Shown piece by piece: positions 1 to 64,000 of a stretch of 64,000 bases of DNA. This DNA is from Auanema rhodensis. Taxonomy: Eukaryota > Animalia > Nematoda. Position numbers and translations under genes: made by a program. Numbering within the stretch: position 1 is the first letter of the stretch; every line of letters starts with the position of its first letter. Below the pieces are notes generated by a model. It searched no databases. It was not told the origin of the DNA and saw only the letters and a list, made by a program, of their open reading frames with translations. The DNA lies in contig OZ059899.1 in the NCBI GenBank assembly GCA_964057225.1, forward strand, positions 12,028,001 through 12,092,000. The letters run 5' to 3'.

Positions 1-691
1 TTCAAATGATTCTGTTTTTTTTTGCAATGAATGAAGGTTTTTTTTTTCATTTGAAGAACTAGATGAAGCCAATAATGAAGTCATAGAGATATAAAGAATA
101 TTACTTGAAGAATATACATATGAAATATAATCAAATAAACATGAAAAAAGTTGCAGAATATTCTCATCTTATGATCATAAATGTTTTCTAATCTTTATTC
201 CCTAGAACTAATATATTCAAATAGATTGTCATTCATTCAAGTAATTTTACTATTACATCACCAGTTGTTCTAACAATTCTTGAATATCAGGCGATGAAAG
301 CGACATATGGCACACGAAAAAGCCTGACGTCATAAGTTGAATCAAGTAAACTATTTTAAAAATTTGTATTAAAACGTATCTTATTTCTTTAAATAACAGA
401 GAAACAAGAAAAATGTGGAATTATTGTTGAAAAGACTTCGTGAGATGCAATAATACCAAGATGTATCTGAGTGAAATGGTCAAAATAAACAGGAGATATA
501 GAGAATAGAGTCAGAAGACACTTCCGCGTGTTTAACTTGTTTTGTTAACGATACATACGATTTTAAACTTTTTTTTATGGATTTAAGAACTAATTAAGGC
601 ATTATTCAGCAGAAAAGTTGAATATAGGTAGTGGAACAATGGCATATAATAACAGATTGATCGTATAAATTATGATTATGAAAGATCTTAC

Positions 692-734
692 CTTGTCCTG
701 GTGGACGGTCCGGAGCAAACTGTACGGCCGGCAT
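692..734 (-). CDS. Candidate first coding exon (MPAVQFAPDRPPGQ) of an unidentified gene; downstream exons not identified in the window
   Basis: ATG at 734, 14 open codons plus 1 nt, then a strong donor AAG|GTAAGA at 691. GC-rich island in AT-rich DNA, next to TATA/CArG motifs. Confidence 0.45.
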
Positions 735-804
735 TCAGAAGCACGTTGAAACTGAATGTCCTCAGGGCACCGAATCAATTGAAGCGCACGCAACGACGCG
801 CCGC

Positions 805-829
805 GTCCGCCCCTTATTTGGCTATATAG
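805..829. promoter_or_regulatory. GC box + perfect CArG box (CCTTATTTGG, 812-821) abutting a palindromic TATA element (CTATATAG, 822-829)
   Basis: Matches CC(A/T)6GG exactly; GGGCGG on the minus strand; TCAGTT Inr-like motif ~25 nt downstream on the plus strand. Direction ambiguous. Confidence 0.5.
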
Positions 830-1648
830 TTTGAGAGCTCCAAGAGCTTTCAGTTTTTCGTCTGAATCTCTCCACTATGCCTGGCAGCCTCACTGTTTCA
901 GGCGTTTTCCATCCATCTGTTTCTCTACCTCTATTCCTCCTCATATCATATAATCTTCTGTCCTTTGCTTCAGAATCAGTCAAATGAGCTCCGCCCATGC
1001 TCAGTTAAGCACAAGATGAACCAGTTGCATGCGACATAGAGTTAGAGAAAACAAAGCAACAGAGGAAGAAAACCAAAAAATAGCAAAGTTCTCGTTCAGA
1101 ACATCACATTTCATAGAGTTCTCTTTTACTTTTTGCTTATAACGGATGAAAGCATTGAAACATTTGCATGTAGTTCCGACAAAACCTGCCTGAATTACAA
1201 ATAGTGTCGATGCCTTCTACTAAATATAGAAAATCGAACTAATTTGATGAATAAGGAGATATTAAGAGTCATTATCGCTTCTTATAAGTCAGAATATTAT
1301 GATTAGTATTAGCTAGATATAGAAAATCGACATAAGCAACTATAGACTTATAAAAGTTTATTCGGAAAGAAATTGAATTTTAAAAGTGAATACGAAAATT
1401 CAGATCAATATTTACGACTACTTACGTTGAAAGCTGATATAACAGATGAAGGAATAATGTAAAAATACAATATACATATTGAGGGACAAATAAATTACAC
1501 ATGCATAATGTCATGATCAACACGACTTGAAAGTTTTGAGAAAAATGAAAATTTTAACGAGTTTATGGCTAGATATAGAGTCATAACTGATGTACAGTAC
1601 CCTTTTGCCCATTTTAATACGAGAAAGGGCATATCTGATCGTCCTTCA

Positions 1649-2931
1649 TTAAAGTTCTGTGTGTGATATCTTATGCAGAGCATCTCCGTAATTCGTAGCT
1701 TCTGAACCAACAAAGAGCTTATGCTCATCCACAATTTCAGCAATACTCAATTTACCATCCTGTAAAAAATGTTTTTTTGAAATCCGGTAATAAAGAGATA
1801 ACATTTGGTGATTGAATTCATTATCAGCAGAATAAACAAACCTGGTTTTTATCAGCTCCATTAATGAGGTGATTAGCTTCTTGTTTAGCTACGGCTTTGA
1901 CATCAGGAATCAGCCATTTACGAACTTCTTCACCTTTCAAAACACCATCTGCGTTCTCGTCGTATTCAGCCATAAATCTTTAATTGGTAACAGATATGGC
2001 ATATCGCACAGAATCAATAAAATTACCTATTCTTTTCAACCGAATGCCATTCACTTTGAGGATTTTCTGCCATTTCTCCCAAGAATTCTTTGATATCTAT
2101 AGCCCCATCCTTATTCGTATCCTTCTCCCACATCGTAACCTAACAACCTAACGTCGTATTTTTTTAATATAAAAACACAAACCTCGACTAAAGTTTGATG
2201 CATATGAGCATAATTTTCTGGATTCAAAAAGGCAGCTAATTCTTCCCTACTCAATCTTCCATCCGTATTCACATCAGCTGCTATAATCAGGGATTTACAA
2301 CTCAATAACAATGAACAAAAATTTTCTTACCGTGGAAGTACTTCTTGTCCTCTTCTAGCAGTTCACGATCATCGGGGTCAAGATTGTTGAGATCTTGATC
2401 AGGGAATGAATCACTGATGTACTCCTTCCATGTTATCTTTAAAAAAACATAAAAATCAAAACAATATATTATAAACATACGAATTGATCTCCATCCGCGT
2501 CCATCTCACTCATTCTCTCTTCGACTTCTTCGTTGTCTAGGGTGAGCATAGAATGCTCAATCCAAGTTGTTAATTCAGATGAATCCGCAAATATAAAATA
2601 TGTGAAAAACAATAAACTAGTATCTTACCAACAAAACCATCTTTGTTAGCATCCATTTTATTAGCTATAACTTGTAGTCGTCGTTTTGCTTCCGATGGGG
2701 GAAGTTCATCAAATTCATCTGCACTTTTCTTTGATCCTAAGCATATTTAACTTTCTTATGCATATGTTTAATAACAAGAAGCAAACCTAAAACAGCTTGA
2801 TGGTCTGTATGATGATCAGCGTCCCCTTCATGATGCCGTTGAATACGTGATGCTGCACCGTCAATTTCGCGTTCTTTATCAGCATACACAGAACATAGTG
2901 CACATATAAAAAAGATTTTTGCCAGCAGCAT
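1649..2931 (-). CDS. CREC-family ER-lumenal multi-EF-hand protein (calumenin/reticulocalbin-like), 8 exons
   Basis: Signal peptide MLLAKIFFICALCSVYA; DHQAVLG..ADEFDELPPSEAKRRL; EF loops DANKDGFVD, DADGDQFIT, DVNTDGRLS, DTNKDGAID, DENADGVLK, DKNQDGKLS; C-terminal FVGSEATNYG...HTEL* (HDEL-like retention signal). Confidence 0.93.
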
Positions 2932-3213
2932 CCTATTCTAGCTGGATGGCTTAACTATACGAAAATAAATAAAATTAACAAGATTGAATCGAATTTCAAT
3001 GAGTGAGTTAATTCAAGCCAACTGGTAAAATCAGCTTTTGAGATGCACTGTTTTTACGCATAACCATGCGGCAAATAAACTTGCTGTTTGTACGAGAGGC
3101 GGACCGAAAATCGGGTTGTGCGCTTGCTTATGAGCGCAGTGTATTTAATTCCTTTTTATTATTTACAAAATCTTTTTGTAATATTTGTTCATTACTCTAT
3201 TATCTTCAGCTTT

Positions 3214-6200
3214 ATGGCTTCGGGTGTTGCCATGGAGGGACCGCTGTCTAAATGGACCAATATGGTTCATGGATGGCAGTATCGATGGTTCCGGTTGGTG
3301 GATGACTCGTTGATTTATTTCACAACCCGTGAAAAGATGCTTAAAGGCCAGCAAAGAGGTATTAACCTAGCCTAAAAAATGTAAAATTAGTTATAATGAT
3401 TAAGGATGTATGCGTCTAGTAGGCGCTATCGTCGGAATCGACGGTGAAAATAACGCTCTTTTTACGGTTTCAGTTGAAGGAAAAATATTTCATTTACAGG
3501 TTAGTTAATGATTTGGTTATAATTTTTCTTGGCTTTTAATCGATTTGAGACAATTGTCCGCATGGCTGTCTCGTTTCAAGTTTTTCCCTTTATCGATGTA
3601 GCCATCTTCTGATTGGGTTGGTTGCGGGCTAAGCATGGATATTTTGGCTAATATATGTTAGTAGAAAGTTGCCCCGGGTTGAAAGCTTTACTTTCCCAAT
3701 ATGTCATGTTATTACAATATACTAATAATAACATAATGTTGTTTGATTTTTGGAACGATATAATTAACTATCTAAAGGTATTTTTTCGTTACTTCCGTAG
3801 TCTTGCGCTCATCTTTCGTCGGCAAGAAATTAGGTTATCGACTGGTCATCTAAGAAGTATCATGTGTGCCTTTTCTTCTTGGAAAAAATGTATTTGCTAG
3901 TAAAAGGACAACATTTTTGCTTTTGTATGTCGTGTATTATGTTGTATCGTCATACAATATTGCTAATATGTTTTGAAGTTTTTGTTTAACAATCTGTTAG
4001 TCAATATGTGTGTCCATGTCTTTATCTTTTTGTCTCTTTTATTGTTGAGCTTTATATATCATTGAAGCTTTTAAAGCTGCAAATTCTCTTTCATCTCCTC
4101 CCGTATGTATTTTTTCTTTTCTTGTGATCTGCTTGTTGATATCGTATGTGAGTATTTGCATTCTTTTCTTCATTTGGTTCCGGAAACTGGTTTTCGCTAT
4201 TTTATCTTGTATTTTCTTCATTTTTCTTAACCTTCTGTTGTTTAGTTGTATTTTTGGTCCAGTCTTACGTGCGTGTTATGGCTTTTACTCATGATTGAGG
4301 ATTTTCAAGCATGCCTTGTTTCCAACGAACAGATAGAAAATGGATTAGGGTTTGACCTTTGATATCCCTCTTTCATATTTAGTGAAGTAGCTTGATAGGG
4401 ACCAAAGGGAATAGTTCCTCTGCCCCATATCCTTATAAACCATTTGATGTTATGATCTTTCGTTAAAGTTTAATTCTTCCTTTTTAGGGTAGAGATGAAC
4501 GAGAAAGGAACCAGTGGGTTCGTGCTCTAGAAGTAGTAATTCGTGGCTGTGGTGGCTACAAGAAAGGCGCTTTAAAGTCAAAAGAAACGACCATAGATGG
4601 CCTTAAGGCCAAAATAGTAGAAGCTGATCAACATGTTAACAATATAATCCTTCAGGTAAGACCTTATTTTCTAAGTACTTAAGGATTTTCTTTCTTATTT
4701 TTTTTGTGTTTATATATCTTTGTTTTCTTTTCATATATTTTTTTATTAGTAATAGTGAAGGCGCACTAAGTCATTTTAAAATATGCTCGTTGACTTTGTT
4801 CTCTACGATCTTGAGCTGAATCAGAACATATAGAGGTGTTGTGAAAGTAATCGCGTGATCATGCTTTTCGCTCCCCTCTTGTCGATTTATACCACGTAGT
4901 TTTGATAAATTGCCAAGCTATTGTTAGTTTGCGTCTTCGTGATTGTTTCACACACTGTTTGTGCTGAAGTTCGTCGTCTTCTTTTTCTTTCACTATTCTT
5001 TCAATAATCAGCACTAAGTTTACTGTTTTCCTTCCATACTTCTCTCATGACTTACTCCGATTCTACTGTTACGCAGCGTTGTTACTTTCATTTTCTCTTT
5101 AACCTCTCTCTTCAGCCTTCTCTCACATTGCTTAACAATTTTCTTACTTTCTACGCGTTTTCAAGATAATTGTCGCTTTTCCTTTTTGTTTGCCCTTTCT
5201 CTCAGTAGAGAAAAAAATCACGTTGAATTCTAGGTGAAATTGCTCTGACAATTGCGGTCATTATTGATTCTGTTCTGATCTTTCATATTTCGCATTTCCC
5301 ATCAACATATGAATCATATCGGGTCCCGTTCATCACTGTTAAGACATTTCGCTTTCGATTATTATATTCATATCATTCCATTCAGCCGTTTCTCTCATCA
5401 TACATCAGATATTCAAAATATTTTCGTTCGAAGGTTTTTTATTCCCTAATCTAATGTCTGTGGCATTAGATAACATGGAAAAAGAGATGAACATGTGATA
5501 AAATGTACGGAACTATGCAGTGAGATAGTATTTTCTCACTCACTTTCCAATGTTTTTTTTTTGGTAACTTTGTTTCATCTCAATTCACCGAGTGTTCACT
5601 TTCCTATTGGATCAGATAGTCATTGTTTCTCTTCGTTGTCCTCTCCTTGTTCTTGTTCTTGTTCTTCTTTTCCTTCTGAGCTGGAATCATCTGTCTTCTC
5701 TTCTATCTTTACCTTTCCATGACTAATGTGTTTCCCTGTGGTATGGAAAGTGAGAAAGAGAGGAACCCAAACAGAATAGCAGAGAGTCTTATCTCACTGA
5801 GTTGAACACGCGATCTTGGCATTTGAACCGGAAACGCATTCTATACTTGCTTACGTTTGAAGTATTACTAAGTTCACTCCATATTCGACTATATCGTGAG
5901 TATTTAATCAATCTTGACTCTTAACGATGTTATGTCTTTAATGTATTTGTTTTGAAATTGTGTTGATATAATCTCAAACAGTTCTAAAGCTTCAACTTGA
6001 AGTTTCTCTCTGGTTCTCCTCTTATATTTTCTTTTTTTTTGGTTTATATTTAGAATTTCTCTAGTCAATACATATATTAGAATTGTTAATACATCAATTA
6101 GTTTCATATGCCGTATATGTCATTCAACTTGTTAGGGTCTTGTTTAACATTCAATATTATGTCAAATGTTCATTTCATCGAACTTCGAAAAACTTAAATA

Positions 6201-8676
6201 TTTAGGTCAAAGGCTTAGAATCATTAAAAGCACAAGCAACGGAAAAGGAACGGAAAAATATCGAGGATCTCATTAATTCAAGCAATCAATTGTTGAATAC
6301 AGTTAAACACGCAATTATTCTTTTGCAGGTTTGTTGCGTTTCCTTTTCCAATTTTCCTACTCAAAAATTCATTTTTTTTTCTTAGCTAAAATAACGATTT
6401 ACTCTTACAGATGGCTCGAAACAAGATCGATATTCCCGAAGAGATGCAAAAGGAAGATAAAGAAAACCATGGTTTCACTTCTACCGATGGACCTATAACT
6501 CCTAAGGTTTGTTAAATGTTCAAGTTTTTTCAAAAATTTATGTTTTATTCTTTTATCCAAATCCTACAGTTGTCTGTTTACACTGATAAGACTGACTGAT
6601 GTTGAAATGTTTTCTTCTTATAAGTACAACTGCGCTTTTCAGACTCTTCAAACGGTACCTGATGCTCAATTAGCAACTACATCAAATGGGCTAAATGGAT
6701 CTGATCAAGATGCTACTCCTTTAGGTCCAGCTCCCATTAATTATTCTAGGTAAGAAACTATTTCTGTTTTTTTCTTTTCTATTGTTACTAGTACTTCATT
6801 GTTTTACTTTCCAGTGATGATGATGAGTTTTATGATGCAGACGAAGACTTGTTAGATCTTGATAATATAAATGAGCACGGACAAGACGGAAATGATTCTA
6901 TTGCACCACCCAAAGTTGTATCTTTCGAAGAAGTAAGCTTTTCATTATTTTTCAAAGAAAATTGGGACGACGCGTGATGATTGATCTTATTCTCTCGTTA
7001 TCAAATAATTAAACTGGTTGTTTTATGCTTCGAAATAGTTTGAGATTTTAACTCTAGCAACGCAAATGACGTCATCGAGAAAACAAAAAATGACCAAACA
7101 AAAAAACAAACTTCAGGAGGAAAACTTTGATTTTGGCGATGCTGACGAAGATTTTGATGAAATTTATAACAATGCTGAAGAGCATGACATTGGAAACGTT
7201 CAACAGGAACACGGAAGTGTGTTAGTTCATCTTCTAAGTCAAGTAAGCCTTCATTTTGTTTCTGACAACTTGTTTCTTCTTTAGGTTAGCGTTGGAATGG
7301 ATTTAACGAAAGTCACCCTTCCAACATTCATTCTAGAACGGCGATCATTGTTAGAGATGTACGCCGATTTCTTTGCTCATCCCGATGCTTTCGTGTCCAC
7401 CGTTGGTCTTGATACACCTGAAAAAAGATTTATGTATGGGGTTTTGATTCATTAAGAGATTTTATCTTTTTTTTTGTATAGTTCGGTTGTTAGATATTAT
7501 TTGAACGCCTTTTACGCTGCCCGTAAAAGTGGAGTGGCCAAAAAGCCATACAATCCGATTTTGGGAGAAACGTTTAGATGCAGGTAGATATTTCACTCTT
7601 TTGAGACTTTAATCTTGTTCGTTAAGATATAATGTTCCTGGATTGCCATTGAGTGGGAAAAAAACTGAATCCGGACCATTCCCAGGATCAGACATTAACC
7701 AACTTACATTCTTAGCGGAACAAGTATGATTAATTCTCTAATATATCAAATGAATTGAGTATGATATTATAGGTCAGCCATCATCCACCTATTTCCGCAT
7801 TTTATGCTGAGCATCCAGAAAAGAAAGTATCCTTTAACGCTCATATTTATACTAAATCTTCTTTTCTTGGCTTGTCTATTGGTAAGAAATTCATAATGTT
7901 TCAAATATTTTAAAAATGCTATTATAGGTGTGGCCAATATTGGTAGTGGAACTGTTACTTTACATGAATATAATGAAAACTATACTGTAACTTTCCCAAG
8001 TGGCTATGGTAGATCAATCATGAGCACACCATGGGTTGAATTAGGAGGCAAAGTGAAAATTGTTTGCGAAGAAACTGGCTACTATGCTGATATTGAGTTC
8101 TTGACGAAACCTTTCTTTGGAGGAAAACCTCACAAAGTTCAAGGCAGTGTTTTCAAGTAAACATACTATTTTACTTTTTTTTTGTTTTACTTACTCTTGA
8201 ATGAATTATAGGAAGGATAGTAAGAAAGCTGTGCTGACTATAAAAGGAGAATGGAATGGAGTGATGACTGCTAAGCCCGCTAATGGAGATGAGTATGTGT
8301 TCATCGATGTGAAAGCTGAGAAGGAAATGAAGAAAGAGTGTGAACCCGTTATGCAACAGGGAGAGCGTGAAAGTAGAAGGTAAAGTTCTTTAGGAAATGA
8401 ACCCAAAATTCATCGTTAATTCATTTTTCTAGATTATGGAGGCACGTTACTGCAGCCTTGCTCAGAAATAGAATTCACATTGCTACAACTGCTAAGAGAA
8501 TGATCGAACAACGACAAAGAGCCGAGGCTAAGGAAAGATTGGAAAAGGGCGAAAAATGGAATACCCATTACTTCACGCTTGATGCTGATGACAGGTATTC
8601 ATAAAACTAATTTTTCATTTTAAGTCTATGTGCTTTCAGATGGACTTATGATAATCCTCTTAAAAATCGGTTGTAA
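3214..8676 (+). CDS. obr-4: Oxysterol-binding protein-related protein, ORP9/OSBPL9 class (PH + FFAT + ORD), ~17 exons
   Basis: N-terminal [20 protein letters not shown] (ORP9-type PH domain); FFAT motif EFYDADE at ~6825-6845; ORD motifs [34 protein letters not shown] and the EQVSHHPP signature; TTCAG acceptor 4 nt before the ATG; stop TAA at 8674-8676. Confidence 0.93.
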
Positions 8677-9325
8677 AGCTTTGCATTGGCAGACCTTCTT
8701 CAGTGTACTTGCTATAGCTTTTATAAATCTCAATTATCTTGTAGAATATTCTAGCGGTTTGTCATCGTTTTTTCATCAATTTGGCTATCCTCTTTCTTTT
8801 TCCTCTTTCTGGTCTATGTACATTATCTAGGCTCATTGTGCTTGTTGTGAAGCGGGAAATGCGCTTTTCTGTTTATTGCATAGGAAGCTTAATCAACGTT
8901 TGTGAATTTTTTTTGACCTACCTGGAGCTCAGATAAACTTCTTTTACCCACTTCTAACCAATCGATAATCCGTTTTCATACTCTTATTTAGTGCATAGTT
9001 GAATTCTACTTTTTTAAATTTTCCTTATTGTTATATTATTTAAAACATTCTAATTAATCGACGAAGTGGTTAAGAATGTTATTATATTACTTTTTGAGCC
9101 ATTGTAATTCCCTTTTGTGTTAAAATACCTGTGATTTCTACGTCTCCTTTTTCAAAGTATATATATATCGAAATTATTTATATATATATCTATATCTAAT
9201 AACCCGTTTAAAGAGTTTCAATAAAGATTTACTATTTCAAAACTGAATTAGTTGAGGTTTGCCCCCACACATGTTATTTCTTCAAAATCCTTGTTTGTTT
9301 GGCTCAACTCTCAGAATTCTAGGAT

Positions 9326-9776
9326 ATGCGTAGAGACTTTACAGTTCAAGTGTTTAGTTCTGAAATCTTTGGTTATATTCTAGAACTAGAGGAATGTCTG
9401 TGGATTTGGGTTGGAAATGGGTCAGTCAATCATCCTAATAGCGAACAGTTTCATTGAAATTTTCTTTTCAAATTTAGAAATATAGCAGGATTATCATTAT
9501 CATTTTACCCTCGATCAACAATGCTAACGAATGTCGGAGATTCATATAATATTCATGTTAAATCATTATCCACTCGTATATCAAGGATATTTAAAGATAA
9601 ACAAGTACATACCCTGAGAGCTATCTTGTAGGAAAATGTTGTTTTAGGTTTTCTTTTCTACTGACTTGGATTCTGAAGAACCGCAGTTTTGGAATGAATT
9701 GTTTTTAGTTTTAACTTCAGAATTGGAGAAAGTAACTCTTACGGGGAAAATGGCAGCTTTAAAAGTAGCTGCTTAA
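9326..9776 (+). CDS. Proteasome assembly chaperone 4 (PSMG4/PAC4)-like, 3 exons (missed by the ORF track)
   Basis: Manual splice gives MRRDFTVQVFSSEIFGYILELEECLWIWVGNG-NIAGLSLSF...STMLTN...SLSTRISRIFKDKQ-VFFSTDL...VAA*. Pattern resembles the PAC4 'LFLWVG..L...STSLL...LAQRLA..KQVFVS' motif (from memory, not searched). Confidence 0.72.
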
Positions 9777-9901
9777 CAACTTTTTACATTTTGTAATAAA
9801 GTATATCAAGATTCACATCATTTATTTGTTTGACTTATGGTTTTCCGCCAAAATGCTTGAAAGCTTTTAATCTGTATTGACCGTTGAAGTCGGATTTATA
9901 G

Positions 9902-10266
9902 ATGCTACGCTGCATTGCCCGTAAAAATTTTACTAGCACATTCAGAGCTTTGAGCAATGCTGCTGATAAGCCAAGAAAAGGCAAAGAACAGATAATGATT
10001 GAAAAAACTCCAAAAGGAAAATTAGAAGAAGCCGTACGAAAAGATGCATCTTTATCAAATAAATTACATACATTTATAGGAAAAACCTTATGAAGATCCC
10101 TTCCTGAAAAAACACCCTGGGGGTATTAATCAGAAAACTGGAGAGGTTGAAGAGTTGCATCTCTTTCAAGTTCTTCAAATTTATTATTTAGGTTGGTGGT
10201 CCAGCTGGACCAGAACCTACCCGTTTTGGGGACTGGGAAAGAAAAGGACGCGTATCAGATTTTTAA
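9902..10266 (+). CDS. SDHAF4: Succinate dehydrogenase assembly factor 4 (SDHAF4/Sdh8), 3 exons
   Basis: Arg/Ser-rich mitochondrial presequence MLRCIARKNFTSTFRALS; diagnostic C-terminus [31 protein letters not shown]. Confidence 0.95.
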
Positions 10267-10386
10267 ATAATAATTTAATAAATATAGTTTTGTTTATTGT
10301 TCTGCCTTTTCTTTATTACATAGTTTGGAAACTATTATAATATTTCTTCATTTCTTGATTACATTTTCATTATTTTAATTAAGAAA

Positions 10387-11747
10387 ATGAATAATTCTTG
10401 TGGAGAGACTCAAGTTGCTGATCCAAAAGCAAAGATATATTCAAATTTGACTGACTTATCATCTTTACATTTCCAACATCTTTCTCAACTACCTGATGTC
10501 CATGTTAGTCATTTTTGGAATTTTATATCAAATTTGAGGCTTTTCCAGAAATTTTTGGAATTGAATCCGGACTTTGTCAAAGTTATTGATATTTTCTCGT
10601 TCGGAACAATTTCTGATTGGCCAGAAAACGTAATACCAATTGTCTAGTAATTTCCTGATTTTATTTTCTTATACAGATGGAATTAGACTCTAAATTGATG
10701 TACAAACTTCAACAACTTTCATTGATAACTTATGCTACATTGGAGAAGGAATTGCAATATTCAAAGCTTCTCGAACTGTAAGTTGCATACAAAACCTTTT
10801 TTTGTCAAAAAATGTTCTTATTTTCTTTTAAACAAATGAGAATCAAAATGTAAAAAGTTTCTGGAGATATGGGGAATTGAACCCCAGCCCTCTCCCATGC
10901 TAAGGGAGCGCTCTACCACTGAGCTATATCCCCAACGAATACGTTGTTCTTTTAGTTTGCGACTTTCATCTGTTCGGGAATTGGAAGACCTAGTCATTGA
11001 CACTGTATATGCTGACTTAATCAAAGCTAGAATGGATTCAAAACGTCAAGTTGTTCAAGTAAGTTAAAGTTTAGTTAGTTAAGTTTTTTGAGTTAAGTTA
11101 GAGGCTAAGAAGTTGTAAGAGTTTTACTTTGTCTACTACTTAGATAAATAGGAATACGACTAGTTATTATAATAAATAGTTTCGTGTTTACATTGCTACT
11201 TTTACATTAAAGAATGAATTTGCTTTTAAGATTATTGACTGGACTCCACGCGATGCAAAGAAAGAACAAATTCCGGAATTGATTACATTACTCCATGAAT
11301 GGCTTGCAAACGCTGAGCAGGTCCAGAAAAAGAGCAGTGAATTCTGTGAAGAGTATGTTTGTTTGCGATGTTTAAGCAATAGTTTCGTAGATAATTCGAC
11401 AGTATTGAACAAAATTGATTTTAAAAAAAATTGTTGCAGAGAAGACATCAGAATCGACCGAGAGTGTAGAGAACGAATGCTTGCTGAGAAGCAAGTAGTG
11501 GATTTGACTTCGGTGAGTGTTTTGTATAAAAAGGAATTGAACATAGAAAAACATGCACACATTGCAGTTATTGGAACAGCACTATAGACGAGAACTATCT
11601 TATGAAAGAACTTCACTGCCTCCTGGACAAGCAGGGCTCAATATTGCCAGCAGTAGCCTCATTGCTCCAGGACCTGGACCAGGACCTGGACCAAGTAGTA
11701 CAAGAAGAGCAACACGATCTTCTCGTTCAGGCAATCCACATGACTAA
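10387..11747 (+). CDS. COP9 signalosome subunit 7-like PCI protein, 7 exons
   Basis: Spliced: ..IDIFSFGT..KLQQLSLIT..LQYSKLLEL-LRLSSVRELEDLVIDTVYADLIKARMDSKRQVVQ-IIDWTPRD..LITLLHEW. Matches the CSN7 motif '[26 protein letters not shown]..LQEW'. Confidence 0.8.
10862..10933 (-). tRNA. tRNA-Ala (AGC), 72 nt, antisense within intron 10778-10955 of the CSN7-like gene
   Basis: GGGGATATAGCTCAGTGGTAGAGCGCTCCCTTAGCATGGGAGAGGGCTGGGGTTCAATTCCCCATATCTCCA: A box, B box, anticodon stem CTCCC/GGGAG around loop TTAGCAT, T-run terminator downstream. Confidence 0.97.
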
Positions 11748-12568
11748 ATGTGGAATGGAACTCATTGTGAAATATTCCATTATCGTAATATGAAAATAAG
11801 TAAAATCTGATATTTCTTTGAATGTTTATGATACTCTATTTAGTTATACGTGTGCTTTTTTAATGAAATTAATGGTATTGTGATACATTTAATCCAAAAA
11901 AAACTTGAAGTGAAGTGAATGTATTTCAAATTGTCAAGAATTAAAGAAAATATTGGAAAAGAATAATAACAAACTTTCTCAAGTTGTACTACCCTTATAA
12001 CAAACATGATATGAAGGAGCGAATAGAAAACCAAATAGATCTTACTTGACCACAGAGAAGCTTTTTAAAGTGTTGTTAGTTTGAAGTAAATGAATTCAAA
12101 ATAGATACAAAATCAAAATCTATAGATTATTAACCAGAAAATCCTTGTAATACTAATGTAATTATGAAATTTGACTACTTCTTATTTAAAAAAAAGAAAA
12201 AGATGAAAGTTTTGTACCAGAATTCAATATCTGTTTTCAATATGTTTAATATATATTATTTTAATCAACTTATACTATATTTAACTCATAATTATGTGTT
12301 TTCATGTGGCATTCTACTATCATTTGGATTGAGCAACAACTGATCTCAAAGAGTTTTGCCAACAGTTACCTTTTTGGTTATTTTTGCTTCTCAAGCATTA
12401 ATTCAATTTAAATTTCAAGTACTGTATATTCAGATGTTATTGTATGTTTTTTGATAACTTCAATGATTTTTAAATAAAACAATTTGGTTTAATTTATATA
12501 TAAATTTATAATTACTCTAATTATATCTATAATAGAACACGGGAATGAAACAAAACTACGCGATTAAA

Positions 12569-12795
12569 CTAGAATGGGGGAGGACCATTCACAAATTCTA
12601 AAGATGGATCAAAACTTCTTGCAAAATTGTTTAAAAGCTGACAGCAATACTCGTCATCGCAGTGGGGAACCAAGCAGGCGGCTCCGAGAAGCAGAACCAG
12701 CATAGCCTGAAAGATTGGAATGATTAGAAAATAATCAAATGTTTGTATATCTTACCTGCAAAGGCAATGCTGTTCTTAAAACCCGTCTCCATCTT
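12569..12795 (-). other. anc-1: KASH domain (TM helix + lumenal peptide ending PPPF), split by intron 12707-12755
   Basis: Hydrophobic ALPLQAMLVLLLGAACLVP, conserved Cys, terminal GPPPF*. Confidence 0.97.
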
Positions 12796-15700
12796 GAGCG
12801 TTGTCTACGGAATTGAGGATTAGCTAAAGCTTCATCGTCAGGCATTGGGGAGAATCTGCCTTCAGATGAATCCTCGGTAGACATTTCACTCGTATCGGCT
12901 TCGGAAGGAATTCCTTCAATTCCATGTTGTCGAAGCACTTGGTATGGATCATCAACATATAAAGCGGCTAATAGATTAGCAGCGGCGTCCACATCATATT
13001 CTCGTTCTTCGTTATCTTCACTACTGTCAGGGATATTTCTTAGTGATTCCAGAAGTTCATGGGCCCGAGCTTGAAGTCTCTCAAGTTCACTAGATGTGCT
13101 GCTTCTAATGAACTGACGACCATTAGCGCTGCGCTCCACAATAACCATCTGGTTATCAAGATGAGCAATTATATCGTTCAAAAGAGATTCGCGGCTCTGA
13201 AATCATGATATCAGGGATGTTTAGTTTAAGAAACTGCTTACCATTCGATTATTTCGTACGCCATCTTCACCATGAAGCTCTTCATGGCATTGATCAAGTT
13301 CGGTAGTAAGAATAGCTAGAGTTCGATTCAATTCTAGCTCTTCAGTAAGTTCGTTTGAGAGTTTTTGTAATAATTCCTGTACAAGGCATTCAATTAGAAA
13401 AAGAAAATAATTTCAACCAAACCTCAAGATTTCTTTCATTCGATTCTATATCAACATCTATGAAACGTTTTTCTTGTTCAGCCACATTCAGTGGATGAAG
13501 TAGAATGACAAAATCTTCAAGAGTTACAGCCTGACCTTTAGCTGTTTCATTAACATTAACAAGTTCCTGAAAAAAATCAAAATCATTATAGGTATGGAAA
13601 ACTGGGTATACCTTCATCACATTCATATATTCTTCTCCTTCTTCGGTGCTCATTAATTCTTTTTCTGCTGAAGACCTCAGTTCTCCAAGTACCAAATCAG
13701 CTTGTTTTTGAACCAATTCAAGCAGATCTATGAATTTTAGCCAAATGCTAGCACGATCGTGGAGGATTGGAACGATCTGGTTGGCAGCATCTATGGTTTG
13801 GCGGAGAGCTTGGACAGTTGGTTCATCAGATGGAGCAGAAGCAACAATGTCTTCAGCATGCTTCACTTCCTTGGCTATCACTTCAGCAGATGGTCTATAT
13901 TGCTCTGGAGATCCTTGGGCATCTTGAATAAGATTGTTAGCATCATTAACCAAGCGGGCAAGGTTGGATTGAGCAGGTACAGTCTTGGATTGAAGATCGG
14001 CAAGTTCCTTCTCCTTCTGTTGCTTCTCTTGCAGAGCAGCTTGGCGCTTCTGAAAAAATTGAATTAAGTTTGATGAAAATGAAAGATAAGTACTCACCTC
14101 AAGTAATTCTTGAGTAGTATTCAAGCGCTTCAGAAGCTCGTCATGTTCCTTCTTCTGTGCATCATCGAGAACATTGACATCTACGTTGGCAACATTCTCA
14201 CGGAGCTTCTCCAAAGCATCACGGTCTCTGGCAATTGCTTGTAGAAGCTGCTCATCAGACAATTCAGATGGTTCGTCTGTGTACTTGGATGTGATGGCAA
14301 GCAAGTTGTCCTCAGCATCCTTGCGAGCACTGTTGAAGGCAGCAAGGGCAGCCATCTTATCTCCAACCATGTCACCAAGTTGTTTCAGAAGTTCTTTCAG
14401 TTTTGATAAATTCCAAGAGCTCTTCTGGCGTTCTTCATCACCTTCAGGTCCTTCAGGAATTTCGTCCATTAGAGCTTCGAGACGTGCCTTGGCAGATTGA
14501 AGGTCTTCAAGCGAAGCCTGTTGTTCAGCAAGGGTCTCTGGCATCTTTTCAGGTCTGTTGTTGATGGATTGAGCAATAAGCTGGAGTTCAGGAGCGATCT
14601 GGTTGAGCTTAACAGAGTCGGCAAGAGTAGCTTGCTTATCAGCAGCATTACGAACTAACTCATCAACCTTTGACTTCAAGTCCTTCACAAGGTCGCTGTC
14701 GTTGACGACATCAGCGTTGTTGTTCTTCAACTCGTTCTCGTGGGCTTCGATGTTCTTGGCAAGCTGGTTAACTTCATCCTTAAGGTTGTCCATAACAGGA
14801 ACAGCTCTCTCGGAATCAGCAAGTTGAACGTTGTTCAAAGCATCGGTAAGTTGTTTCAATTGATTGTTCATGTTCTTGTTATCCTCACGAAGCTTGTGCT
14901 CTTGTGGAAGTGACTTCTCGAGGGGTGAAGCCAAGCTCTTAGCTTGTTCCTTCATCTCATGAGCAGTTCGAGCCAATTGTGGTGTTGAGCTCTCGATGTC
15001 AGCTACATCGATTGAAGCAATGATCTTCTGAAGCTTAGCAAGTTCCTCGTCAACGTTATCGATTGGTTGTGGTGATTGCAAAGCCTTGGCAATAGCTTCT
15101 ACCTCTTCCTTGTCCTTGTTCAACTTGGCTGTAACGTCGTTGAGCTTCTCTTCAGCTCGGACAGCTTCATCAAGTTGCTTGTCAGCCTTAGCGTTGAGGT
15201 CGTGTGTTCTGGCAATGAGCTTGTTCTTCTTCTCATCATCCATGCTGGCGGATGGTACAGCTTCAACGACGGCCATCAATTCAGCTAGTTTGGGTACGAT
15301 GTTCTTCTTGAATTCAGAGAGTTCATCAACAGATGCAAGTCCAGGTAAGACATCTTCAGCCTTCTTCAGCTCATCTTCAACATCCTTCAAAGCATTCTCA
15401 GCTCTCTTGGCTTCTTCTTCTTCGGCAGTCTTTTTGACCAAATCATCGGAAGTCTTATCAGACAACTGCTTCAAGTTGTTTTCGAGGTTGTCAGCCTTCT
15501 GGCGATCAGAAGCTGGAAGTGGAGCATCAGAAAGAGCAGCCAATTTGTCTGTCAAATCCTTGATCTTATCAAGCTTAGCTTGTAGAGCCTCAGCATTTTC
15601 ATCTTCAGCCTTATCAGCAGCCTTCTTTCCTTTACCCTTCTTACTCTTCTTTGCTGGAGCAGCAGGTTGGGCAAGAGCGTTAGCTTGATCATCGATTTCA

Positions 15701-18700
15701 GCCAATTGCTTTTGAGCAGCCTTTACAGCTTCGTTGTGTTTCTTCTTAGCTTCCTCAGCATCATCAAGCTTCTTGCGGAGCTCGTTTTGCTGATCTTCTG
15801 GAAGTTGGGCAAGGCTTCGGCGAAGTTCTTCAATCTGGTCTTCGGATAATTCTTCAATTGGCTTCTGTTGCAAGTCATTAACCTTGATGGTAATAAGTTG
15901 AATAACTTCTTCTTCTTCGGCTTGTTTCAAGCGATCCTTAGCTTCTTCAAGCGATTTCTCCAATTTAGGTAATTGTTCAGCCAGAGCAGCAATGATGTTG
16001 GCTTCGTCTGGCTTGACGTGCTTGTTTCCAGCTTGAAGTTCTTCCTTCTTCTCCTTGAGTACGTCCAATTGAGAACGAATAGCTGGGAGTTCGTGAGCTT
16101 CGAGGCTATCGATAACGTCAGCAGATGGTAGATCAGCCAAATGGCTGTTAAGCTGGTTGAGTTCTTTCTTGATGTGCTCAATGGAATCCATCAAGTTCTT
16201 CTCTTCTTCGATTTCATTGGTCAACTGGTCGAGAGCCTCAGCATATTGCTTATCAACCTGTTCAACATCAACATCTCTGAATCGTACGTCACTTAATGTG
16301 ATCTCCAAAGGATTGAGGAGCTCAGATAGACGTTGCATGTTGCGCATCTTATCAGCCAGGATGTCAGATGTTCGGCTTGCTTCACGCAATTTCTGGAGGT
16401 CGTCCTTGACTTCGTCCAGACTGCGTACAGGCTTATTGAGAACGGCATCAAGTGGTTCGTGGGAACGTTCAAGTTCATCATCAGTCTCATTACGAGCATC
16501 AACGAACTCGTCCCAGTTGGTGGCACGATCGTGGAGGATTGGAACGATCTGGTTGGCAGCATCTATGGTTTGGCGGAGAGCTTGGACAGTTGGTTCATCA
16601 GATGGAGCAGAAGCAACAATGTCTTCAGCATGCTTCACTTCCTTGGCTATCACTTCAGCAGATGGTCTATATTGCTCTGGAGATCCTTGGGCATCTTGAA
16701 TAAGATTGTTAGCATCATTAACCAAGCGGGCAAGGTTGGATTGAGCAGGTACAGTCTTGGATTGAAGATCGGCAAGTTCCTTCTCCTTCTGTTGCTTCTC
16801 TTGCAGAGCAGCTTGGCGCTTCTGAAAAAATTGAATTAAGTTTGATGAAAATGAAAGATAAGTACTCACCTCAAGTAATTCTTGAGTAGTATTCAAGCGC
16901 TTCAGAAGCTCGTCATGTTCCTTCTTCTGTGCATCATCGAGAACATTGACATCTACGTTGGCAACATTCTCACGGAGCTTCTCCAAAGCATCACGGTCTC
17001 TGGCAATTGCTTGTAGAAGCTGCTCATCAGACAATTCAGATGGTTCGTCTGTGTACTTGGATGTGATGGCAAGCAAGTTGTCTTCAGCATCCTTGCGAGC
17101 ACTGTTGAAGGCAGCAAGGGCAGCCATCTTATCTCCAACCATGTCACCAAGTTGTTTCAGAAGTTCTTTCAGTTTTGATAAATTCCAAGAGCTCTTCTGG
17201 CGTTCTTCATCACCTTCAGGTCCTTCAGGAATTTCGTCCATTAGAGCTTCGAGACGTGCCTTGGCAGATTGAAGGTCTTCAAGCGAAGCCTGTTGTTCAG
17301 CAAGGGTCTCTGGCATCTTTTCAGGTCTGTTGTTGATGGATTGAGCAATAAGCTGGAGTTCAGGAGCGATCTGGTTGAGCTTAACAGAGTCGGCAAGAGT
17401 AGCTTGCTTATCAGCAGCATTACGAACTAACTCATCAACCTTTGACTTCAAGTCCTTCACAAGGTCGCTGTCGTTGACGACATCAGCGTTGTTGTTCTTC
17501 AACTCGTTCTCGTGGGCTTCGATGTTCTTGGCAAGCTGGTTAACTTCATCCTTAAGGTTGTCCATAACAGGAACAGCTCTCTCGGAATCAGCAAGTTGAA
17601 CGTTGTTCAAAGCATCGGTAAGTTGTTTCAATTGATTGTTCATGTTCTTGTTATCCTCACGAAGCTTGTGCTCTTGTGGAAGTGACTTCTCGAGGGGTGA
17701 AGCCAAGCTCTTAGCTTGTTCCTTCATCTCATGAGCAGTTCGAGCCAATAGTGGTGTTGAGCTCTCGATGTCAGCTACATCGATTGAAGCAATGATCTTC
17801 TGAAGCTTAGCAAGTTCCTCGTCAACGTTATCGATTGGTTGTGGTGATTGCAAAGCCTTGGCAATAGCTTCTACCTCTTCCTTGTCCTTGTTCAACTTGG
17901 CTGTAACGTCGTTGAGCTTCTCTTCAGCTCGGACAGCTTCATCAAGTTGCTTGTCAGCCTTAGCGTTGAGGTCGTGTGTTCTGGCAATGAGCTTGTTCTT
18001 CTTCTCATCATCCATGCTGGCGGATGGTACAGCTTCAACGACGGCCATCAATTCAGCTAGTTTGGGTACGATGTTCTTCTTGAATTCAGAGAGTTCATCA
18101 ACAGATGCAAGTCCAGGTAAGACATCTTCAGCCTTCTTCAGCTCATCTTCAACATCCTTCAAAGCATTCTCAGCTCTCTTGGCTTCTTCTTCTTCGGCAG
18201 TCTTTTTGACCAAATCATCGGAAGTCTTATCAGACAACTGCTTCAAGTTGTTTTCGAGGTTGTCAGCCTTCTGGCGATCAGAAGCTGGAAGTGGAGCATC
18301 AGAAAGAGCAGCCAATTTGTCTGTCAAATCCTTGATCTTATCAAGCTTAGCTTGTAGAGCCTCAGCATTTTCATCTTCAGCCTTATCAGCAGCCTTCTTT
18401 CCTTTACCCTTCTTACTCTTCTTTGCTGGAGCAGCAGGTTGGGCAAGAGCGTTAGCTTGATCATCGATTTCAGCCAATTGCTTTTGAGCAGCCTTTACAG
18501 CTTCGTTGTGTTTCTTCTTAGCTTCCTCAGCATCATCAAGCTTCTTGCGGAGCTCGTTTTGCTGATCTTCTGGAAGTTGGGCAAGGCTTCGGCGAAGTTC
18601 TTCAATCTGGTCTTCGGATAATTCTTCAATTGGCTTCTGTTGCAAGTCATTAACCTTGATGGTAATAAGTTGAATAACTTCTTCTTCTTCGGCTTGTTTC

Positions 18701-21700
18701 AAGCGATCCTTAGCTTCTTCAAGCGATTTCTCCAATTTAGGTAATTGTTCAGCCAGAGCAGCAATGATGTTGGCTTCGTCTGGCTTGACGTGCTTGTTTC
18801 CAGCTTGAAGTTCTTCCTTCTTCTCCTTGAGTACGTCCAATTGAGAACGAATAGCTGGGAGTTCGTGAGCTTCGAGGCTATCGATAACGTCAGCAGATGG
18901 TAGATCAGCCAAATGGCTGTTAAGCTGGTTGAGTTCTTTCTTGATGTGCTCAATGGAATCCATCAAGTTCTTCTCTTCTTCGATTTCATTGGTCAACTGG
19001 TCGAGAGCCTCAGCATATTGCTTATCAACCTGTTCAACATCAACATCTCTGAATCGTACGTCACTTAATGTGATCTCCAAAGGATTGAGGAGCTCAGATA
19101 GACGTTGCATGTTGCGCATCTTATCAGCCAGGATGTCAGATGTTCGGCTTGCTTCACGCAATTTCTGGAGGTCGTCCTTGACTTCGTCCAGACTGCGTAC
19201 AGGCTTATTGAGAACGGCATCAAGTGGTTCGTGGGAACGTTCAAGTTCATCATCAGTCTCATTACGAGCATCAACGAACTCGTCCCAGTTGGTGGCACGA
19301 TCGTGGAGGATTGGAACGATCTGGTTGGCAGCATCTATGGTTTGGCGGAGAGCTTGGACAGTTGGTTCATCAGATGGAGCAGAAGCAACAATGTCTTCAG
19401 CATGCTTCACTTCCTTGGCTATCACTTCAGCAGATGGTCTATATTGCTCTGGAGATCCTTGGGCATCTTGAATAAGATTGTTAGCATCATTAACCAAGCG
19501 GGCAAGGTTGGATTGAGCAGGTACAGTCTTGGATTGAAGATCGGCAAGTTCCTTCTCCTTCTGTTGCTTCTCTTGCAGAGCAGCTTGGCGCTTCTGAAAA
19601 AATTGAATTAAGTTTGATGAAAATGAAAGATAAGTACTCACCTCAAGTAATTCTTGAGTAGTATTCAAGCGCTTCAGAAGCTCGTCATGTTCCTTCTTCT
19701 GTGCATCATCGAGAACATTGACATCTACGTTGGCAACATTCTCACGGAGCTTCTCCAAAGCATCACGGTCTCTGGCAATTGCTTGTAGAAGCTGCTCATC
19801 AGACAATTCAGATGGTTCGTCTGTGTACTTGGATGTGATGGCAAGCAAGTTGTCCTCAGCATCCTTGCGAGCACTATTGAAGGCAGCAAGGGCAGCCATC
19901 TTATCTCCAACCATGTCACCAAGTTGTTCCAGAAGTTCTTTCAGTTTTGATAAATTCCAAGAGCTCTTCTGGCGTTCTTCATCACCTTCAGGTCCTTCAG
20001 GAATTTTGTCCATTAGAGCTTCGAGACGTGCCTTGGCAGATTGAAGGTCTTCAAGCGAAGCCTGTTGTTCAGCAAGGGTCTCTGGCATCTTTTCAGGTCT
20101 GTTGTTGATGGATTGAGCAATAAGCTGGAGTTCAGGAGCGATCTGGTTGAGCTTAACAGAGTCGGCAAGAGTAGCTTGCTTATCAGCAGCATTACGAACT
20201 AACTCATCAACCTTTGACTTCAAGTCCTTCACAAGGTCGCTGTCGTTGACGACATCAGCGTTGTTGTTCTTCAACTCGTTCTCGTGGGCTTCGATGTTCT
20301 TGGCAAGCTGGTTAACTTCATCCTTAAGGTTGTCCATAACAGGAACAGCTCTCTCGGAATCAGCAAGTTGAACGTTGTTCAAAGCATCGGTAAGTTGTTT
20401 CAATTGATTGTTCATGTTCTTGTTATCCTCACGAAGCTTGTGCTCTTGTGGAAGTGACTTCTCGAGGGGTGAAGCCAAGCTCTTAGCTTGTTCCTTCATC
20501 TCATGAGCAGTTCGAGCCAATTGTGGTGTTGAGCTCTCGATGTCAGCTACATCGATTGAAGCAATGATCTTCTGAAGCTTAGCAAGTTCCTCGTCAACGT
20601 TATCGATTGGTTGTGGTGATTGCAAAGCCTTGGCAATAGCTTCTACCTCTTCCTTGTCCTTGTTCAACTTGGCTGTAACGTCGTTGAGCTTCTCTTCAGC
20701 TCGGACAGCTTCATCAAGTTGCTTGTCAGCCTTAGCGTTGAGGTCGTGTGTTCTGGCAATGAGCTTGTTCTTCTTCTCATCATCCATGCTGGCGGATGGT
20801 ACAGCTTCAACGACGGCCATCAATTCAGCTAGTTTGGGTACGATGTTCTTCTTGAATTCAGAGAGTTCATCAACAGATGCAAGTCCAGGTAAGACATCTT
20901 CAGCCTTCTTCAGCTCATCTTCAACATCCTTCAAAGCATTCTCAGCTCTCTTGGCTTCTTCTTCTTCGGCAGTCTTTTTGACCAAATCATCGGAAGTCTT
21001 ATCAGACAACTGCTTCAAGTTGTTTTCGAGGTTGTCAGCCTTCTGGCGATCAGAAGCTGGAAGTGGAGCATCAGAAAGAGCAGCCAATTTGTCTGTCAAA
21101 TCCTTGATCTTATCAAGCTTAGCTTGTAGAGCCTCAGCATTTTCATCTTCAGCCTTATCAGCAGCCTTCTTTCCTTTACCCTTCTTACTCTTCTTTGCTG
21201 GAGCAGCAGGTTGGGCAAGAGCGTTAGCTTGATCATCGATTTCAGCCAATTGCTTTTGAGCAGCCTTTACAGCTTCGTTGTGTTTCTTCTTAGCTTCCTC
21301 AGCATCATCAAGCTTCTTGCGGAGCTCGTTTTGCTGATCTTCTGGAAGTTGGGCAAGGCTTCGGCGAAGTTCTTCAATCTGGTCTTCGGATAATTCTTCA
21401 ATTGGCTTCTGTTGCAAGTCATTAACCTTGATGGTAATAAGTTGAATAACTTCTTCTTCTTCGGCTTGTTTCAAGCGATCCTTAGCTTCTTCAAGCGATT
21501 TCTCCAATTTAGGTAATTGTTCAGCCAGAGCAGCAATGATGTTGGCTTCGTCTGGCTTGACGTGCTTGTTTCCAGCTTGAAGTTCTTCCTTCTTCTCCTT
21601 GAGTACGTCCAATTGAGAACGAATAGCTGGGAGTTCGTGAGCTTCGAGGCTATCGATAACGTCAGCAGATGGTAGATCAGCCAAATGGCTGTTAAGCTGG

Positions 21701-24700
21701 TTGAGTTCTTTCTTGATGTGCTCAATGGAATCCATCAAGTTCTTCTCTTCTTCGATTTCATTGGTCAACTGGTCGAGAGCCTCAGCATATTGCTTATCAA
21801 CCTGTTCAACATCAACATCTCTGAATCGTACGTCACTTAATGTGATCTCCAAAGGATTGAGGAGCTCAGATAGACGTTGCATGTTGCGCATCTTATCAGC
21901 CAGGATGTCCGATGTTCGGCTTGCTTCACGCAATTTCTGGAGGTCGTCCTTGACTTCGTCCAGACTGCGTACAGGCTTATTGAGAACGGCATCAAGTGGT
22001 TCGTGGGAACGTTCAAGTTCATCATCAGTCTCATTACGAGCATCAACGAACTCGTCCCAGTTGGTGGCACGATCGTGGAGGATTGGAACGATCTGGTTGG
22101 CAGCATCTATGGTTTGGCGGAGAGCTTGGACAGTTGGTTCATCAGATGGAGCAGAAGCAACAATGTCTTCAGCATGCTTCACTTCCTTGGCTATCACTTC
22201 AGCAGATGGTCTATATTGCTCTGGAGATCCTTGGGCATCTTGAATAAGATTGTTAGCATCATTAACCAAGCGGGCAAGGTTGGATTGAGCAGGTACAGTC
22301 TTGGATTGAAGATCGGCAAGTTCCTTCTCCTTCTGTTGCTTCTCTTGCAGAGCAGCTTGGCGCTTCTGAAAAAATTGAATTAAGTTTGATGAAAATGAAA
22401 GATAAGTACTCACCTCAAGTAATTCTTGAGTAGTATTCAAGCGCTTCAGAAGCTCGTCATGTTCCTTCTTCTGTGCATCATCGAGAACATTGACATCTAC
22501 GTTGGCAACATTCTCACGGAGCTTCTCCAAAGCATCACGGTCTCTGGCAATTGCTTGTAGAAGCTGCTCATCAGACAATTCAGATGGTTCGTCTGTGTAC
22601 TTGGATGTGATGGCAAGCAAGTTGTCCTCAGCATCCTTGCGAGCACTGTTGAAGGCAGCAAGGGCAGCCATCTTATCTCCAACCATGTCACCAAGTTGTT
22701 TCAGAAGTTCTTTCAGTTTTGATAAATTCCAAGAGCTCTTCTGGCGTTCTTCATCACCTTCAGGTCCTTCAGGAATTTCGTCCATTAGAGCTTCGAGACG
22801 TGCCTTGGCAGATTGAAGGTCTTCAAGCGAAGCCTGTTGTTCAGCAAGGGTCTCTGGCATCTTTTCAGGTCTGTTGTTGATGGATTGAGCAATAAGCTGG
22901 AGTTCAGGAGCGATCTGGTTAAGCTTAACAGAGTCGGCAAGAGTAGCTTGCTTATCAGCAGCATTACGAACTAACTCATCAACCTTTGACTTCAAGTCCT
23001 TCACAAGGTCGCTGTCGTTGACGACATCAGCGTTGTTGTTCTTCAACTCGTTCTCGTGGGCTTCGATGTTCTTGGCAAGCTGGTTAACTTCATCCTTAAG
23101 GTTGTCCATAACAGGAACAGCTCTCTCGGAATCAGCAAGTTGAACGTTGTTCAAAGCATCGGTAAGTTGTTTCAATTGATTGTTCATGTTCTTGTTATCC
23201 TCACGAAGCTTGTGCTCTTGTGGAAGTGACTTCTCGAGGGGTGAAGCCAAGCTCTTAGCTTGTTCCTTCATCTCATGAGCAGTTCGAGCCAATTGTGGTG
23301 TTGAGCTCTCGATGTCAGCTACATCGATTGAAGCAATGATCTTCTGAAGCTTAGCAAGTTCCTCGTCAACGTTATCGATTGGTTGTGGTGATTGCAAAGC
23401 CTTGGCAATAGCTTCTACCTCTTCCTTGTCCTTGTTCAACTTGGCTGTAACGTCGTTGAGCTTCTCTTCAGCTCGGACAGCTTCATCAAGTTGCTTGTCA
23501 GCCTTAGCGTTGAGGTCGTGTGTTCTGGCAATGAGCTTGTTCTTCTTCTCATCATCCATGCTGGCGGATGGTACAGCTTCAACGATGGCCATCAATTCAG
23601 CTAGTTTGGGTACGATGTTCTTCTTGAATTCAGAGAGTTCATCAACAGATGCAAGTCCAGGTAAGACATCTTCAGCCTTCTTCAGCTCATCTTCAACATC
23701 CTTCAAAGCATTCTCAGCTCTCTTGGCTTCTTCTTCTTCGGCAGTCTTTTTGACCAAATCATCGGAAGTCTTATCAGACAACTGCTTCAAGTTGTTTTCG
23801 AGGTTGTCAGCCTTCTGGCGATCAGAAGCTGGAAGTGGAGCATCAGAAAGAGCAGCCAATTTGTCTGTCAAATCCTTGATCTTATCAAGCTTAGCTTGTA
23901 GAGCCTCAGCATTTTCATCTTCAGCCTTATCAGCAGCCTTCTTTCCTTTACCCTTCTTACTCTTCTTTGCTGGAGCAGCAGGTTGGGCAAGAGCGTTAGC
24001 TTGATCATCGATTTCAGCCAATTGCTTTTGAGCAGCCTTTACAGCTTCGTTGTGTTTCTTCTTAGCTTCCTCAGCATCATCAAGCTTCTTGCGGAGCTCG
24101 TTTTGCTGATCTTCTGGAAGTTGGGCAAGGCTTCGGCGAAGTTCTTCAATCTGGTCTTCGGATAATTCTTCAATTGGCTTCTGTTGCAAGTCATTAACCT
24201 TGATGGTAATAAGTTGAATAACTTCTTCTTCTTCGGCTTGTTTCAAGCGATCCTTAGCTTCTTCAAGCGATTTCTCCAATTTAGGTAATTGTTCAGCCAG
24301 AGCAGCAATGATGTTGGCTTCGTCTGGCTTGACGTGCTTGTTTCCAGCTTGAAGTTCTTCCTTCTTCTCCTTGAGTACGTTCAATTGAGAACGAATAGCT
24401 GGGAGTTCGTGAGCTTCGAGGCTATCGATAACGTCAGCAGATGGTAGATCAGCCAAATGGCTGTTAAGCTGGTTGAGTTCTTTCTTGATGTGCTCAATGG
24501 AATCCATCAAGTTCTTCTCTTCTTCGATTTCATTGGTCAACTGGTCGAGAGCCTCAGCATATTGCTTATCAACCTGTTCAACATCAACATCTCTGAATCG
24601 TACGTCACTTAATGTGATCTCCAAAGGATTGAGGAGCTCAGATAGACGTTGCATGTTGCGCATCTTATCAGCCAGGATGTCAGATGTTCGGCTTGCTTCA

Positions 24701-27700
24701 CGCAATTTCTGGAGGTCGTCCTTGACTTCGTCCAGACTGCGTACAGGCTTATTGAGAACGGCATCAAGTGGTTCGTGGGAACGTTCAAGTTCATCATCAG
24801 TCTCATTACGAGCATCAACGAACTCGTCCCAGTTGGTGGCACGATCGTGGAGGATTGGAACGATCTGGTTGGCAGCATCTATGGTTTGGCGGAGAGCTTG
24901 GACAGTTGGTTCATCAGATGGAGCAGAAGCAACAATGTCTTCAGCATGCTTCACTTCCTTGGCTATCACTTCAGCAGATGGTCTATATTGCTCTGGAGAT
25001 CCTTGGGCATCTTGAATAAGATTGTTAGCATCATTAACCAAGCGGGCAAGGTTGGATTGAGCAGGTACAGTCTTGGATTGAAGATCGGCAAGTTCCTTCT
25101 CCTTCTGTTGCTTCTCTTGCAGAGCCGCTTGGCGCTTCTGAAAAAATTGAATTAAGTTTGATGAAAATGAAAGATAAGTACTCACCTCAAGTAATTCTTG
25201 AGTAGTATTCAAGCGCTTCAGAAGCTCGTCATGTTCCTTCTTCTGTGCATCATCGAGAACATTGACATCTACGTTGGCAACATTCTCACGGAGCTTCTCC
25301 AAAGCATCACGGTCTCTGGCAATTGCTTGTAGAAGCTGCTCATCAGACAATTCAGATGGTTCGTCTGTGTACTTGGATGTGATGGCAAGCAAGTTGTCTT
25401 CAGCATCCTTGCGAGCACTGTTGAAGGCAGCAAGGGCAGCCATCTTATCTCCAACCATGTCACCAAGTTGTTTCAGAAGTTCTTTCAGTTTTGATAAATT
25501 CCAAGAGCTCTTCTGGCGTTCTTCATCACCTTCAGGTCCTTCAGGAATTTCGTCCATTAGAGCTTCGAGACGTGCCTTGGCAGATTGAAGGTCTTCAAGC
25601 GAAGCCTGTTGTTCAGCAAGGGTCTCTGGCATCTTTTCAGGTCTGTTGTTGATGGATTGAGCAATAAGCTGGAGTTCAGGAGCGATCTGGTTGAGCTTAA
25701 CAGAGTCGGCAAGAGTAGCTTGCTTATCAGCAGCATTACGAACTAACTCATCAACCTTTGACTTCAAGTCCTTCACAAGGTCGCTGTCGTTGACGACATC
25801 AGCGTTGTTGTTCTTCAACTCGTTCTCGTGGGCTTCGATGTTCTTGGCAAGCTGGTTAACTTCATCCTTAAGGTTGTCCATAACAGGAACAGCTCTCTCG
25901 GAATCAGCAAGTTGAACGTTGTTCAAAGCATCGGTAAGTTGTTTCAATTGATTGTTCATGTTCTTGTTATCCTCACGAAGCTTGTGCTCTTGTGGAAGTG
26001 ACTTCTCGAGGGGTGAAGCCAAGCTCTTAGCTTGTTCCTTCATCTCATGAGCAGTTCGAGCCAATTGTGGTGTTGAGCTCTCGATGTCAGCTACATCGAT
26101 TGAAGCAATGATCTTCTGAAGCTTAGCAAGTTCCTCGTCAACGTTATCGATTGGTTGTGGTGATTGCAAAGCCTTGGCAATAGCTTCTACCTCTTCCTTG
26201 TCCTTGTTCAACTTGGCTGTAACGTCGTTGAGCTTCTCTTCAGCTCGGACAGCTTCATCAAGTTGCTTGTCAGCCTTAGCGTTGAGGTCGTGTGTTCTGG
26301 CAATGAGCTTGTTCTTCTTCTCATCATCCATGCTGGCGGATGGTACAGCTTCAACGACGGCCATCAATTCAGCTAGTTTGGGTACGATGTTCTTCTTGAA
26401 TTCAGAGAGTTCATCAACAGATGCAAGTCCAGGTAAGACATCTTCAGCCTTCTTCAGCTCATCTTCAACATCCTTCAAAGCATTCTCAGCTCTCTTGGCT
26501 TCTTCTTCTTCGGCAGTCTTTTTGACCAAATCATCGGAAGTCTTATCAGACAACTGCTTCAAGTTGTTTTCGAGGTTGTCAGCCTTCTGGCGATCAGAAG
26601 CTGGAAGTGGAGCATCAGAAAGAGCAGCCAATTTGTCTGTCAAATCCTTGATCTTATCAAGCTTAGCTTGTAGAGCCTCAGCATTTTCATCTTCAGCCTT
26701 ATCAGCAGCCTTCTTTCCTTTACCCTTCTTACTCTTCTTTGCTGGAGCAGCAGGTTGGGCAAGAGCGTTAGCTTGATCATCGATTTCAGCCAATTGCTTT
26801 TGAGCAGCCTTTACAGCTTCGTTGTGTTTCTTCTTAGCTTCCTCAGCATCATCAAGCTTCTTGCGGAGCTCGTTTTGCTGATCTTCTGGAAGTTGGGCAA
26901 GGCTTCGGCGAAGTTCTTCAATCTGGTCTTCGGATAATTCTTCAATTGGCTTCTGTTGCAAGTCATTAACCTTGATGGTAATAAGTTGAATAACTTCTTC
27001 TTCTTCGGCTTGTTTCAAGCGATCCTTAGCTTCTTCAAGCGATTTCTCCAATTTAGGTAATTGTTCAGCCAGAGCAGCAATGATGTTGGCTTCGTCTGGC
27101 TTGACGTGCTTGTTTCCAGCTTGAAGTTCTTCCTTCTTCTCCTTGAGTACGTCCAATTGAGAACGAATAGCTGGGAGTTCGTGAGCTTCGAGGCTATCGA
27201 TAACGTCAGCAGATGGTAGATCAGCCAAATGGCTGTTAAGCTGGTTGAGTTCTTTCTTGATGTGCTCAATGGAATCCATCAAGTTCTTCTCTTCTTCGAT
27301 TTCATTGGTCAACTGGTCGAGAGCCTCAGCATATTGCTTATCAACCTGTTCAACATCAACATCTCTGAATCGTACGTCACTTAATGTGATCTCCAAAGGA
27401 TTGAGGAGCTCAGATAGACGTTGCATGTTGCGCATCTTATCAGCCAGGATGTCAGATGTTCGGCTTGCTTCACGCAATTTCTGGAGGTCGTCCTTGACTT
27501 CGTCCAGACTGCGTACAGGCTTATTGAGAACGGCATCAAGTGGTTCGTGGGAACGTTCAAGTTCATCATCAGTCTCATTACGAGCATCAACGAACTCGTC
27601 CCAGTTGGTGGCACGATCGTGGAGGATTGGAACGATCTGGTTGGCAGCATCTATGGTTTGGCGGAGAGCTTGGACAGTTGGTTCATCAGATGGAGCAGAA

Positions 27701-30700
27701 GCAACAATGTCTTCAGCATGCTTCACTTCCTTAGCTATCACTTCAGCAGATGGTCTATATTGCTCTGGAGATCCTTGGGCATCTTGAATAAGATTGTTAG
27801 CATCATTAACCAAGCGGGCAAGGTTGGATTGAGCAGGTACAGTCTTGGATTGAAGATCGGCAAGTTCCTTCTCCTTCTGTTGCTTCTCTTGCAGAGCAGC
27901 TTGGCGCTTCTGAAAAAATTGAATTAAGTTTGATGAAAATGAAAGATAAGTACTCACCTCAAGTAATTCTTGAGTAGTATTCAAGCGCTTCAGAAGCTCG
28001 TCATGTTCCTTCTTCTGTGCATCATCGAGAACATTGACATCTACGTTGGCAACATTCTCACGGAGCTTCTCCAAAGCATCACGGTCTCTGGCAATTGCTT
28101 GTAGAAGCTGCTCATCAGACAATTCAGATGGTTCGTCTGTGTACTTGGATGTGATGGCAAGCAAGTTGTCCTCAGCATCCTTGCGAGCACTGTTGAAGGC
28201 AGCAAGGGCAGCCATCTTATCTCCAACCATGTCACCAAGTTGTTTCAGAAGTTCTTTCAGTTTTGATAAATTCCAAGAGCTCTTCTGGCGTTCTTCATCA
28301 CCTTCAGGTCCTTCAGGAATTTCGTCCATTAGAGCTTCGAGACGTGCCTTGGCAGATTGAAGGTCTTCAAGCGAAGCCTGTTGTTCAGCAAGGGTCTCTG
28401 GCATCTTTTCAGGTCTGTTGTTGATGGATTGAGCAATAAGCTGGAGTTCAGGAGCGATCTGGTTGAGCTTAACAGAGTCGGCAAGAGTAGCTTGCTTATC
28501 AGCAGCATTACGAACTAACTCATCAACCTTTGACTTCAAGTCCTTCACAAGGTCGCTGTCGTTGACGACATCAGCGTTGTTGTTCTTCAACTCGTTCTCG
28601 TGGGCTTCGATGTTCTTGGCAAGCTGGTTAACTTCATCCTTAAGGTTGTCCATAACAGGAACAGCTCTCTCGGAATCAGCAAGTTGAACGTTGTTCAAAG
28701 CATCGGTAAGTTGTTTCAATTGATTGTTCATGTTCTTGTTATCCTCACGAAGCTTGTGCTCTTGTGGAAGTGACTTCTCGAGGGGTGAAGCCAAGCTCTT
28801 AGCTTGTTCCTTCATCTCATGAGCAGTTCGAGCCAATTGTGGTGTTGAGCTCTCGATGTCAGCTACATCGATTGAAGCAATGATCTTCTGAAGCTTAGCA
28901 AGTTCCTCGTCAACGTTATCGATTGGTTGTGGTGATTGCAAAGCCTTGGCAATAGCTTCTACCTCTTCCTTGTCCTTGTTCAACTTGGCTGTAACGTCGT
29001 TGAGCTTCTCTTCAGCTCGGACAGCTTCATCAAGTTGCTTGTCAGCCTTAGCGTTGAGGTCGTGTGTTCTGGCAATGAGCTTGTTCTTCTTCTCATCATC
29101 CATGCTGGCGGATGGTACAGCTTCAACGACGGCCATCAATTCAGCTAGTTTGGGTACGATGTTCTTCTTGAATTCAGAGAGTTCATCAACAGATGCAAGT
29201 CCAGGTAAGACATCTTCAGCCTTCTTCAGCTCATCTTCAACATCCTTCAAAGCATTCTCAGCTCTCTTGGCTTCTTCTTCTTCGGCAGTCTTTTTGACCA
29301 AATCATCGGAAGTCTTATCAGACAACTGCTTCAAGTTGTTTTCGAGGTTGTCAGCCTTCTGGCGATCAGAAGCTGGAAGTGGAGCATCAGAAAGAGCAGC
29401 CAATTTGTCTGTCAAATCCTTGATCTTATCAAGCTTAGCTTGTAGAGCCTCAGCATTTTCATCTTCAGCCTTATCAGCAGCCTTCTTTCCTTTACCCTTC
29501 TTACTCTTCTTTGCTGGAGCAGCAGGTTGGGCAAGAGCGTTAGCTTGATCATCGATTTCAGCCAATTGCTTTTGAGCAGCCTTTACAGCTTCGTTGTGTT
29601 TCTTCTTAGCTTCCTCAGCATCATCAAGCTTCTTGCGGAGCTCGTTTTGCTGATCTTCTGGAAGTTGGGCAAGGCTTCGGCGAAGTTCTTCAATCTGGTC
29701 TTCGGATAATTCTTCAATTGGCTTCTGTTGCAAGTCATTAACCTTGATGGTAATAAGTTGAATAACTTCTTCTTCTTCGGCTTGTTTCAAGCGATCCTTA
29801 GCTTCTTCAAGCGATTTCTCCAATTTAGGTAATTGTTCAGCCAGAGCAGCAATGATGTTGGCTTCGTCTGGCTTGACGTGCTTGTTTCCAGCTTGAAGTT
29901 CTTCCTTCTTCTCCTTGAGTACGTCCAATTGAGAACGAATAGCTGGGAGTTCGTGAGCTTCGAGGCTATCGATAACGTCAGCAGATGGTAGATCAGCCAA
30001 ATGGCTGTTAAGCTGGTTGAGTTCTTTCTTGATGTGCTCAATGGAATCCATCAAGTTCTTCTCTTCTTCGATTTCATTGGTCAACTGGTCGAGAGCCTCA
30101 GCATATTGCTTATCAACCTGTTCAACATCAACATCTCTGAATCGTACGTCACTTAATGTGATCTCCAAAGGATTGAGGAGCTCAGATAGACGTTGCATGT
30201 TGCGCATCTTATCAGCCAGGATGTCAGATGTTCGGCTTGCTTCACGCAATTTCTGGAGGTCGTCCTTGACTTCGTCCAGACTGCGTACAGGCTTATTGAG
30301 AACGGCATCAAGTGGTTCGTGGGAACGTTCAAGTTCATCATCAGTCTCATTACGAGCATCAACGAACTCGTCCCAGTTGGTGGCACGATCGTGGAGGATT
30401 GGAACGATCTGGTTGGCAGCATCTATGGTTTGGCGGAGAGCTTGGACAGTTGGTTCATCAGATGGAGCAGAAGCAACAATGTCTTCAGCATGCTTCACTT
30501 CCTTGGCTATCACTTCAGCAGATGGTCTATATTGCTCTGGAGATCCTTGGGCATCTTGAATAAGATTGTTAGCATCATTAACCAAGCGGGCAAGGTTGGA
30601 TTGAGCAGGTACAGTCTTGGATTGAAGATCGGCAAGTTCCTTCTCCTTCTGTTGCTTCTCTTGCAGAGCAGCTTGGCGCTTCTGAAAAAATTGAATTAAG

Positions 30701-33700
30701 TTTGATGAAAATGAAAGATAAGTACTCACCTCAAGTAATTCTTGAGTAGTATTCAAGCGCTTCAGAAGCTCGTCATGTTCCTTCTTCTGTGCATCATCGA
30801 GAACATTGACATCTACGTTGGCAACATTCTCACGGAGCTTCTCCAAAGCATCACGGTCTCTGGCAATTGCTTGTAGAAGCTGCTCATCAGACAATTCAGA
30901 TGGTTCGTCTGTGTACTTGGATGTGATGGCAAGCAAGTTGTCCTCAGCATCCTTGCGAGCACTGTTGAAGGCAGCAAGGGCAGCCATCTTATCTCCAACC
31001 ATGTCACCAAGTTGTTTCAGAAGTTCTTTCAGTTTTGATAAATTCCAAGAGCTCTTCTGGCGTTCTTCATCACCTTCAGGTCCTTCAGGAATTTCGTCCA
31101 TTAGAGCTTCGAGACGTGCCTTGGCAGATTGAAGGTCTTCAAGCGAAGCCTGTTGTTCAGCAAGGGTCTCTGGCATCTTTTCAGGTCTGTTGTTGATGGA
31201 TTGAGCAATAAGCTGGAGTTCAGGAGCGATCTGGTTGAGCTTAACAGAGTCGGCAAGAGTAGCTTGCTTATCAGCAGCATTACGAACTAACTCATCAACC
31301 TTTGACTTCAAGTCCTTCACAAGGTCGCTGTCGTTGACGACATCAGCGTTGTTGTTCTTCAACTCGTTCTCGTGGGCTTCGATGTTCTTGGCAAGCTGGT
31401 TAACTTCATCCTTAAGGTTGTCCATAACAGGAACAGCTCTCTCGGAATCAGCAAGTTGAACGTTGTTCAAAGCATCGGTAAGTTGTTTCAATTGATTGTT
31501 CATGTTCTTGTTATCCTCACGAAGCTTGTGCTCTTGTGGAAGTGACTTCTCGAGGGGTGAAGCCAAGCTCTTAGCTTGTTCCTTCATCTCATGAGCAGTT
31601 CGAGCCAATTGTGGTGTTGAGCTCTCGATGTCAGCTACATCGATTGAAGCAATGATCTTCTGAAGCTTAGCAAGTTCCTCGTCAACGTTATCGATTGGTT
31701 GTGGTGATTGCAAAGCCTTGGCAATAGCTTCTACCTCTTCCTTGTCCTTGTTCAACTTGGCTGTAACGTCGTTGAGCTTCTCTTCAGCTCGGACAGCTTC
31801 ATCAAGTTGCTTGTCAGCCTTAGCGTTGAGGTCGTGTGTTCTGGCAATGAGCTTGTTCTTCTTCTCATCATCCATGCTGGCGGATGGTACAGCTTCAACG
31901 ACGGCCATCAATTCAGCTAGTTTGGGTACGATGTTCTTCTTGAATTCAGAGAGTTCATCAACAGATGCAAGTCCAGGTAAGACATCTTCAGCCTTCTTCA
32001 GCTCATCTTCAACATCCTTCAAAGCATTCTCAGCTCTCTTGGCTTCTTCTTCTTCGGCAGTCTTTTTGACCAAATCATCGGAAGTCTTATCAGACAACTG
32101 CTTCAAGTTGTTTTCGAGGTTGTCAGCCTTCTGGCGATCAGAAGCTGGAAGTGGAGCATCAGAAAGAGCAGCCAATTTGTCTGTCAAATCCTTGATCTTA
32201 TCAAGCTTAGCTTGTAGAGCCTCAGCATTTTCATCTTCAGCCTTATCAGCAGCCTTCTTTCCTTTACCCTTCTTACTCTTCTTTGCTGGAGCAGCAGGTT
32301 GGGCAAGAGCGTTAGCTTGATCATCGATTTCAGCCAATTGCTTTTGAGCAGCCTTTACAGCTTCGTTGTGTTTCTTCTTAGCTTCCTCAGCATCATCAAG
32401 CTTCTTGCGGAGCTCGTTTTGCTGATCTTCTGGAAGTTGGGCAAGGCTTCGGCGAAGTTCTTCAATCTGGTCTTCGGATAATTCTTCAATTGGCTTCTGT
32501 TGCAAGTCATTAACCTTGATGGTAATAAGTTGAATAACTTCTTCTTCTTCGGCTTGTTTCAAGCGATCCTTAGCTTCTTCAAGCGATTTCTCCAATTTAG
32601 GTAATTGTTCAGCCAGAGCAGCAATGATGTTGGCTTCGTCTGGCTTGACGTGCTTGTTTCCAGCTTGAAGTTCTTCCTTCTTCTCCTTGAGTACGTCCAA
32701 TTGAGAACGAATAGCTGGGAGTTCGTGAGCTTCGAGGCTATCGATAACGTCAGCAGATGGTAGATCAGCCAAATGGCTGTTAAGCTGGTTGAGTTCTTTC
32801 TTGATGTGCTCAATGGAATCCATCAAGTTCTTCTCTTCTTCGATTTCATTGGTCAACTGGTCGAGAGCCTCAGCATATTGCTTATCAACCTGTTCAACAT
32901 CAACATCTCTGAATCGTACGTCACTTAATGTGATCTCCAAAGGATTGAGGAGCTCAGATAGACGTTGCATGTTGCGCATCTTATCAGCCAGGATGTCAGA
33001 TGTTCGGCTTGCTTCACGCAATTTCTGGAGGTCGTCCTTGACTTCGTCCAGACTGCGTACAGGCTTATTGAGAACGGCATCAAGTGGTTCGTGGGAACGT
33101 TCAAGTTCATCATCAGTCTCATTACGAGCATCAACGAACTCGTCCCAGTTGGTGGCACGATCGTGGAGGATTGGAACGATCTGGTTGGCAGCATCTATGG
33201 TTTGGCGGAGAGCTTGGACAGTTGGTTCATCAGATGGAGCAGAAGCAACAATGTCTTCAGCATGCTTCACTTCCTTGGCTATCACTTCAGCAGATGGTCT
33301 ATATTGCTCTGGAGATCCTTGGGCATCTTGAATAAGATTGTTAGCATCATTAACCAAGCGGGCAAGGTTGGATTGAGCAGGTACAGTCTTGGATTGAAGA
33401 TCGGCAAGTTCCTTCTCCTTCTGTTGCTTCTCTTGCAGAGCAGCTTGGCGCTTCTGAAAAAATTGAATTAAGTTTGATGAAAATGAAAGATAAGTACTCA
33501 CCTCAAGTAATTCTTGAGTAGTATTCAAGCGCTTCAGAAGCTCGTCATGTTCCTTCTTCTGTGCATCATCGAGAACATTGACATCTACGTTGGCAACATT
33601 CTCACGGAGCTTCTCCAAAGCATCACGGTCTCTGGCAATTGCTTGTAGAAGCTGCTCATCAGACAATTCAGATGGTTCGTCTGTGTACTTGGATGTGATG

Positions 33701-36700
33701 GCAAGCAAGTTGTCCTCAGCATCCTTGCGAGCACTGTTGAAGGCAGCAAGGGCAGCCATCTTATCTCCAACCATGTCACCAAGTTGTTTCAGAAGTTCTT
33801 TCAGTTTTGATAAATTCCAAGAGCTCTTCTGGCGTTCTTCATCACCTTCAGGTCCTTCAGGAATTTCGTCCATTAGAGCTTCGAGACGTGCCTTGGCAGA
33901 TTGAAGGTCTTCAAGCGAAGCCTGTTGTTCAGCAAGGGTCTCTGGCATCTTTTCAGGTCTGTTGTTGATGGATTGAGCAATAAGCTGGAGTTCAGGAGCG
34001 ATCTGGTTGAGCTTAACAGAGTCGGCAAGAGTAGCTTGCTTATCAGCAGCATTACGAACTAACTCATCAACCTTTGACTTCAAGTCCTTCACAAGGTCGC
34101 TGTCGTTGACGACATCAGCGTTGTTGTTCTTCAACTCGTTCTCGTGGGCTTCGATGTTCTTGGCAAGCTGGTTAACTTCATCCTTAAGGTTGTCCATAAC
34201 AGGAACAGCTCTCTCGGAATCAGCAAGTTGAACGTTGTTCAAAGCATCGGTAAGTTGTTTCAATTGATTGTTCATGTTCTTGTTATCCTCACGAAGCTTG
34301 TGCTCTTGTGGAAGTGACTTCTCGAGGGGTGAAGCCAAGCTCTTAGCTTGTTCCTTCATCTCATGAGCAGTTCGAGCCAATTGTGGTGTTGAGCTCTCGA
34401 TGTCAGCTACATCGATTGAAGCAATGATCTTCTGAAGCTTAGCAAGTTCCTCGTCAACGTTATCGATTGGTTGTGGTGATTGCAAAGCCTTGGCAATAGC
34501 TTCTACCTCTTCCTTGTCCTTGTTCAACTTGGCTGTAACGTCGTTGAGCTTCTCTTCAGCTCGGACAGCTTCATCAAGTTGCTTGTCAGCCTTAGCGTTG
34601 AGGTCGTGTGTTCTGGCAATGAGCTTGTTCTTCTTCTCATCATCCATGCTGGCGGATGGTACAGCTTCAACGACGGCCATCAATTCAGCTAGTTTGGGTA
34701 CGATGTTCTTCTTGAATTCAGAGAGTTCATCAACAGATGCAAGTCCAGGTAAGACATCTTCAGCCTTCTTCAGCTCATCTTCAACATCCTTCAAAGCATT
34801 CTCAGCTCTCTTGGCTTCTTCTTCTTCGGCAGTCTTTTTGACCAAATCATCGGAAGTCTTATCAGACAACTGCTTCAAGTTGTTTTCGAGGTTGTCAGCC
34901 TTCTGGCGATCAGAAGCTGGAAGTGGAGCATCAGAAAGAGCAGCCAATTTGTCTGTCAAATCCTTGATCTTATCAAGCTTAGCTTGTAGAGCCTCAGCAT
35001 TTTCATCTTCAGCCTTATCAGCAGCCTTCTTTCCTTTACCCTTCTTACTCTTCTTTGCTGGAGCAGCAGGTTGGGCAAGAGCGTTAGCTTGATCATCGAT
35101 TTCAGCCAATTGCTTTTGAGCAGCCTTTACAGCTTCGTTGTGTTTCTTCTTAGCTTCCTCAGCATCATCAAGCTTCTTGCGGAGCTCGTTTTGCTGATCT
35201 TCTGGAAGTTGGGCAAGGCTTCGGCGAAGTTCTTCAATCTGGTCTTCGGATAATTCTTCAATTGGCTTCTGTTGCAAGTCATTAACCTTGATGGTAATAA
35301 GTTGAATAACTTCTTCTTCTTCGGCTTGTTTCAAGCGATCCTTAGCTTCTTCAAGCGATTTCTCCAATTTAGGTAATTGTTCAGCCAGAGCAGCAATGAT
35401 GTTGGCTTCGTCTGGCTTGACGTGCTTGTTTCCAGCTTGAAGTTCTTCCTTCTTCTCCTTGAGTACGTCCAATTGAGAACGAATAGCTGGGAGTTCGTGA
35501 GCTTCGAGGCTATCGATAACGTCAGCAGATGGTAGATCAGCCAAATGGCTGTTAAGCTGGTTGAGTTCTTTCTTGATGTGCTCAATGGAATCCATCAAGT
35601 TCTTCTCTTCTTCGATTTCATTGGTCAACTGGTCGAGAGCCTCAGCATATTGCTTATCAACCTGTTCAACATCAACATCTCTGAATCGTACGTCACTTAA
35701 TGTGATCTCCAAAGGATTGAGGAGCTCAGATAGACGTTGCATGTTGCGCATCTTATCAGCCAGGATGTCAGATGTTCGGCTTGCTTCACGCAATTTCTGG
35801 AGGTCGTCCTTGACTTCGTCCAGACTGCGTACAGGCTTATTGAGAACGGCATCAAGTGGTTCGTGGGAACGTTCAAGTTCATCATCAGTCTCATTACGAG
35901 CATCAACGAACTCGTCCCAGTTGGTGGCACGATCGTGGAGGATTGGAACGATCTGGTTGGCAGCATCTATGGTTTGGCGGAGAGCTTGGACAGTTGGTTC
36001 ATCAGATGGAGCAGAAGCAACAATGTCTTCAGCATGCTTCACTTCCTTGGCTATCACTTCAGCAGATGGTCTATATTGCTCTGGAGATCCTTGGGCATCT
36101 TGAATAAGATTGTTAGCATCATTAACCAAGCGGGCAAGGTTGGATTGAGCAGGTACAGTCTTGGATTGAAGATCGGCAAGTTCCTTCTCCTTCTGTTGCT
36201 TCTCTTGCAGAGCAGCTTGGCGCTTCTGAAAAAATTGAATTAAGTTTGATGAAAATGAAAGATAAGTACTCACCTCAAGTAATTCTTGAGTAGTATTCAA
36301 GCGCTTCAGAAGCTCGTCATGTTCCTTCTTCTGTGCATCATCGAGAACATTGACATCTACGTTGGCAACATTCTCACGGAGCTTCTCCAAAGCATCACGG
36401 TCTCTGGCAATTGCTTGTAGAAGCTGCTCATCAGACAATTCAGATGGTTCGTCTGTGTACTTGGATGTGATGGCAAGCAAGTTGTCCTCAGCATCCTTGC
36501 GAGCACTGTTGAAGGCAGCAAGGGCAGCCATCTTATCTCCAACCATGTCACCAAGTTGTTTCAGAAGTTCTTTCAGTTTTGATAAATTCCAAGAGCTCTT
36601 CTGGCGTTCTTCATCACCTTCAGGTCCTTCAGGAATTTCGTCCATTAGAGCTTCGAGACGTGCCTTGGCAGATTGAAGGTCTTCAAGCGAAGCCTGTTGT

Positions 36701-39700
36701 TCAGCAAGGGTCTCTGGCATCTTTTCAGGTCTGTTGTTGATGGATTGAGCAATAAGCTGGAGTTCAGGAGCGATCTGGTTGAGCTTAACAGAGTCGGCAA
36801 GAGTAGCTTGCTTATCAGCAGCATTACGAACTAACTCATCAACCTTTGACTTCAAGTCCTTCACAAGGTCGCTGTCGTTGACGACATCAGCGTTGTTGTT
36901 CTTCAACTCGTTCTCGTGGGCTTCGATGTTCTTGGCAAGCTGGTTAACTTCATCCTTAAGGTTGTCCATAACAGGAACAGCTCTCTCGGAATCAGCAAGT
37001 TGAACGTTGTTCAAAGCATCGGTAAGTTGTTTCAATTGATTGTTCATGTTCTTGTTATCCTCACGAAGCTTGTGCTCTTGTGGAAGTGACTTCTCGAGGG
37101 GTGAAGCCAAGCTCTTAGCTTGTTCCTTCATCTCATGAGCAGTTCGAGCCAATTGTGGTGTTGAGCTCTCGATGTCAGCTACATCGATTGAAGCAATGAT
37201 CTTCTGAAGCTTAGCAAGTTCCTCGTCAACGTTATCGATTGGTTGTGGTGATTGCAAAGCCTTGGCAATAGCTTCTACCTCTTCCTTGTCCTTGTTCAAC
37301 TTGGCTGTAACGTCGTTGAGCTTCTCTTCAGCTCGGACAGCTTCATCAAGTTGCTTGTCAGCCTTAGCGTTGAGGTCGTGTGTTCTGGCAATGAGCTTGT
37401 TCTTCTTCTCATCATCCATGCTGGCGGATGGTACAGCTTCAACGACGGCCATCAATTCAGCTAGTTTGGGTACGATGTTCTTCTTGAATTCAGAGAGTTC
37501 ATCAACAGATGCAAGTCCAGGTAAGACATCTTCAGCCTTCTTCAGCTCATCTTCAACATCCTTCAAAGCATTCTCAGCTCTCTTGGCTTCTTCTTCTTCG
37601 GCAGTCTTTTTGACCAAATCATCGGAAGTCTTATCAGACAACTGCTTCAAGTTGTTTTCGAGGTTGTCAGCCTTCTGGCGATCAGAAGCTGGAAGTGGAG
37701 CATCAGAAAGAGCAGCCAATTTGTCTGTCAAATCCTTGATCTTATCAAGCTTAGCTTGTAGAGCCTCAGCATTTTCATCTTCAGCCTTATCAGCAGCCTT
37801 CTTTCCTTTACCCTTCTTACTCTTCTTTGCTGGAGCAGCAGGTTGGGCAAGAGCGTTAGCTTGATCATCGATTTCAGCCAATTGCTTTTGAGCAGCCTTT
37901 ACAGCTTCGTTGTGTTTCTTCTTAGCTTCCTCAGCATCATCAAGCTTCTTGCGGAGCTCGTTTTGCTGATCTTCTGGAAGTTGGGCAAGGCTTCGGCGAA
38001 GTTCTTCAATCTGGTCTTCGGATAATTCTTCAATTGGCTTCTGTTGCAAGTCATTAACCTTGATGGTAATAAGTTGAATAACTTCTTCTTCTTCGGCTTG
38101 TTTCAAGCGATCCTTAGCTTCTTCAAGCGATTTCTCCAATTTAGGTAATTGTTCAGCCAGAGCAGCAATGATGTTGGCTTCGTCTGGCTTGACGTGCTTG
38201 TTTCCAGCTTGAAGTTCTTCCTTCTTCTCCTTGAGTACGTCCAATTGAGAACGAATAGCTGGGAGTTCGTGAGCTTCGAGGCTATCGATAACGTCAGCAG
38301 ATGGTAGATCAGCCAAATGGCTGTTAAGCTGGTTGAGTTCTTTCTTGATGTGCTCAATGGAATCCATCAAGTTCTTCTCTTCTTCGATTTCATTGGTCAA
38401 CTGGTCGAGAGCCTCAGCATATTGCTTATCAACCTGTTCAACATCAACATCTCTGAATCGTACGTCACTTAATGTGATCTCCAAAGGATTGAGGAGCTCA
38501 GATAGACGTTGCATGTTGCGCATCTTATCAGCCAGGATGTCAGATGTTCGGCTTGCTTCACGCAATTTCTGGAGGTCGTCCTTGACTTCGTCCAGACTGC
38601 GTACAGGCTTATTGAGAACGGCATCAAGTGGTTCGTGGGAACGTTCAAGTTCATCATCAGTCTCATTACGAGCATCAACGAACTCGTCCCAGTTGGTGGC
38701 ACGATCGTGGAGGATTGGAACGATCTGGTTGGCAGCATCTATGGTTTGGCGGAGAGCTTGGACAGTTGGTTCATCAGATGGAGCAGAAGCAACAATGTCT
38801 TCAGCATGCTTCACTTCCTTGGCTATCACTTCAGCAGATGGTCTATATTGCTCTGGAGATCCTTGGGCATCTTGAATAAGATTGTTAGCATCATTAACCA
38901 AGCGGGCAAGGTTGGATTGAGCAGGTACAGTCTTGGATTGAAGATCGGCAAGTTCCTTCTCCTTCTGTTGCTTCTCTTGCAGAGCAGCTTGGCGCTTCTG
39001 AAAAAATTGAATTAAGTTTGATGAAAATGAAAGATAAGTACTCACCTCAAGTAATTCTTGAGTAGTATTCAAGCGCTTCAGAAGCTCGTCATGTTCCTTC
39101 TTCTGTGCATCATCGAGAACATTGACATCTACGTTGGCAACATTCTCACGGAGCTTCTCCAAAGCATCACGGTCTCTGGCAATTGCTTGTAGAAGCTGCT
39201 CATCAGACAATTCAGATGGTTCGTCTGTGTACTTGGATGTGATGGCAAGCAAGTTGTCCTCAGCATCCTTGCGAGCACTGTTGAAGGCAGCAAGGGCAGC
39301 CATCTTATCTCCAACCATGTCACCAAGTTGTTTCAGAAGTTCTTTCAGTTTTGATAAATTCCAAGAGCTCTTCTGGCGTTCTTCATCACCTTCAGGTCCT
39401 TCAGGAATTTCGTCCATTAGAGCTTCGAGACGTGCCTTGGCAGATTGAAGGTCTTCAAGCGAAGCCTGTTGTTCAGCAAGGGTCTCTGGCATCTTTTCAG
39501 GTCTGTTGTTGATGGATTGAGCAATAAGCTGGAGTTCAGGAGCGATCTGGTTGAGCTTAACAGAGTCGGCAAGAGTAGCTTGCTTATCAGCAGCATTACG
39601 AACTAACTCATCAACCTTTGACTTCAAGTCCTTCACAAGGTCGCTGTCGTTGACGACATCAGCGTTGTTGTTCTTCAACTCGTTCTCGTGGGCTTCGATG

Positions 39701-42700
39701 TTCTTGGCAAGCTGGTTAACTTCATCCTTAAGGTTGTCCATAACAGGAACAGCTCTCTCGGAATCAGCAAGTTGAACGTTGTTCAAAGCATCGGTAAGTT
39801 GTTTCAATTGATTGTTCATGTTCTTGTTATCCTCACGAAGCTTGTGCTCTTGTGGAAGTGACTTCTCGAGGGGTGAAGCCAAGCTCTTAGCTTGTTCCTT
39901 CATCTCATGAGCAGTTCGAGCCAATTGTGGTGTTGAGCTCTCGATGTCAGCTACATCGATTGAAGCAATGATCTTCTGAAGCTTAGCAAGTTCCTCGTCA
40001 ACGTTATCGATTGGTTGTGGTGATTGCAAAGCCTTGGCAATAGCTTCTACCTCTTCCTTGTCCTTGTTCAACTTGGCTGTAACGTCGTTGAGCTTCTCTT
40101 CAGCTCGGACAGCTTCATCAAGTTGCTTGTCAGCCTTAGCGTTGAGGTCGTGTGTTCTGGCAATGAGCTTGTTCTTCTTCTCATCATCCATGCTGGCGGA
40201 TGGTACAGCTTCAACGACGGCCATCAATTCAGCTAGTTTGGGTACGATGTTCTTCTTGAATTCAGAGAGTTCATCAACAGATGCAAGTCCAGGTAAGACA
40301 TCTTCAGCCTTCTTCAGCTCATCTTCAACATCCTTCAAAGCATTCTCAGCTCTCTTGGCTTCTTCTTCTTCGGCAGTCTTTTTGACCAAATCATCGGAAG
40401 TCTTATCAGACAACTGCTTCAAGTTGTTTTCGAGGTTGTCAGCCTTCTGGCGATCAGAAGCTGGAAGTGGAGCATCAGAAAGAGCAGCCAATTTGTCTGT
40501 CAAATCCTTGATCTTATCAAGCTTAGCTTGTAGAGCCTCAGCATTTTCATCTTCAGCCTTATCAGCAGCCTTCTTTCCTTTACCCTTCTTACTCTTCTTT
40601 GCTGGAGCAGCAGGTTGGGCAAGAGCGTTAGCTTGATCATCGATTTCAGCCAATTGCTTTTGAGCAGCCTTTACAGCTTCGTTGTGTTTCTTCTTAGCTT
40701 CCTCAGCATCATCAAGCTTCTTGCGGAGCTCGTTTTGCTGATCTTCTGGAAGTTGGGCAAGGCTTCGGCGAAGTTCTTCAATCTGGTCTTCGGATAATTC
40801 TTCAATTGGCTTCTGTTGCAAGTCATTAACCTTGATGGTAATAAGTTGAATAACTTCTTCTTCTTCGGCTTGTTTCAAGCGATCCTTAGCTTCTTCAAGC
40901 GATTTCTCCAATTTAGGTAATTGTTCAGCCAGAGCAGCAATGATGTTGGCTTCGTCTGGCTTGACGTGCTTGTTTCCAGCTTGAAGTTCTTCCTTCTTCT
41001 CCTTGAGTACGTCCAATTGAGAACGAATAGCTGGGAGTTCGTGAGCTTCGAGGCTATCGATAACGTCAGCAGATGGTAGATCAGCCAAATGGCTGTTAAG
41101 CTGGTTGAGTTCTTTCTTGATGTGCTCAATGGAATCCATCAAGTTCTTCTCTTCTTCGATTTCATTGGTCAACTGGTCGAGAGCCTCAGCATATTGCTTA
41201 TCAACCTGTTCAACATCAACATCTCTGAATCGTACGTCACTTAATGTGATCTCCAAAGGATTGAGGAGCTCAGATAGACGTTGCATGTTGCGCATCTTAT
41301 CAGCCAGGATGTCAGATGTTCGGCTTGCTTCACGCAATTTCTGGAGGTCGTCCTTGACTTCGTCCAGACTGCGTACAGGCTTATTGAGAACGGCATCAAG
41401 TGGTTCGTGGGAACGTTCAAGTTCATCATCAGTCTCATTACGAGCATCAACGAACTCGTCCCAGTTGGTGGCACGATCGTGGAGGATTGGAACGATCTGG
41501 TTGGCAGCATCTATGGTTTGGCGGAGAGCTTGGACAGTTGGTTCATCAGATGGAGCAGAAGCAACAATGTCTTCAGCATGCTTCACTTCCTTGGCTATCA
41601 CTTCAGCAGATGGTCTATATTGCTCTGGAGATCCTTGGGCATCTTGAATAAGATTGTTAGCATCATTAACCAAGCGGGCAAGGTTGGATTGAGCAGGTAC
41701 AGTCTTGGATTGAAGATCGGCAAGTTCCTTCTCCTTCTGTTGCTTCTCTTGCAGAGCAGCTTGGCGCTTCTGAAAAAATTGAATTAAGTTTGATGAAAAT
41801 GAAAGATAAGTACTCACCTCAAGTAATTCTTGAGTAGTATTCAAGCGCTTCAGAAGCTCGTCATGTTCCTTCTTCTGTGCATCATCGAGAACATTGACAT
41901 CTACGTTGGCAACATTCTCACGGAGCTTCTCCAAAGCATCACGGTCTCTGGCAATTGCTTGTAGAAGCTGCTCATCAGACAATTCAGATGGTTCGTCTGT
42001 GTACTTGGATGTGATGGCAAGCAAGTTGTCCTCAGCATCCTTGCGAGCACTGTTGAAGGCAGCAAGGGCAGCCATCTTATCTCCAACCATGTCACCAAGT
42101 TGTTTCAGAAGTTCTTTCAGTTTTGATAAATTCCAAGAGCTCTTCTGGCGTTCTTCATCACCTTCAGGTCCTTCAGGAATTTCGTCCATTAGAGCTTCGA
42201 GACGTGCCTTGGCAGATTGAAGGTCTTCAAGCGAAGCCTGTTGTTCAGCAAGGGTCTCTGGCATCTTTTCAGGTCTGTTGTTGATGGATTGAGCAATAAG
42301 CTGGAGTTCAGGAGCGATCTGGTTGAGCTTAACAGAGTCGGCAAGAGTAGCTTGCTTATCAGCAGCATTACGAACTAACTCATCAACCTTTGACTTCAAG
42401 TCCTTCACAAGGTCGCTGTCGTTGACGACATCAGCGTTGTTGTTCTTCAACTCGTTCTCGTGGGCTTCGATGTTCTTGGCAAGCTGGTTAACTTCATCCT
42501 TAAGGTTGTCCATAACAGGAACAGCTCTCTCGGAATCAGCAAGTTGAACGTTGTTCAAAGCATCGGTAAGTTGTTTCAATTGATTGTTCATGTTCTTGTT
42601 ATCCTCACGAAGCTTGTGCTCTTGTGGAAGTGACTTCTCGAGGGGTGAAGCCAAGCTCTTAGCTTGTTCCTTCATCTCATGAGCAGTTCGAGCCAATTGT

Positions 42701-45700
42701 GGTGTTGAGCTCTCGATGTCAGCTACATCGATTGAAGCAATGATCTTCTGAAGCTTAGCAAGTTCCTCGTCAACGTTATCGATTGGTTGTGGTGATTGCA
42801 AAGCCTTGGCAATAGCTTCTACCTCTTCCTTGTCCTTGTTCAACTTGGCTGTAACGTCGTTGAGCTTCTCTTCAGCTCGGACAGCTTCATCAAGTTGCTT
42901 GTCAGCCTTAGCGTTGAGGTCGTGTGTTCTGGCAATAAGCTTGTTCTTCTTCTCATCATCCATGCTGGCGGATGGTACAGCTTCAACGACGGCCATCAAT
43001 TCAGCTAGTTTGGGTACGATGTTCTTCTTGAATTCAGAGAGTTCATCAACAGATGCAAGTCCAGGTAAGACATCTTCAGCCTTCTTCAGCTCATCTTCAA
43101 CATCCTTCAAAGCATTCTCAGCTCTCTTGGCTTCTTCTTCTTCGGCAGTCTTTTTGACCAAATCATCGGAAGTCTTATCAGACAACTGCTTCAAGTTGTT
43201 TTCGAGGTTGTCAGCCTTCTGGCGATCAGAAGCTGGAAGTGGAGCATCAGAAAGAGCAGCCAATTTGTCTGTCAAATCCTTGATCTTATCAAGCTTAGCT
43301 TGTAGAGCCTCAGCATTTTCATCTTCAGCCTTATCAGCAGCCTTCTTTCCTTTACCCTTCTTACTCTTCTTTGCTGGAGCAGCAGGTTGGGCAAGAGCGT
43401 TAGCTTGATCATCGATTTCAGCCAATTGCTTTTGAGCAGCCTTTACAGCTTCGTTGTGTTGCTTCTTAGCTTCCTCAGCATCATCAAGCTTCTTGCGGAG
43501 CTCGTTTTGCTGATCTTCTGGAAGTTGGGCAAGGCTTCGGCGAAGTTCTTCAATCTGGTCTTCGGATAATTCTTCAATTGGCTTCTGTTGCAAGTCATTA
43601 ACCTTGATGGTAATAAGTTGAATAACTTCTTCTTCTTCGGCTTGTTTCAAGCGATCCTTAGCTTCTTCAAGCGATTTCTCCAATTTAGGTAATTGTTCAG
43701 CCAGAGCAGCAATGATGTTGGCTTCGTCTGGCTTGACGTGCTTGTTTCCAGCTTGAAGTTCTTCCTTCTTCTCCTTGAGTACGTCCAATTGAGAACGAAT
43801 AGCTGGGAGTTCGTGAGCTTCGAGGCTATCGATAACGTCAGCAGATGGTAGATCAGCCAAATGGCTGTTAAGCTGGTTGAGTTCTTTCTTGATGTGCTCA
43901 ATGGAATCCATCAAGTTCTTCTCTTCTTCGATTTCATTGGTCAACTGGTCGAGAGCCTCAGCATATTGCTTATCAACCTGTTCAACATCAACATCTCTGA
44001 ATCGTACGTCACTTAATGTGATCTCCAAAGGATTGAGGAGCTCAGATAGACGTTGCATGTTGCGCATCTTATCAGCCAGGATGTCAGATGTTCGGCTTGC
44101 TTCACGCAATTTCTGGAGGTCGTCCTTGACTTCGTCCAGACTGCGTACAGGCTTATTGAGAACGGCATCAAGTGGTTCGTGGGAACGTTCAAGTTCATCA
44201 TCAGTCTCATTACGAGCATCAACGAACTCGTCCCAGTTGGTGGCACGATCGTGGAGGATTGGAACGATCTGGTTGGCAGCATCTATGGTTTGGCGGAGAG
44301 CTTGGACAGTTGGTTCATCAGATGGAGCAGAAGCAACAATGTCTTCAGCATGCTTCACTTCCTTGGCTATCACTTCAGCAGATGGTCTATATTGCTCTGG
44401 AGATCCTTGGGCATCTTGAATAAGATTGTTAGCATCATTAACCAAGCGGGCAAGGTTGGATTGAGCAGGTACAGTCTTGGATTGAAGATCGGCAAGTTCC
44501 TTCTCCTTCTGTTGCTTCTCTTGCAGAGCAGCTTGGCGCTTCTGAAAAAATTGAATTAAGTTTGATGAAAATGAAAGATAAGTACTCACCTCAAGTAATT
44601 CTTGAGTAGTATTCAAGCGCTTCAGAAGCTCGTCATGTTCCTTCTTCTGTGCATCATCGAGAACATTGACATCTACGTTGGCAACATTCTCACGGAGCTT
44701 CTCCAAAGCATCACGGTCTCTGGCAATTGCTTGTAGAAGCTGCTCATCAGACAATTCAGATGGTTCGTCTGTGTACTTGGATGTGATGGCAAGCAAGTTG
44801 TCCTCAGCATCCTTGCGAGCACTGTTGAAGGCAGCAAGGGCAGCCATCTTATCTCCAACCATGTCACCAAGTTGTTTCAGAAGTTCTTTCAGTTTTGATA
44901 AATTCCAAGAGCTCTTCTGGCGTTCTTCATCACCTTCAGGTCCTTCAGGAATTTCGTCCATTAGAGCTTCGAGACGTGCCTTGGCAGATTGAAGGTCTTC
45001 AAGCGAAGCCTGTTGTTCAGCAAGGGTCTCTGGCATCTTTTCAGGTCTGTTGTTGATGGATTGAGCAATAAGCTGGAGTTCAGGAGCGATCTGGTTGAGC
45101 TTAACAGAGTCGGCAAGAGTAGCTTGCTTATCAGCAGCATTACGAACTAACTCATCAACCTTTGACTTCAAGTCCTTCACAAGGTCGCTGTCGTTGACGA
45201 CATCAGCGTTGTTGTTCTTCAACTCGTTCTCGTGGGCTTCGATGTTCTTGGCAAGCTGGTTAACTTCATCCTTAAGGTTGTCCATAACAGGAACAGCTCT
45301 CTCGGAATCAGCAAGTTGAACGTTGTTCAAAGCATCGGTAAGTTGTTTCAATTGATTGTTCATGTTCTTGTTATCCTCACGAAGCTTGTGCTCTTGTGGA
45401 AGTGACTTCTCGAGGGGTGAAGCCAAGCTCTTAGCTTGTTCCTTCATCTCATGAGCAGTTCGAGCCAATTGTGGTGTTGAGCTCTCGATGTCAGCTACAT
45501 CGATTGAAGCAATGATCTTCTGAAGCTTAGCAAGTTCCTCGTCAACGTTATCGATTGGTTGTGGTGATTGCAAAGCCTTGGCAATAGCTTCTACCTCTTC
45601 CTTGTCCTTGTTCAACTTGGCTGTAACGTCGTTGAGCTTCTCTTCAGCTCGGACAGCTTCATCAAGTTGCTTGTCAGCCTTAGCGTTGAGGTCGTGTGTT

Positions 45701-48700
45701 CTGGCAATGAGCTTGTTCTTCTTCTCATCATCCATGCTGGCGGATGGTACAGCTTCAACGACGGCCATCAATTCAGCTAGTTTGGGTACGATGTTCTTCT
45801 TGAATTCAGAGAGTTCATCAACAGATGCAAGTCCAGGTAAGACATCTTCAGCCTTCTTCAGCTCATCTTCAACATCCTTCAAAGCATTCTCAGCTCTCTT
45901 GGCTTCTTCTTCTTCGGCAGTCTTTTTGACCAAATCATCGGAAGTCTTATCAGACAACTGCTTCAAGTTGTTTTCGAGGTTGTCAGCCTTCTGGCGATCA
46001 GAAGCTGGAAGTGGAGCATCAGAAAGAGCAGCCAATTTGTCTGTCAAATCCTTGATCTTATCAAGCTTAGCTTGTAGAGCCTCAGCATTTTCATCTTCAG
46101 CCTTATCAGCAGCCTTCTTTCCTTTACCCTTCTTACTCTTCTTTGCTGGAGCAGCAGGTTGGGCAAGAGCGTTAGCTTGATCATCGATTTCAGCCAATTG
46201 CTTTTGAGCAGCCTTTACAGCTTCGTTGTGTTTCTTCTTAGCTTCCTCAGCATCATCAAGCTTCTTGCGGAGCTCGTTTTGCTGATCTTCTGGAAGTTGG
46301 GCAAGGCTTCGGCGAAGTTCTTCAATCTGGTCTTCGGATAATTCTTCAATTGGCTTCTGTTGCAAGTCATTAACCTTGATGGTAATAAGTTGAATAACTT
46401 CTTCTTCTTCGGCTTGTTTCAAGCGATCCTTAGCTTCTTCAAGCGATTTCTCCAATTTAGGTAATTGTTCAGCCAGAGCAGCAATGATGTTGGCTTCGTC
46501 TGGCTTGACGTGCTTGTTTCCAGCTTGAAGTTCTTCCTTCTTCTCCTTGAGTACGTTCAATTGAGAACGAATAGCTGGGAGTTCGTGAGCTTCGAGGCTA
46601 TCGATAACGTCAGCAGATGGTAGATCAGCCAAATGGCTGTTAAGCTGGTTGAGTTCTTTCTTGATGTGCTCAATGGAATCCATCAAGTTCTTCTCTTCTT
46701 CGATTTCATTGGTCAACTGGTCGAGAGCCTCAGCATATTGCTTATCAACCTGTTCAACATCAACATCTCTGAATCGTACGTCACTTAATGTGATCTCCAA
46801 AGGATTGAGGAGCTCAGATAGACGTTGCATGTTGCGCATCTTATCAGCCAGGATGTCAGATGTTCGGCTTGCTTCACGCAATTTCTGGAGGTCGTCCTTG
46901 ACTTCGTCCAGACTGCGTACAGGCTTATTGAGAACGGCATCAAGTGGTTCGTGGGAACGTTCAAGTTCATCATCAGTCTCATTACGAGCATCAACGAACT
47001 CGTCCCAGTTGGTGGCACGATCGTGGAGGATTGGAACGATCTGGTTGGCAGCATCTATGGTTTGGCGGAGAGCTTGGACAGTTGGTTCATCAGATGGAGC
47101 AGAAGCAACAATGTCTTCAGCATGCTTCACTTCCTTGGCTATCACTTCAGCAGATGGTCTATATTGCTCTGGAGATCCTTGGGCATCTTGAATAAGATTG
47201 TTAGCATCATTAACCAAGCGGGCAAGGTTGGATTGAGCAGGTACAGTCTTGGATTGAAGATCGGCAAGTTCCTTCTCCTTCTGTTGCTTCTCTTGCAGAG
47301 CAGCTTGGCGCTTCTGAAAAAATTGAATTAAGTTTGATGAAAATGAAAGATAAGTACTCACCTCAAGTAATTCTTGAGTAGTATTCAAGCGCTTCAGAAG
47401 CTCGTCATGTTCCTTCTTCTGTGCATCATCGAGAACATTGACATCTACGTTGGCAACATTCTCACGGAGCTTCTCCAAAGCATCACGGTCTCTGGCAATT
47501 GCTTGTAGAAGCTGCTCATCAGACAATTCAGATGGTTCGTCTGTGTACTTGGATGTGATGGCAAGCAAGTTGTCCTCAGCATCCTTGCGAGCACTGTTGA
47601 AGGCAGCAAGGGCAGCCATCTTATCTCCAACCATGTCACCAAGTTGTTTCAGAAGTTCTTTCAGTTTTGATAAATTCCAAGAGCTCTTCTGGCGTTCTTC
47701 ATCACCTTCAGGTCCTTCAGGAATTTCGTCCATTAGAGCTTCGAGACGTGCCTTGGCAGATTGAAGGTCTTCAAGCGAAGCCTGTTGTTCAGCAAGGGTC
47801 TCTGGCATCTTTTCAGGTCTGTTGTTGATGGATTGAGCAATAAGCTGGAGTTCAGGAGCGATCTGGTTGAGCTTAACAGAGTCGGCAAGAGTAGCTTGCT
47901 TATCAGCAGCATTACGAACTAACTCATCAACCTTTGACTTCAAGTCCTTCACAAGGTCGCTGTCGTTGACGACATCAGCGTTGTTGTTCTTCAACTCGTT
48001 CTCGTGGGCTTCGATGTTCTTGGCAAGCTGGTTAACTTCATCCTTAAGGTTGTCCATAACAGGAACAGCTCTCTCGGAATCAGCAAGTTGAACGTTGTTC
48101 AAAGCATCGGTAAGTTGTTTCAATTGATTGTTCATGTTCTTGTTATCCTCACGAAGCTTGTGCTCTTGTGGAAGTGACTTCTCGAGGGGTGAAGCCAAGC
48201 TCTTAGCTTGTTCCTTCATCTCATGAGCAGTTCGAGCCAATTGTGGTGTTGAGCTCTCGATGTCAGCTACATCGATTGAAGCAATGATCTTCTGAAGCTT
48301 AGCAAGTTCCTCGTCAACGTTATCGATTGGTTGTGGTGATTGCAAAGCCTTGGCAATAGCTTCTACCTCTTCCTTGTCCTTGTTCAACTTGGCTGTAACG
48401 TCGTTGAGCTTCTCTTCAGCTCGGACAGCTTCATCAAGTTGCTTGTCAGCCTTAGCGTTGAGGTCGTGTGTTCTGGCAATGAGCTTGTTCTTCTTCTCAT
48501 CATCCATGCTGGCGGATGGTACAGCTTCAACGACGGCCATCAATTCAGCTAGTTTGGGTACGATGTTCTTCTTGAATTCAGAGAGTTCATCAACAGATGC
48601 AAGTCCAGGTAAGACATCTTCAGCCTTCTTCAGCTCATCTTCAACATCCTTCAAAGCATTCTCAGCTCTCTTGGCTTCTTCTTCTTCGGCAGTCTTTTTG

Positions 48701-51700
48701 ACCAAATCATCGGAAGTCTTATCAGACAACTGCTTCAAGTTGTTTTCGAGGTTGTCAGCCTTCTGGCGATCAGAAGCTGGAAGTGGAGCATCAGAAAGAG
48801 CAGCCAATTTGTCTGTCAAATCCTTGATCTTATCAAGCTTAGCTTGTAGAGCCTCAGCATTTTCATCTTCAGCCTTATCAGCAGCCTTCTTTCCTTTACC
48901 CTTCTTACTCTTCTTTGCTGGAGCAGCAGGTTGGGCAAGAGCGTTAGCTTGATCATCGATTTCAGCCAATTGCTTTTGAGCAGCCTTTACAGCTTCGTTG
49001 TGTTTCTTCTTAGCTTCCTCAGCATCATCAAGCTTCTTGCGGAGCTCGTTTTGCTGATCTTCTGGAAGTTGGGCAAGGCTTCGGCGAAGTTCTTCAATCT
49101 GGTCTTCGGATAATTCTTCAATTGGCTTCTGTTGCAAGTCATTAACCTTGATGGTAATAAGTTGAATAACTTCTTCTTCTTCGGCTTGTTTCAAGCGATC
49201 CTTAGCTTCTTCAAGCGATTTCTCCAATTTAGGTAATTGTTCAGCCAGAGCAGCAATGATGTTGGCTTCGTCTGGCTTGACGTGCTTGTTTCCAGCTTGA
49301 AGTTCTTCCTTCTTCTCCTTGAGTACGTCCAATTGAGAACGAATAGCTGGGAGTTCGTGAGCTTCGAGGCTATCGATAACGTCAGCAGATGGTAGATCAG
49401 CCAAATGGCTGTTAAGCTGGTTGAGTTCTTTCTTGATGTGCTCAATGGAATCCATCAAGTTCTTCTCTTCTTCGATTTCATTGGTCAACTGGTCGAGAGC
49501 CTCAGCATATTGCTTATCAACCTGTTCAACATCAACATCTCTGAATCGTACGTCACTTAATGTGATCTCCAAAGGATTGAGGAGCTCAGATAGACGTTGC
49601 ATGTTGCGCATCTTATCAGCCAGGATGTCAGATGTTCGGCTTGCTTCACGCAATTTCTGGAGGTCGTCCTTGACTTCGTCCAGACTGCGTACAGGCTTAT
49701 TGAGAACGGCATCAAGTGGTTCGTGGGAACGTTCAAGTTCATCATCAGTCTCATTACGAGCATCAACGAACTCGTCCCAGTTGGTGGCACGATCGTGGAG
49801 GATTGGAACGATCTGGTTGGCAGCATCTATGGTTTGGCGGAGAGCTTGGACAGTTGGTTCATCAGATGGAGCAGAAGCAACAATGTCTTCAGCATGCTTC
49901 ACTTCCTTGGCTATCACTTCAGCAGATGGTCTATATTGCTCTGGAGATCCTTGGGCATCTTGAATAAGATTGTTAGCATCATTAACCAAGCGGGCAAGGT
50001 TGGATTGAGCAGGTACAGTCTTGGATTGAAGATCGGCAAGTTCCTTCTCCTTCTGTTGCTTCTCTTGCAGAGCAGCTTGGCGCTTCTGAAAAAATTGAAT
50101 TAAGTTTGATGAAAATGAAAGATAAGTACTCACCTCAAGTAATTCTTGAGTAGTATTCAAGCGCTTCAGAAGCTCGTCATGTTCCTTCTTCTGTGCATCA
50201 TCGAGAACATTGACATCTACGTTGGCAACATTCTCACGGAGCTTCTCCAAAGCATCACGGTCTCTGGCAATTGCTTGTAGAAGCTGCTCATCAGACAATT
50301 CAGATGGTTCGTCTGTGTACTTGGATGTGATGGCAAGCAAGTTGTCCTCAGCATCCTTGCGAGCACTATTGAAGGCAGCAAGGGCAGCCATCTTATCTCC
50401 AACCATGTCACCAAGTTGTTCCAGAAGTTCTTTCAGTTTTGATAAATTCCAAGAGCTCTTCTGGCGTTCTTCATCACCTTCAGGTCCTTCAGGAATTTCG
50501 TCCATTAGAGCTTCGAGACGTGCCTTGGCAGATTGAAGGTCTTCAAGCGAAGCCTGTTGTTCAGCAAGGGTCTCTGGCATCTTTTCAGGTCTGTTGTTGA
50601 TGGATTGAGCAATAAGCTGGAGTTCAGGAGCGATCTGGTTGAGCTTAACAGAGTCGGCAAGAGTAGCTTGCTTATCAGCAGCATTACGAACTAACTCATC
50701 AACCTTTGACTTCAAGTCCTTCACAAGGTCGCTGTCGTTGACGACATCAGCGTTGTTGTTCTTCAACTCGTTCTCGTGGGCTTCGATGTTCTTGGCAAGC
50801 TGGTTAACTTCATCCTTAAGGTTGTCCATAACAGGAACAGCTCTCTCGGAATCAGCAAGTTGAACGTTGTTCAAAGCATCGGTAAGTTGTTTCAATTGAT
50901 TGTTCATGTTCTTGTTATCCTCACGAAGCTTGTGCTCTTGTGGAAGTGACTTCTCGAGGGGTGAAGCCAAGCTCTTAGCTTGTTCCTTCATCTCATGAGC
51001 AGTTCGAGCCAATTGTGGTGTTGAGCTCTCGATGTCAGCTACATCGATTGAAGCAATGATCTTCTGAAGCTTAGCAAGTTCCTCGTCAACGTTATCGATT
51101 GGTTGTGGTGATTGCAAAGCCTTGGCAATAGCTTCTACCTCTTCCTTGTCCTTGTTCAACTTGGCTGTAACGTCGTTGAGCTTCTCTTCAGCTCGGACAG
51201 CTTCATCAAGTTGCTTGTCAGCCTTAGCGTTGAGGTCGTGTGTTCTGGCAATGAGCTTGTTCTTCTTCTCATCATCCATGCTGGCGGATGGTACAGCTTC
51301 AACGACGGCCATCAATTCAGCTAGTTTGGGTACGATGTTCTTCTTGAATTCAGAGAGTTCATCAACAGATGCAAGTCCAGGTAAGACATCTTCAGCCTTC
51401 TTCAGCTCATCTTCAACATCCTTCAAAGCATTCTCAGCTCTCTTGACTTCTTCTTCTTCGGCAGTCTTTTTGACCAAATCATCGGAAGTCTTATCAGACA
51501 ACTGCTTCAAGTTGTTTTCGAGGTTGTCAGCCTTCTGGCGATCAGAAGCTGGAAGTGGAGCATCAGAAAGAGCAGCCAATTTGTCTGTCAAATCCTTGAT
51601 CTTATCAAGCTTAGCTTGTAGAGCCTCAGCATTTTCATCTTCAGCCTTATCAGCAGCCTTCTTTCCTTTACCCTTCTTACTCTTCTTTGCTGGAGCAGCA

Positions 51701-54700
51701 GGTTGGGCAAGAGCGTTAGCTTGATCATCGATTTCAGCCAATTGCTTTTGAGCAGCCTTTACAGCTTCGTTGTGTTTCTTCTTAGCTTCCTCAGCATCAT
51801 CAAGCTTCTTGCGGAGCTCGTTTTGCTGATCTTCTGGAAGTTGGGCAAGGCTTCGGCGAAGTTCTTCAATCTGGTCTTCGGATAATTCTTCAATTGGCTT
51901 CTGTTGCAAGTCATTAACCTTGATGGTAATAAGTTGAATAACTTCTTTTTCGGCAGTCTTTTTGGCCAAATCATCGGAAGTCTTATCAGACAACTGCTTC
52001 AAGTTGTTTTCGAGGTTGTCAGCCTTCTGGCGATCAGAAGCTGGAAGTGGAGCATCAGAAAGAGCAGCCAATTTTTCTATCAAATCCTTGATCTTATCAA
52101 GCTTAGCTTGTAGAGCCTCAGCATTTTCATCTTCAGCCTTATCAGCAGCCTTCTTTCCTTTACCCTTCTTACTCTTCTTTGCTGGAGCAGCAGGTTGGGC
52201 AAGAGCGTTGGCTTGATCATCGATTTCAGCCAATTGCTTTTGAGCAGCCTTTACAGCTTGGTCGTGTTTCTTCTTAGCTTCCTTAGCATCATCAAGCTTC
52301 TTGCGGAGTTCATTCTGTCTAGATTCTGGCAGTTCTTCAATAAGTTTCTCAAGCTCATCGAATTGATTCTGTGGTATATCTTGAATTTGAATCTGTTCCT
52401 TTACTTTCTGTATATTATTTAGTACATCTTCCATATCTCTTAAGTGAATGATTTCCTGTACGCTCTGTTGAATATCGTCAGCTGCATTCTGGATATTGGT
52501 AAATCGTTCTTGAAGATCTTTCGGAATTTGATCTTCATTTGCATATAATTTCAAATCATTAATGTTTGATTTGATTTCTTCCAATTTTTGCTGAGCTGGT
52601 TCAACATTCTTCTGAGGTGATTCATTAATAGTTTTCTTCAGATCATCCAACTTCTTCTCAACGGAATCACATGTATTATCAACAAATTCAATATTATCAA
52701 TCTTATCTTGGATGGAGGCTTGCACGGACTTCAACTCTTCTTCAGCATTAGATGCATTGGCAATGGAATCTGTATGAACATCATCAGATTCTGCAGGATC
52801 CATGCTGTCAATAACATCTTTAACATTGAGCATAATACTATTGGCTTCATTCAAAGAGTTGAGAGTATTTTTCAATTCTTCCTTAGATTCAACAAGCTTG
52901 TTATCAACTTCTGATGCTTTAGCCACTGCTTCTTCCACAGCATGTAACAGTTCTTGAACTTTTACTCCTTTTTCTTCATTAATACCGGCAAGTAAAGCAA
53001 CAGTATCGTCATTAAGCTTGTCATCTATAGCATAGTACACTCCCTCAAGGCATTGCTCCACTTCAGATAAGCTGTCAATGCAATCAATATCATTCAATAC
53101 AGATACTAAATCTTTCAAATGATAGATTTCCTCTCGTTGCTCATCTAACGTATTCTTAGCTTGTTCTAGTTTTTCTTCTGTTGCATCAGGGTTCTCGCAC
53201 ACTACACTGATATCATCAATAACTGATCTTACATTTTGAATTCGTGCCATAATATCATCAGTGTCTAATATTTCAGCATCCATTTCTTCAGCATCACCAA
53301 ATTGACTAGTTGTCTGTTCAGGTACTTTCGCCGAAGATTCAAGCACATCCGCATTGGATTGACTTTGAATTTCACTATCCAATGCTTCTGATTTCTTTAA
53401 TAATGATTGTAAGTGTTCAATGGCCTCATCCTGTTCTTTCAACAGGTCACTCTCAGTGTAAGTATTTTGATCTGCTACTTCAGTCGATGATGGCATTGCA
53501 TCAAATCTGTCATCCAAGGCGGCTTGAACGCCGTTGTGCTCCTCGATAAGGTTGTAGACGTTTTCAAGGAGATGGTTGTTTTCAGGATGTTGCTGTACTT
53601 CAGCTTCAACCTGATCTCTGAGATTGTTCAACTGGCTTTCAGCCAACTTCAGAAGATCGGCCGCATTAGAAAGATCTGCAGGTGTGGTTGTAGGATCACA
53701 CTCAATCTCACTAGCTTGTCCAATCTTTTCTCGGATTTCAGCCATTTGAACTTCGGCAGGTCCATGTTCAGCACCCTAGAATATGAAATATAAAAATTTA
53801 AACGAAAGAGTAATTACCTGAAGCTTATCAGACTGGGCTTCTTCGGGATTCAATCTGTCATCCAAGGCGGCTTGAACGCCGTTGTGCTCCTCGATAAGGT
53901 TGTAGACGTTTTCAAGGAGATGGTTGTTTTCAGGATGTTGCTGTACTTCAGCTTCAACCTGATCTCTGAGATTGTTCAACTGGCTTTCAGCCAACTTCAG
54001 AAGATCGGCCGCATTAGAAAGATCAGCAGGTGTGGTTGTAGGATCACACTCAATCTCACTAGCTTGTCCAATCTTTTCTCGGATTTCAGCCATTTGAACT
54101 TCGGCAGGTCCATGTTCAGCACCCTAGAATATGAAATATAAAAATTTAAACGAAAGAGTAATTACCTGAAGCTTATCAGACTGGGCTTCTTCGGGATTCA
54201 ATCTGTCATCCAAGGCGGCTTGAACGCCGTTGTGCTCCTCGATAAGGTTGTAGACGTTTTCAAGGAGATGGTTGTTTTCAGGATGTTGCTGTACTTCAGC
54301 TTCAACCTGATCTCTGAGATTGTTCAACTGGCTTTCAGCCAACTTCAGAAGATCGGCCGCATTAGAAAGATCAGCAGGTGTGGTTGTAGGATCACACTCA
54401 ATCTCACTAGCTTGTCCAATCTTTTCTCGGATTTCAGCCATTTGAACTTCGGCAGGTCCATGTTCAGCACCCTAGAATATGAAATATAAAAATTTAAACG
54501 AAAGAGTAATTACCTGAAGCTTATCAGACTGGGCTTCTTCGGGATTCAATCTGTCATCCAAGGCGGCTTGAACGCCGTTGTGCTCCTCGATAAGGTTGTA
54601 GACGTTTTCAAGGAGATGGTTGTTTTCAGGATGTTGCTGTACTTCAGCTTCAACCTGATCTCTGAGATTGTTCAACTGGCTTTCAGCCAATTTCAGAAGA

Positions 54701-57700
54701 TCGGCCGCATTAGAAAGATCTGCAGGTGTGGTTGTAGGATCACACTCAATCTCACTAGCTTGTCCAATCTTTTCTCGGATTTGAGCTGCTGTGTTATCCA
54801 CATCGTCAGTTGAAACCTATAACAAGTATTCAAATCTACATATATAATAAGCAAATATATACCGTTGTTTGTCCATCTTCTTCGGAAGAATTGTCGAGCA
54901 ATTTCAAATTATGCTAAAAAACAAACAGATGATATATAGGATACATTCAAATATTATAATTACTTTGACATGTCTAAGTTTTTCCTGAATAGATGGTGGC
55001 TGAGCAGAAGATTCAATAGTAAGAATACGTTCTTCTACTACTTGAATGATTGTAGTAACTGTATTAGTTACCATAACCAACACCTTCTTTCTTCTCTTAT
55101 ACTTTCCAGCCGGTGAACTTTCACGACTAGATGAGTCAATGAATTCGCATTCAACATATTGTCTTGGTTGATTCGAAATAACCTAAAATAATTTTCAAAT
55201 TAAGTGAAATTCATAAAGTTATTGAAATTCCTACCTTCAACATATCCATTTGCATTTCCAGATGATCTAACTCAGTAGCAAAATCTATATCATGTACATC
55301 TCGGTTCCTAACTCTATTTTCTAGTTCAGACAGTTCGCCCATGATCTCAGTCTGCTTTGCAGACAACCCTTTCTCTTCCTCAATTTCTTTCTTTAATTTC
55401 TGTGAAAAATCTTGAGTTTGCTGTTTCAAATGGAATAAGCGATGTTTCACTGTTTCATTTGAAGCTTCACCATCTCCTTTGAGGAGAACCGATAAAGCAT
55501 TGTTAACTTCTTTCTCAATCTCCTGAAAATAGAATGAAAACTTTGAGAATATTTCCAGTTCACTAACTTGGAGATGTGAATAATCATTTTCAACTTCAGC
55601 AAGAGGTTTGGGTCCAAAACTGTATGATTCGATAATATTTCTTAAAGCCTTTGATACACGTTTTCGAATAATATCTTGTGGATGAGTTGGCTCATCACTA
55701 CTCGATGTTACAGACATAACAGATTCCGGCCTCTCATTTTCCGATGAAGCAATTGAGCTAATAGAAATCTAAAAAAAACAAGGATATGTGTACATAAAGA
55801 ATGAAAACTCTATGATACCTGTGACTGTGAGAATCCTTGCACAGCTGATGGAATATGTAATGGAACCTCTTCAGTTTCAGGTAAATCATAAGCACGGAGT
55901 TTATTTACTAATAAGTAATATCTCTGAGTCAAATGATTGATATGATCGCTGTTCTGGATACTTATGCGTTCCAACTTGTTAACTAGTCTTTGATAGCTTA
56001 GGCAGACTCGGTATAGTTGAGTTAGCTTTGTGATTCGTTCTGATTCTGATGGAATCTGTTCAACAGTTCCTATATCTCTTTCCATCGTGTCTAGCCATGT
56101 CTCAAACAAGGCAATTTTTTGAGATAATTTTTCACTTTGCGTCTTGAGCTTGAGTGATTGACTCAAATGTTGAGCAATTCTGCTATCTAATGAAACCGAT
56201 TTGCGTTTCAAATCAGTAAATTCAGGGCGGAATTTCTGACGATATTTCAATCCAACGGTTTTTTCTAACTCAGCTACATCTTTTTTCCATTTCGTCCATA
56301 GGGAATCAACAACAATACGTATATTATCCGTTTTATTTGTTTGAATCATCGTTCCAATATCATCCTCATATTCATGGAATTTTCCATTAAAATGATCTAA
56401 GCTTGTCAGAATCAGTTTCTTCACTTCCCGTTGTCTAGCTTCATCATGCTTTGCATAGCTGTCCTGTAGCTGTGCGAAAGCTAACTTATCATTATCATTC
56501 ATCTGTATTTCCTTTAATTCATCAATAAGTTTTTCTTCAGTTTCTTCTAGCTCCTTCAGTTGTAGGATAATAGCTAGGCAATCGTTGACATCTTGCGTAA
56601 CTGGTAGTTTCTTCCTGAGTTGTTCTTCTAGTTTCTGTGCAAGCAATTCAAACGACGGCTCAGCCTCCTAAAGTAAATTTGTCAGATAGGATTACTAATA
56701 CTCTAATCACCTCGCCGAGCTGTCGCTTTCTGAAAGTTCTGATGATTACACCGGAGGAGAAGTCAGAAATTGTGATCTCAGCTTGTTCACTTAAATCACG
56801 GAGACATCTAGCTTTTTCCTCTAATCGAGTACAGATATCGGTAACCTAAGAAGAATTTCATATATATCAGTCACATTATACAAATAGTTTACCAATCCAT
56901 GCCTATCTGTAGCCTGTTCGCTGGAGGTAGCATGTTGACTAACATCAAGAGAGGAGTCGGTAGATTGAATAAAGTCGGTAACACGAGTGAGATATTCTTG
57001 TCGTCGCAGCATCAACTCATGCAGTTTATTCAATTCTACTACAAGCATATTAAGCCTAAAATAACAAATTTATAACTGTAATGCATCAGAACCTATTACT
57101 TTTCGTTAACACGGTCAAATTCCAGTTGAAAGAAGCTGCCCTGAATGGCTACAACTTCATTTCTTAATCTTTCTGCGTCATTTTTCCATTCGCCAGCACA
57201 TCGCTCGATCAGCACCTCGAGCTCTGAACTTACAGAAGGGATCTAAAACAAATATAAAATTAGATTTCGTGAAAGTACTTCATTCATTCAAATTTTTTTC
57301 TCTCTCTCTTTCAATTGTACTTGTTCGGATATGTTCATGGCTATCATACGTTATCATCTAAGTAATCAATCAATCAGCGAAATGATTGATGAGCCTTAGC
57401 ATATTAACGGAAGATTGGCTGACAATGTATATCTAAGATCATTTGCGAAAATAGGCATTTCTTATACAAACGCAATGAAAATTAATGAGAAACATCGCAT
57501 AGTATAGCCAGTACAATGATACTGACCATACAGTTATAGAATTTTGTATGTTTTACAGTGTATTCTTGTGAGATAAAAGTTCAAATGCTCATCTAAACAA
57601 GATATAAAACCATACATAACTTCCGACTATCCGGTTAGCAATGGCTAATGAACTTTTTGATTTTCAAACGACATGTGTAAATAGTTGATTTGATGAGACA

Positions 57701-60700
57701 TTTTGAGTAAGTGCTCATGCACTGCTAACACTTGTCTGCTAATTATCGGATCTTAGAAAGAAACGAACATGATCACGACAACATAGTAATGTGTTGTCAA
57801 CTATCAACGATGTTTAATGTTTTTGTGGACCGTGACAAGAGAAAGAGAGAAAGAGAGAGAGAGAGAGACCCAAGAAAGGGATGACCTTGCATGCAAACAA
57901 GACAGGAAAGACAAAATAAATGGATTAATCAATATAAAAAGGTAAAATCAGTGGTCGACGAGAATAATTGAAAAGGTCGAACAGCCGAATATGGAAGAAG
58001 ATATGCATATGAAGTTCTCCATATTGTACCTCTGATTAGATCATCAAAAACAAGTGGAAATTGAAGATAAGAAAGCAATTCTACGAAATTTTAAAACTGA
58101 TTGATGTGATTTTTGAGAGAAACAAGAAATTGATGAGATGATGATGAGATATTACACTGTAATAATAATTTGCAAATGAAGCTTACCTGTGCAAGTGCAA
58201 TCGTGTTCCATTGACTGTTTTGACTGCGTAATGAACGCACAGCGTCATAAAAATTCTGAAGACGCTTGAACAGCTCCATTTTGCCGTTGAGCGTCTGTCG
58301 TGTGAGTTCGTATCGATCGTTAAGTTGGTTACAATAAAGCACCAACTCCTCTCCTACCTCCTGAAAAAAACAAATCAAACACTAAAGCAAGTAGAAACAC
58401 AAAGATAAATTGAATAAACGCTGTTCAGATGATGATGATGATGATGATGAGGAGGAGAAAATGTGATCTAGTTTTTTGAGCATGATGAAGATTAAACAGA
58501 GCGACGATTCAAATATCTGTTAGATGAAAAGAACTTTCAATCGGATGAGGTTGAAGAGTAATGTGGATAAAATGCGCGAAGTTATGAAATAGATCATTTT
58601 GAAATCGTTAAAAAAAGAAGTTGTGAACTAAGATTTAAGACAAAGGCATCTGTCAGGCAGTATTTTCAGTGAAATCATCAGCAGAAACAGTGAGGATTTG
58701 AGGAAAAGAGATATGTTCAACAAAGTCAGTGTTTATTGTCTAAAGCGACAAGAATCACAAAGCGCAAGAAAATGAGAGAAAAGTGAAGAAAGAATACAAG
58801 AAATTCCAGGATTGACTATAGCAAGCACTTGAAAGGCTCCAACCATTACATAAAAAGAAAATGAATTGCAACTTGTTTTAACTGTGTCATCACACAATAC
58901 AATAAAGAAGGTGAAGGTAACAAAATGAAAACAGAGAAAACAGTACAACTACTAGCTGTTTCTATTAGTTTTGAAATGATATATGCTGTAGAACATATGA
59001 AGCTGATAAGCTGTGATAAGAACGATGAGCAACCAAAAAATTGTAGTACAGAGTTACTTCTGCGAATCATAAAATATAAATAAATAGCAAAACGGAGCTA
59101 TCAGAGGAACGTGAGCGCAATCAATTCCAATAGTTCGTTTATATGTGTGTGTGTGTATGAGTGTAATAGACTTCATAATCACTCATTAAGTATTGTGAAG
59201 ATTTATATATGAATATAAGAATAGAGATTTGAGGAATATATTGAACAAATAGAATGTACGATGAACAGAAATGTTATAATAGAATAAGTAGGAATATATA
59301 TGTTTTTCTTATAGAAACATCTTAAATGATTTAACTTTCTTTTTCACGTGTTAATCTCGGAAAAAGCTTCGATTCATCAGAAATAATGTAGTATTAGACT
59401 ATTAGCAACACAGCAGCAGTTTGACGACCGTGAAAACAAGGTAGAAAACGATAGACTAATTGAAACGACTAAAGGTGAGTAGAATGACGACGTCCGCAAG
59501 AAAAGAAAGAAATGTAGAGAGAAAGGGAGGAGAGATAAAGATTGCTAAAGAGAAATAAGAGATGAAGACGAACAGAGGAGAGCGACGAAATGAGCTGGCA
59601 AGCCGGTTGACGACGCCTGCCCCCTCCCCCACGAGTTCCCCCCCCCTTGTCCAGGCGCACATTTATTCACATACATTGGCAACGTTTGTATCACAGTGTA
59701 ATAAAAACGCCACCCCAGGTGAATTGAGTTTTGATAGGAAATTGTAACCGAAAGATTCTTCTTAAAGTAATTTGGCTTCAGTCTTTTTGAAGATAATTTG
59801 AAATTACTAAAAGGCTGGAAAAGTTTGAACATATGTTCATCTCCCAGTGAAACAAGACAACGCGCCACAGATATACTAGGATAAAAGAAGAAGAAAGAGA
59901 GGAAGAAGAAACCGAAAAGAAATAGTGAGAGTAAGATAGAAAGGACAAGATCGAAAGAGAGGATATTAGATAGAATATACGAAGTTAGACAACCGTTCTC
60001 GCCGTCTGCCTGACAAGAAATAAGATCAGTAAAGAAGACCGATGAGGTCACGTAAGATGATCAGATCAGAAATGGCAATAGGTGTATAGGATGCAATTGA
60101 AAAATCACATAAAGTTTAAAATGTCTTAAACTCACTTCGATTAACTCGTGTGCAACGGCACAGTCCTCTTCACCAGTCATACGAATGCCATCTAAACGTT
60201 CTTCCAATAGTACTACCAATCGTTTCCGTATTTCATCTAAAGCCAATCGTAGCGGTATAGCTAGTCCAGTATGGCTCCATGATTCAGATGTTTTTTCCAT
60301 ATGTCTTAGTTCGCGTAATGTTTCGGAATCAACGAAATGTGTTCTTTCTACAGCTGGCATGATTTGCATTAAGCGCATCATCATATGCTCCCATTCTTGG
60401 AACTCGATCTTCTTAAGTTGCCAAATTCGTCTGATTTCTTCTAATCTGCGACTATTCCATCCTGTTACGATCTCTTCACACTCTTTCATGTCATGACAAG
60501 ATTGTCGTACATCATCTTCAGTCTCTTCGCATCTTCTAATGATTTCTTTCATTTTTGAAATAACTTGCTTAACATATTCCTGAAAACAATCATCAATTAG
60601 AAAAAAGGAACAACAATTGATTAATTACTTTATCCGCAGGTGGTACAACACTGCTGACATAACTTGAAGAGCTGGGAGCACCGTTATTCAGACGAGAATA

Positions 60701-63700
60701 GCATCTCTCAATATTGAATATATATTGACGACAGTCAATATAATTAGATTCGTCACCAGCTTCCAATCTTTCCACCATTTTTTTCAATTGATCCAAAATA
60801 TCGCTAGCTTTGCTACGTTCCTGAATTCAAAATAAAATAACTGTAACTGATTGATAAAAGCTTACATATTCATCAGTACTATCAAGCCAAGGTTCCACTT
60901 GTTCAATATATTGTTCGATTGCGACTAATCGTGGTCGAACTGACTTCAGAACTGTTAGCCGTTTATTACTTTGCATTCTTCCAATATTTTCTTGTAGCTC
61001 ATTTGGACCAGCTGCAGGTCTAGCCCGCATTACCATCTAATTATAAATATTTGTTTATATCATATAAGTTTCTTAATAAAACCTCAAGTTTAAGTATTTC
61101 TTCGTCTAATTCAGCAACATTCCTTAACTTAGGTATTTCTACTGTTTGTGAAGTTGACGGATGTATGTCTACTACCAGTCGGGCACCAACAGATAACTGA
61201 AATCATTGTTTATATGTTTCATCAATAAAGCTCATTAAGTTGTGTTCAATAATCACATTATCAATTAGTTTTTCAAAATAAAATCCTATGATCAAATTAA
61301 AAAATTTCCAAACTTTTCTCCTTATACGTATAATCAATTTCATTTTTATATATTCAAGTTCATAAACTACTTTTCAGTTATATGATTATTACCAGCAATT
61401 TCTCCGGTATTTCTTTCATACACCTGCAGCTGCCAAGTTTTTCGTAAACGACACAATTTCAATGCTTTACAACTGTTCTCCTAGATCAAATTTCGAAAAT
61501 TTTAGCCAAACTTCATGATTATATAATATTATTTTTCTTTTTCAGTAATTATGATATCCACAAACTTTGGCACATTAACATTATTATCAATTACTCATTA
61601 CAAAATAACAAAATAATATATAATATGTATATCTTGTTTGGTTACTATTTTCGTCATTTGTTTTCTAGGGAATTTTCAGCGTCGTAAAAACGTTTTCACT
61701 TTTTTTTTCAATGGTGATGATAGGTAGGTAGGCTGGTAGCCTTCGTCAACACTGAATGAAACAAGAAAAACACGACTACCACAAGAGAGAATATGTAGCT
61801 CACCCAATATTAACACTAGCTGATCCCCCTTTTTTTCCCAAATCTACCATAGATAACTAGTAATTTCTATTTTAAAAAAATTGTATGTGAAAATGAGTGA
61901 AAAGCGGTACTTTGGAGGTGAAAGAGATGGCTAGAAGAGTTCGAGAACGTTCTTTTTATTTATATTATCAACTATATCTATAGGTTAATGTATTTAAAGA
62001 GCATGTTGTTTGATGATCAAAAATTTTTATGTCAAATATGTCAATGAAGAACTGAATTTAACATTTAAACTTTCTAGGAGCTATAAACGTATGTGCTAAA
62101 AAAGCTACTGATGAGAACAGGTTCTATAGCTACTATGTACTACTGTTTCTCTTGACTATATTCATAGTAAACATTATATATAATATATTTTTCATTATAT
62201 TGCAAATAAAGAGAACTAATATTTCAAAATATAGTAGGGTTTTACGCATATAATATAATTATTTGTATGTAGATATTAAAATTATTATTTTTATAATATC
62301 TCATTCGTTTACAAGATTGTCTTATAACCTTTCTGTCTTTCGTTTTTCAACAGAATGAACTATCTATTTCAAATGTCAGCTGAAAAGCATGAGTCAGCTC
62401 GGTAGCATTGAGTGATTTCAAACAATGTTGAAAAAACGATGCGAAATGGCTAGTTCAACGTCAACAAGACAGACAAGCTTTGGTAAAAAACGAACGTTTG
62501 AATCTAAATGCTATTCGCTGTTCTAGGATCACTTTAAATTATCATCACTTGTACGACAAATGACAAAAACGAACCATCTTGTTCAAATTACGTGAAGAAA
62601 AAAAGTGAACGAGAATGAATGAAATGAAGAAATCATAGATCAAACTAACCCTGCCTAACTGGAGAGCCTTTTTCCGTAGTTTATCCATGCGATGTTGCAT
62701 GGCAATTCGTGCCGATGTAGAAAGCATTGGAGCCAGCCGATCAGCAGTAGCTTCCAAGCTTCTAATATCGGTACCATAATCTATAAATGAAGAATGATTA
62801 TCAACAGATCAGATTGATATTTTCAAATTACCAAGTAAAGTATTTGTGTTTGAATCAAAACCTTCATCTGCAAGCTTTTCTAATCGTACAATTTCATCTT
62901 CCCATTGACACCAAAGTGTTTTCAATGTCAAAAGTTGAGAATGTAAAGCATCAAACTTATTCATGGTTGTTTCTATTCGATTATGACTTGCAAGAATAAG
63001 GTTATCGCCATCTAATTTGGTTTCTGAAACAACAAGCATCATATGTGAACAGTGGAACTCAATCTAAACCTGGAGAAGCGCTAATAGTTTTCTGAAGATG
63101 ATCCACATATTTTTCACACCGGGCTTGTGGATTTTCTGCATGAACTTGCTGATACTCTTTGATCCACCGGGATAATAAAGCAATACTATCAGCACAACTG
63201 TTAAATAAAAAAAATAAATAAATTGAAATATATTCCAAATATAAACCTCCATTGATCCATTTTCTTCTCAATATCTACTAAATATGCCAATAAAATATAA
63301 TGTGATAATAAAATTCTGATTGTAGCGAGGCGAATAGGAGCTTCTTCCGATAGAGTCTTTAATCGTGCTCTTAAAGGTTCAACAAACTCTGGAGCTACTG
63401 GTCTACCGCTGAGACCTCCCTTCTATAAAATAAAAATGAAACATATAAGATTTATAATATATAACAGACCTCTGCGGCAGCTCGTAATTCTTCTCGTTTG
63501 CTGTCCAAAATAACGAAATGACTCTACAATTTATAAGCGATGATATATGAAAGAATTCTCTATGCTTACTGTATGATCAGCTAATAATTTCTGAAGTTGA
63601 GAAACACATTTAGTTGGATCATCTATGGGCAAGTCTAATGGCTGAGTAATGAGTAGCTGGCTGTCGGCTGTCCATTGTGATAGACTAGCAAACGGTTCAG

Positions 63701-64000
63701 GTAGTGTTCTTTCGAAGCGAGCAGTAGCACTTTCTAGTTGCAGACGAATAATATCCCATCTAGAAGTAAAGTATATATTAAATATAAATAATATAATTAT
63801 ACTTTTTATCGATATCAGCTAATTCTTGTACAGTAAAATTCATTCGGCTACTCATAATGGTACTAAACAGACTACGATATTCAACGAATTCTTTGCGAAC
63901 ACGGAAAAACACCTGAAACATTACATATTTTTAGGATTCATGTGAAACTGTAGAACTTATGACAACAAAGAGGAAACAATGCTCACCTGTTGCTGTTCGT
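12569..64000 (-). CDS. anc-1: Giant nesprin-family KASH protein ANC-1 (multi-exon; 5' end and presumed CH domains beyond the right edge)
   Basis: Terminal exons encode RWRRVLRTALPLQ-AMLVLLLGAACLVPHCDDEYCCQLLNNFARSFDPSLEFVNGPPPF* (TAG at 12569-12571), essentially the C. elegans ANC-1 KASH. Contains ~900-aa helical tandem repeats. Upstream exons splice in frame from ~63,900 to 53,775. Confidence 0.97.
13752..51947 (-). repeat. anc-1: Coding tandem array of ~13.8 units x 2772 bp (908 aa + 48-nt intron), >99% identical
   Basis: Shadow ORFs recur every 2772 bp. 14 copies of the intron start at 14050 + n*2772 (last at 50086). Only about a dozen scattered SNPs were seen. Confidence 0.97.
51948..52310 (-). 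repeat. anc-1: Extra partial copy of the first segment of the unit (ELRKKLDD...KKTAE), offset 492 bp from its neighbour, slightly diverged
   Basis: Shadow ORFs at 51703 and 52195 are 492 bp apart. Differences: DDAKE vs DDAEE, HDQ vs HNE, LIEK vs LTDK, LAKK vs LVKK. Confidence 0.9.
53504..54782 (-). repeat. anc-1: Second tandem array of ~3.7 units x 348 bp (306-nt phase-0 exon, 102 aa, + 42-nt intron)
   Basis: ORFs at 53776, 54124 and 54472 are spaced by 348 bp; introns GTAATT...TTCTAG at 53776-53817, 54124-54165 and 54472-54513. Confidence 0.95.
57839..57868. repeat. (GA)n microsatellite in an anc-1 intron
   Basis: gagaaagagagaaagagagagagagagaga. Confidence 0.8.
58428..58457. repeat. (GAT)7(GAG)3 microsatellite in an anc-1 intron
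   Basis: gatgatgatgatgatgatgatgaggaggag read directly. Confidence 0.8.

Follow-up and report, generated by a model that had tools for sequence, protein, structure and literature searches.

A short, stop-free, probable intron in the near-identical giant repeats of the Auanema rhodensis anc-1 orthologue

The anc-1 locus and its tandem arrays

The window analysed here, i.e., the whole stretch of 64,000 nt from A. rhodensis (assembly GCA_964057225.1, contig OZ059899.1, positions 12,028,001 to 12,092,000), carries on the minus strand a gene that homology identifies as the nematode anc-1 (nesprin) orthologue, encoding a giant KASH protein; all the features described below lie on this strand. The last coding exon (12572..12706) encodes a transmembrane span and a KASH domain (PF10541, 8.8e-20), is immediately followed by the stop codon and is 91% identical to the C terminus of C. 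brenneri ANC-1, with which the locus is collinear in tblastn from residue 365 to the C terminus. The window covers the gene only in part, the 5' end, in which the N-terminal pair of calponin-homology domains of ANC-1/nesprin proteins would be expected, being located beyond the high-coordinate edge, and the alignment starts at the said residue 365. Upstream exons and short introns occupy 54817..63903, as deduced from tblastn of C. brenneri ANC-1 residues 365-1700 and from the sequence, and include introns of 46 nt (54817-54862), 50 nt (54914-54963) and 52 nt (55183-55234).

The gene contains two tandem arrays. The first, delimited by a periodicity scan at 13740..51957, is composed of 13.79 units of 2772 bp, the anc-1 giant repeats, each comprising a 2724-nt exon (908 aa) and a 48-nt element that is read here as an intron. 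The second, found by TRF and sequence inspection at 53504..54786, contains 3.7 copies of a 348-bp unit with 99% identity, made of a 306-nt exon and a 42-nt intron (53776..53817, with more copies at 54124-54165 and 54472-54513); this intron is phase 0 and 3n long, and its sole in-frame stop is the acceptor TAG. An open frame of 13,461 codons (13393-53775) runs across the giant repeats and ends beyond them. Directly past the array and still within this frame, a single-copy intron of 45 nt (13567..13611; GTATAC...TTTTTTTCAG) is phase 0, 3n and stop-free, and the exon boundary at this point is conserved in P0006 (aa 1023|1024) and P0007 (aa 661|662). It is followed by a 46-nt phase-0 intron (13377..13422), which contains the stop that closes the long frame and is flanked by exons of 48 and 45 aa as in the P0007 gene model, by a 45-nt phase-0, 3n intron with in-frame TAA and TGA (13197..13241) and by the 49-nt intron preceding the KASH exon (12707..12755). 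Introns were read by eye from the sequence and checked against the exon maps of relatives; nine distinct introns were recognised in the examined stretch of anc-1, all of 42-52 nt.

The 908-aa exon matches the ANC-1 spectrin-like Pfam domains PF24611 (1.2e-32) and PF24615 (1.8e-15), while the match to PF24531 (1.8e-05) falls under its cut-off. The AlphaFold2 model of the repeat is all-helical with a pLDDT of 88.7 and, together with the Pfam matches, describes ANC-1-type spectrin-like repeats in a long helical rod; the best matches of the model in the PDB by Foldseek are weak and correspond to the alpha-actinin rod and to plectin spectrin repeats. At the protein level, the repeats share no more than 33-42% identity with those of Caenorhabditis. 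Searches in the context of long proteins returned only distant ANC-1 matches (C. brenneri, Aphelenchoides besseyi, C. nigoni and Dirofilaria immitis), the closest match in the whole-library search is 40% identical, and a word search with the 908-aa exon alone found no match within its length range. An Rfam scan of window positions 46000-56000 gave no match.

The anc-1 gene of C. elegans, orthologue of nesprin-1/-2, has six tandem repeats of 903 residues (PMC8139857), and the A. rhodensis gene resembles it in that its product is a giant KASH protein, carries the ANC-1 spectrin-like domains of Pfam and is built of units of about 900 residues with near-identical nucleotide sequences. On its 3' side the array ends at the ...RASIW... 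position at which those of C. elegans (CRISPR repair templates in PMC8139857) and C. brenneri also end. In contrast, the array described here has 13.8 units of 908 residues, a difference of interest for the tuning of rod length; in C. elegans the repeat number affects nuclear and ER anchorage.

The 48-nt element as a probable ancient phase-0 intron

A pattern search allowing up to 3 mismatches recovered 14 copies of the 48-nt element in the 13.79 units, all on the minus strand and with 0 mismatches, in comparison to 0 matches expected in shuffled sequences. In transcript order, copy 1 (50086..50133) lies at an LLE|KRQ boundary and is followed by exact matches at 47314..47361 (copy 2), 44542..44589 (copy 3), 41770..41817 (copy 4), 38998..39045 (copy 5), 36226..36273 (copy 6), 33454..33501 (copy 7), 30682..30729 (copy 8), 27910..27957 (copy 9), 25138..25185 (copy 10), 22366..22413 (copy 11), 19594..19641 (copy 12) and 16822..16869 (copy 13), and the last, copy 14 (14050..14097), was recognised by exact match and by its sequence context; the spacing is exactly 2772 bp throughout. 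The element begins on a codon boundary of the long open frame, is 3 x 16 nt long and has a stop-free translation coinciding with the 16 residues given in the first-pass annotation, which had described fourteen identical, in-frame, stop-free, phase-0 copies; both the pattern search and the translation of the frame bear out this description.

As the frame is open across all the copies, the 48 nt might be coding and be kept in the mRNA, so that each repeat would carry a lineage-specific insertion of 16 residues. Several lines of evidence make such an insertion scarcely credible. In a MAFFT alignment of 26 homologue segments, the residues opposite the LLE|KRQ boundary are present in 0/26, the gap spans exactly 16 columns and the flanks are occupied in 26/26; likewise, BLASTP against C. 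brenneri gives a gap of exactly 16 residues in each of three repeats. The encoded peptide is hydrophobic and aromatic within a charged helical rod. All 14 copies show consensus splice signals, with the donor GAG|GTGAGT, a U-rich tract and the acceptor TTTTCAG|A, and the GC content falls to 0.25 vs 0.46 in the exon. The other introns of the gene, 42-52 nt long with a GC of 0.19-0.24, make the 48-nt element typical in both length and composition.

In six other nematode genomic sequences a phase-0 intron is located at the homologous codon boundary, with lengths of 282 nt (L001), 3737 and 3837 nt (L004), 519 nt (L005), 92 nt (L007), 107 nt (L008) and 44 nt (L009), and the spliced, transcript-like contigs of relatives (L002, L003 and L006) are devoid of the 48-nt insert. 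The intron reading already put forward in the first-pass annotation is therefore sustained by the comparison with relatives, by composition and by splice signals, and the element is very probably an ordinary phase-0 spliceosomal intron, most likely constitutively spliced; its removal in A. rhodensis itself is what we infer from the comparative evidence. The boundary and phase common to seven nematode lineages, in which the intron measures between 44 nt and 3.8 kb, indicate that the repeat intron of anc-1 is ancient. It would occupy a conserved spot of the giant repeat of about 900 residues, within the long helix predicted to link two spectrin-like bundles; in the AlphaFold2 model the intron junction falls inside one continuous helix of 80 residues.

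Taken as an intron, the 48-nt element is an ordinary feature of the anc-1 repeats. The open frame of 40 kb tempts ORF-based annotation into 14 x 16 + 15 spurious residues, which, judged from sequence and homology, belong to introns.

Homogenisation of the repeat units

Full units differ pairwise by 0-8 nt, with a mean of 2.26 nt in 2772 (0.08%); among the 13 full units, 7 have the same sequence over all 2772 bp, and zero indels are found in 38 kb. The array has 19 variable columns, all of them exonic. Since full units differ by only about 2 nt in 2772, an invariant segment of 48 nt is to be expected: 0.33 variable columns are predicted in the intron and the probability of finding none is 0.72. 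Constraint on the intron itself was considered as a reason for its invariance and rejected on the basis of this low expectation, and for the same value of P the zero differences in the intron add almost no independent evidence for homogenisation. This evidence is rather provided by the unit as a whole, as synonymous sites and intron are as uniform as the remainder, which supports the earlier proposal of concerted evolution at the DNA level or of a recent expansion. The fourteen identical introns would derive from the copying and homogenisation at the DNA level of the whole block of 2772 bp, exon and intron together.

Tandem arrays, such as those of rDNA, generally evolve in concert by unequal crossing-over and gene conversion. 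The anc-1 array shares with these systems units that are near-identical within species and strongly diverged between species, a non-coding part homogenised alongside the coding one, and edge copies that escape and diverge; unlike rDNA-type arrays, it is located inside a protein-coding gene and each unit must keep the reading frame. In particular, the copies at the terminal flanks of the arrays of four species form one group, supported at 98/100 and separate from the copies within the arrays, so that the array boundary is old. One relative whose units are less uniform shows greater divergence in the intron than in the exons.

Homogenisation of these repeats at the DNA level is already known from C. 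elegans, in which their nucleotide sequences are almost 100% identical (PMC8139857), and near-identical giant repeats are also present in the ANC-1 of C. brenneri and Dirofilaria immitis; nematode anc-1 arrays are in general made of whole units that are near-identical together with their intron, and anc-1 is thereby a useful natural example of concerted evolution acting within coding sequence. The likely mechanism in A. rhodensis would be unequal crossing-over and gene conversion within the array, as for the C. elegans repeats. The full identity of seven units and the lack of indels would also be compatible with an artefact of assembly or polishing, in which collapse, expansion or consensus polishing exaggerated the number of copies or their perfect identity. 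This is unlikely, given that unit-specific variants occur at 14 internal columns, some of them common to non-adjacent units as in a real resolved array, and that the same near-identity is found in other nematodes, including C. elegans; moreover, an artefact of this kind would affect how many copies there are and how alike they look but leave the nature of the intron untouched, and is compatible with its being ordinary.

Reading-frame preservation and possible splicing among repeats

The first-pass annotation had also suggested that a retained copy would neither truncate the protein nor trigger NMD, a property regarded as a fail-safe. The first part holds at the level of sequence, as retention would keep the frame, while selection for a fail-safe finds no support. 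The probability that a phase-0 stretch of 48 nt is stop-free is 0.44-0.58, and multiplication by 1/3 for a 3n length gives 0.15-0.19 for what would be a single event: the 3n length and the absence of stops are probably incidental to one short, G-poor, T-rich intron, which was then copied 14 times. In addition, a 3n length combined with the absence of stops occurs in 0/7 homologous intron copies of the six relatives, even though multi-copy arrays are also present in several of these species. In the examined stretch of the gene, the 3n and stop-free class accounts for 2/9 distinct introns, matching chance, the other member being the single-copy 45-nt intron at 13567-13611; in contrast, the 42-nt intron of the second array ends with its in-frame TAG.

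The alternative is that frame and openness have been kept by selection, the element being a fail-safe or an exitron-like optional segment in a message of 47 kb for which, at 14 copies, NMD upon the retention of any one of them would be too costly; each retained copy would lengthen the helix between the bundles by 16 residues. The intron is indeed in frame and stop-free, a retention of 1-2% per intron over 14 copies would affect by arithmetic about 13-25% of the transcripts, and AlphaFold2 renders the inserted 16 residues as helix, so that the insert might be sterically tolerated. As reported in PMC5014332, 3n stop-free introns in organisms with short introns form the class that escapes NMD, and a retained copy of the 48-nt intron would similarly be translated through; the same paper cites Jaillon et al. 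2008 for the under-representation of short introns of this class, read as selection against them, whereas here one instance has been multiplied by DNA duplication. Exitrons (Marquez et al. 2015, PMC4484396) are likewise 3n segments in an open frame whose splicing and retention are both frame-keeping, but they lie within annotated coding exons, resemble coding sequence in composition and, when retained, give the reference protein. The 48-nt element differs from them in its intron-like composition (GC lower than in the exon by the values given above), in its U-rich tract and CAG acceptor and in encoding residues absent from every homologue, and its strong splice signals favour efficient removal. 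On the whole, a selected fail-safe is quite improbable, and some selective benefit of a stop-free intron is at most conceivable, since with 14 copies per transcript even low retention would hit many transcripts.

The identity of the 14 donors and acceptors, all phase 0 and separated by an exon that is 3n and open, had further raised the possibility that any donor joins any downstream acceptor, with a ladder of in-frame ANC-1 isoforms of 1-14 repeats; in a variant, back-splicing to an upstream acceptor would generate circular RNAs of n x 2724 nt whose open frame never ends. Such a ladder would matter if true; the repeat number is functional in C. elegans, in which a single repeat gives an intermediate anchorage defect (PMC8139857). 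The ladder is, however, very improbable: the isoforms described for anc-1 in C. elegans are distinguished by their 5' ends, and every junction between repeats would be identical in sequence to the normal one, leaving short reads blind to it. A literature search for long-read data on anc-1 isoforms found nothing relevant. The chances are equally slim that the length of ANC-1 might be set at the RNA level by a ladder of splicing between repeats and by back-spliced circles, with a stop-free intron kept because retention in the long message would be too costly. Short nematode introns are recognised as units, mostly co-transcriptionally, and this would favour adjacent pairing also in the anc-1 array, in which the nearest acceptor is 48 nt from the donor and the next one 2820 nt.

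The anc-1 gene and its giant array

Domain content and collinearity with C. brenneri ANC-1 identify the gene carrying the array as a nematode orthologue of anc-1 (nesprin-1/-2). Successive copies of the 48-nt element are separated by a 908-residue exon, which matches the Pfam families PF24611 (1.2e-32) and PF24615 (1.8e-15), with PF24531 under its cut-off; nematode nuclear anchorage protein 1 is the protein on which these families were built. In tblastn the ANC-1 of C. brenneri aligns collinearly with the minus strand, its residue 365 falling at window position 63903 and its C terminus at 12572, and the last exon of the gene encodes a KASH domain (8.8e-20). The N-terminal portion of anc-1 falls outside the window, and the repeats of the A. 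rhodensis protein share only 33–42% identity with those of Caenorhabditis.

A pattern search with three mismatches allowed recovers 14 copies of the element on the minus strand, each with 0 mismatches and spaced by exactly 2772 bp (0 expected in shuffles), the count and the perfect identity being those given by the assembly. Every copy starts at a codon boundary, measures 3 x 16 nt, is free of stops and lies inside one open reading frame, 13,461 codons long (window 13393–53775, minus strand), with the donor GAG/GTGAGT and the acceptor TTTTCAG/A. The description of 14 identical, phase-0, stop-free copies in the first-pass annotation is thus borne out by pattern search and frame reading, while its figure of 14 repeat units holds for the intron copies and the array itself comprises 13.79 units (window 13740–51957). 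Among nematode lineages the length of the giant ANC-1 unit varies, at about 596, 876, 903/904, 908 and 1436 residues (homologous proteins P0001–P0006 and the loci L002, L003, L007 and L008 of relatives).

The 48-nt element as an intron

The element has a GC content of 0.25 against 0.46 in the exon and is mid-range in the intron class of its gene, whose nine distinct introns in the window measure 42, 45, 45, 46, 46, 48, 49, 50 and 52 nt, with a GC content of 0.19–0.25. A homologue search with the unspliced 416-residue query against the whole representative library yielded 86 fragments of ANC-1, none more than 40% identical; in the MAFFT alignment of the segments crossing the boundary, precisely the 16 columns encoded by the intron have an occupancy of 0/26, against 26/26 in the adjacent ones. 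In BLASTP, three repeats of C. brenneri ANC-1 each show a gap of exactly 16 residues where the intron-encoded peptide stands.

In the genomic loci of six relatives the corresponding codon boundary is likewise interrupted by a phase-0 intron: 282 nt with four in-frame stops in L001 (GCA_904845305.1), 3737 and 3837 nt with many stops in two neighbouring units of L004 (GCA_019055375.1), 519 nt with 12 stops in L005 (GCA_036418205.1), and 92, 107 and 44 nt, none a multiple of three, in L007 (Logan contig), L008 (ENA contig) and L009 (Logan contig), respectively. At three of the six loci the automatic gene call continues from the exon into the intron, reading Val from the GT of the donor and reaching a stop after 10–14 codons; contigs of three other relatives (L002, L003 and L006) carry uninterrupted ORFs lacking the insert, as in spliced forms. 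Composition, size, empty homologue columns and a boundary conserved in position and phase all argue for an intron, as had been proposed, and the rival reading, that the 48 nt, stop-free as they are, code for protein, is hardly credible. In composition and conservation the element does not resemble an exitron. The element is best regarded, on this comparative evidence, as an ordinary and ancient intron riding as a passenger in the giant ANC-1 repeats. The anc-1 orthologue is new, giant ANC-1 proteins with nucleotide-identical repeats being already known; the expanded copy number is a more notable fact than the passenger intron.

Each unit of L004 and L005 has a second intron, 66–98 nt long and located 272 residues before the conserved boundary; it is missing from the 908-residue exon of A. 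rhodensis, which implies loss here or gain there.

Homogenisation of the units

Any two of the 13 full units are 0–8 nt apart (mean 2.26, or 0.08%), and seven of them (units 0, 3–7 and 12 in transcript order) are identical to one another. All 19 variable columns of the array are exonic; five represent fraying at the two array edges, and the 14 internal ones are divided equally between synonymous and non-synonymous changes. With variants at this density, the 48 columns of the intron should contain 0.33 variable ones, and the probability of finding none is 0.72, so that the invariance of the intron tells nothing beyond what synonymous sites tell. The earlier proposal of DNA-level concerted evolution or recent expansion therefore draws its support from the near-identity of the units, and the intron, on which it had been based, contributes little.

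Homogenisation of an old array is supported over a wholly new one by comparison with relatives. Near-identical giant repeats are also present in C. brenneri ANC-1, with a period of 904 residues and 98.5% identity, in that of Dirofilaria immitis, with a period of 1436 residues and 99% identity, and in C. elegans anc-1 (PMC8139857). The stretch following the array (window 13393–13739, minus strand) is an old, diverged partial repeat: it clusters with the flank copies of three other species (P0001 5158–5280, P0006 968–1092 and P0007 607–729) with 98/100 support, and every in-array copy falls outside this cluster. The array edge lies at the same ...RASIW... position in A. rhodensis and C. brenneri, and the repair templates published for C. 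elegans place it there too (PMC8139857). In L004, the units of which are less uniform, neighbouring units are 82–86% identical in the exons against 71%, with many gaps, in the homologous intron; where homogenisation is slow, the intron is free to drift.

Across nematodes unit homogeneity ranges from the 82–86% between neighbours in L004 up to about 99% elsewhere. The contigs of four other nematodes (L002, L003, L007 and L008) have ends that overlap by k-1 and so form a closed unit, as in a collapsed tandem array; two of them, L007 and L008, are genomic, and there the unit contains the intron. Within the A. rhodensis array variants are concentrated in units 8–11 (window 16870–27957), and three variant states are common to non-adjacent units: units 1 and 9 have one, units 8 and 11 another, and unit 10 and the partial unit at the head of the array the third. 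The pattern suggests conversion or unequal or multi-unit exchange as the possible mechanism. Unit-specific variants at unit offsets 59, 2537 and 2558 are found no more than about 240 nt from a junction.

Intron retention, splicing and the neighbourhood of the array

The idea that a stop-free intron of 3n length serves as a fail-safe against nonsense-mediated decay (NMD) stands in that retention keeps the frame; evidence for selection is nil, given the chance expectation and the relatives that are devoid of the trait. For a phase-0 intron of 48 nt that keeps these ends, the probability of lacking in-frame stops is 0.44 under the composition of the gene's other introns and 0.57–0.58 under its own; multiplied by 1/3 for the 3n length this gives 0.15–0.19, the 14 copies being counted as one event. 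Four of the nine distinct anc-1 introns have a 3n length, and two of these four lack stops as well. The second of the two, which occurs once and measures 45 nt, lies shortly after the array (13567–13611, minus strand); it is phase 0, 3n and stop-free, which is why the open frame reaches 13393, and its exon boundary is kept in the gene models of two relatives. Further single-copy introns of anc-1 lie at 13377–13422, 13197–13241 and 12707–12755, and the exons flanking the array at 13423–13739 and 52000–53400 are unique. Of the seven homologous copies of the intron in the six relatives, not one combines a 3n length with the absence of stops. In published work, short introns of this kind are regarded as the class that escapes NMD and is usually selected against (PMC5014332).

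In the structure predicted by AlphaFold2 on the alignment (mean pLDDT 88.7) the boundary sits within one continuous 80-residue helix linking two helical bundles. A retained copy would extend this helix by 16 mostly hydrophobic residues, which by helix geometry would amount to approximately 2.4 nm and a turn of approximately 160 degrees; retention would in this model re-phase the neighbouring bundles and not truncate the protein.

A ladder of isoforms with about 1–14 repeats, linear or back-spliced, is formally possible because all junctions are phase 0 and all exons 3n; in sequence, any alternative junction would be indistinguishable from the normal one. No result of this analysis speaks for a ladder. 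Each donor has its nearest acceptor at a distance of 48 nt and the next at 2820 nt. In nematode short-intron splicing the pairing of adjacent donors and acceptors is expected to dominate, and by this rule it should do so here; the described C. elegans anc-1 isoforms differ at their 5' ends. Such a ladder is very unlikely, but would be of interest if it existed, since in C. elegans the number of ANC-1 repeats affects function (PMC8139857).

A second tandem array of anc-1 (window 53504–54786, minus strand) consists of 3.7 copies of a 348-bp unit with 99% identity, each unit combining a 306-nt exon with its own 42-nt intron, which is phase 0 and 3n and whose only in-frame stop is the TAG of the acceptor. 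With this array anc-1 has duplicated exon-plus-intron blocks twice. Downstream of anc-1, the plus strand (window about 3088–8160) carries ORF fragments in which a PH domain (4.3e-05) and an oxysterol-binding protein domain (1.8e-12) are recognised, pointing to an OSBP-like gene on the opposite strand; between this gene and anc-1 is a short 12-nt tandem repeat, CCAGGACCTGGA x 2.2 (window 11667–11693).

What the first reader, a model, noticed from the sequence alone, without database searches (positions are those of the whole stretch)
13752..51947. Super-sized ANC-1: ~14 near-identical 908-aa repeats, ~15,000-aa KASH protein
Seen: ~13.8 units of 2772 bp with 14 copies of the unit intron; hand-summed spliced length in the window is ~15,000 aa before the off-window N-terminus. 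Known: C. elegans ANC-1 is ~8,500 aa with six 903-aa repeats, and its repeats contribute to anchoring nuclei and organelles. Inference: repeat number here is more than doubled, and copy number may act as an evolvable molecular ruler for tether length or cell/syncytium size.
Basis: partly seen in the sequence, partly recalled or inferred. Interest (0 to 1): 0.85.

Follow-up and report, generated by a model that had tools for sequence, protein, structure and literature searches.

The report
Extra-long nematode nuclear anchor protein ANC-1
This roundworm's gene for ANC-1, the giant protein that holds nuclei and other organelles in place, carries about 14 near-identical repeats instead of the six known from C. 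elegans, but other worms range from about 3 to about 21, so repeat number is a variable family trait and not shown to be a size ruler.

Summary
Observation confirmed. The minus strand holds an intact anc-1 orthologue: 13.78 tandem units of 2,772 bp (13746-51952), no indels, 18 variable columns, 14 identical 48-bp introns, 908 aa per unit, and a canonical KASH tail. A 43-exon model gives 15,134 codons in the window; about 350 more lie outside (about 15,500 aa). The unit intron is supported by its conserved position in four other nematodes. Read depth could not be tested, and 15.2 kb of the array has no distinguishing variant, so the count is at least 11, most likely 14.

The size is not unique. 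Public assemblies show 20.7 units in Pristionchus mayeri (one stop-free frame of 19,646 codons, missed by its annotation), about 10 in Parelaphostrongylus tenuis, 5-7 in several species and 3-4 in Dirofilaria immitis, with units of 581-1,436 aa. Copies cluster within species, as expected from unequal crossing-over and gene conversion. The largest worm has the shortest array, which argues against a ruler for body or syncytium size. Best reading: a spectrin-like rod that needs several repeats and whose number drifts above that minimum.

The parts
12569..64000 (-). anc-1 orthologue as far as it lies in the window: 43 exons, 15,134 codons including the stop; about 350 N-terminal residues (expected CH domains) lie beyond 64000
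13746..51952 (-). Array of 13.78 units of 2,772 bp (2,724-bp exon, 908 aa, plus 48-bp intron), encoding about 12,500 aa of spectrin-like rod
14098..16821 (-). One complete unit exon (most 3' full copy), phase 0-0; ANC-1 spectrin-like Pfam families; all-helical model
14050..14097 (-). Unit intron, 48 bp, in frame and stop-free; 14 identical copies every 2,772 bp up to 50086-50133; position conserved in C. auriculariae, C. nigoni, P. tenuis and S. carpocapsae
27734..42936 (.). 15.2-kb stretch with no variant that tells copies apart (units 7-10 equal the consensus); the place where the assembled count could be wrong
12756..13745 (-). Single-copy region between array and membrane anchor (F2 of C. 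elegans ANC-1); exons 13612-14049 (in part), 13423-13566, 13242-13376, 12756-13196
12569..12706 (-). Last exon: transmembrane helix and KASH peptide ending in PPPF and stop
   Evidence: PF10541, E 8.8e-20; 91-96% identical to the tails of four orthologues
51953..64000 (-). Non-array N-terminal part, about 2,290 codons in 25 exons; colinear with C. nigoni ANC-1 residues 359-1698
53504..54786 (-). Second, small homogenised array in the same gene: 348-bp unit (306-bp phase 0-0 exon, 102 aa, plus 42-bp intron), 3.7 copies, 99% matches

Best explanation
This is the species' anc-1 gene. It encodes a tail-anchored protein of about 15,500 aa (about 1.7 MDa). The C-terminal helix inserts in the ER and outer nuclear membrane and the KASH peptide binds a SUN protein; the cytoplasmic part is a chain of spectrin-like three-helix bundles, about 8 per unit and about 115 in the array (roughly 0.55 micrometre if extended at 5 nm per bundle; an estimate). 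As in C. elegans it most likely holds nuclei, ER and mitochondria in place (inferred from orthology). The array is kept uniform by unequal crossing-over and gene conversion, which also change the number of units. Selection keeps the frame and needs more than one unit; above that minimum the number varies among lineages with no sign of being set by body size. Shown: anatomy, orthology, intron, within-species uniformity, range of counts in assemblies. Inferred: function, recombination mechanism, lack of fine selection on length.
For: Pfam and colinearity with orthologues. Helical model whose best solved-structure matches are spectrin and plectin repeat triplets (Foldseek probability 0.85-0.97, none with E <= 0.001). 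Identical introns in all 14 copies, variants shared by non-adjacent units (2+5, 3+14, 4+12), differences concentrated at the array ends. Copies group by species while species differ by about 50% in the best-kept segment. Synonymous changes mildly enriched: 8 of 18 columns against 21-28% expected, p 0.02-0.1. Counts elsewhere: P. mayeri 20.7 x 845 aa, S. carpocapsae 6.5 x 1,254, H. trifolii 5.3 x 794, C. nigoni at least 7 x 903, D. immitis 3-4 x 1,436, A. besseyi 5-6 x about 590, P. tenuis about 10 diverged units. One repeat gives a partial defect and none a stronger one in C. elegans (PMC8139857). Four RNA-like runs hold 0.69-0.71 of the sampled words, close to the 0.67 expected from exons alone.
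Against: No read depth or spanning-read test here. All comparative counts come from assemblies that may collapse or inflate arrays. Ten species with unequal assembly quality cannot exclude selection on length for some other cell trait. No protein-level evidence that all 14 units are spliced into one mRNA.
Confidence: 0.7

Rival explanations
1. Rod length is tuned by selection: copy number acts as a ruler for tether reach or for hypodermal syncytium thickness or organelle spacing.
For: [quoted passage not shown] Rod length varies about five-fold among species.
Against: D. immitis, by far the largest worm compared (own knowledge of sizes), has the shortest array in two assemblies; similar-sized free-living worms differ three-fold. 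Unit length itself differs (581-1,436 aa). ANC-1 is spread over the ER and does not need its CH domains (PMC8139857).
Confidence: 0.15
2. The gene is real but the count of 14 is off by some units, through mis-assembly in the invariant middle or because strains differ in copy number.
For: Units 7-10 are identical and 15.2 kb carry no distinguishing variant, about the length of a typical accurate long read (own knowledge).
Against: Nine units carry their own variants and unit 13 is bounded by variants 3.8 kb apart, so at least 11 units are needed unless the variants are errors; variants shared between distant units and the absence of indels in 38 kb argue against errors. An independent assembly of another species shows a longer array whose largest invariant gap is only 4.3 kb.
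Confidence: 0.25
3. The genomic array is long but the protein made is shorter or variable, because every unit exon is phase 0-0 and any number can be skipped in frame; length would be set by splicing.
For: All 13 full unit exons and the 306-bp exons are symmetric. Nesprins and C. elegans anc-1 have several isoforms.
Against: The introns are only 48 bp, which favours intron definition and makes skipping of 2.7-kb exons unlikely (own knowledge). P. mayeri and D. destructor lack this intron, and the P. mayeri array is one exon, so splicing cannot be the general control.
Confidence: 0.08

Closest known systems
C. elegans ANC-1 (ZK973.6)
   Same: Domain order (N-terminal region, homogenised repeats of about 900 aa, short F2, transmembrane helix, KASH ending in PPPF); repeats nearly identical at DNA level (PMC8139857); same Pfam families.
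   Different: 13.8 against 6 repeats; about 15,500 against 8,545 aa; unit only about 34% identical to the Caenorhabditis unit (C. nigoni); extra 3.7 x 102-aa array upstream.
Pristionchus mayeri anc-1 locus (GCA_036245805.1, locus L007)
   Same: Long, indel-poor, more than 99% identical array of the homologous unit in front of a KASH exon.
   Different: 20.7 units of 845 aa, no intron in the unit, one stop-free frame of 19,646 codons; the public gene model (2,114 aa) treats the array as an intron.
Nesprin-1/-2 Giant and Drosophila MSP-300
   Same: CH domains, spectrin-repeat rod, KASH; nuclear and organelle anchorage.
   Different: Their spectrin repeats are old and diverged (more than 50 repeats, PMC8139857), not a recently homogenised higher-order array. 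Lengths of about 8,800, 6,900 and up to about 13,500 aa (own knowledge) are below this protein.

Membership tests
ANC-1 / giant KASH proteins | C-terminal transmembrane helix followed by a short luminal KASH peptide ending in PPPX, with Cys at -23 and an aromatic residue at -7 | tested here: met
   PF10541 E 8.8e-20; translation; the position rule is own knowledge, read off the sequence
ANC-1 / giant KASH proteins | Long spectrin-like helical rod | tested here: met
   PF24611 1e-32, PF24615 2e-15, PF24531 2e-5; all-helical models; best but non-significant fold matches are spectrin repeat triplets
ANC-1 / giant KASH proteins | Tandem repeats of about 900 aa, nearly identical within the species | tested here: met
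ANC-1 / giant KASH proteins | Colinear homology with ANC-1 outside the repeats | tested here: met
   Exon-wise tblastn matches to C. nigoni and C. brenneri residues 359-1700 and to the last 500 residues of four orthologues
ANC-1 / giant KASH proteins | Two N-terminal calponin-homology domains | not testable with these tools
   The window ends at about residue 350 of the orthologues; the CH region lies outside it
ANC-1 / giant KASH proteins | Expression as a spliced mRNA and full-length protein | tested here: inconclusive
ANC-1 / giant KASH proteins | SUN-dependent nuclear-envelope localisation and organelle anchorage | not testable with these tools
   Needs experiment

The most novel reading that the evidence does not exclude
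ANC-1 rod length is a selected, lineage-tuned trait: nematodes adjust the reach or mesh size of their ER-anchored cytoplasmic scaffold between about 0.2 and 0.8 micrometre by expanding one homogenised exon block, giving KASH proteins of 15,000-21,000 aa, longer than any I know to be described.
Probability: 0.15. Interest if true: 0.7.

Novelty: new variant of a known kind. Interest (0 to 1): 0.42.

Why it matters
The 'six repeats' of ANC-1 are a C. elegans number, not a family constant. Natural versions with 14 and 21 repeats show that a KASH protein can be about twice the known nematode size or more, and give natural test points for whether rod length matters to organelle anchorage, a question left open by the C. 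elegans deletion series (six, one, none). It also shows that gene annotation hides these proteins (P. mayeri model of 2,114 aa; split models in five other species). It does not change what ANC-1 is or how it is thought to work.

Tried and rejected

Spliced model: not joined for any search. Exons were searched one by one by reference; one search used the natural stop-free genomic frame by reference.

Both proteins were used only locally in the tree, run in the same batch. The fold search of the whole unit gave nothing significant.

Rejected: that the 48-bp segment is coding (unit 924 aa), because orthologues have a phase-0 intron at that point or run through without the 16 residues; that the array is non-coding satellite or pure assembler duplication (stop-free frame, Pfam hits, unit-specific and shared variants); that the expansion is unique (P. 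mayeri). Species identity was not established: run names are coded and no protein above about 50% identity was found. Starr and Han 2002 is not held. Paper searches for ANC-1 with concerted evolution, gene conversion, number of repeats, Pristionchus, C. briggsae or largest protein found nothing relevant; subscription journals are mostly not covered.

Full report
What is in the window. A 2,772-bp period dominates. It runs from 13746 to 51952, 13.78 units, with sharp ends. The minus strand has one stop-free frame of 13,461 codons from 53775 to 13393. Units differ by 0-7 substitutions and no indels; there are 18 variable columns, and units 7, 8, 9, 10 and 13 (counted from the 3' end) equal the consensus. 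Each unit holds a 48-bp AT-rich segment with a GTGAGT donor and TTTTCAG acceptor, identical in all 14 copies. An exon-by-exon model read from the sequence has 43 exons, all introns GT-AG, continuous phases and no internal stop: 15,134 codons, of which 12,512 are in the array.

Identity. The last exon is a KASH domain (PF10541, E 8.8e-20) and the unit matches three ANC-1 spectrin-like Pfam families. Exons outside the array are colinear with C. nigoni and C. brenneri ANC-1, and the window edge falls at about residue 350, so about 350 aa with the CH domains lie outside and the full protein is about 15,500 aa. AlphaFold models from the single sequence are all-helical with alternating short and long helices. 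A 300-aa piece matches plectin and spectrin repeat triplets best, though not significantly, which suggests about 8 bundles per unit. This is the anc-1 orthologue of a clade V-type nematode; the species was not identified.

Is the intron real? It is in frame and stop-free, so the sequence alone allows a 924-aa unit. Orthologous loci settle this: C. auriculariae, C. nigoni, P. tenuis and S. carpocapsae have a phase-0 GT-AG intron at the same point (about 50 bp to several kb), and P. mayeri and D. destructor run through without an equivalent of the 16 residues. The 908-aa unit stands.

Is the count real? Internal evidence gives a floor. Nine units have their own variants and unit 13 is bounded by variants 3.8 kb apart, so at least 11 units are needed; the only long unanchored stretch is 15.2 kb, 27734-42936. 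Variants shared by distant units (2+5, 3+14, 4+12), the mild excess of synonymous changes (p 0.02-0.1) and the lack of indels argue that they are biological. The count is therefore well above six, most likely 14, uncertain by a few units. Expression: four runs guessed to be RNA hold 0.69-0.71 of the sampled words of 10600-16517, against 0.92-0.99 for the best DNA runs; exons of anc-1 plus a small neighbour predict about 0.67. This is weak support for transcription.

Comparison across nematodes. A HMMER search with the unit found 121 relatives, about 35% identical over the full unit; cluster look-ups named them and their loci were fetched. Counts: C. elegans 6 x 903 aa (PMC8139857); C. nigoni at least 7 x 903, ending at an assembly gap; C. 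brenneri model 3 x 904; C. auriculariae at least 4; S. carpocapsae 6.5 x 1,254 aa at 99.9%; H. trifolii 5.3 x 794; D. destructor about 6 x 1,430, estimated from two split models of 4,618 and 7,928 aa; A. besseyi 5-6 x 581-596; D. immitis 3-4 x 1,436 in two assemblies; P. tenuis 8 units seen and about 10 implied by the Pfam lists, only 82-86% identical except one recent pair; M. hapla no homogenised array; P. mayeri 20.7 x 845 aa, intronless, in one stop-free frame of 19,646 codons followed by KASH. The P. mayeri array is better anchored than the window's (largest invariant gap 4.3 kb) and shows a six-unit block duplication (units 3, 4, 5, 8 equal 9, 10, 11, 14). The Cylicocyclus locus showed one marker and was uninformative. 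In a tree of the best-kept 114-aa segment, copies group by species for the window, P. mayeri, C. auriculariae, C. nigoni, D. immitis, S. carpocapsae and H. trifolii, and the diverged P. tenuis copies mix with single strongylid copies (P. mayeri's last partial copy, A. besseyi and M. hapla were not included, and the deep branches are unsupported). The window's array is thus at the high end of a wide range but is not the record.

How it most likely works. By orthology, the protein is inserted by its tail into ER and outer nuclear membrane and its rod helps hold nuclei, ER and mitochondria in place; in C. elegans the transmembrane helix and repeats matter more than the KASH peptide or CH domains (PMC8139857; PMC12422203). 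The array is kept uniform and changes in number by unequal crossing-over and gene conversion (inferred from identical introns, shared variants and divergent ends). That P. tenuis, with unit introns of 1-6 kb, has diverged copies fits the idea that long variable introns break this process (one case only). C. elegans deletions show that one repeat is too few; they do not show that length is measured. Against a size ruler, the heartworm, far larger than the others (own knowledge), has the shortest array, and worms of about 1 mm span 5,400 to 17,500 aa. I put the threshold-and-drift reading at 0.7, the ruler at 0.15, splicing-controlled length at 0.08, and a count off by several units at 0.25 (not exclusive of the others).

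Novelty. The protein family, the near-identical repeats and their role are known. I found no paper on variation in ANC-1 repeat number or on versions above 15,000 aa, within a library that lacks most subscription journals. The scan had no earlier ANC-1 note in this genome. It is a new variant of a known kind: useful to KASH specialists and directly testable in C. elegans, but a quantitative change shared with other nematodes. Interest 0.42.

Noticed in passing
L007:9815-70773 (Pristionchus mayeri, GCA_036245805.1): anc-1 with 20.7 intronless units of 2,535 bp in one stop-free frame of 19,646 codons; the public model (2,114 aa) treats the 52-kb array as an intron. Probably a KASH protein of about 21,000 aa.
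   Followed up: yes
L001 and L011 (Parelaphostrongylus tenuis): About 10 units only 82-86% identical, separated by unit introns of 1-6 kb, with one recent 98.7% pair: homogenisation seems to have lapsed where the intron is long.
   Followed up: partly
window 53504-54786: Second homogenised array inside anc-1: 3.7 copies of a 306-bp exon plus 42-bp intron (102 aa), not matched in the orthologues compared.
   Followed up: partly
window 58361-60135: 1,775-bp intron with a GC-rich patch near 59580-59680, at about residue 970 of the orthologues, roughly where the shorter C. elegans anc-1b isoform should begin; a candidate internal promoter. No first exon was identified.
   Followed up: no
window 14098-50085: All full unit exons are phase 0-0 and a multiple of three, so skipping or back-splicing of whole units would keep the frame.
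   Followed up: no
window about 1690-2950 (-), 3213-8680 (+), about 9900-10270 (+), 10861-10934 (-), about 11250-11770 (+): Neighbours read from the sequence: calumenin-like EF-hand gene, PH-domain oxysterol-binding protein gene, SDHAF4-like gene (GGP..PEPTRFGDWE motif), tRNA-Ala(AGC), and a small unnamed gene convergent with anc-1. No shared neighbours with the anc-1 loci fetched from other species.
   Followed up: no
   Followed up: no
P0013 (KAG5640015.1): An ANC-1 repeat protein filed under the fungus Asterophora parasitica on a 2.6-kb contig, most likely nematode contamination of that assembly.
   Followed up: no
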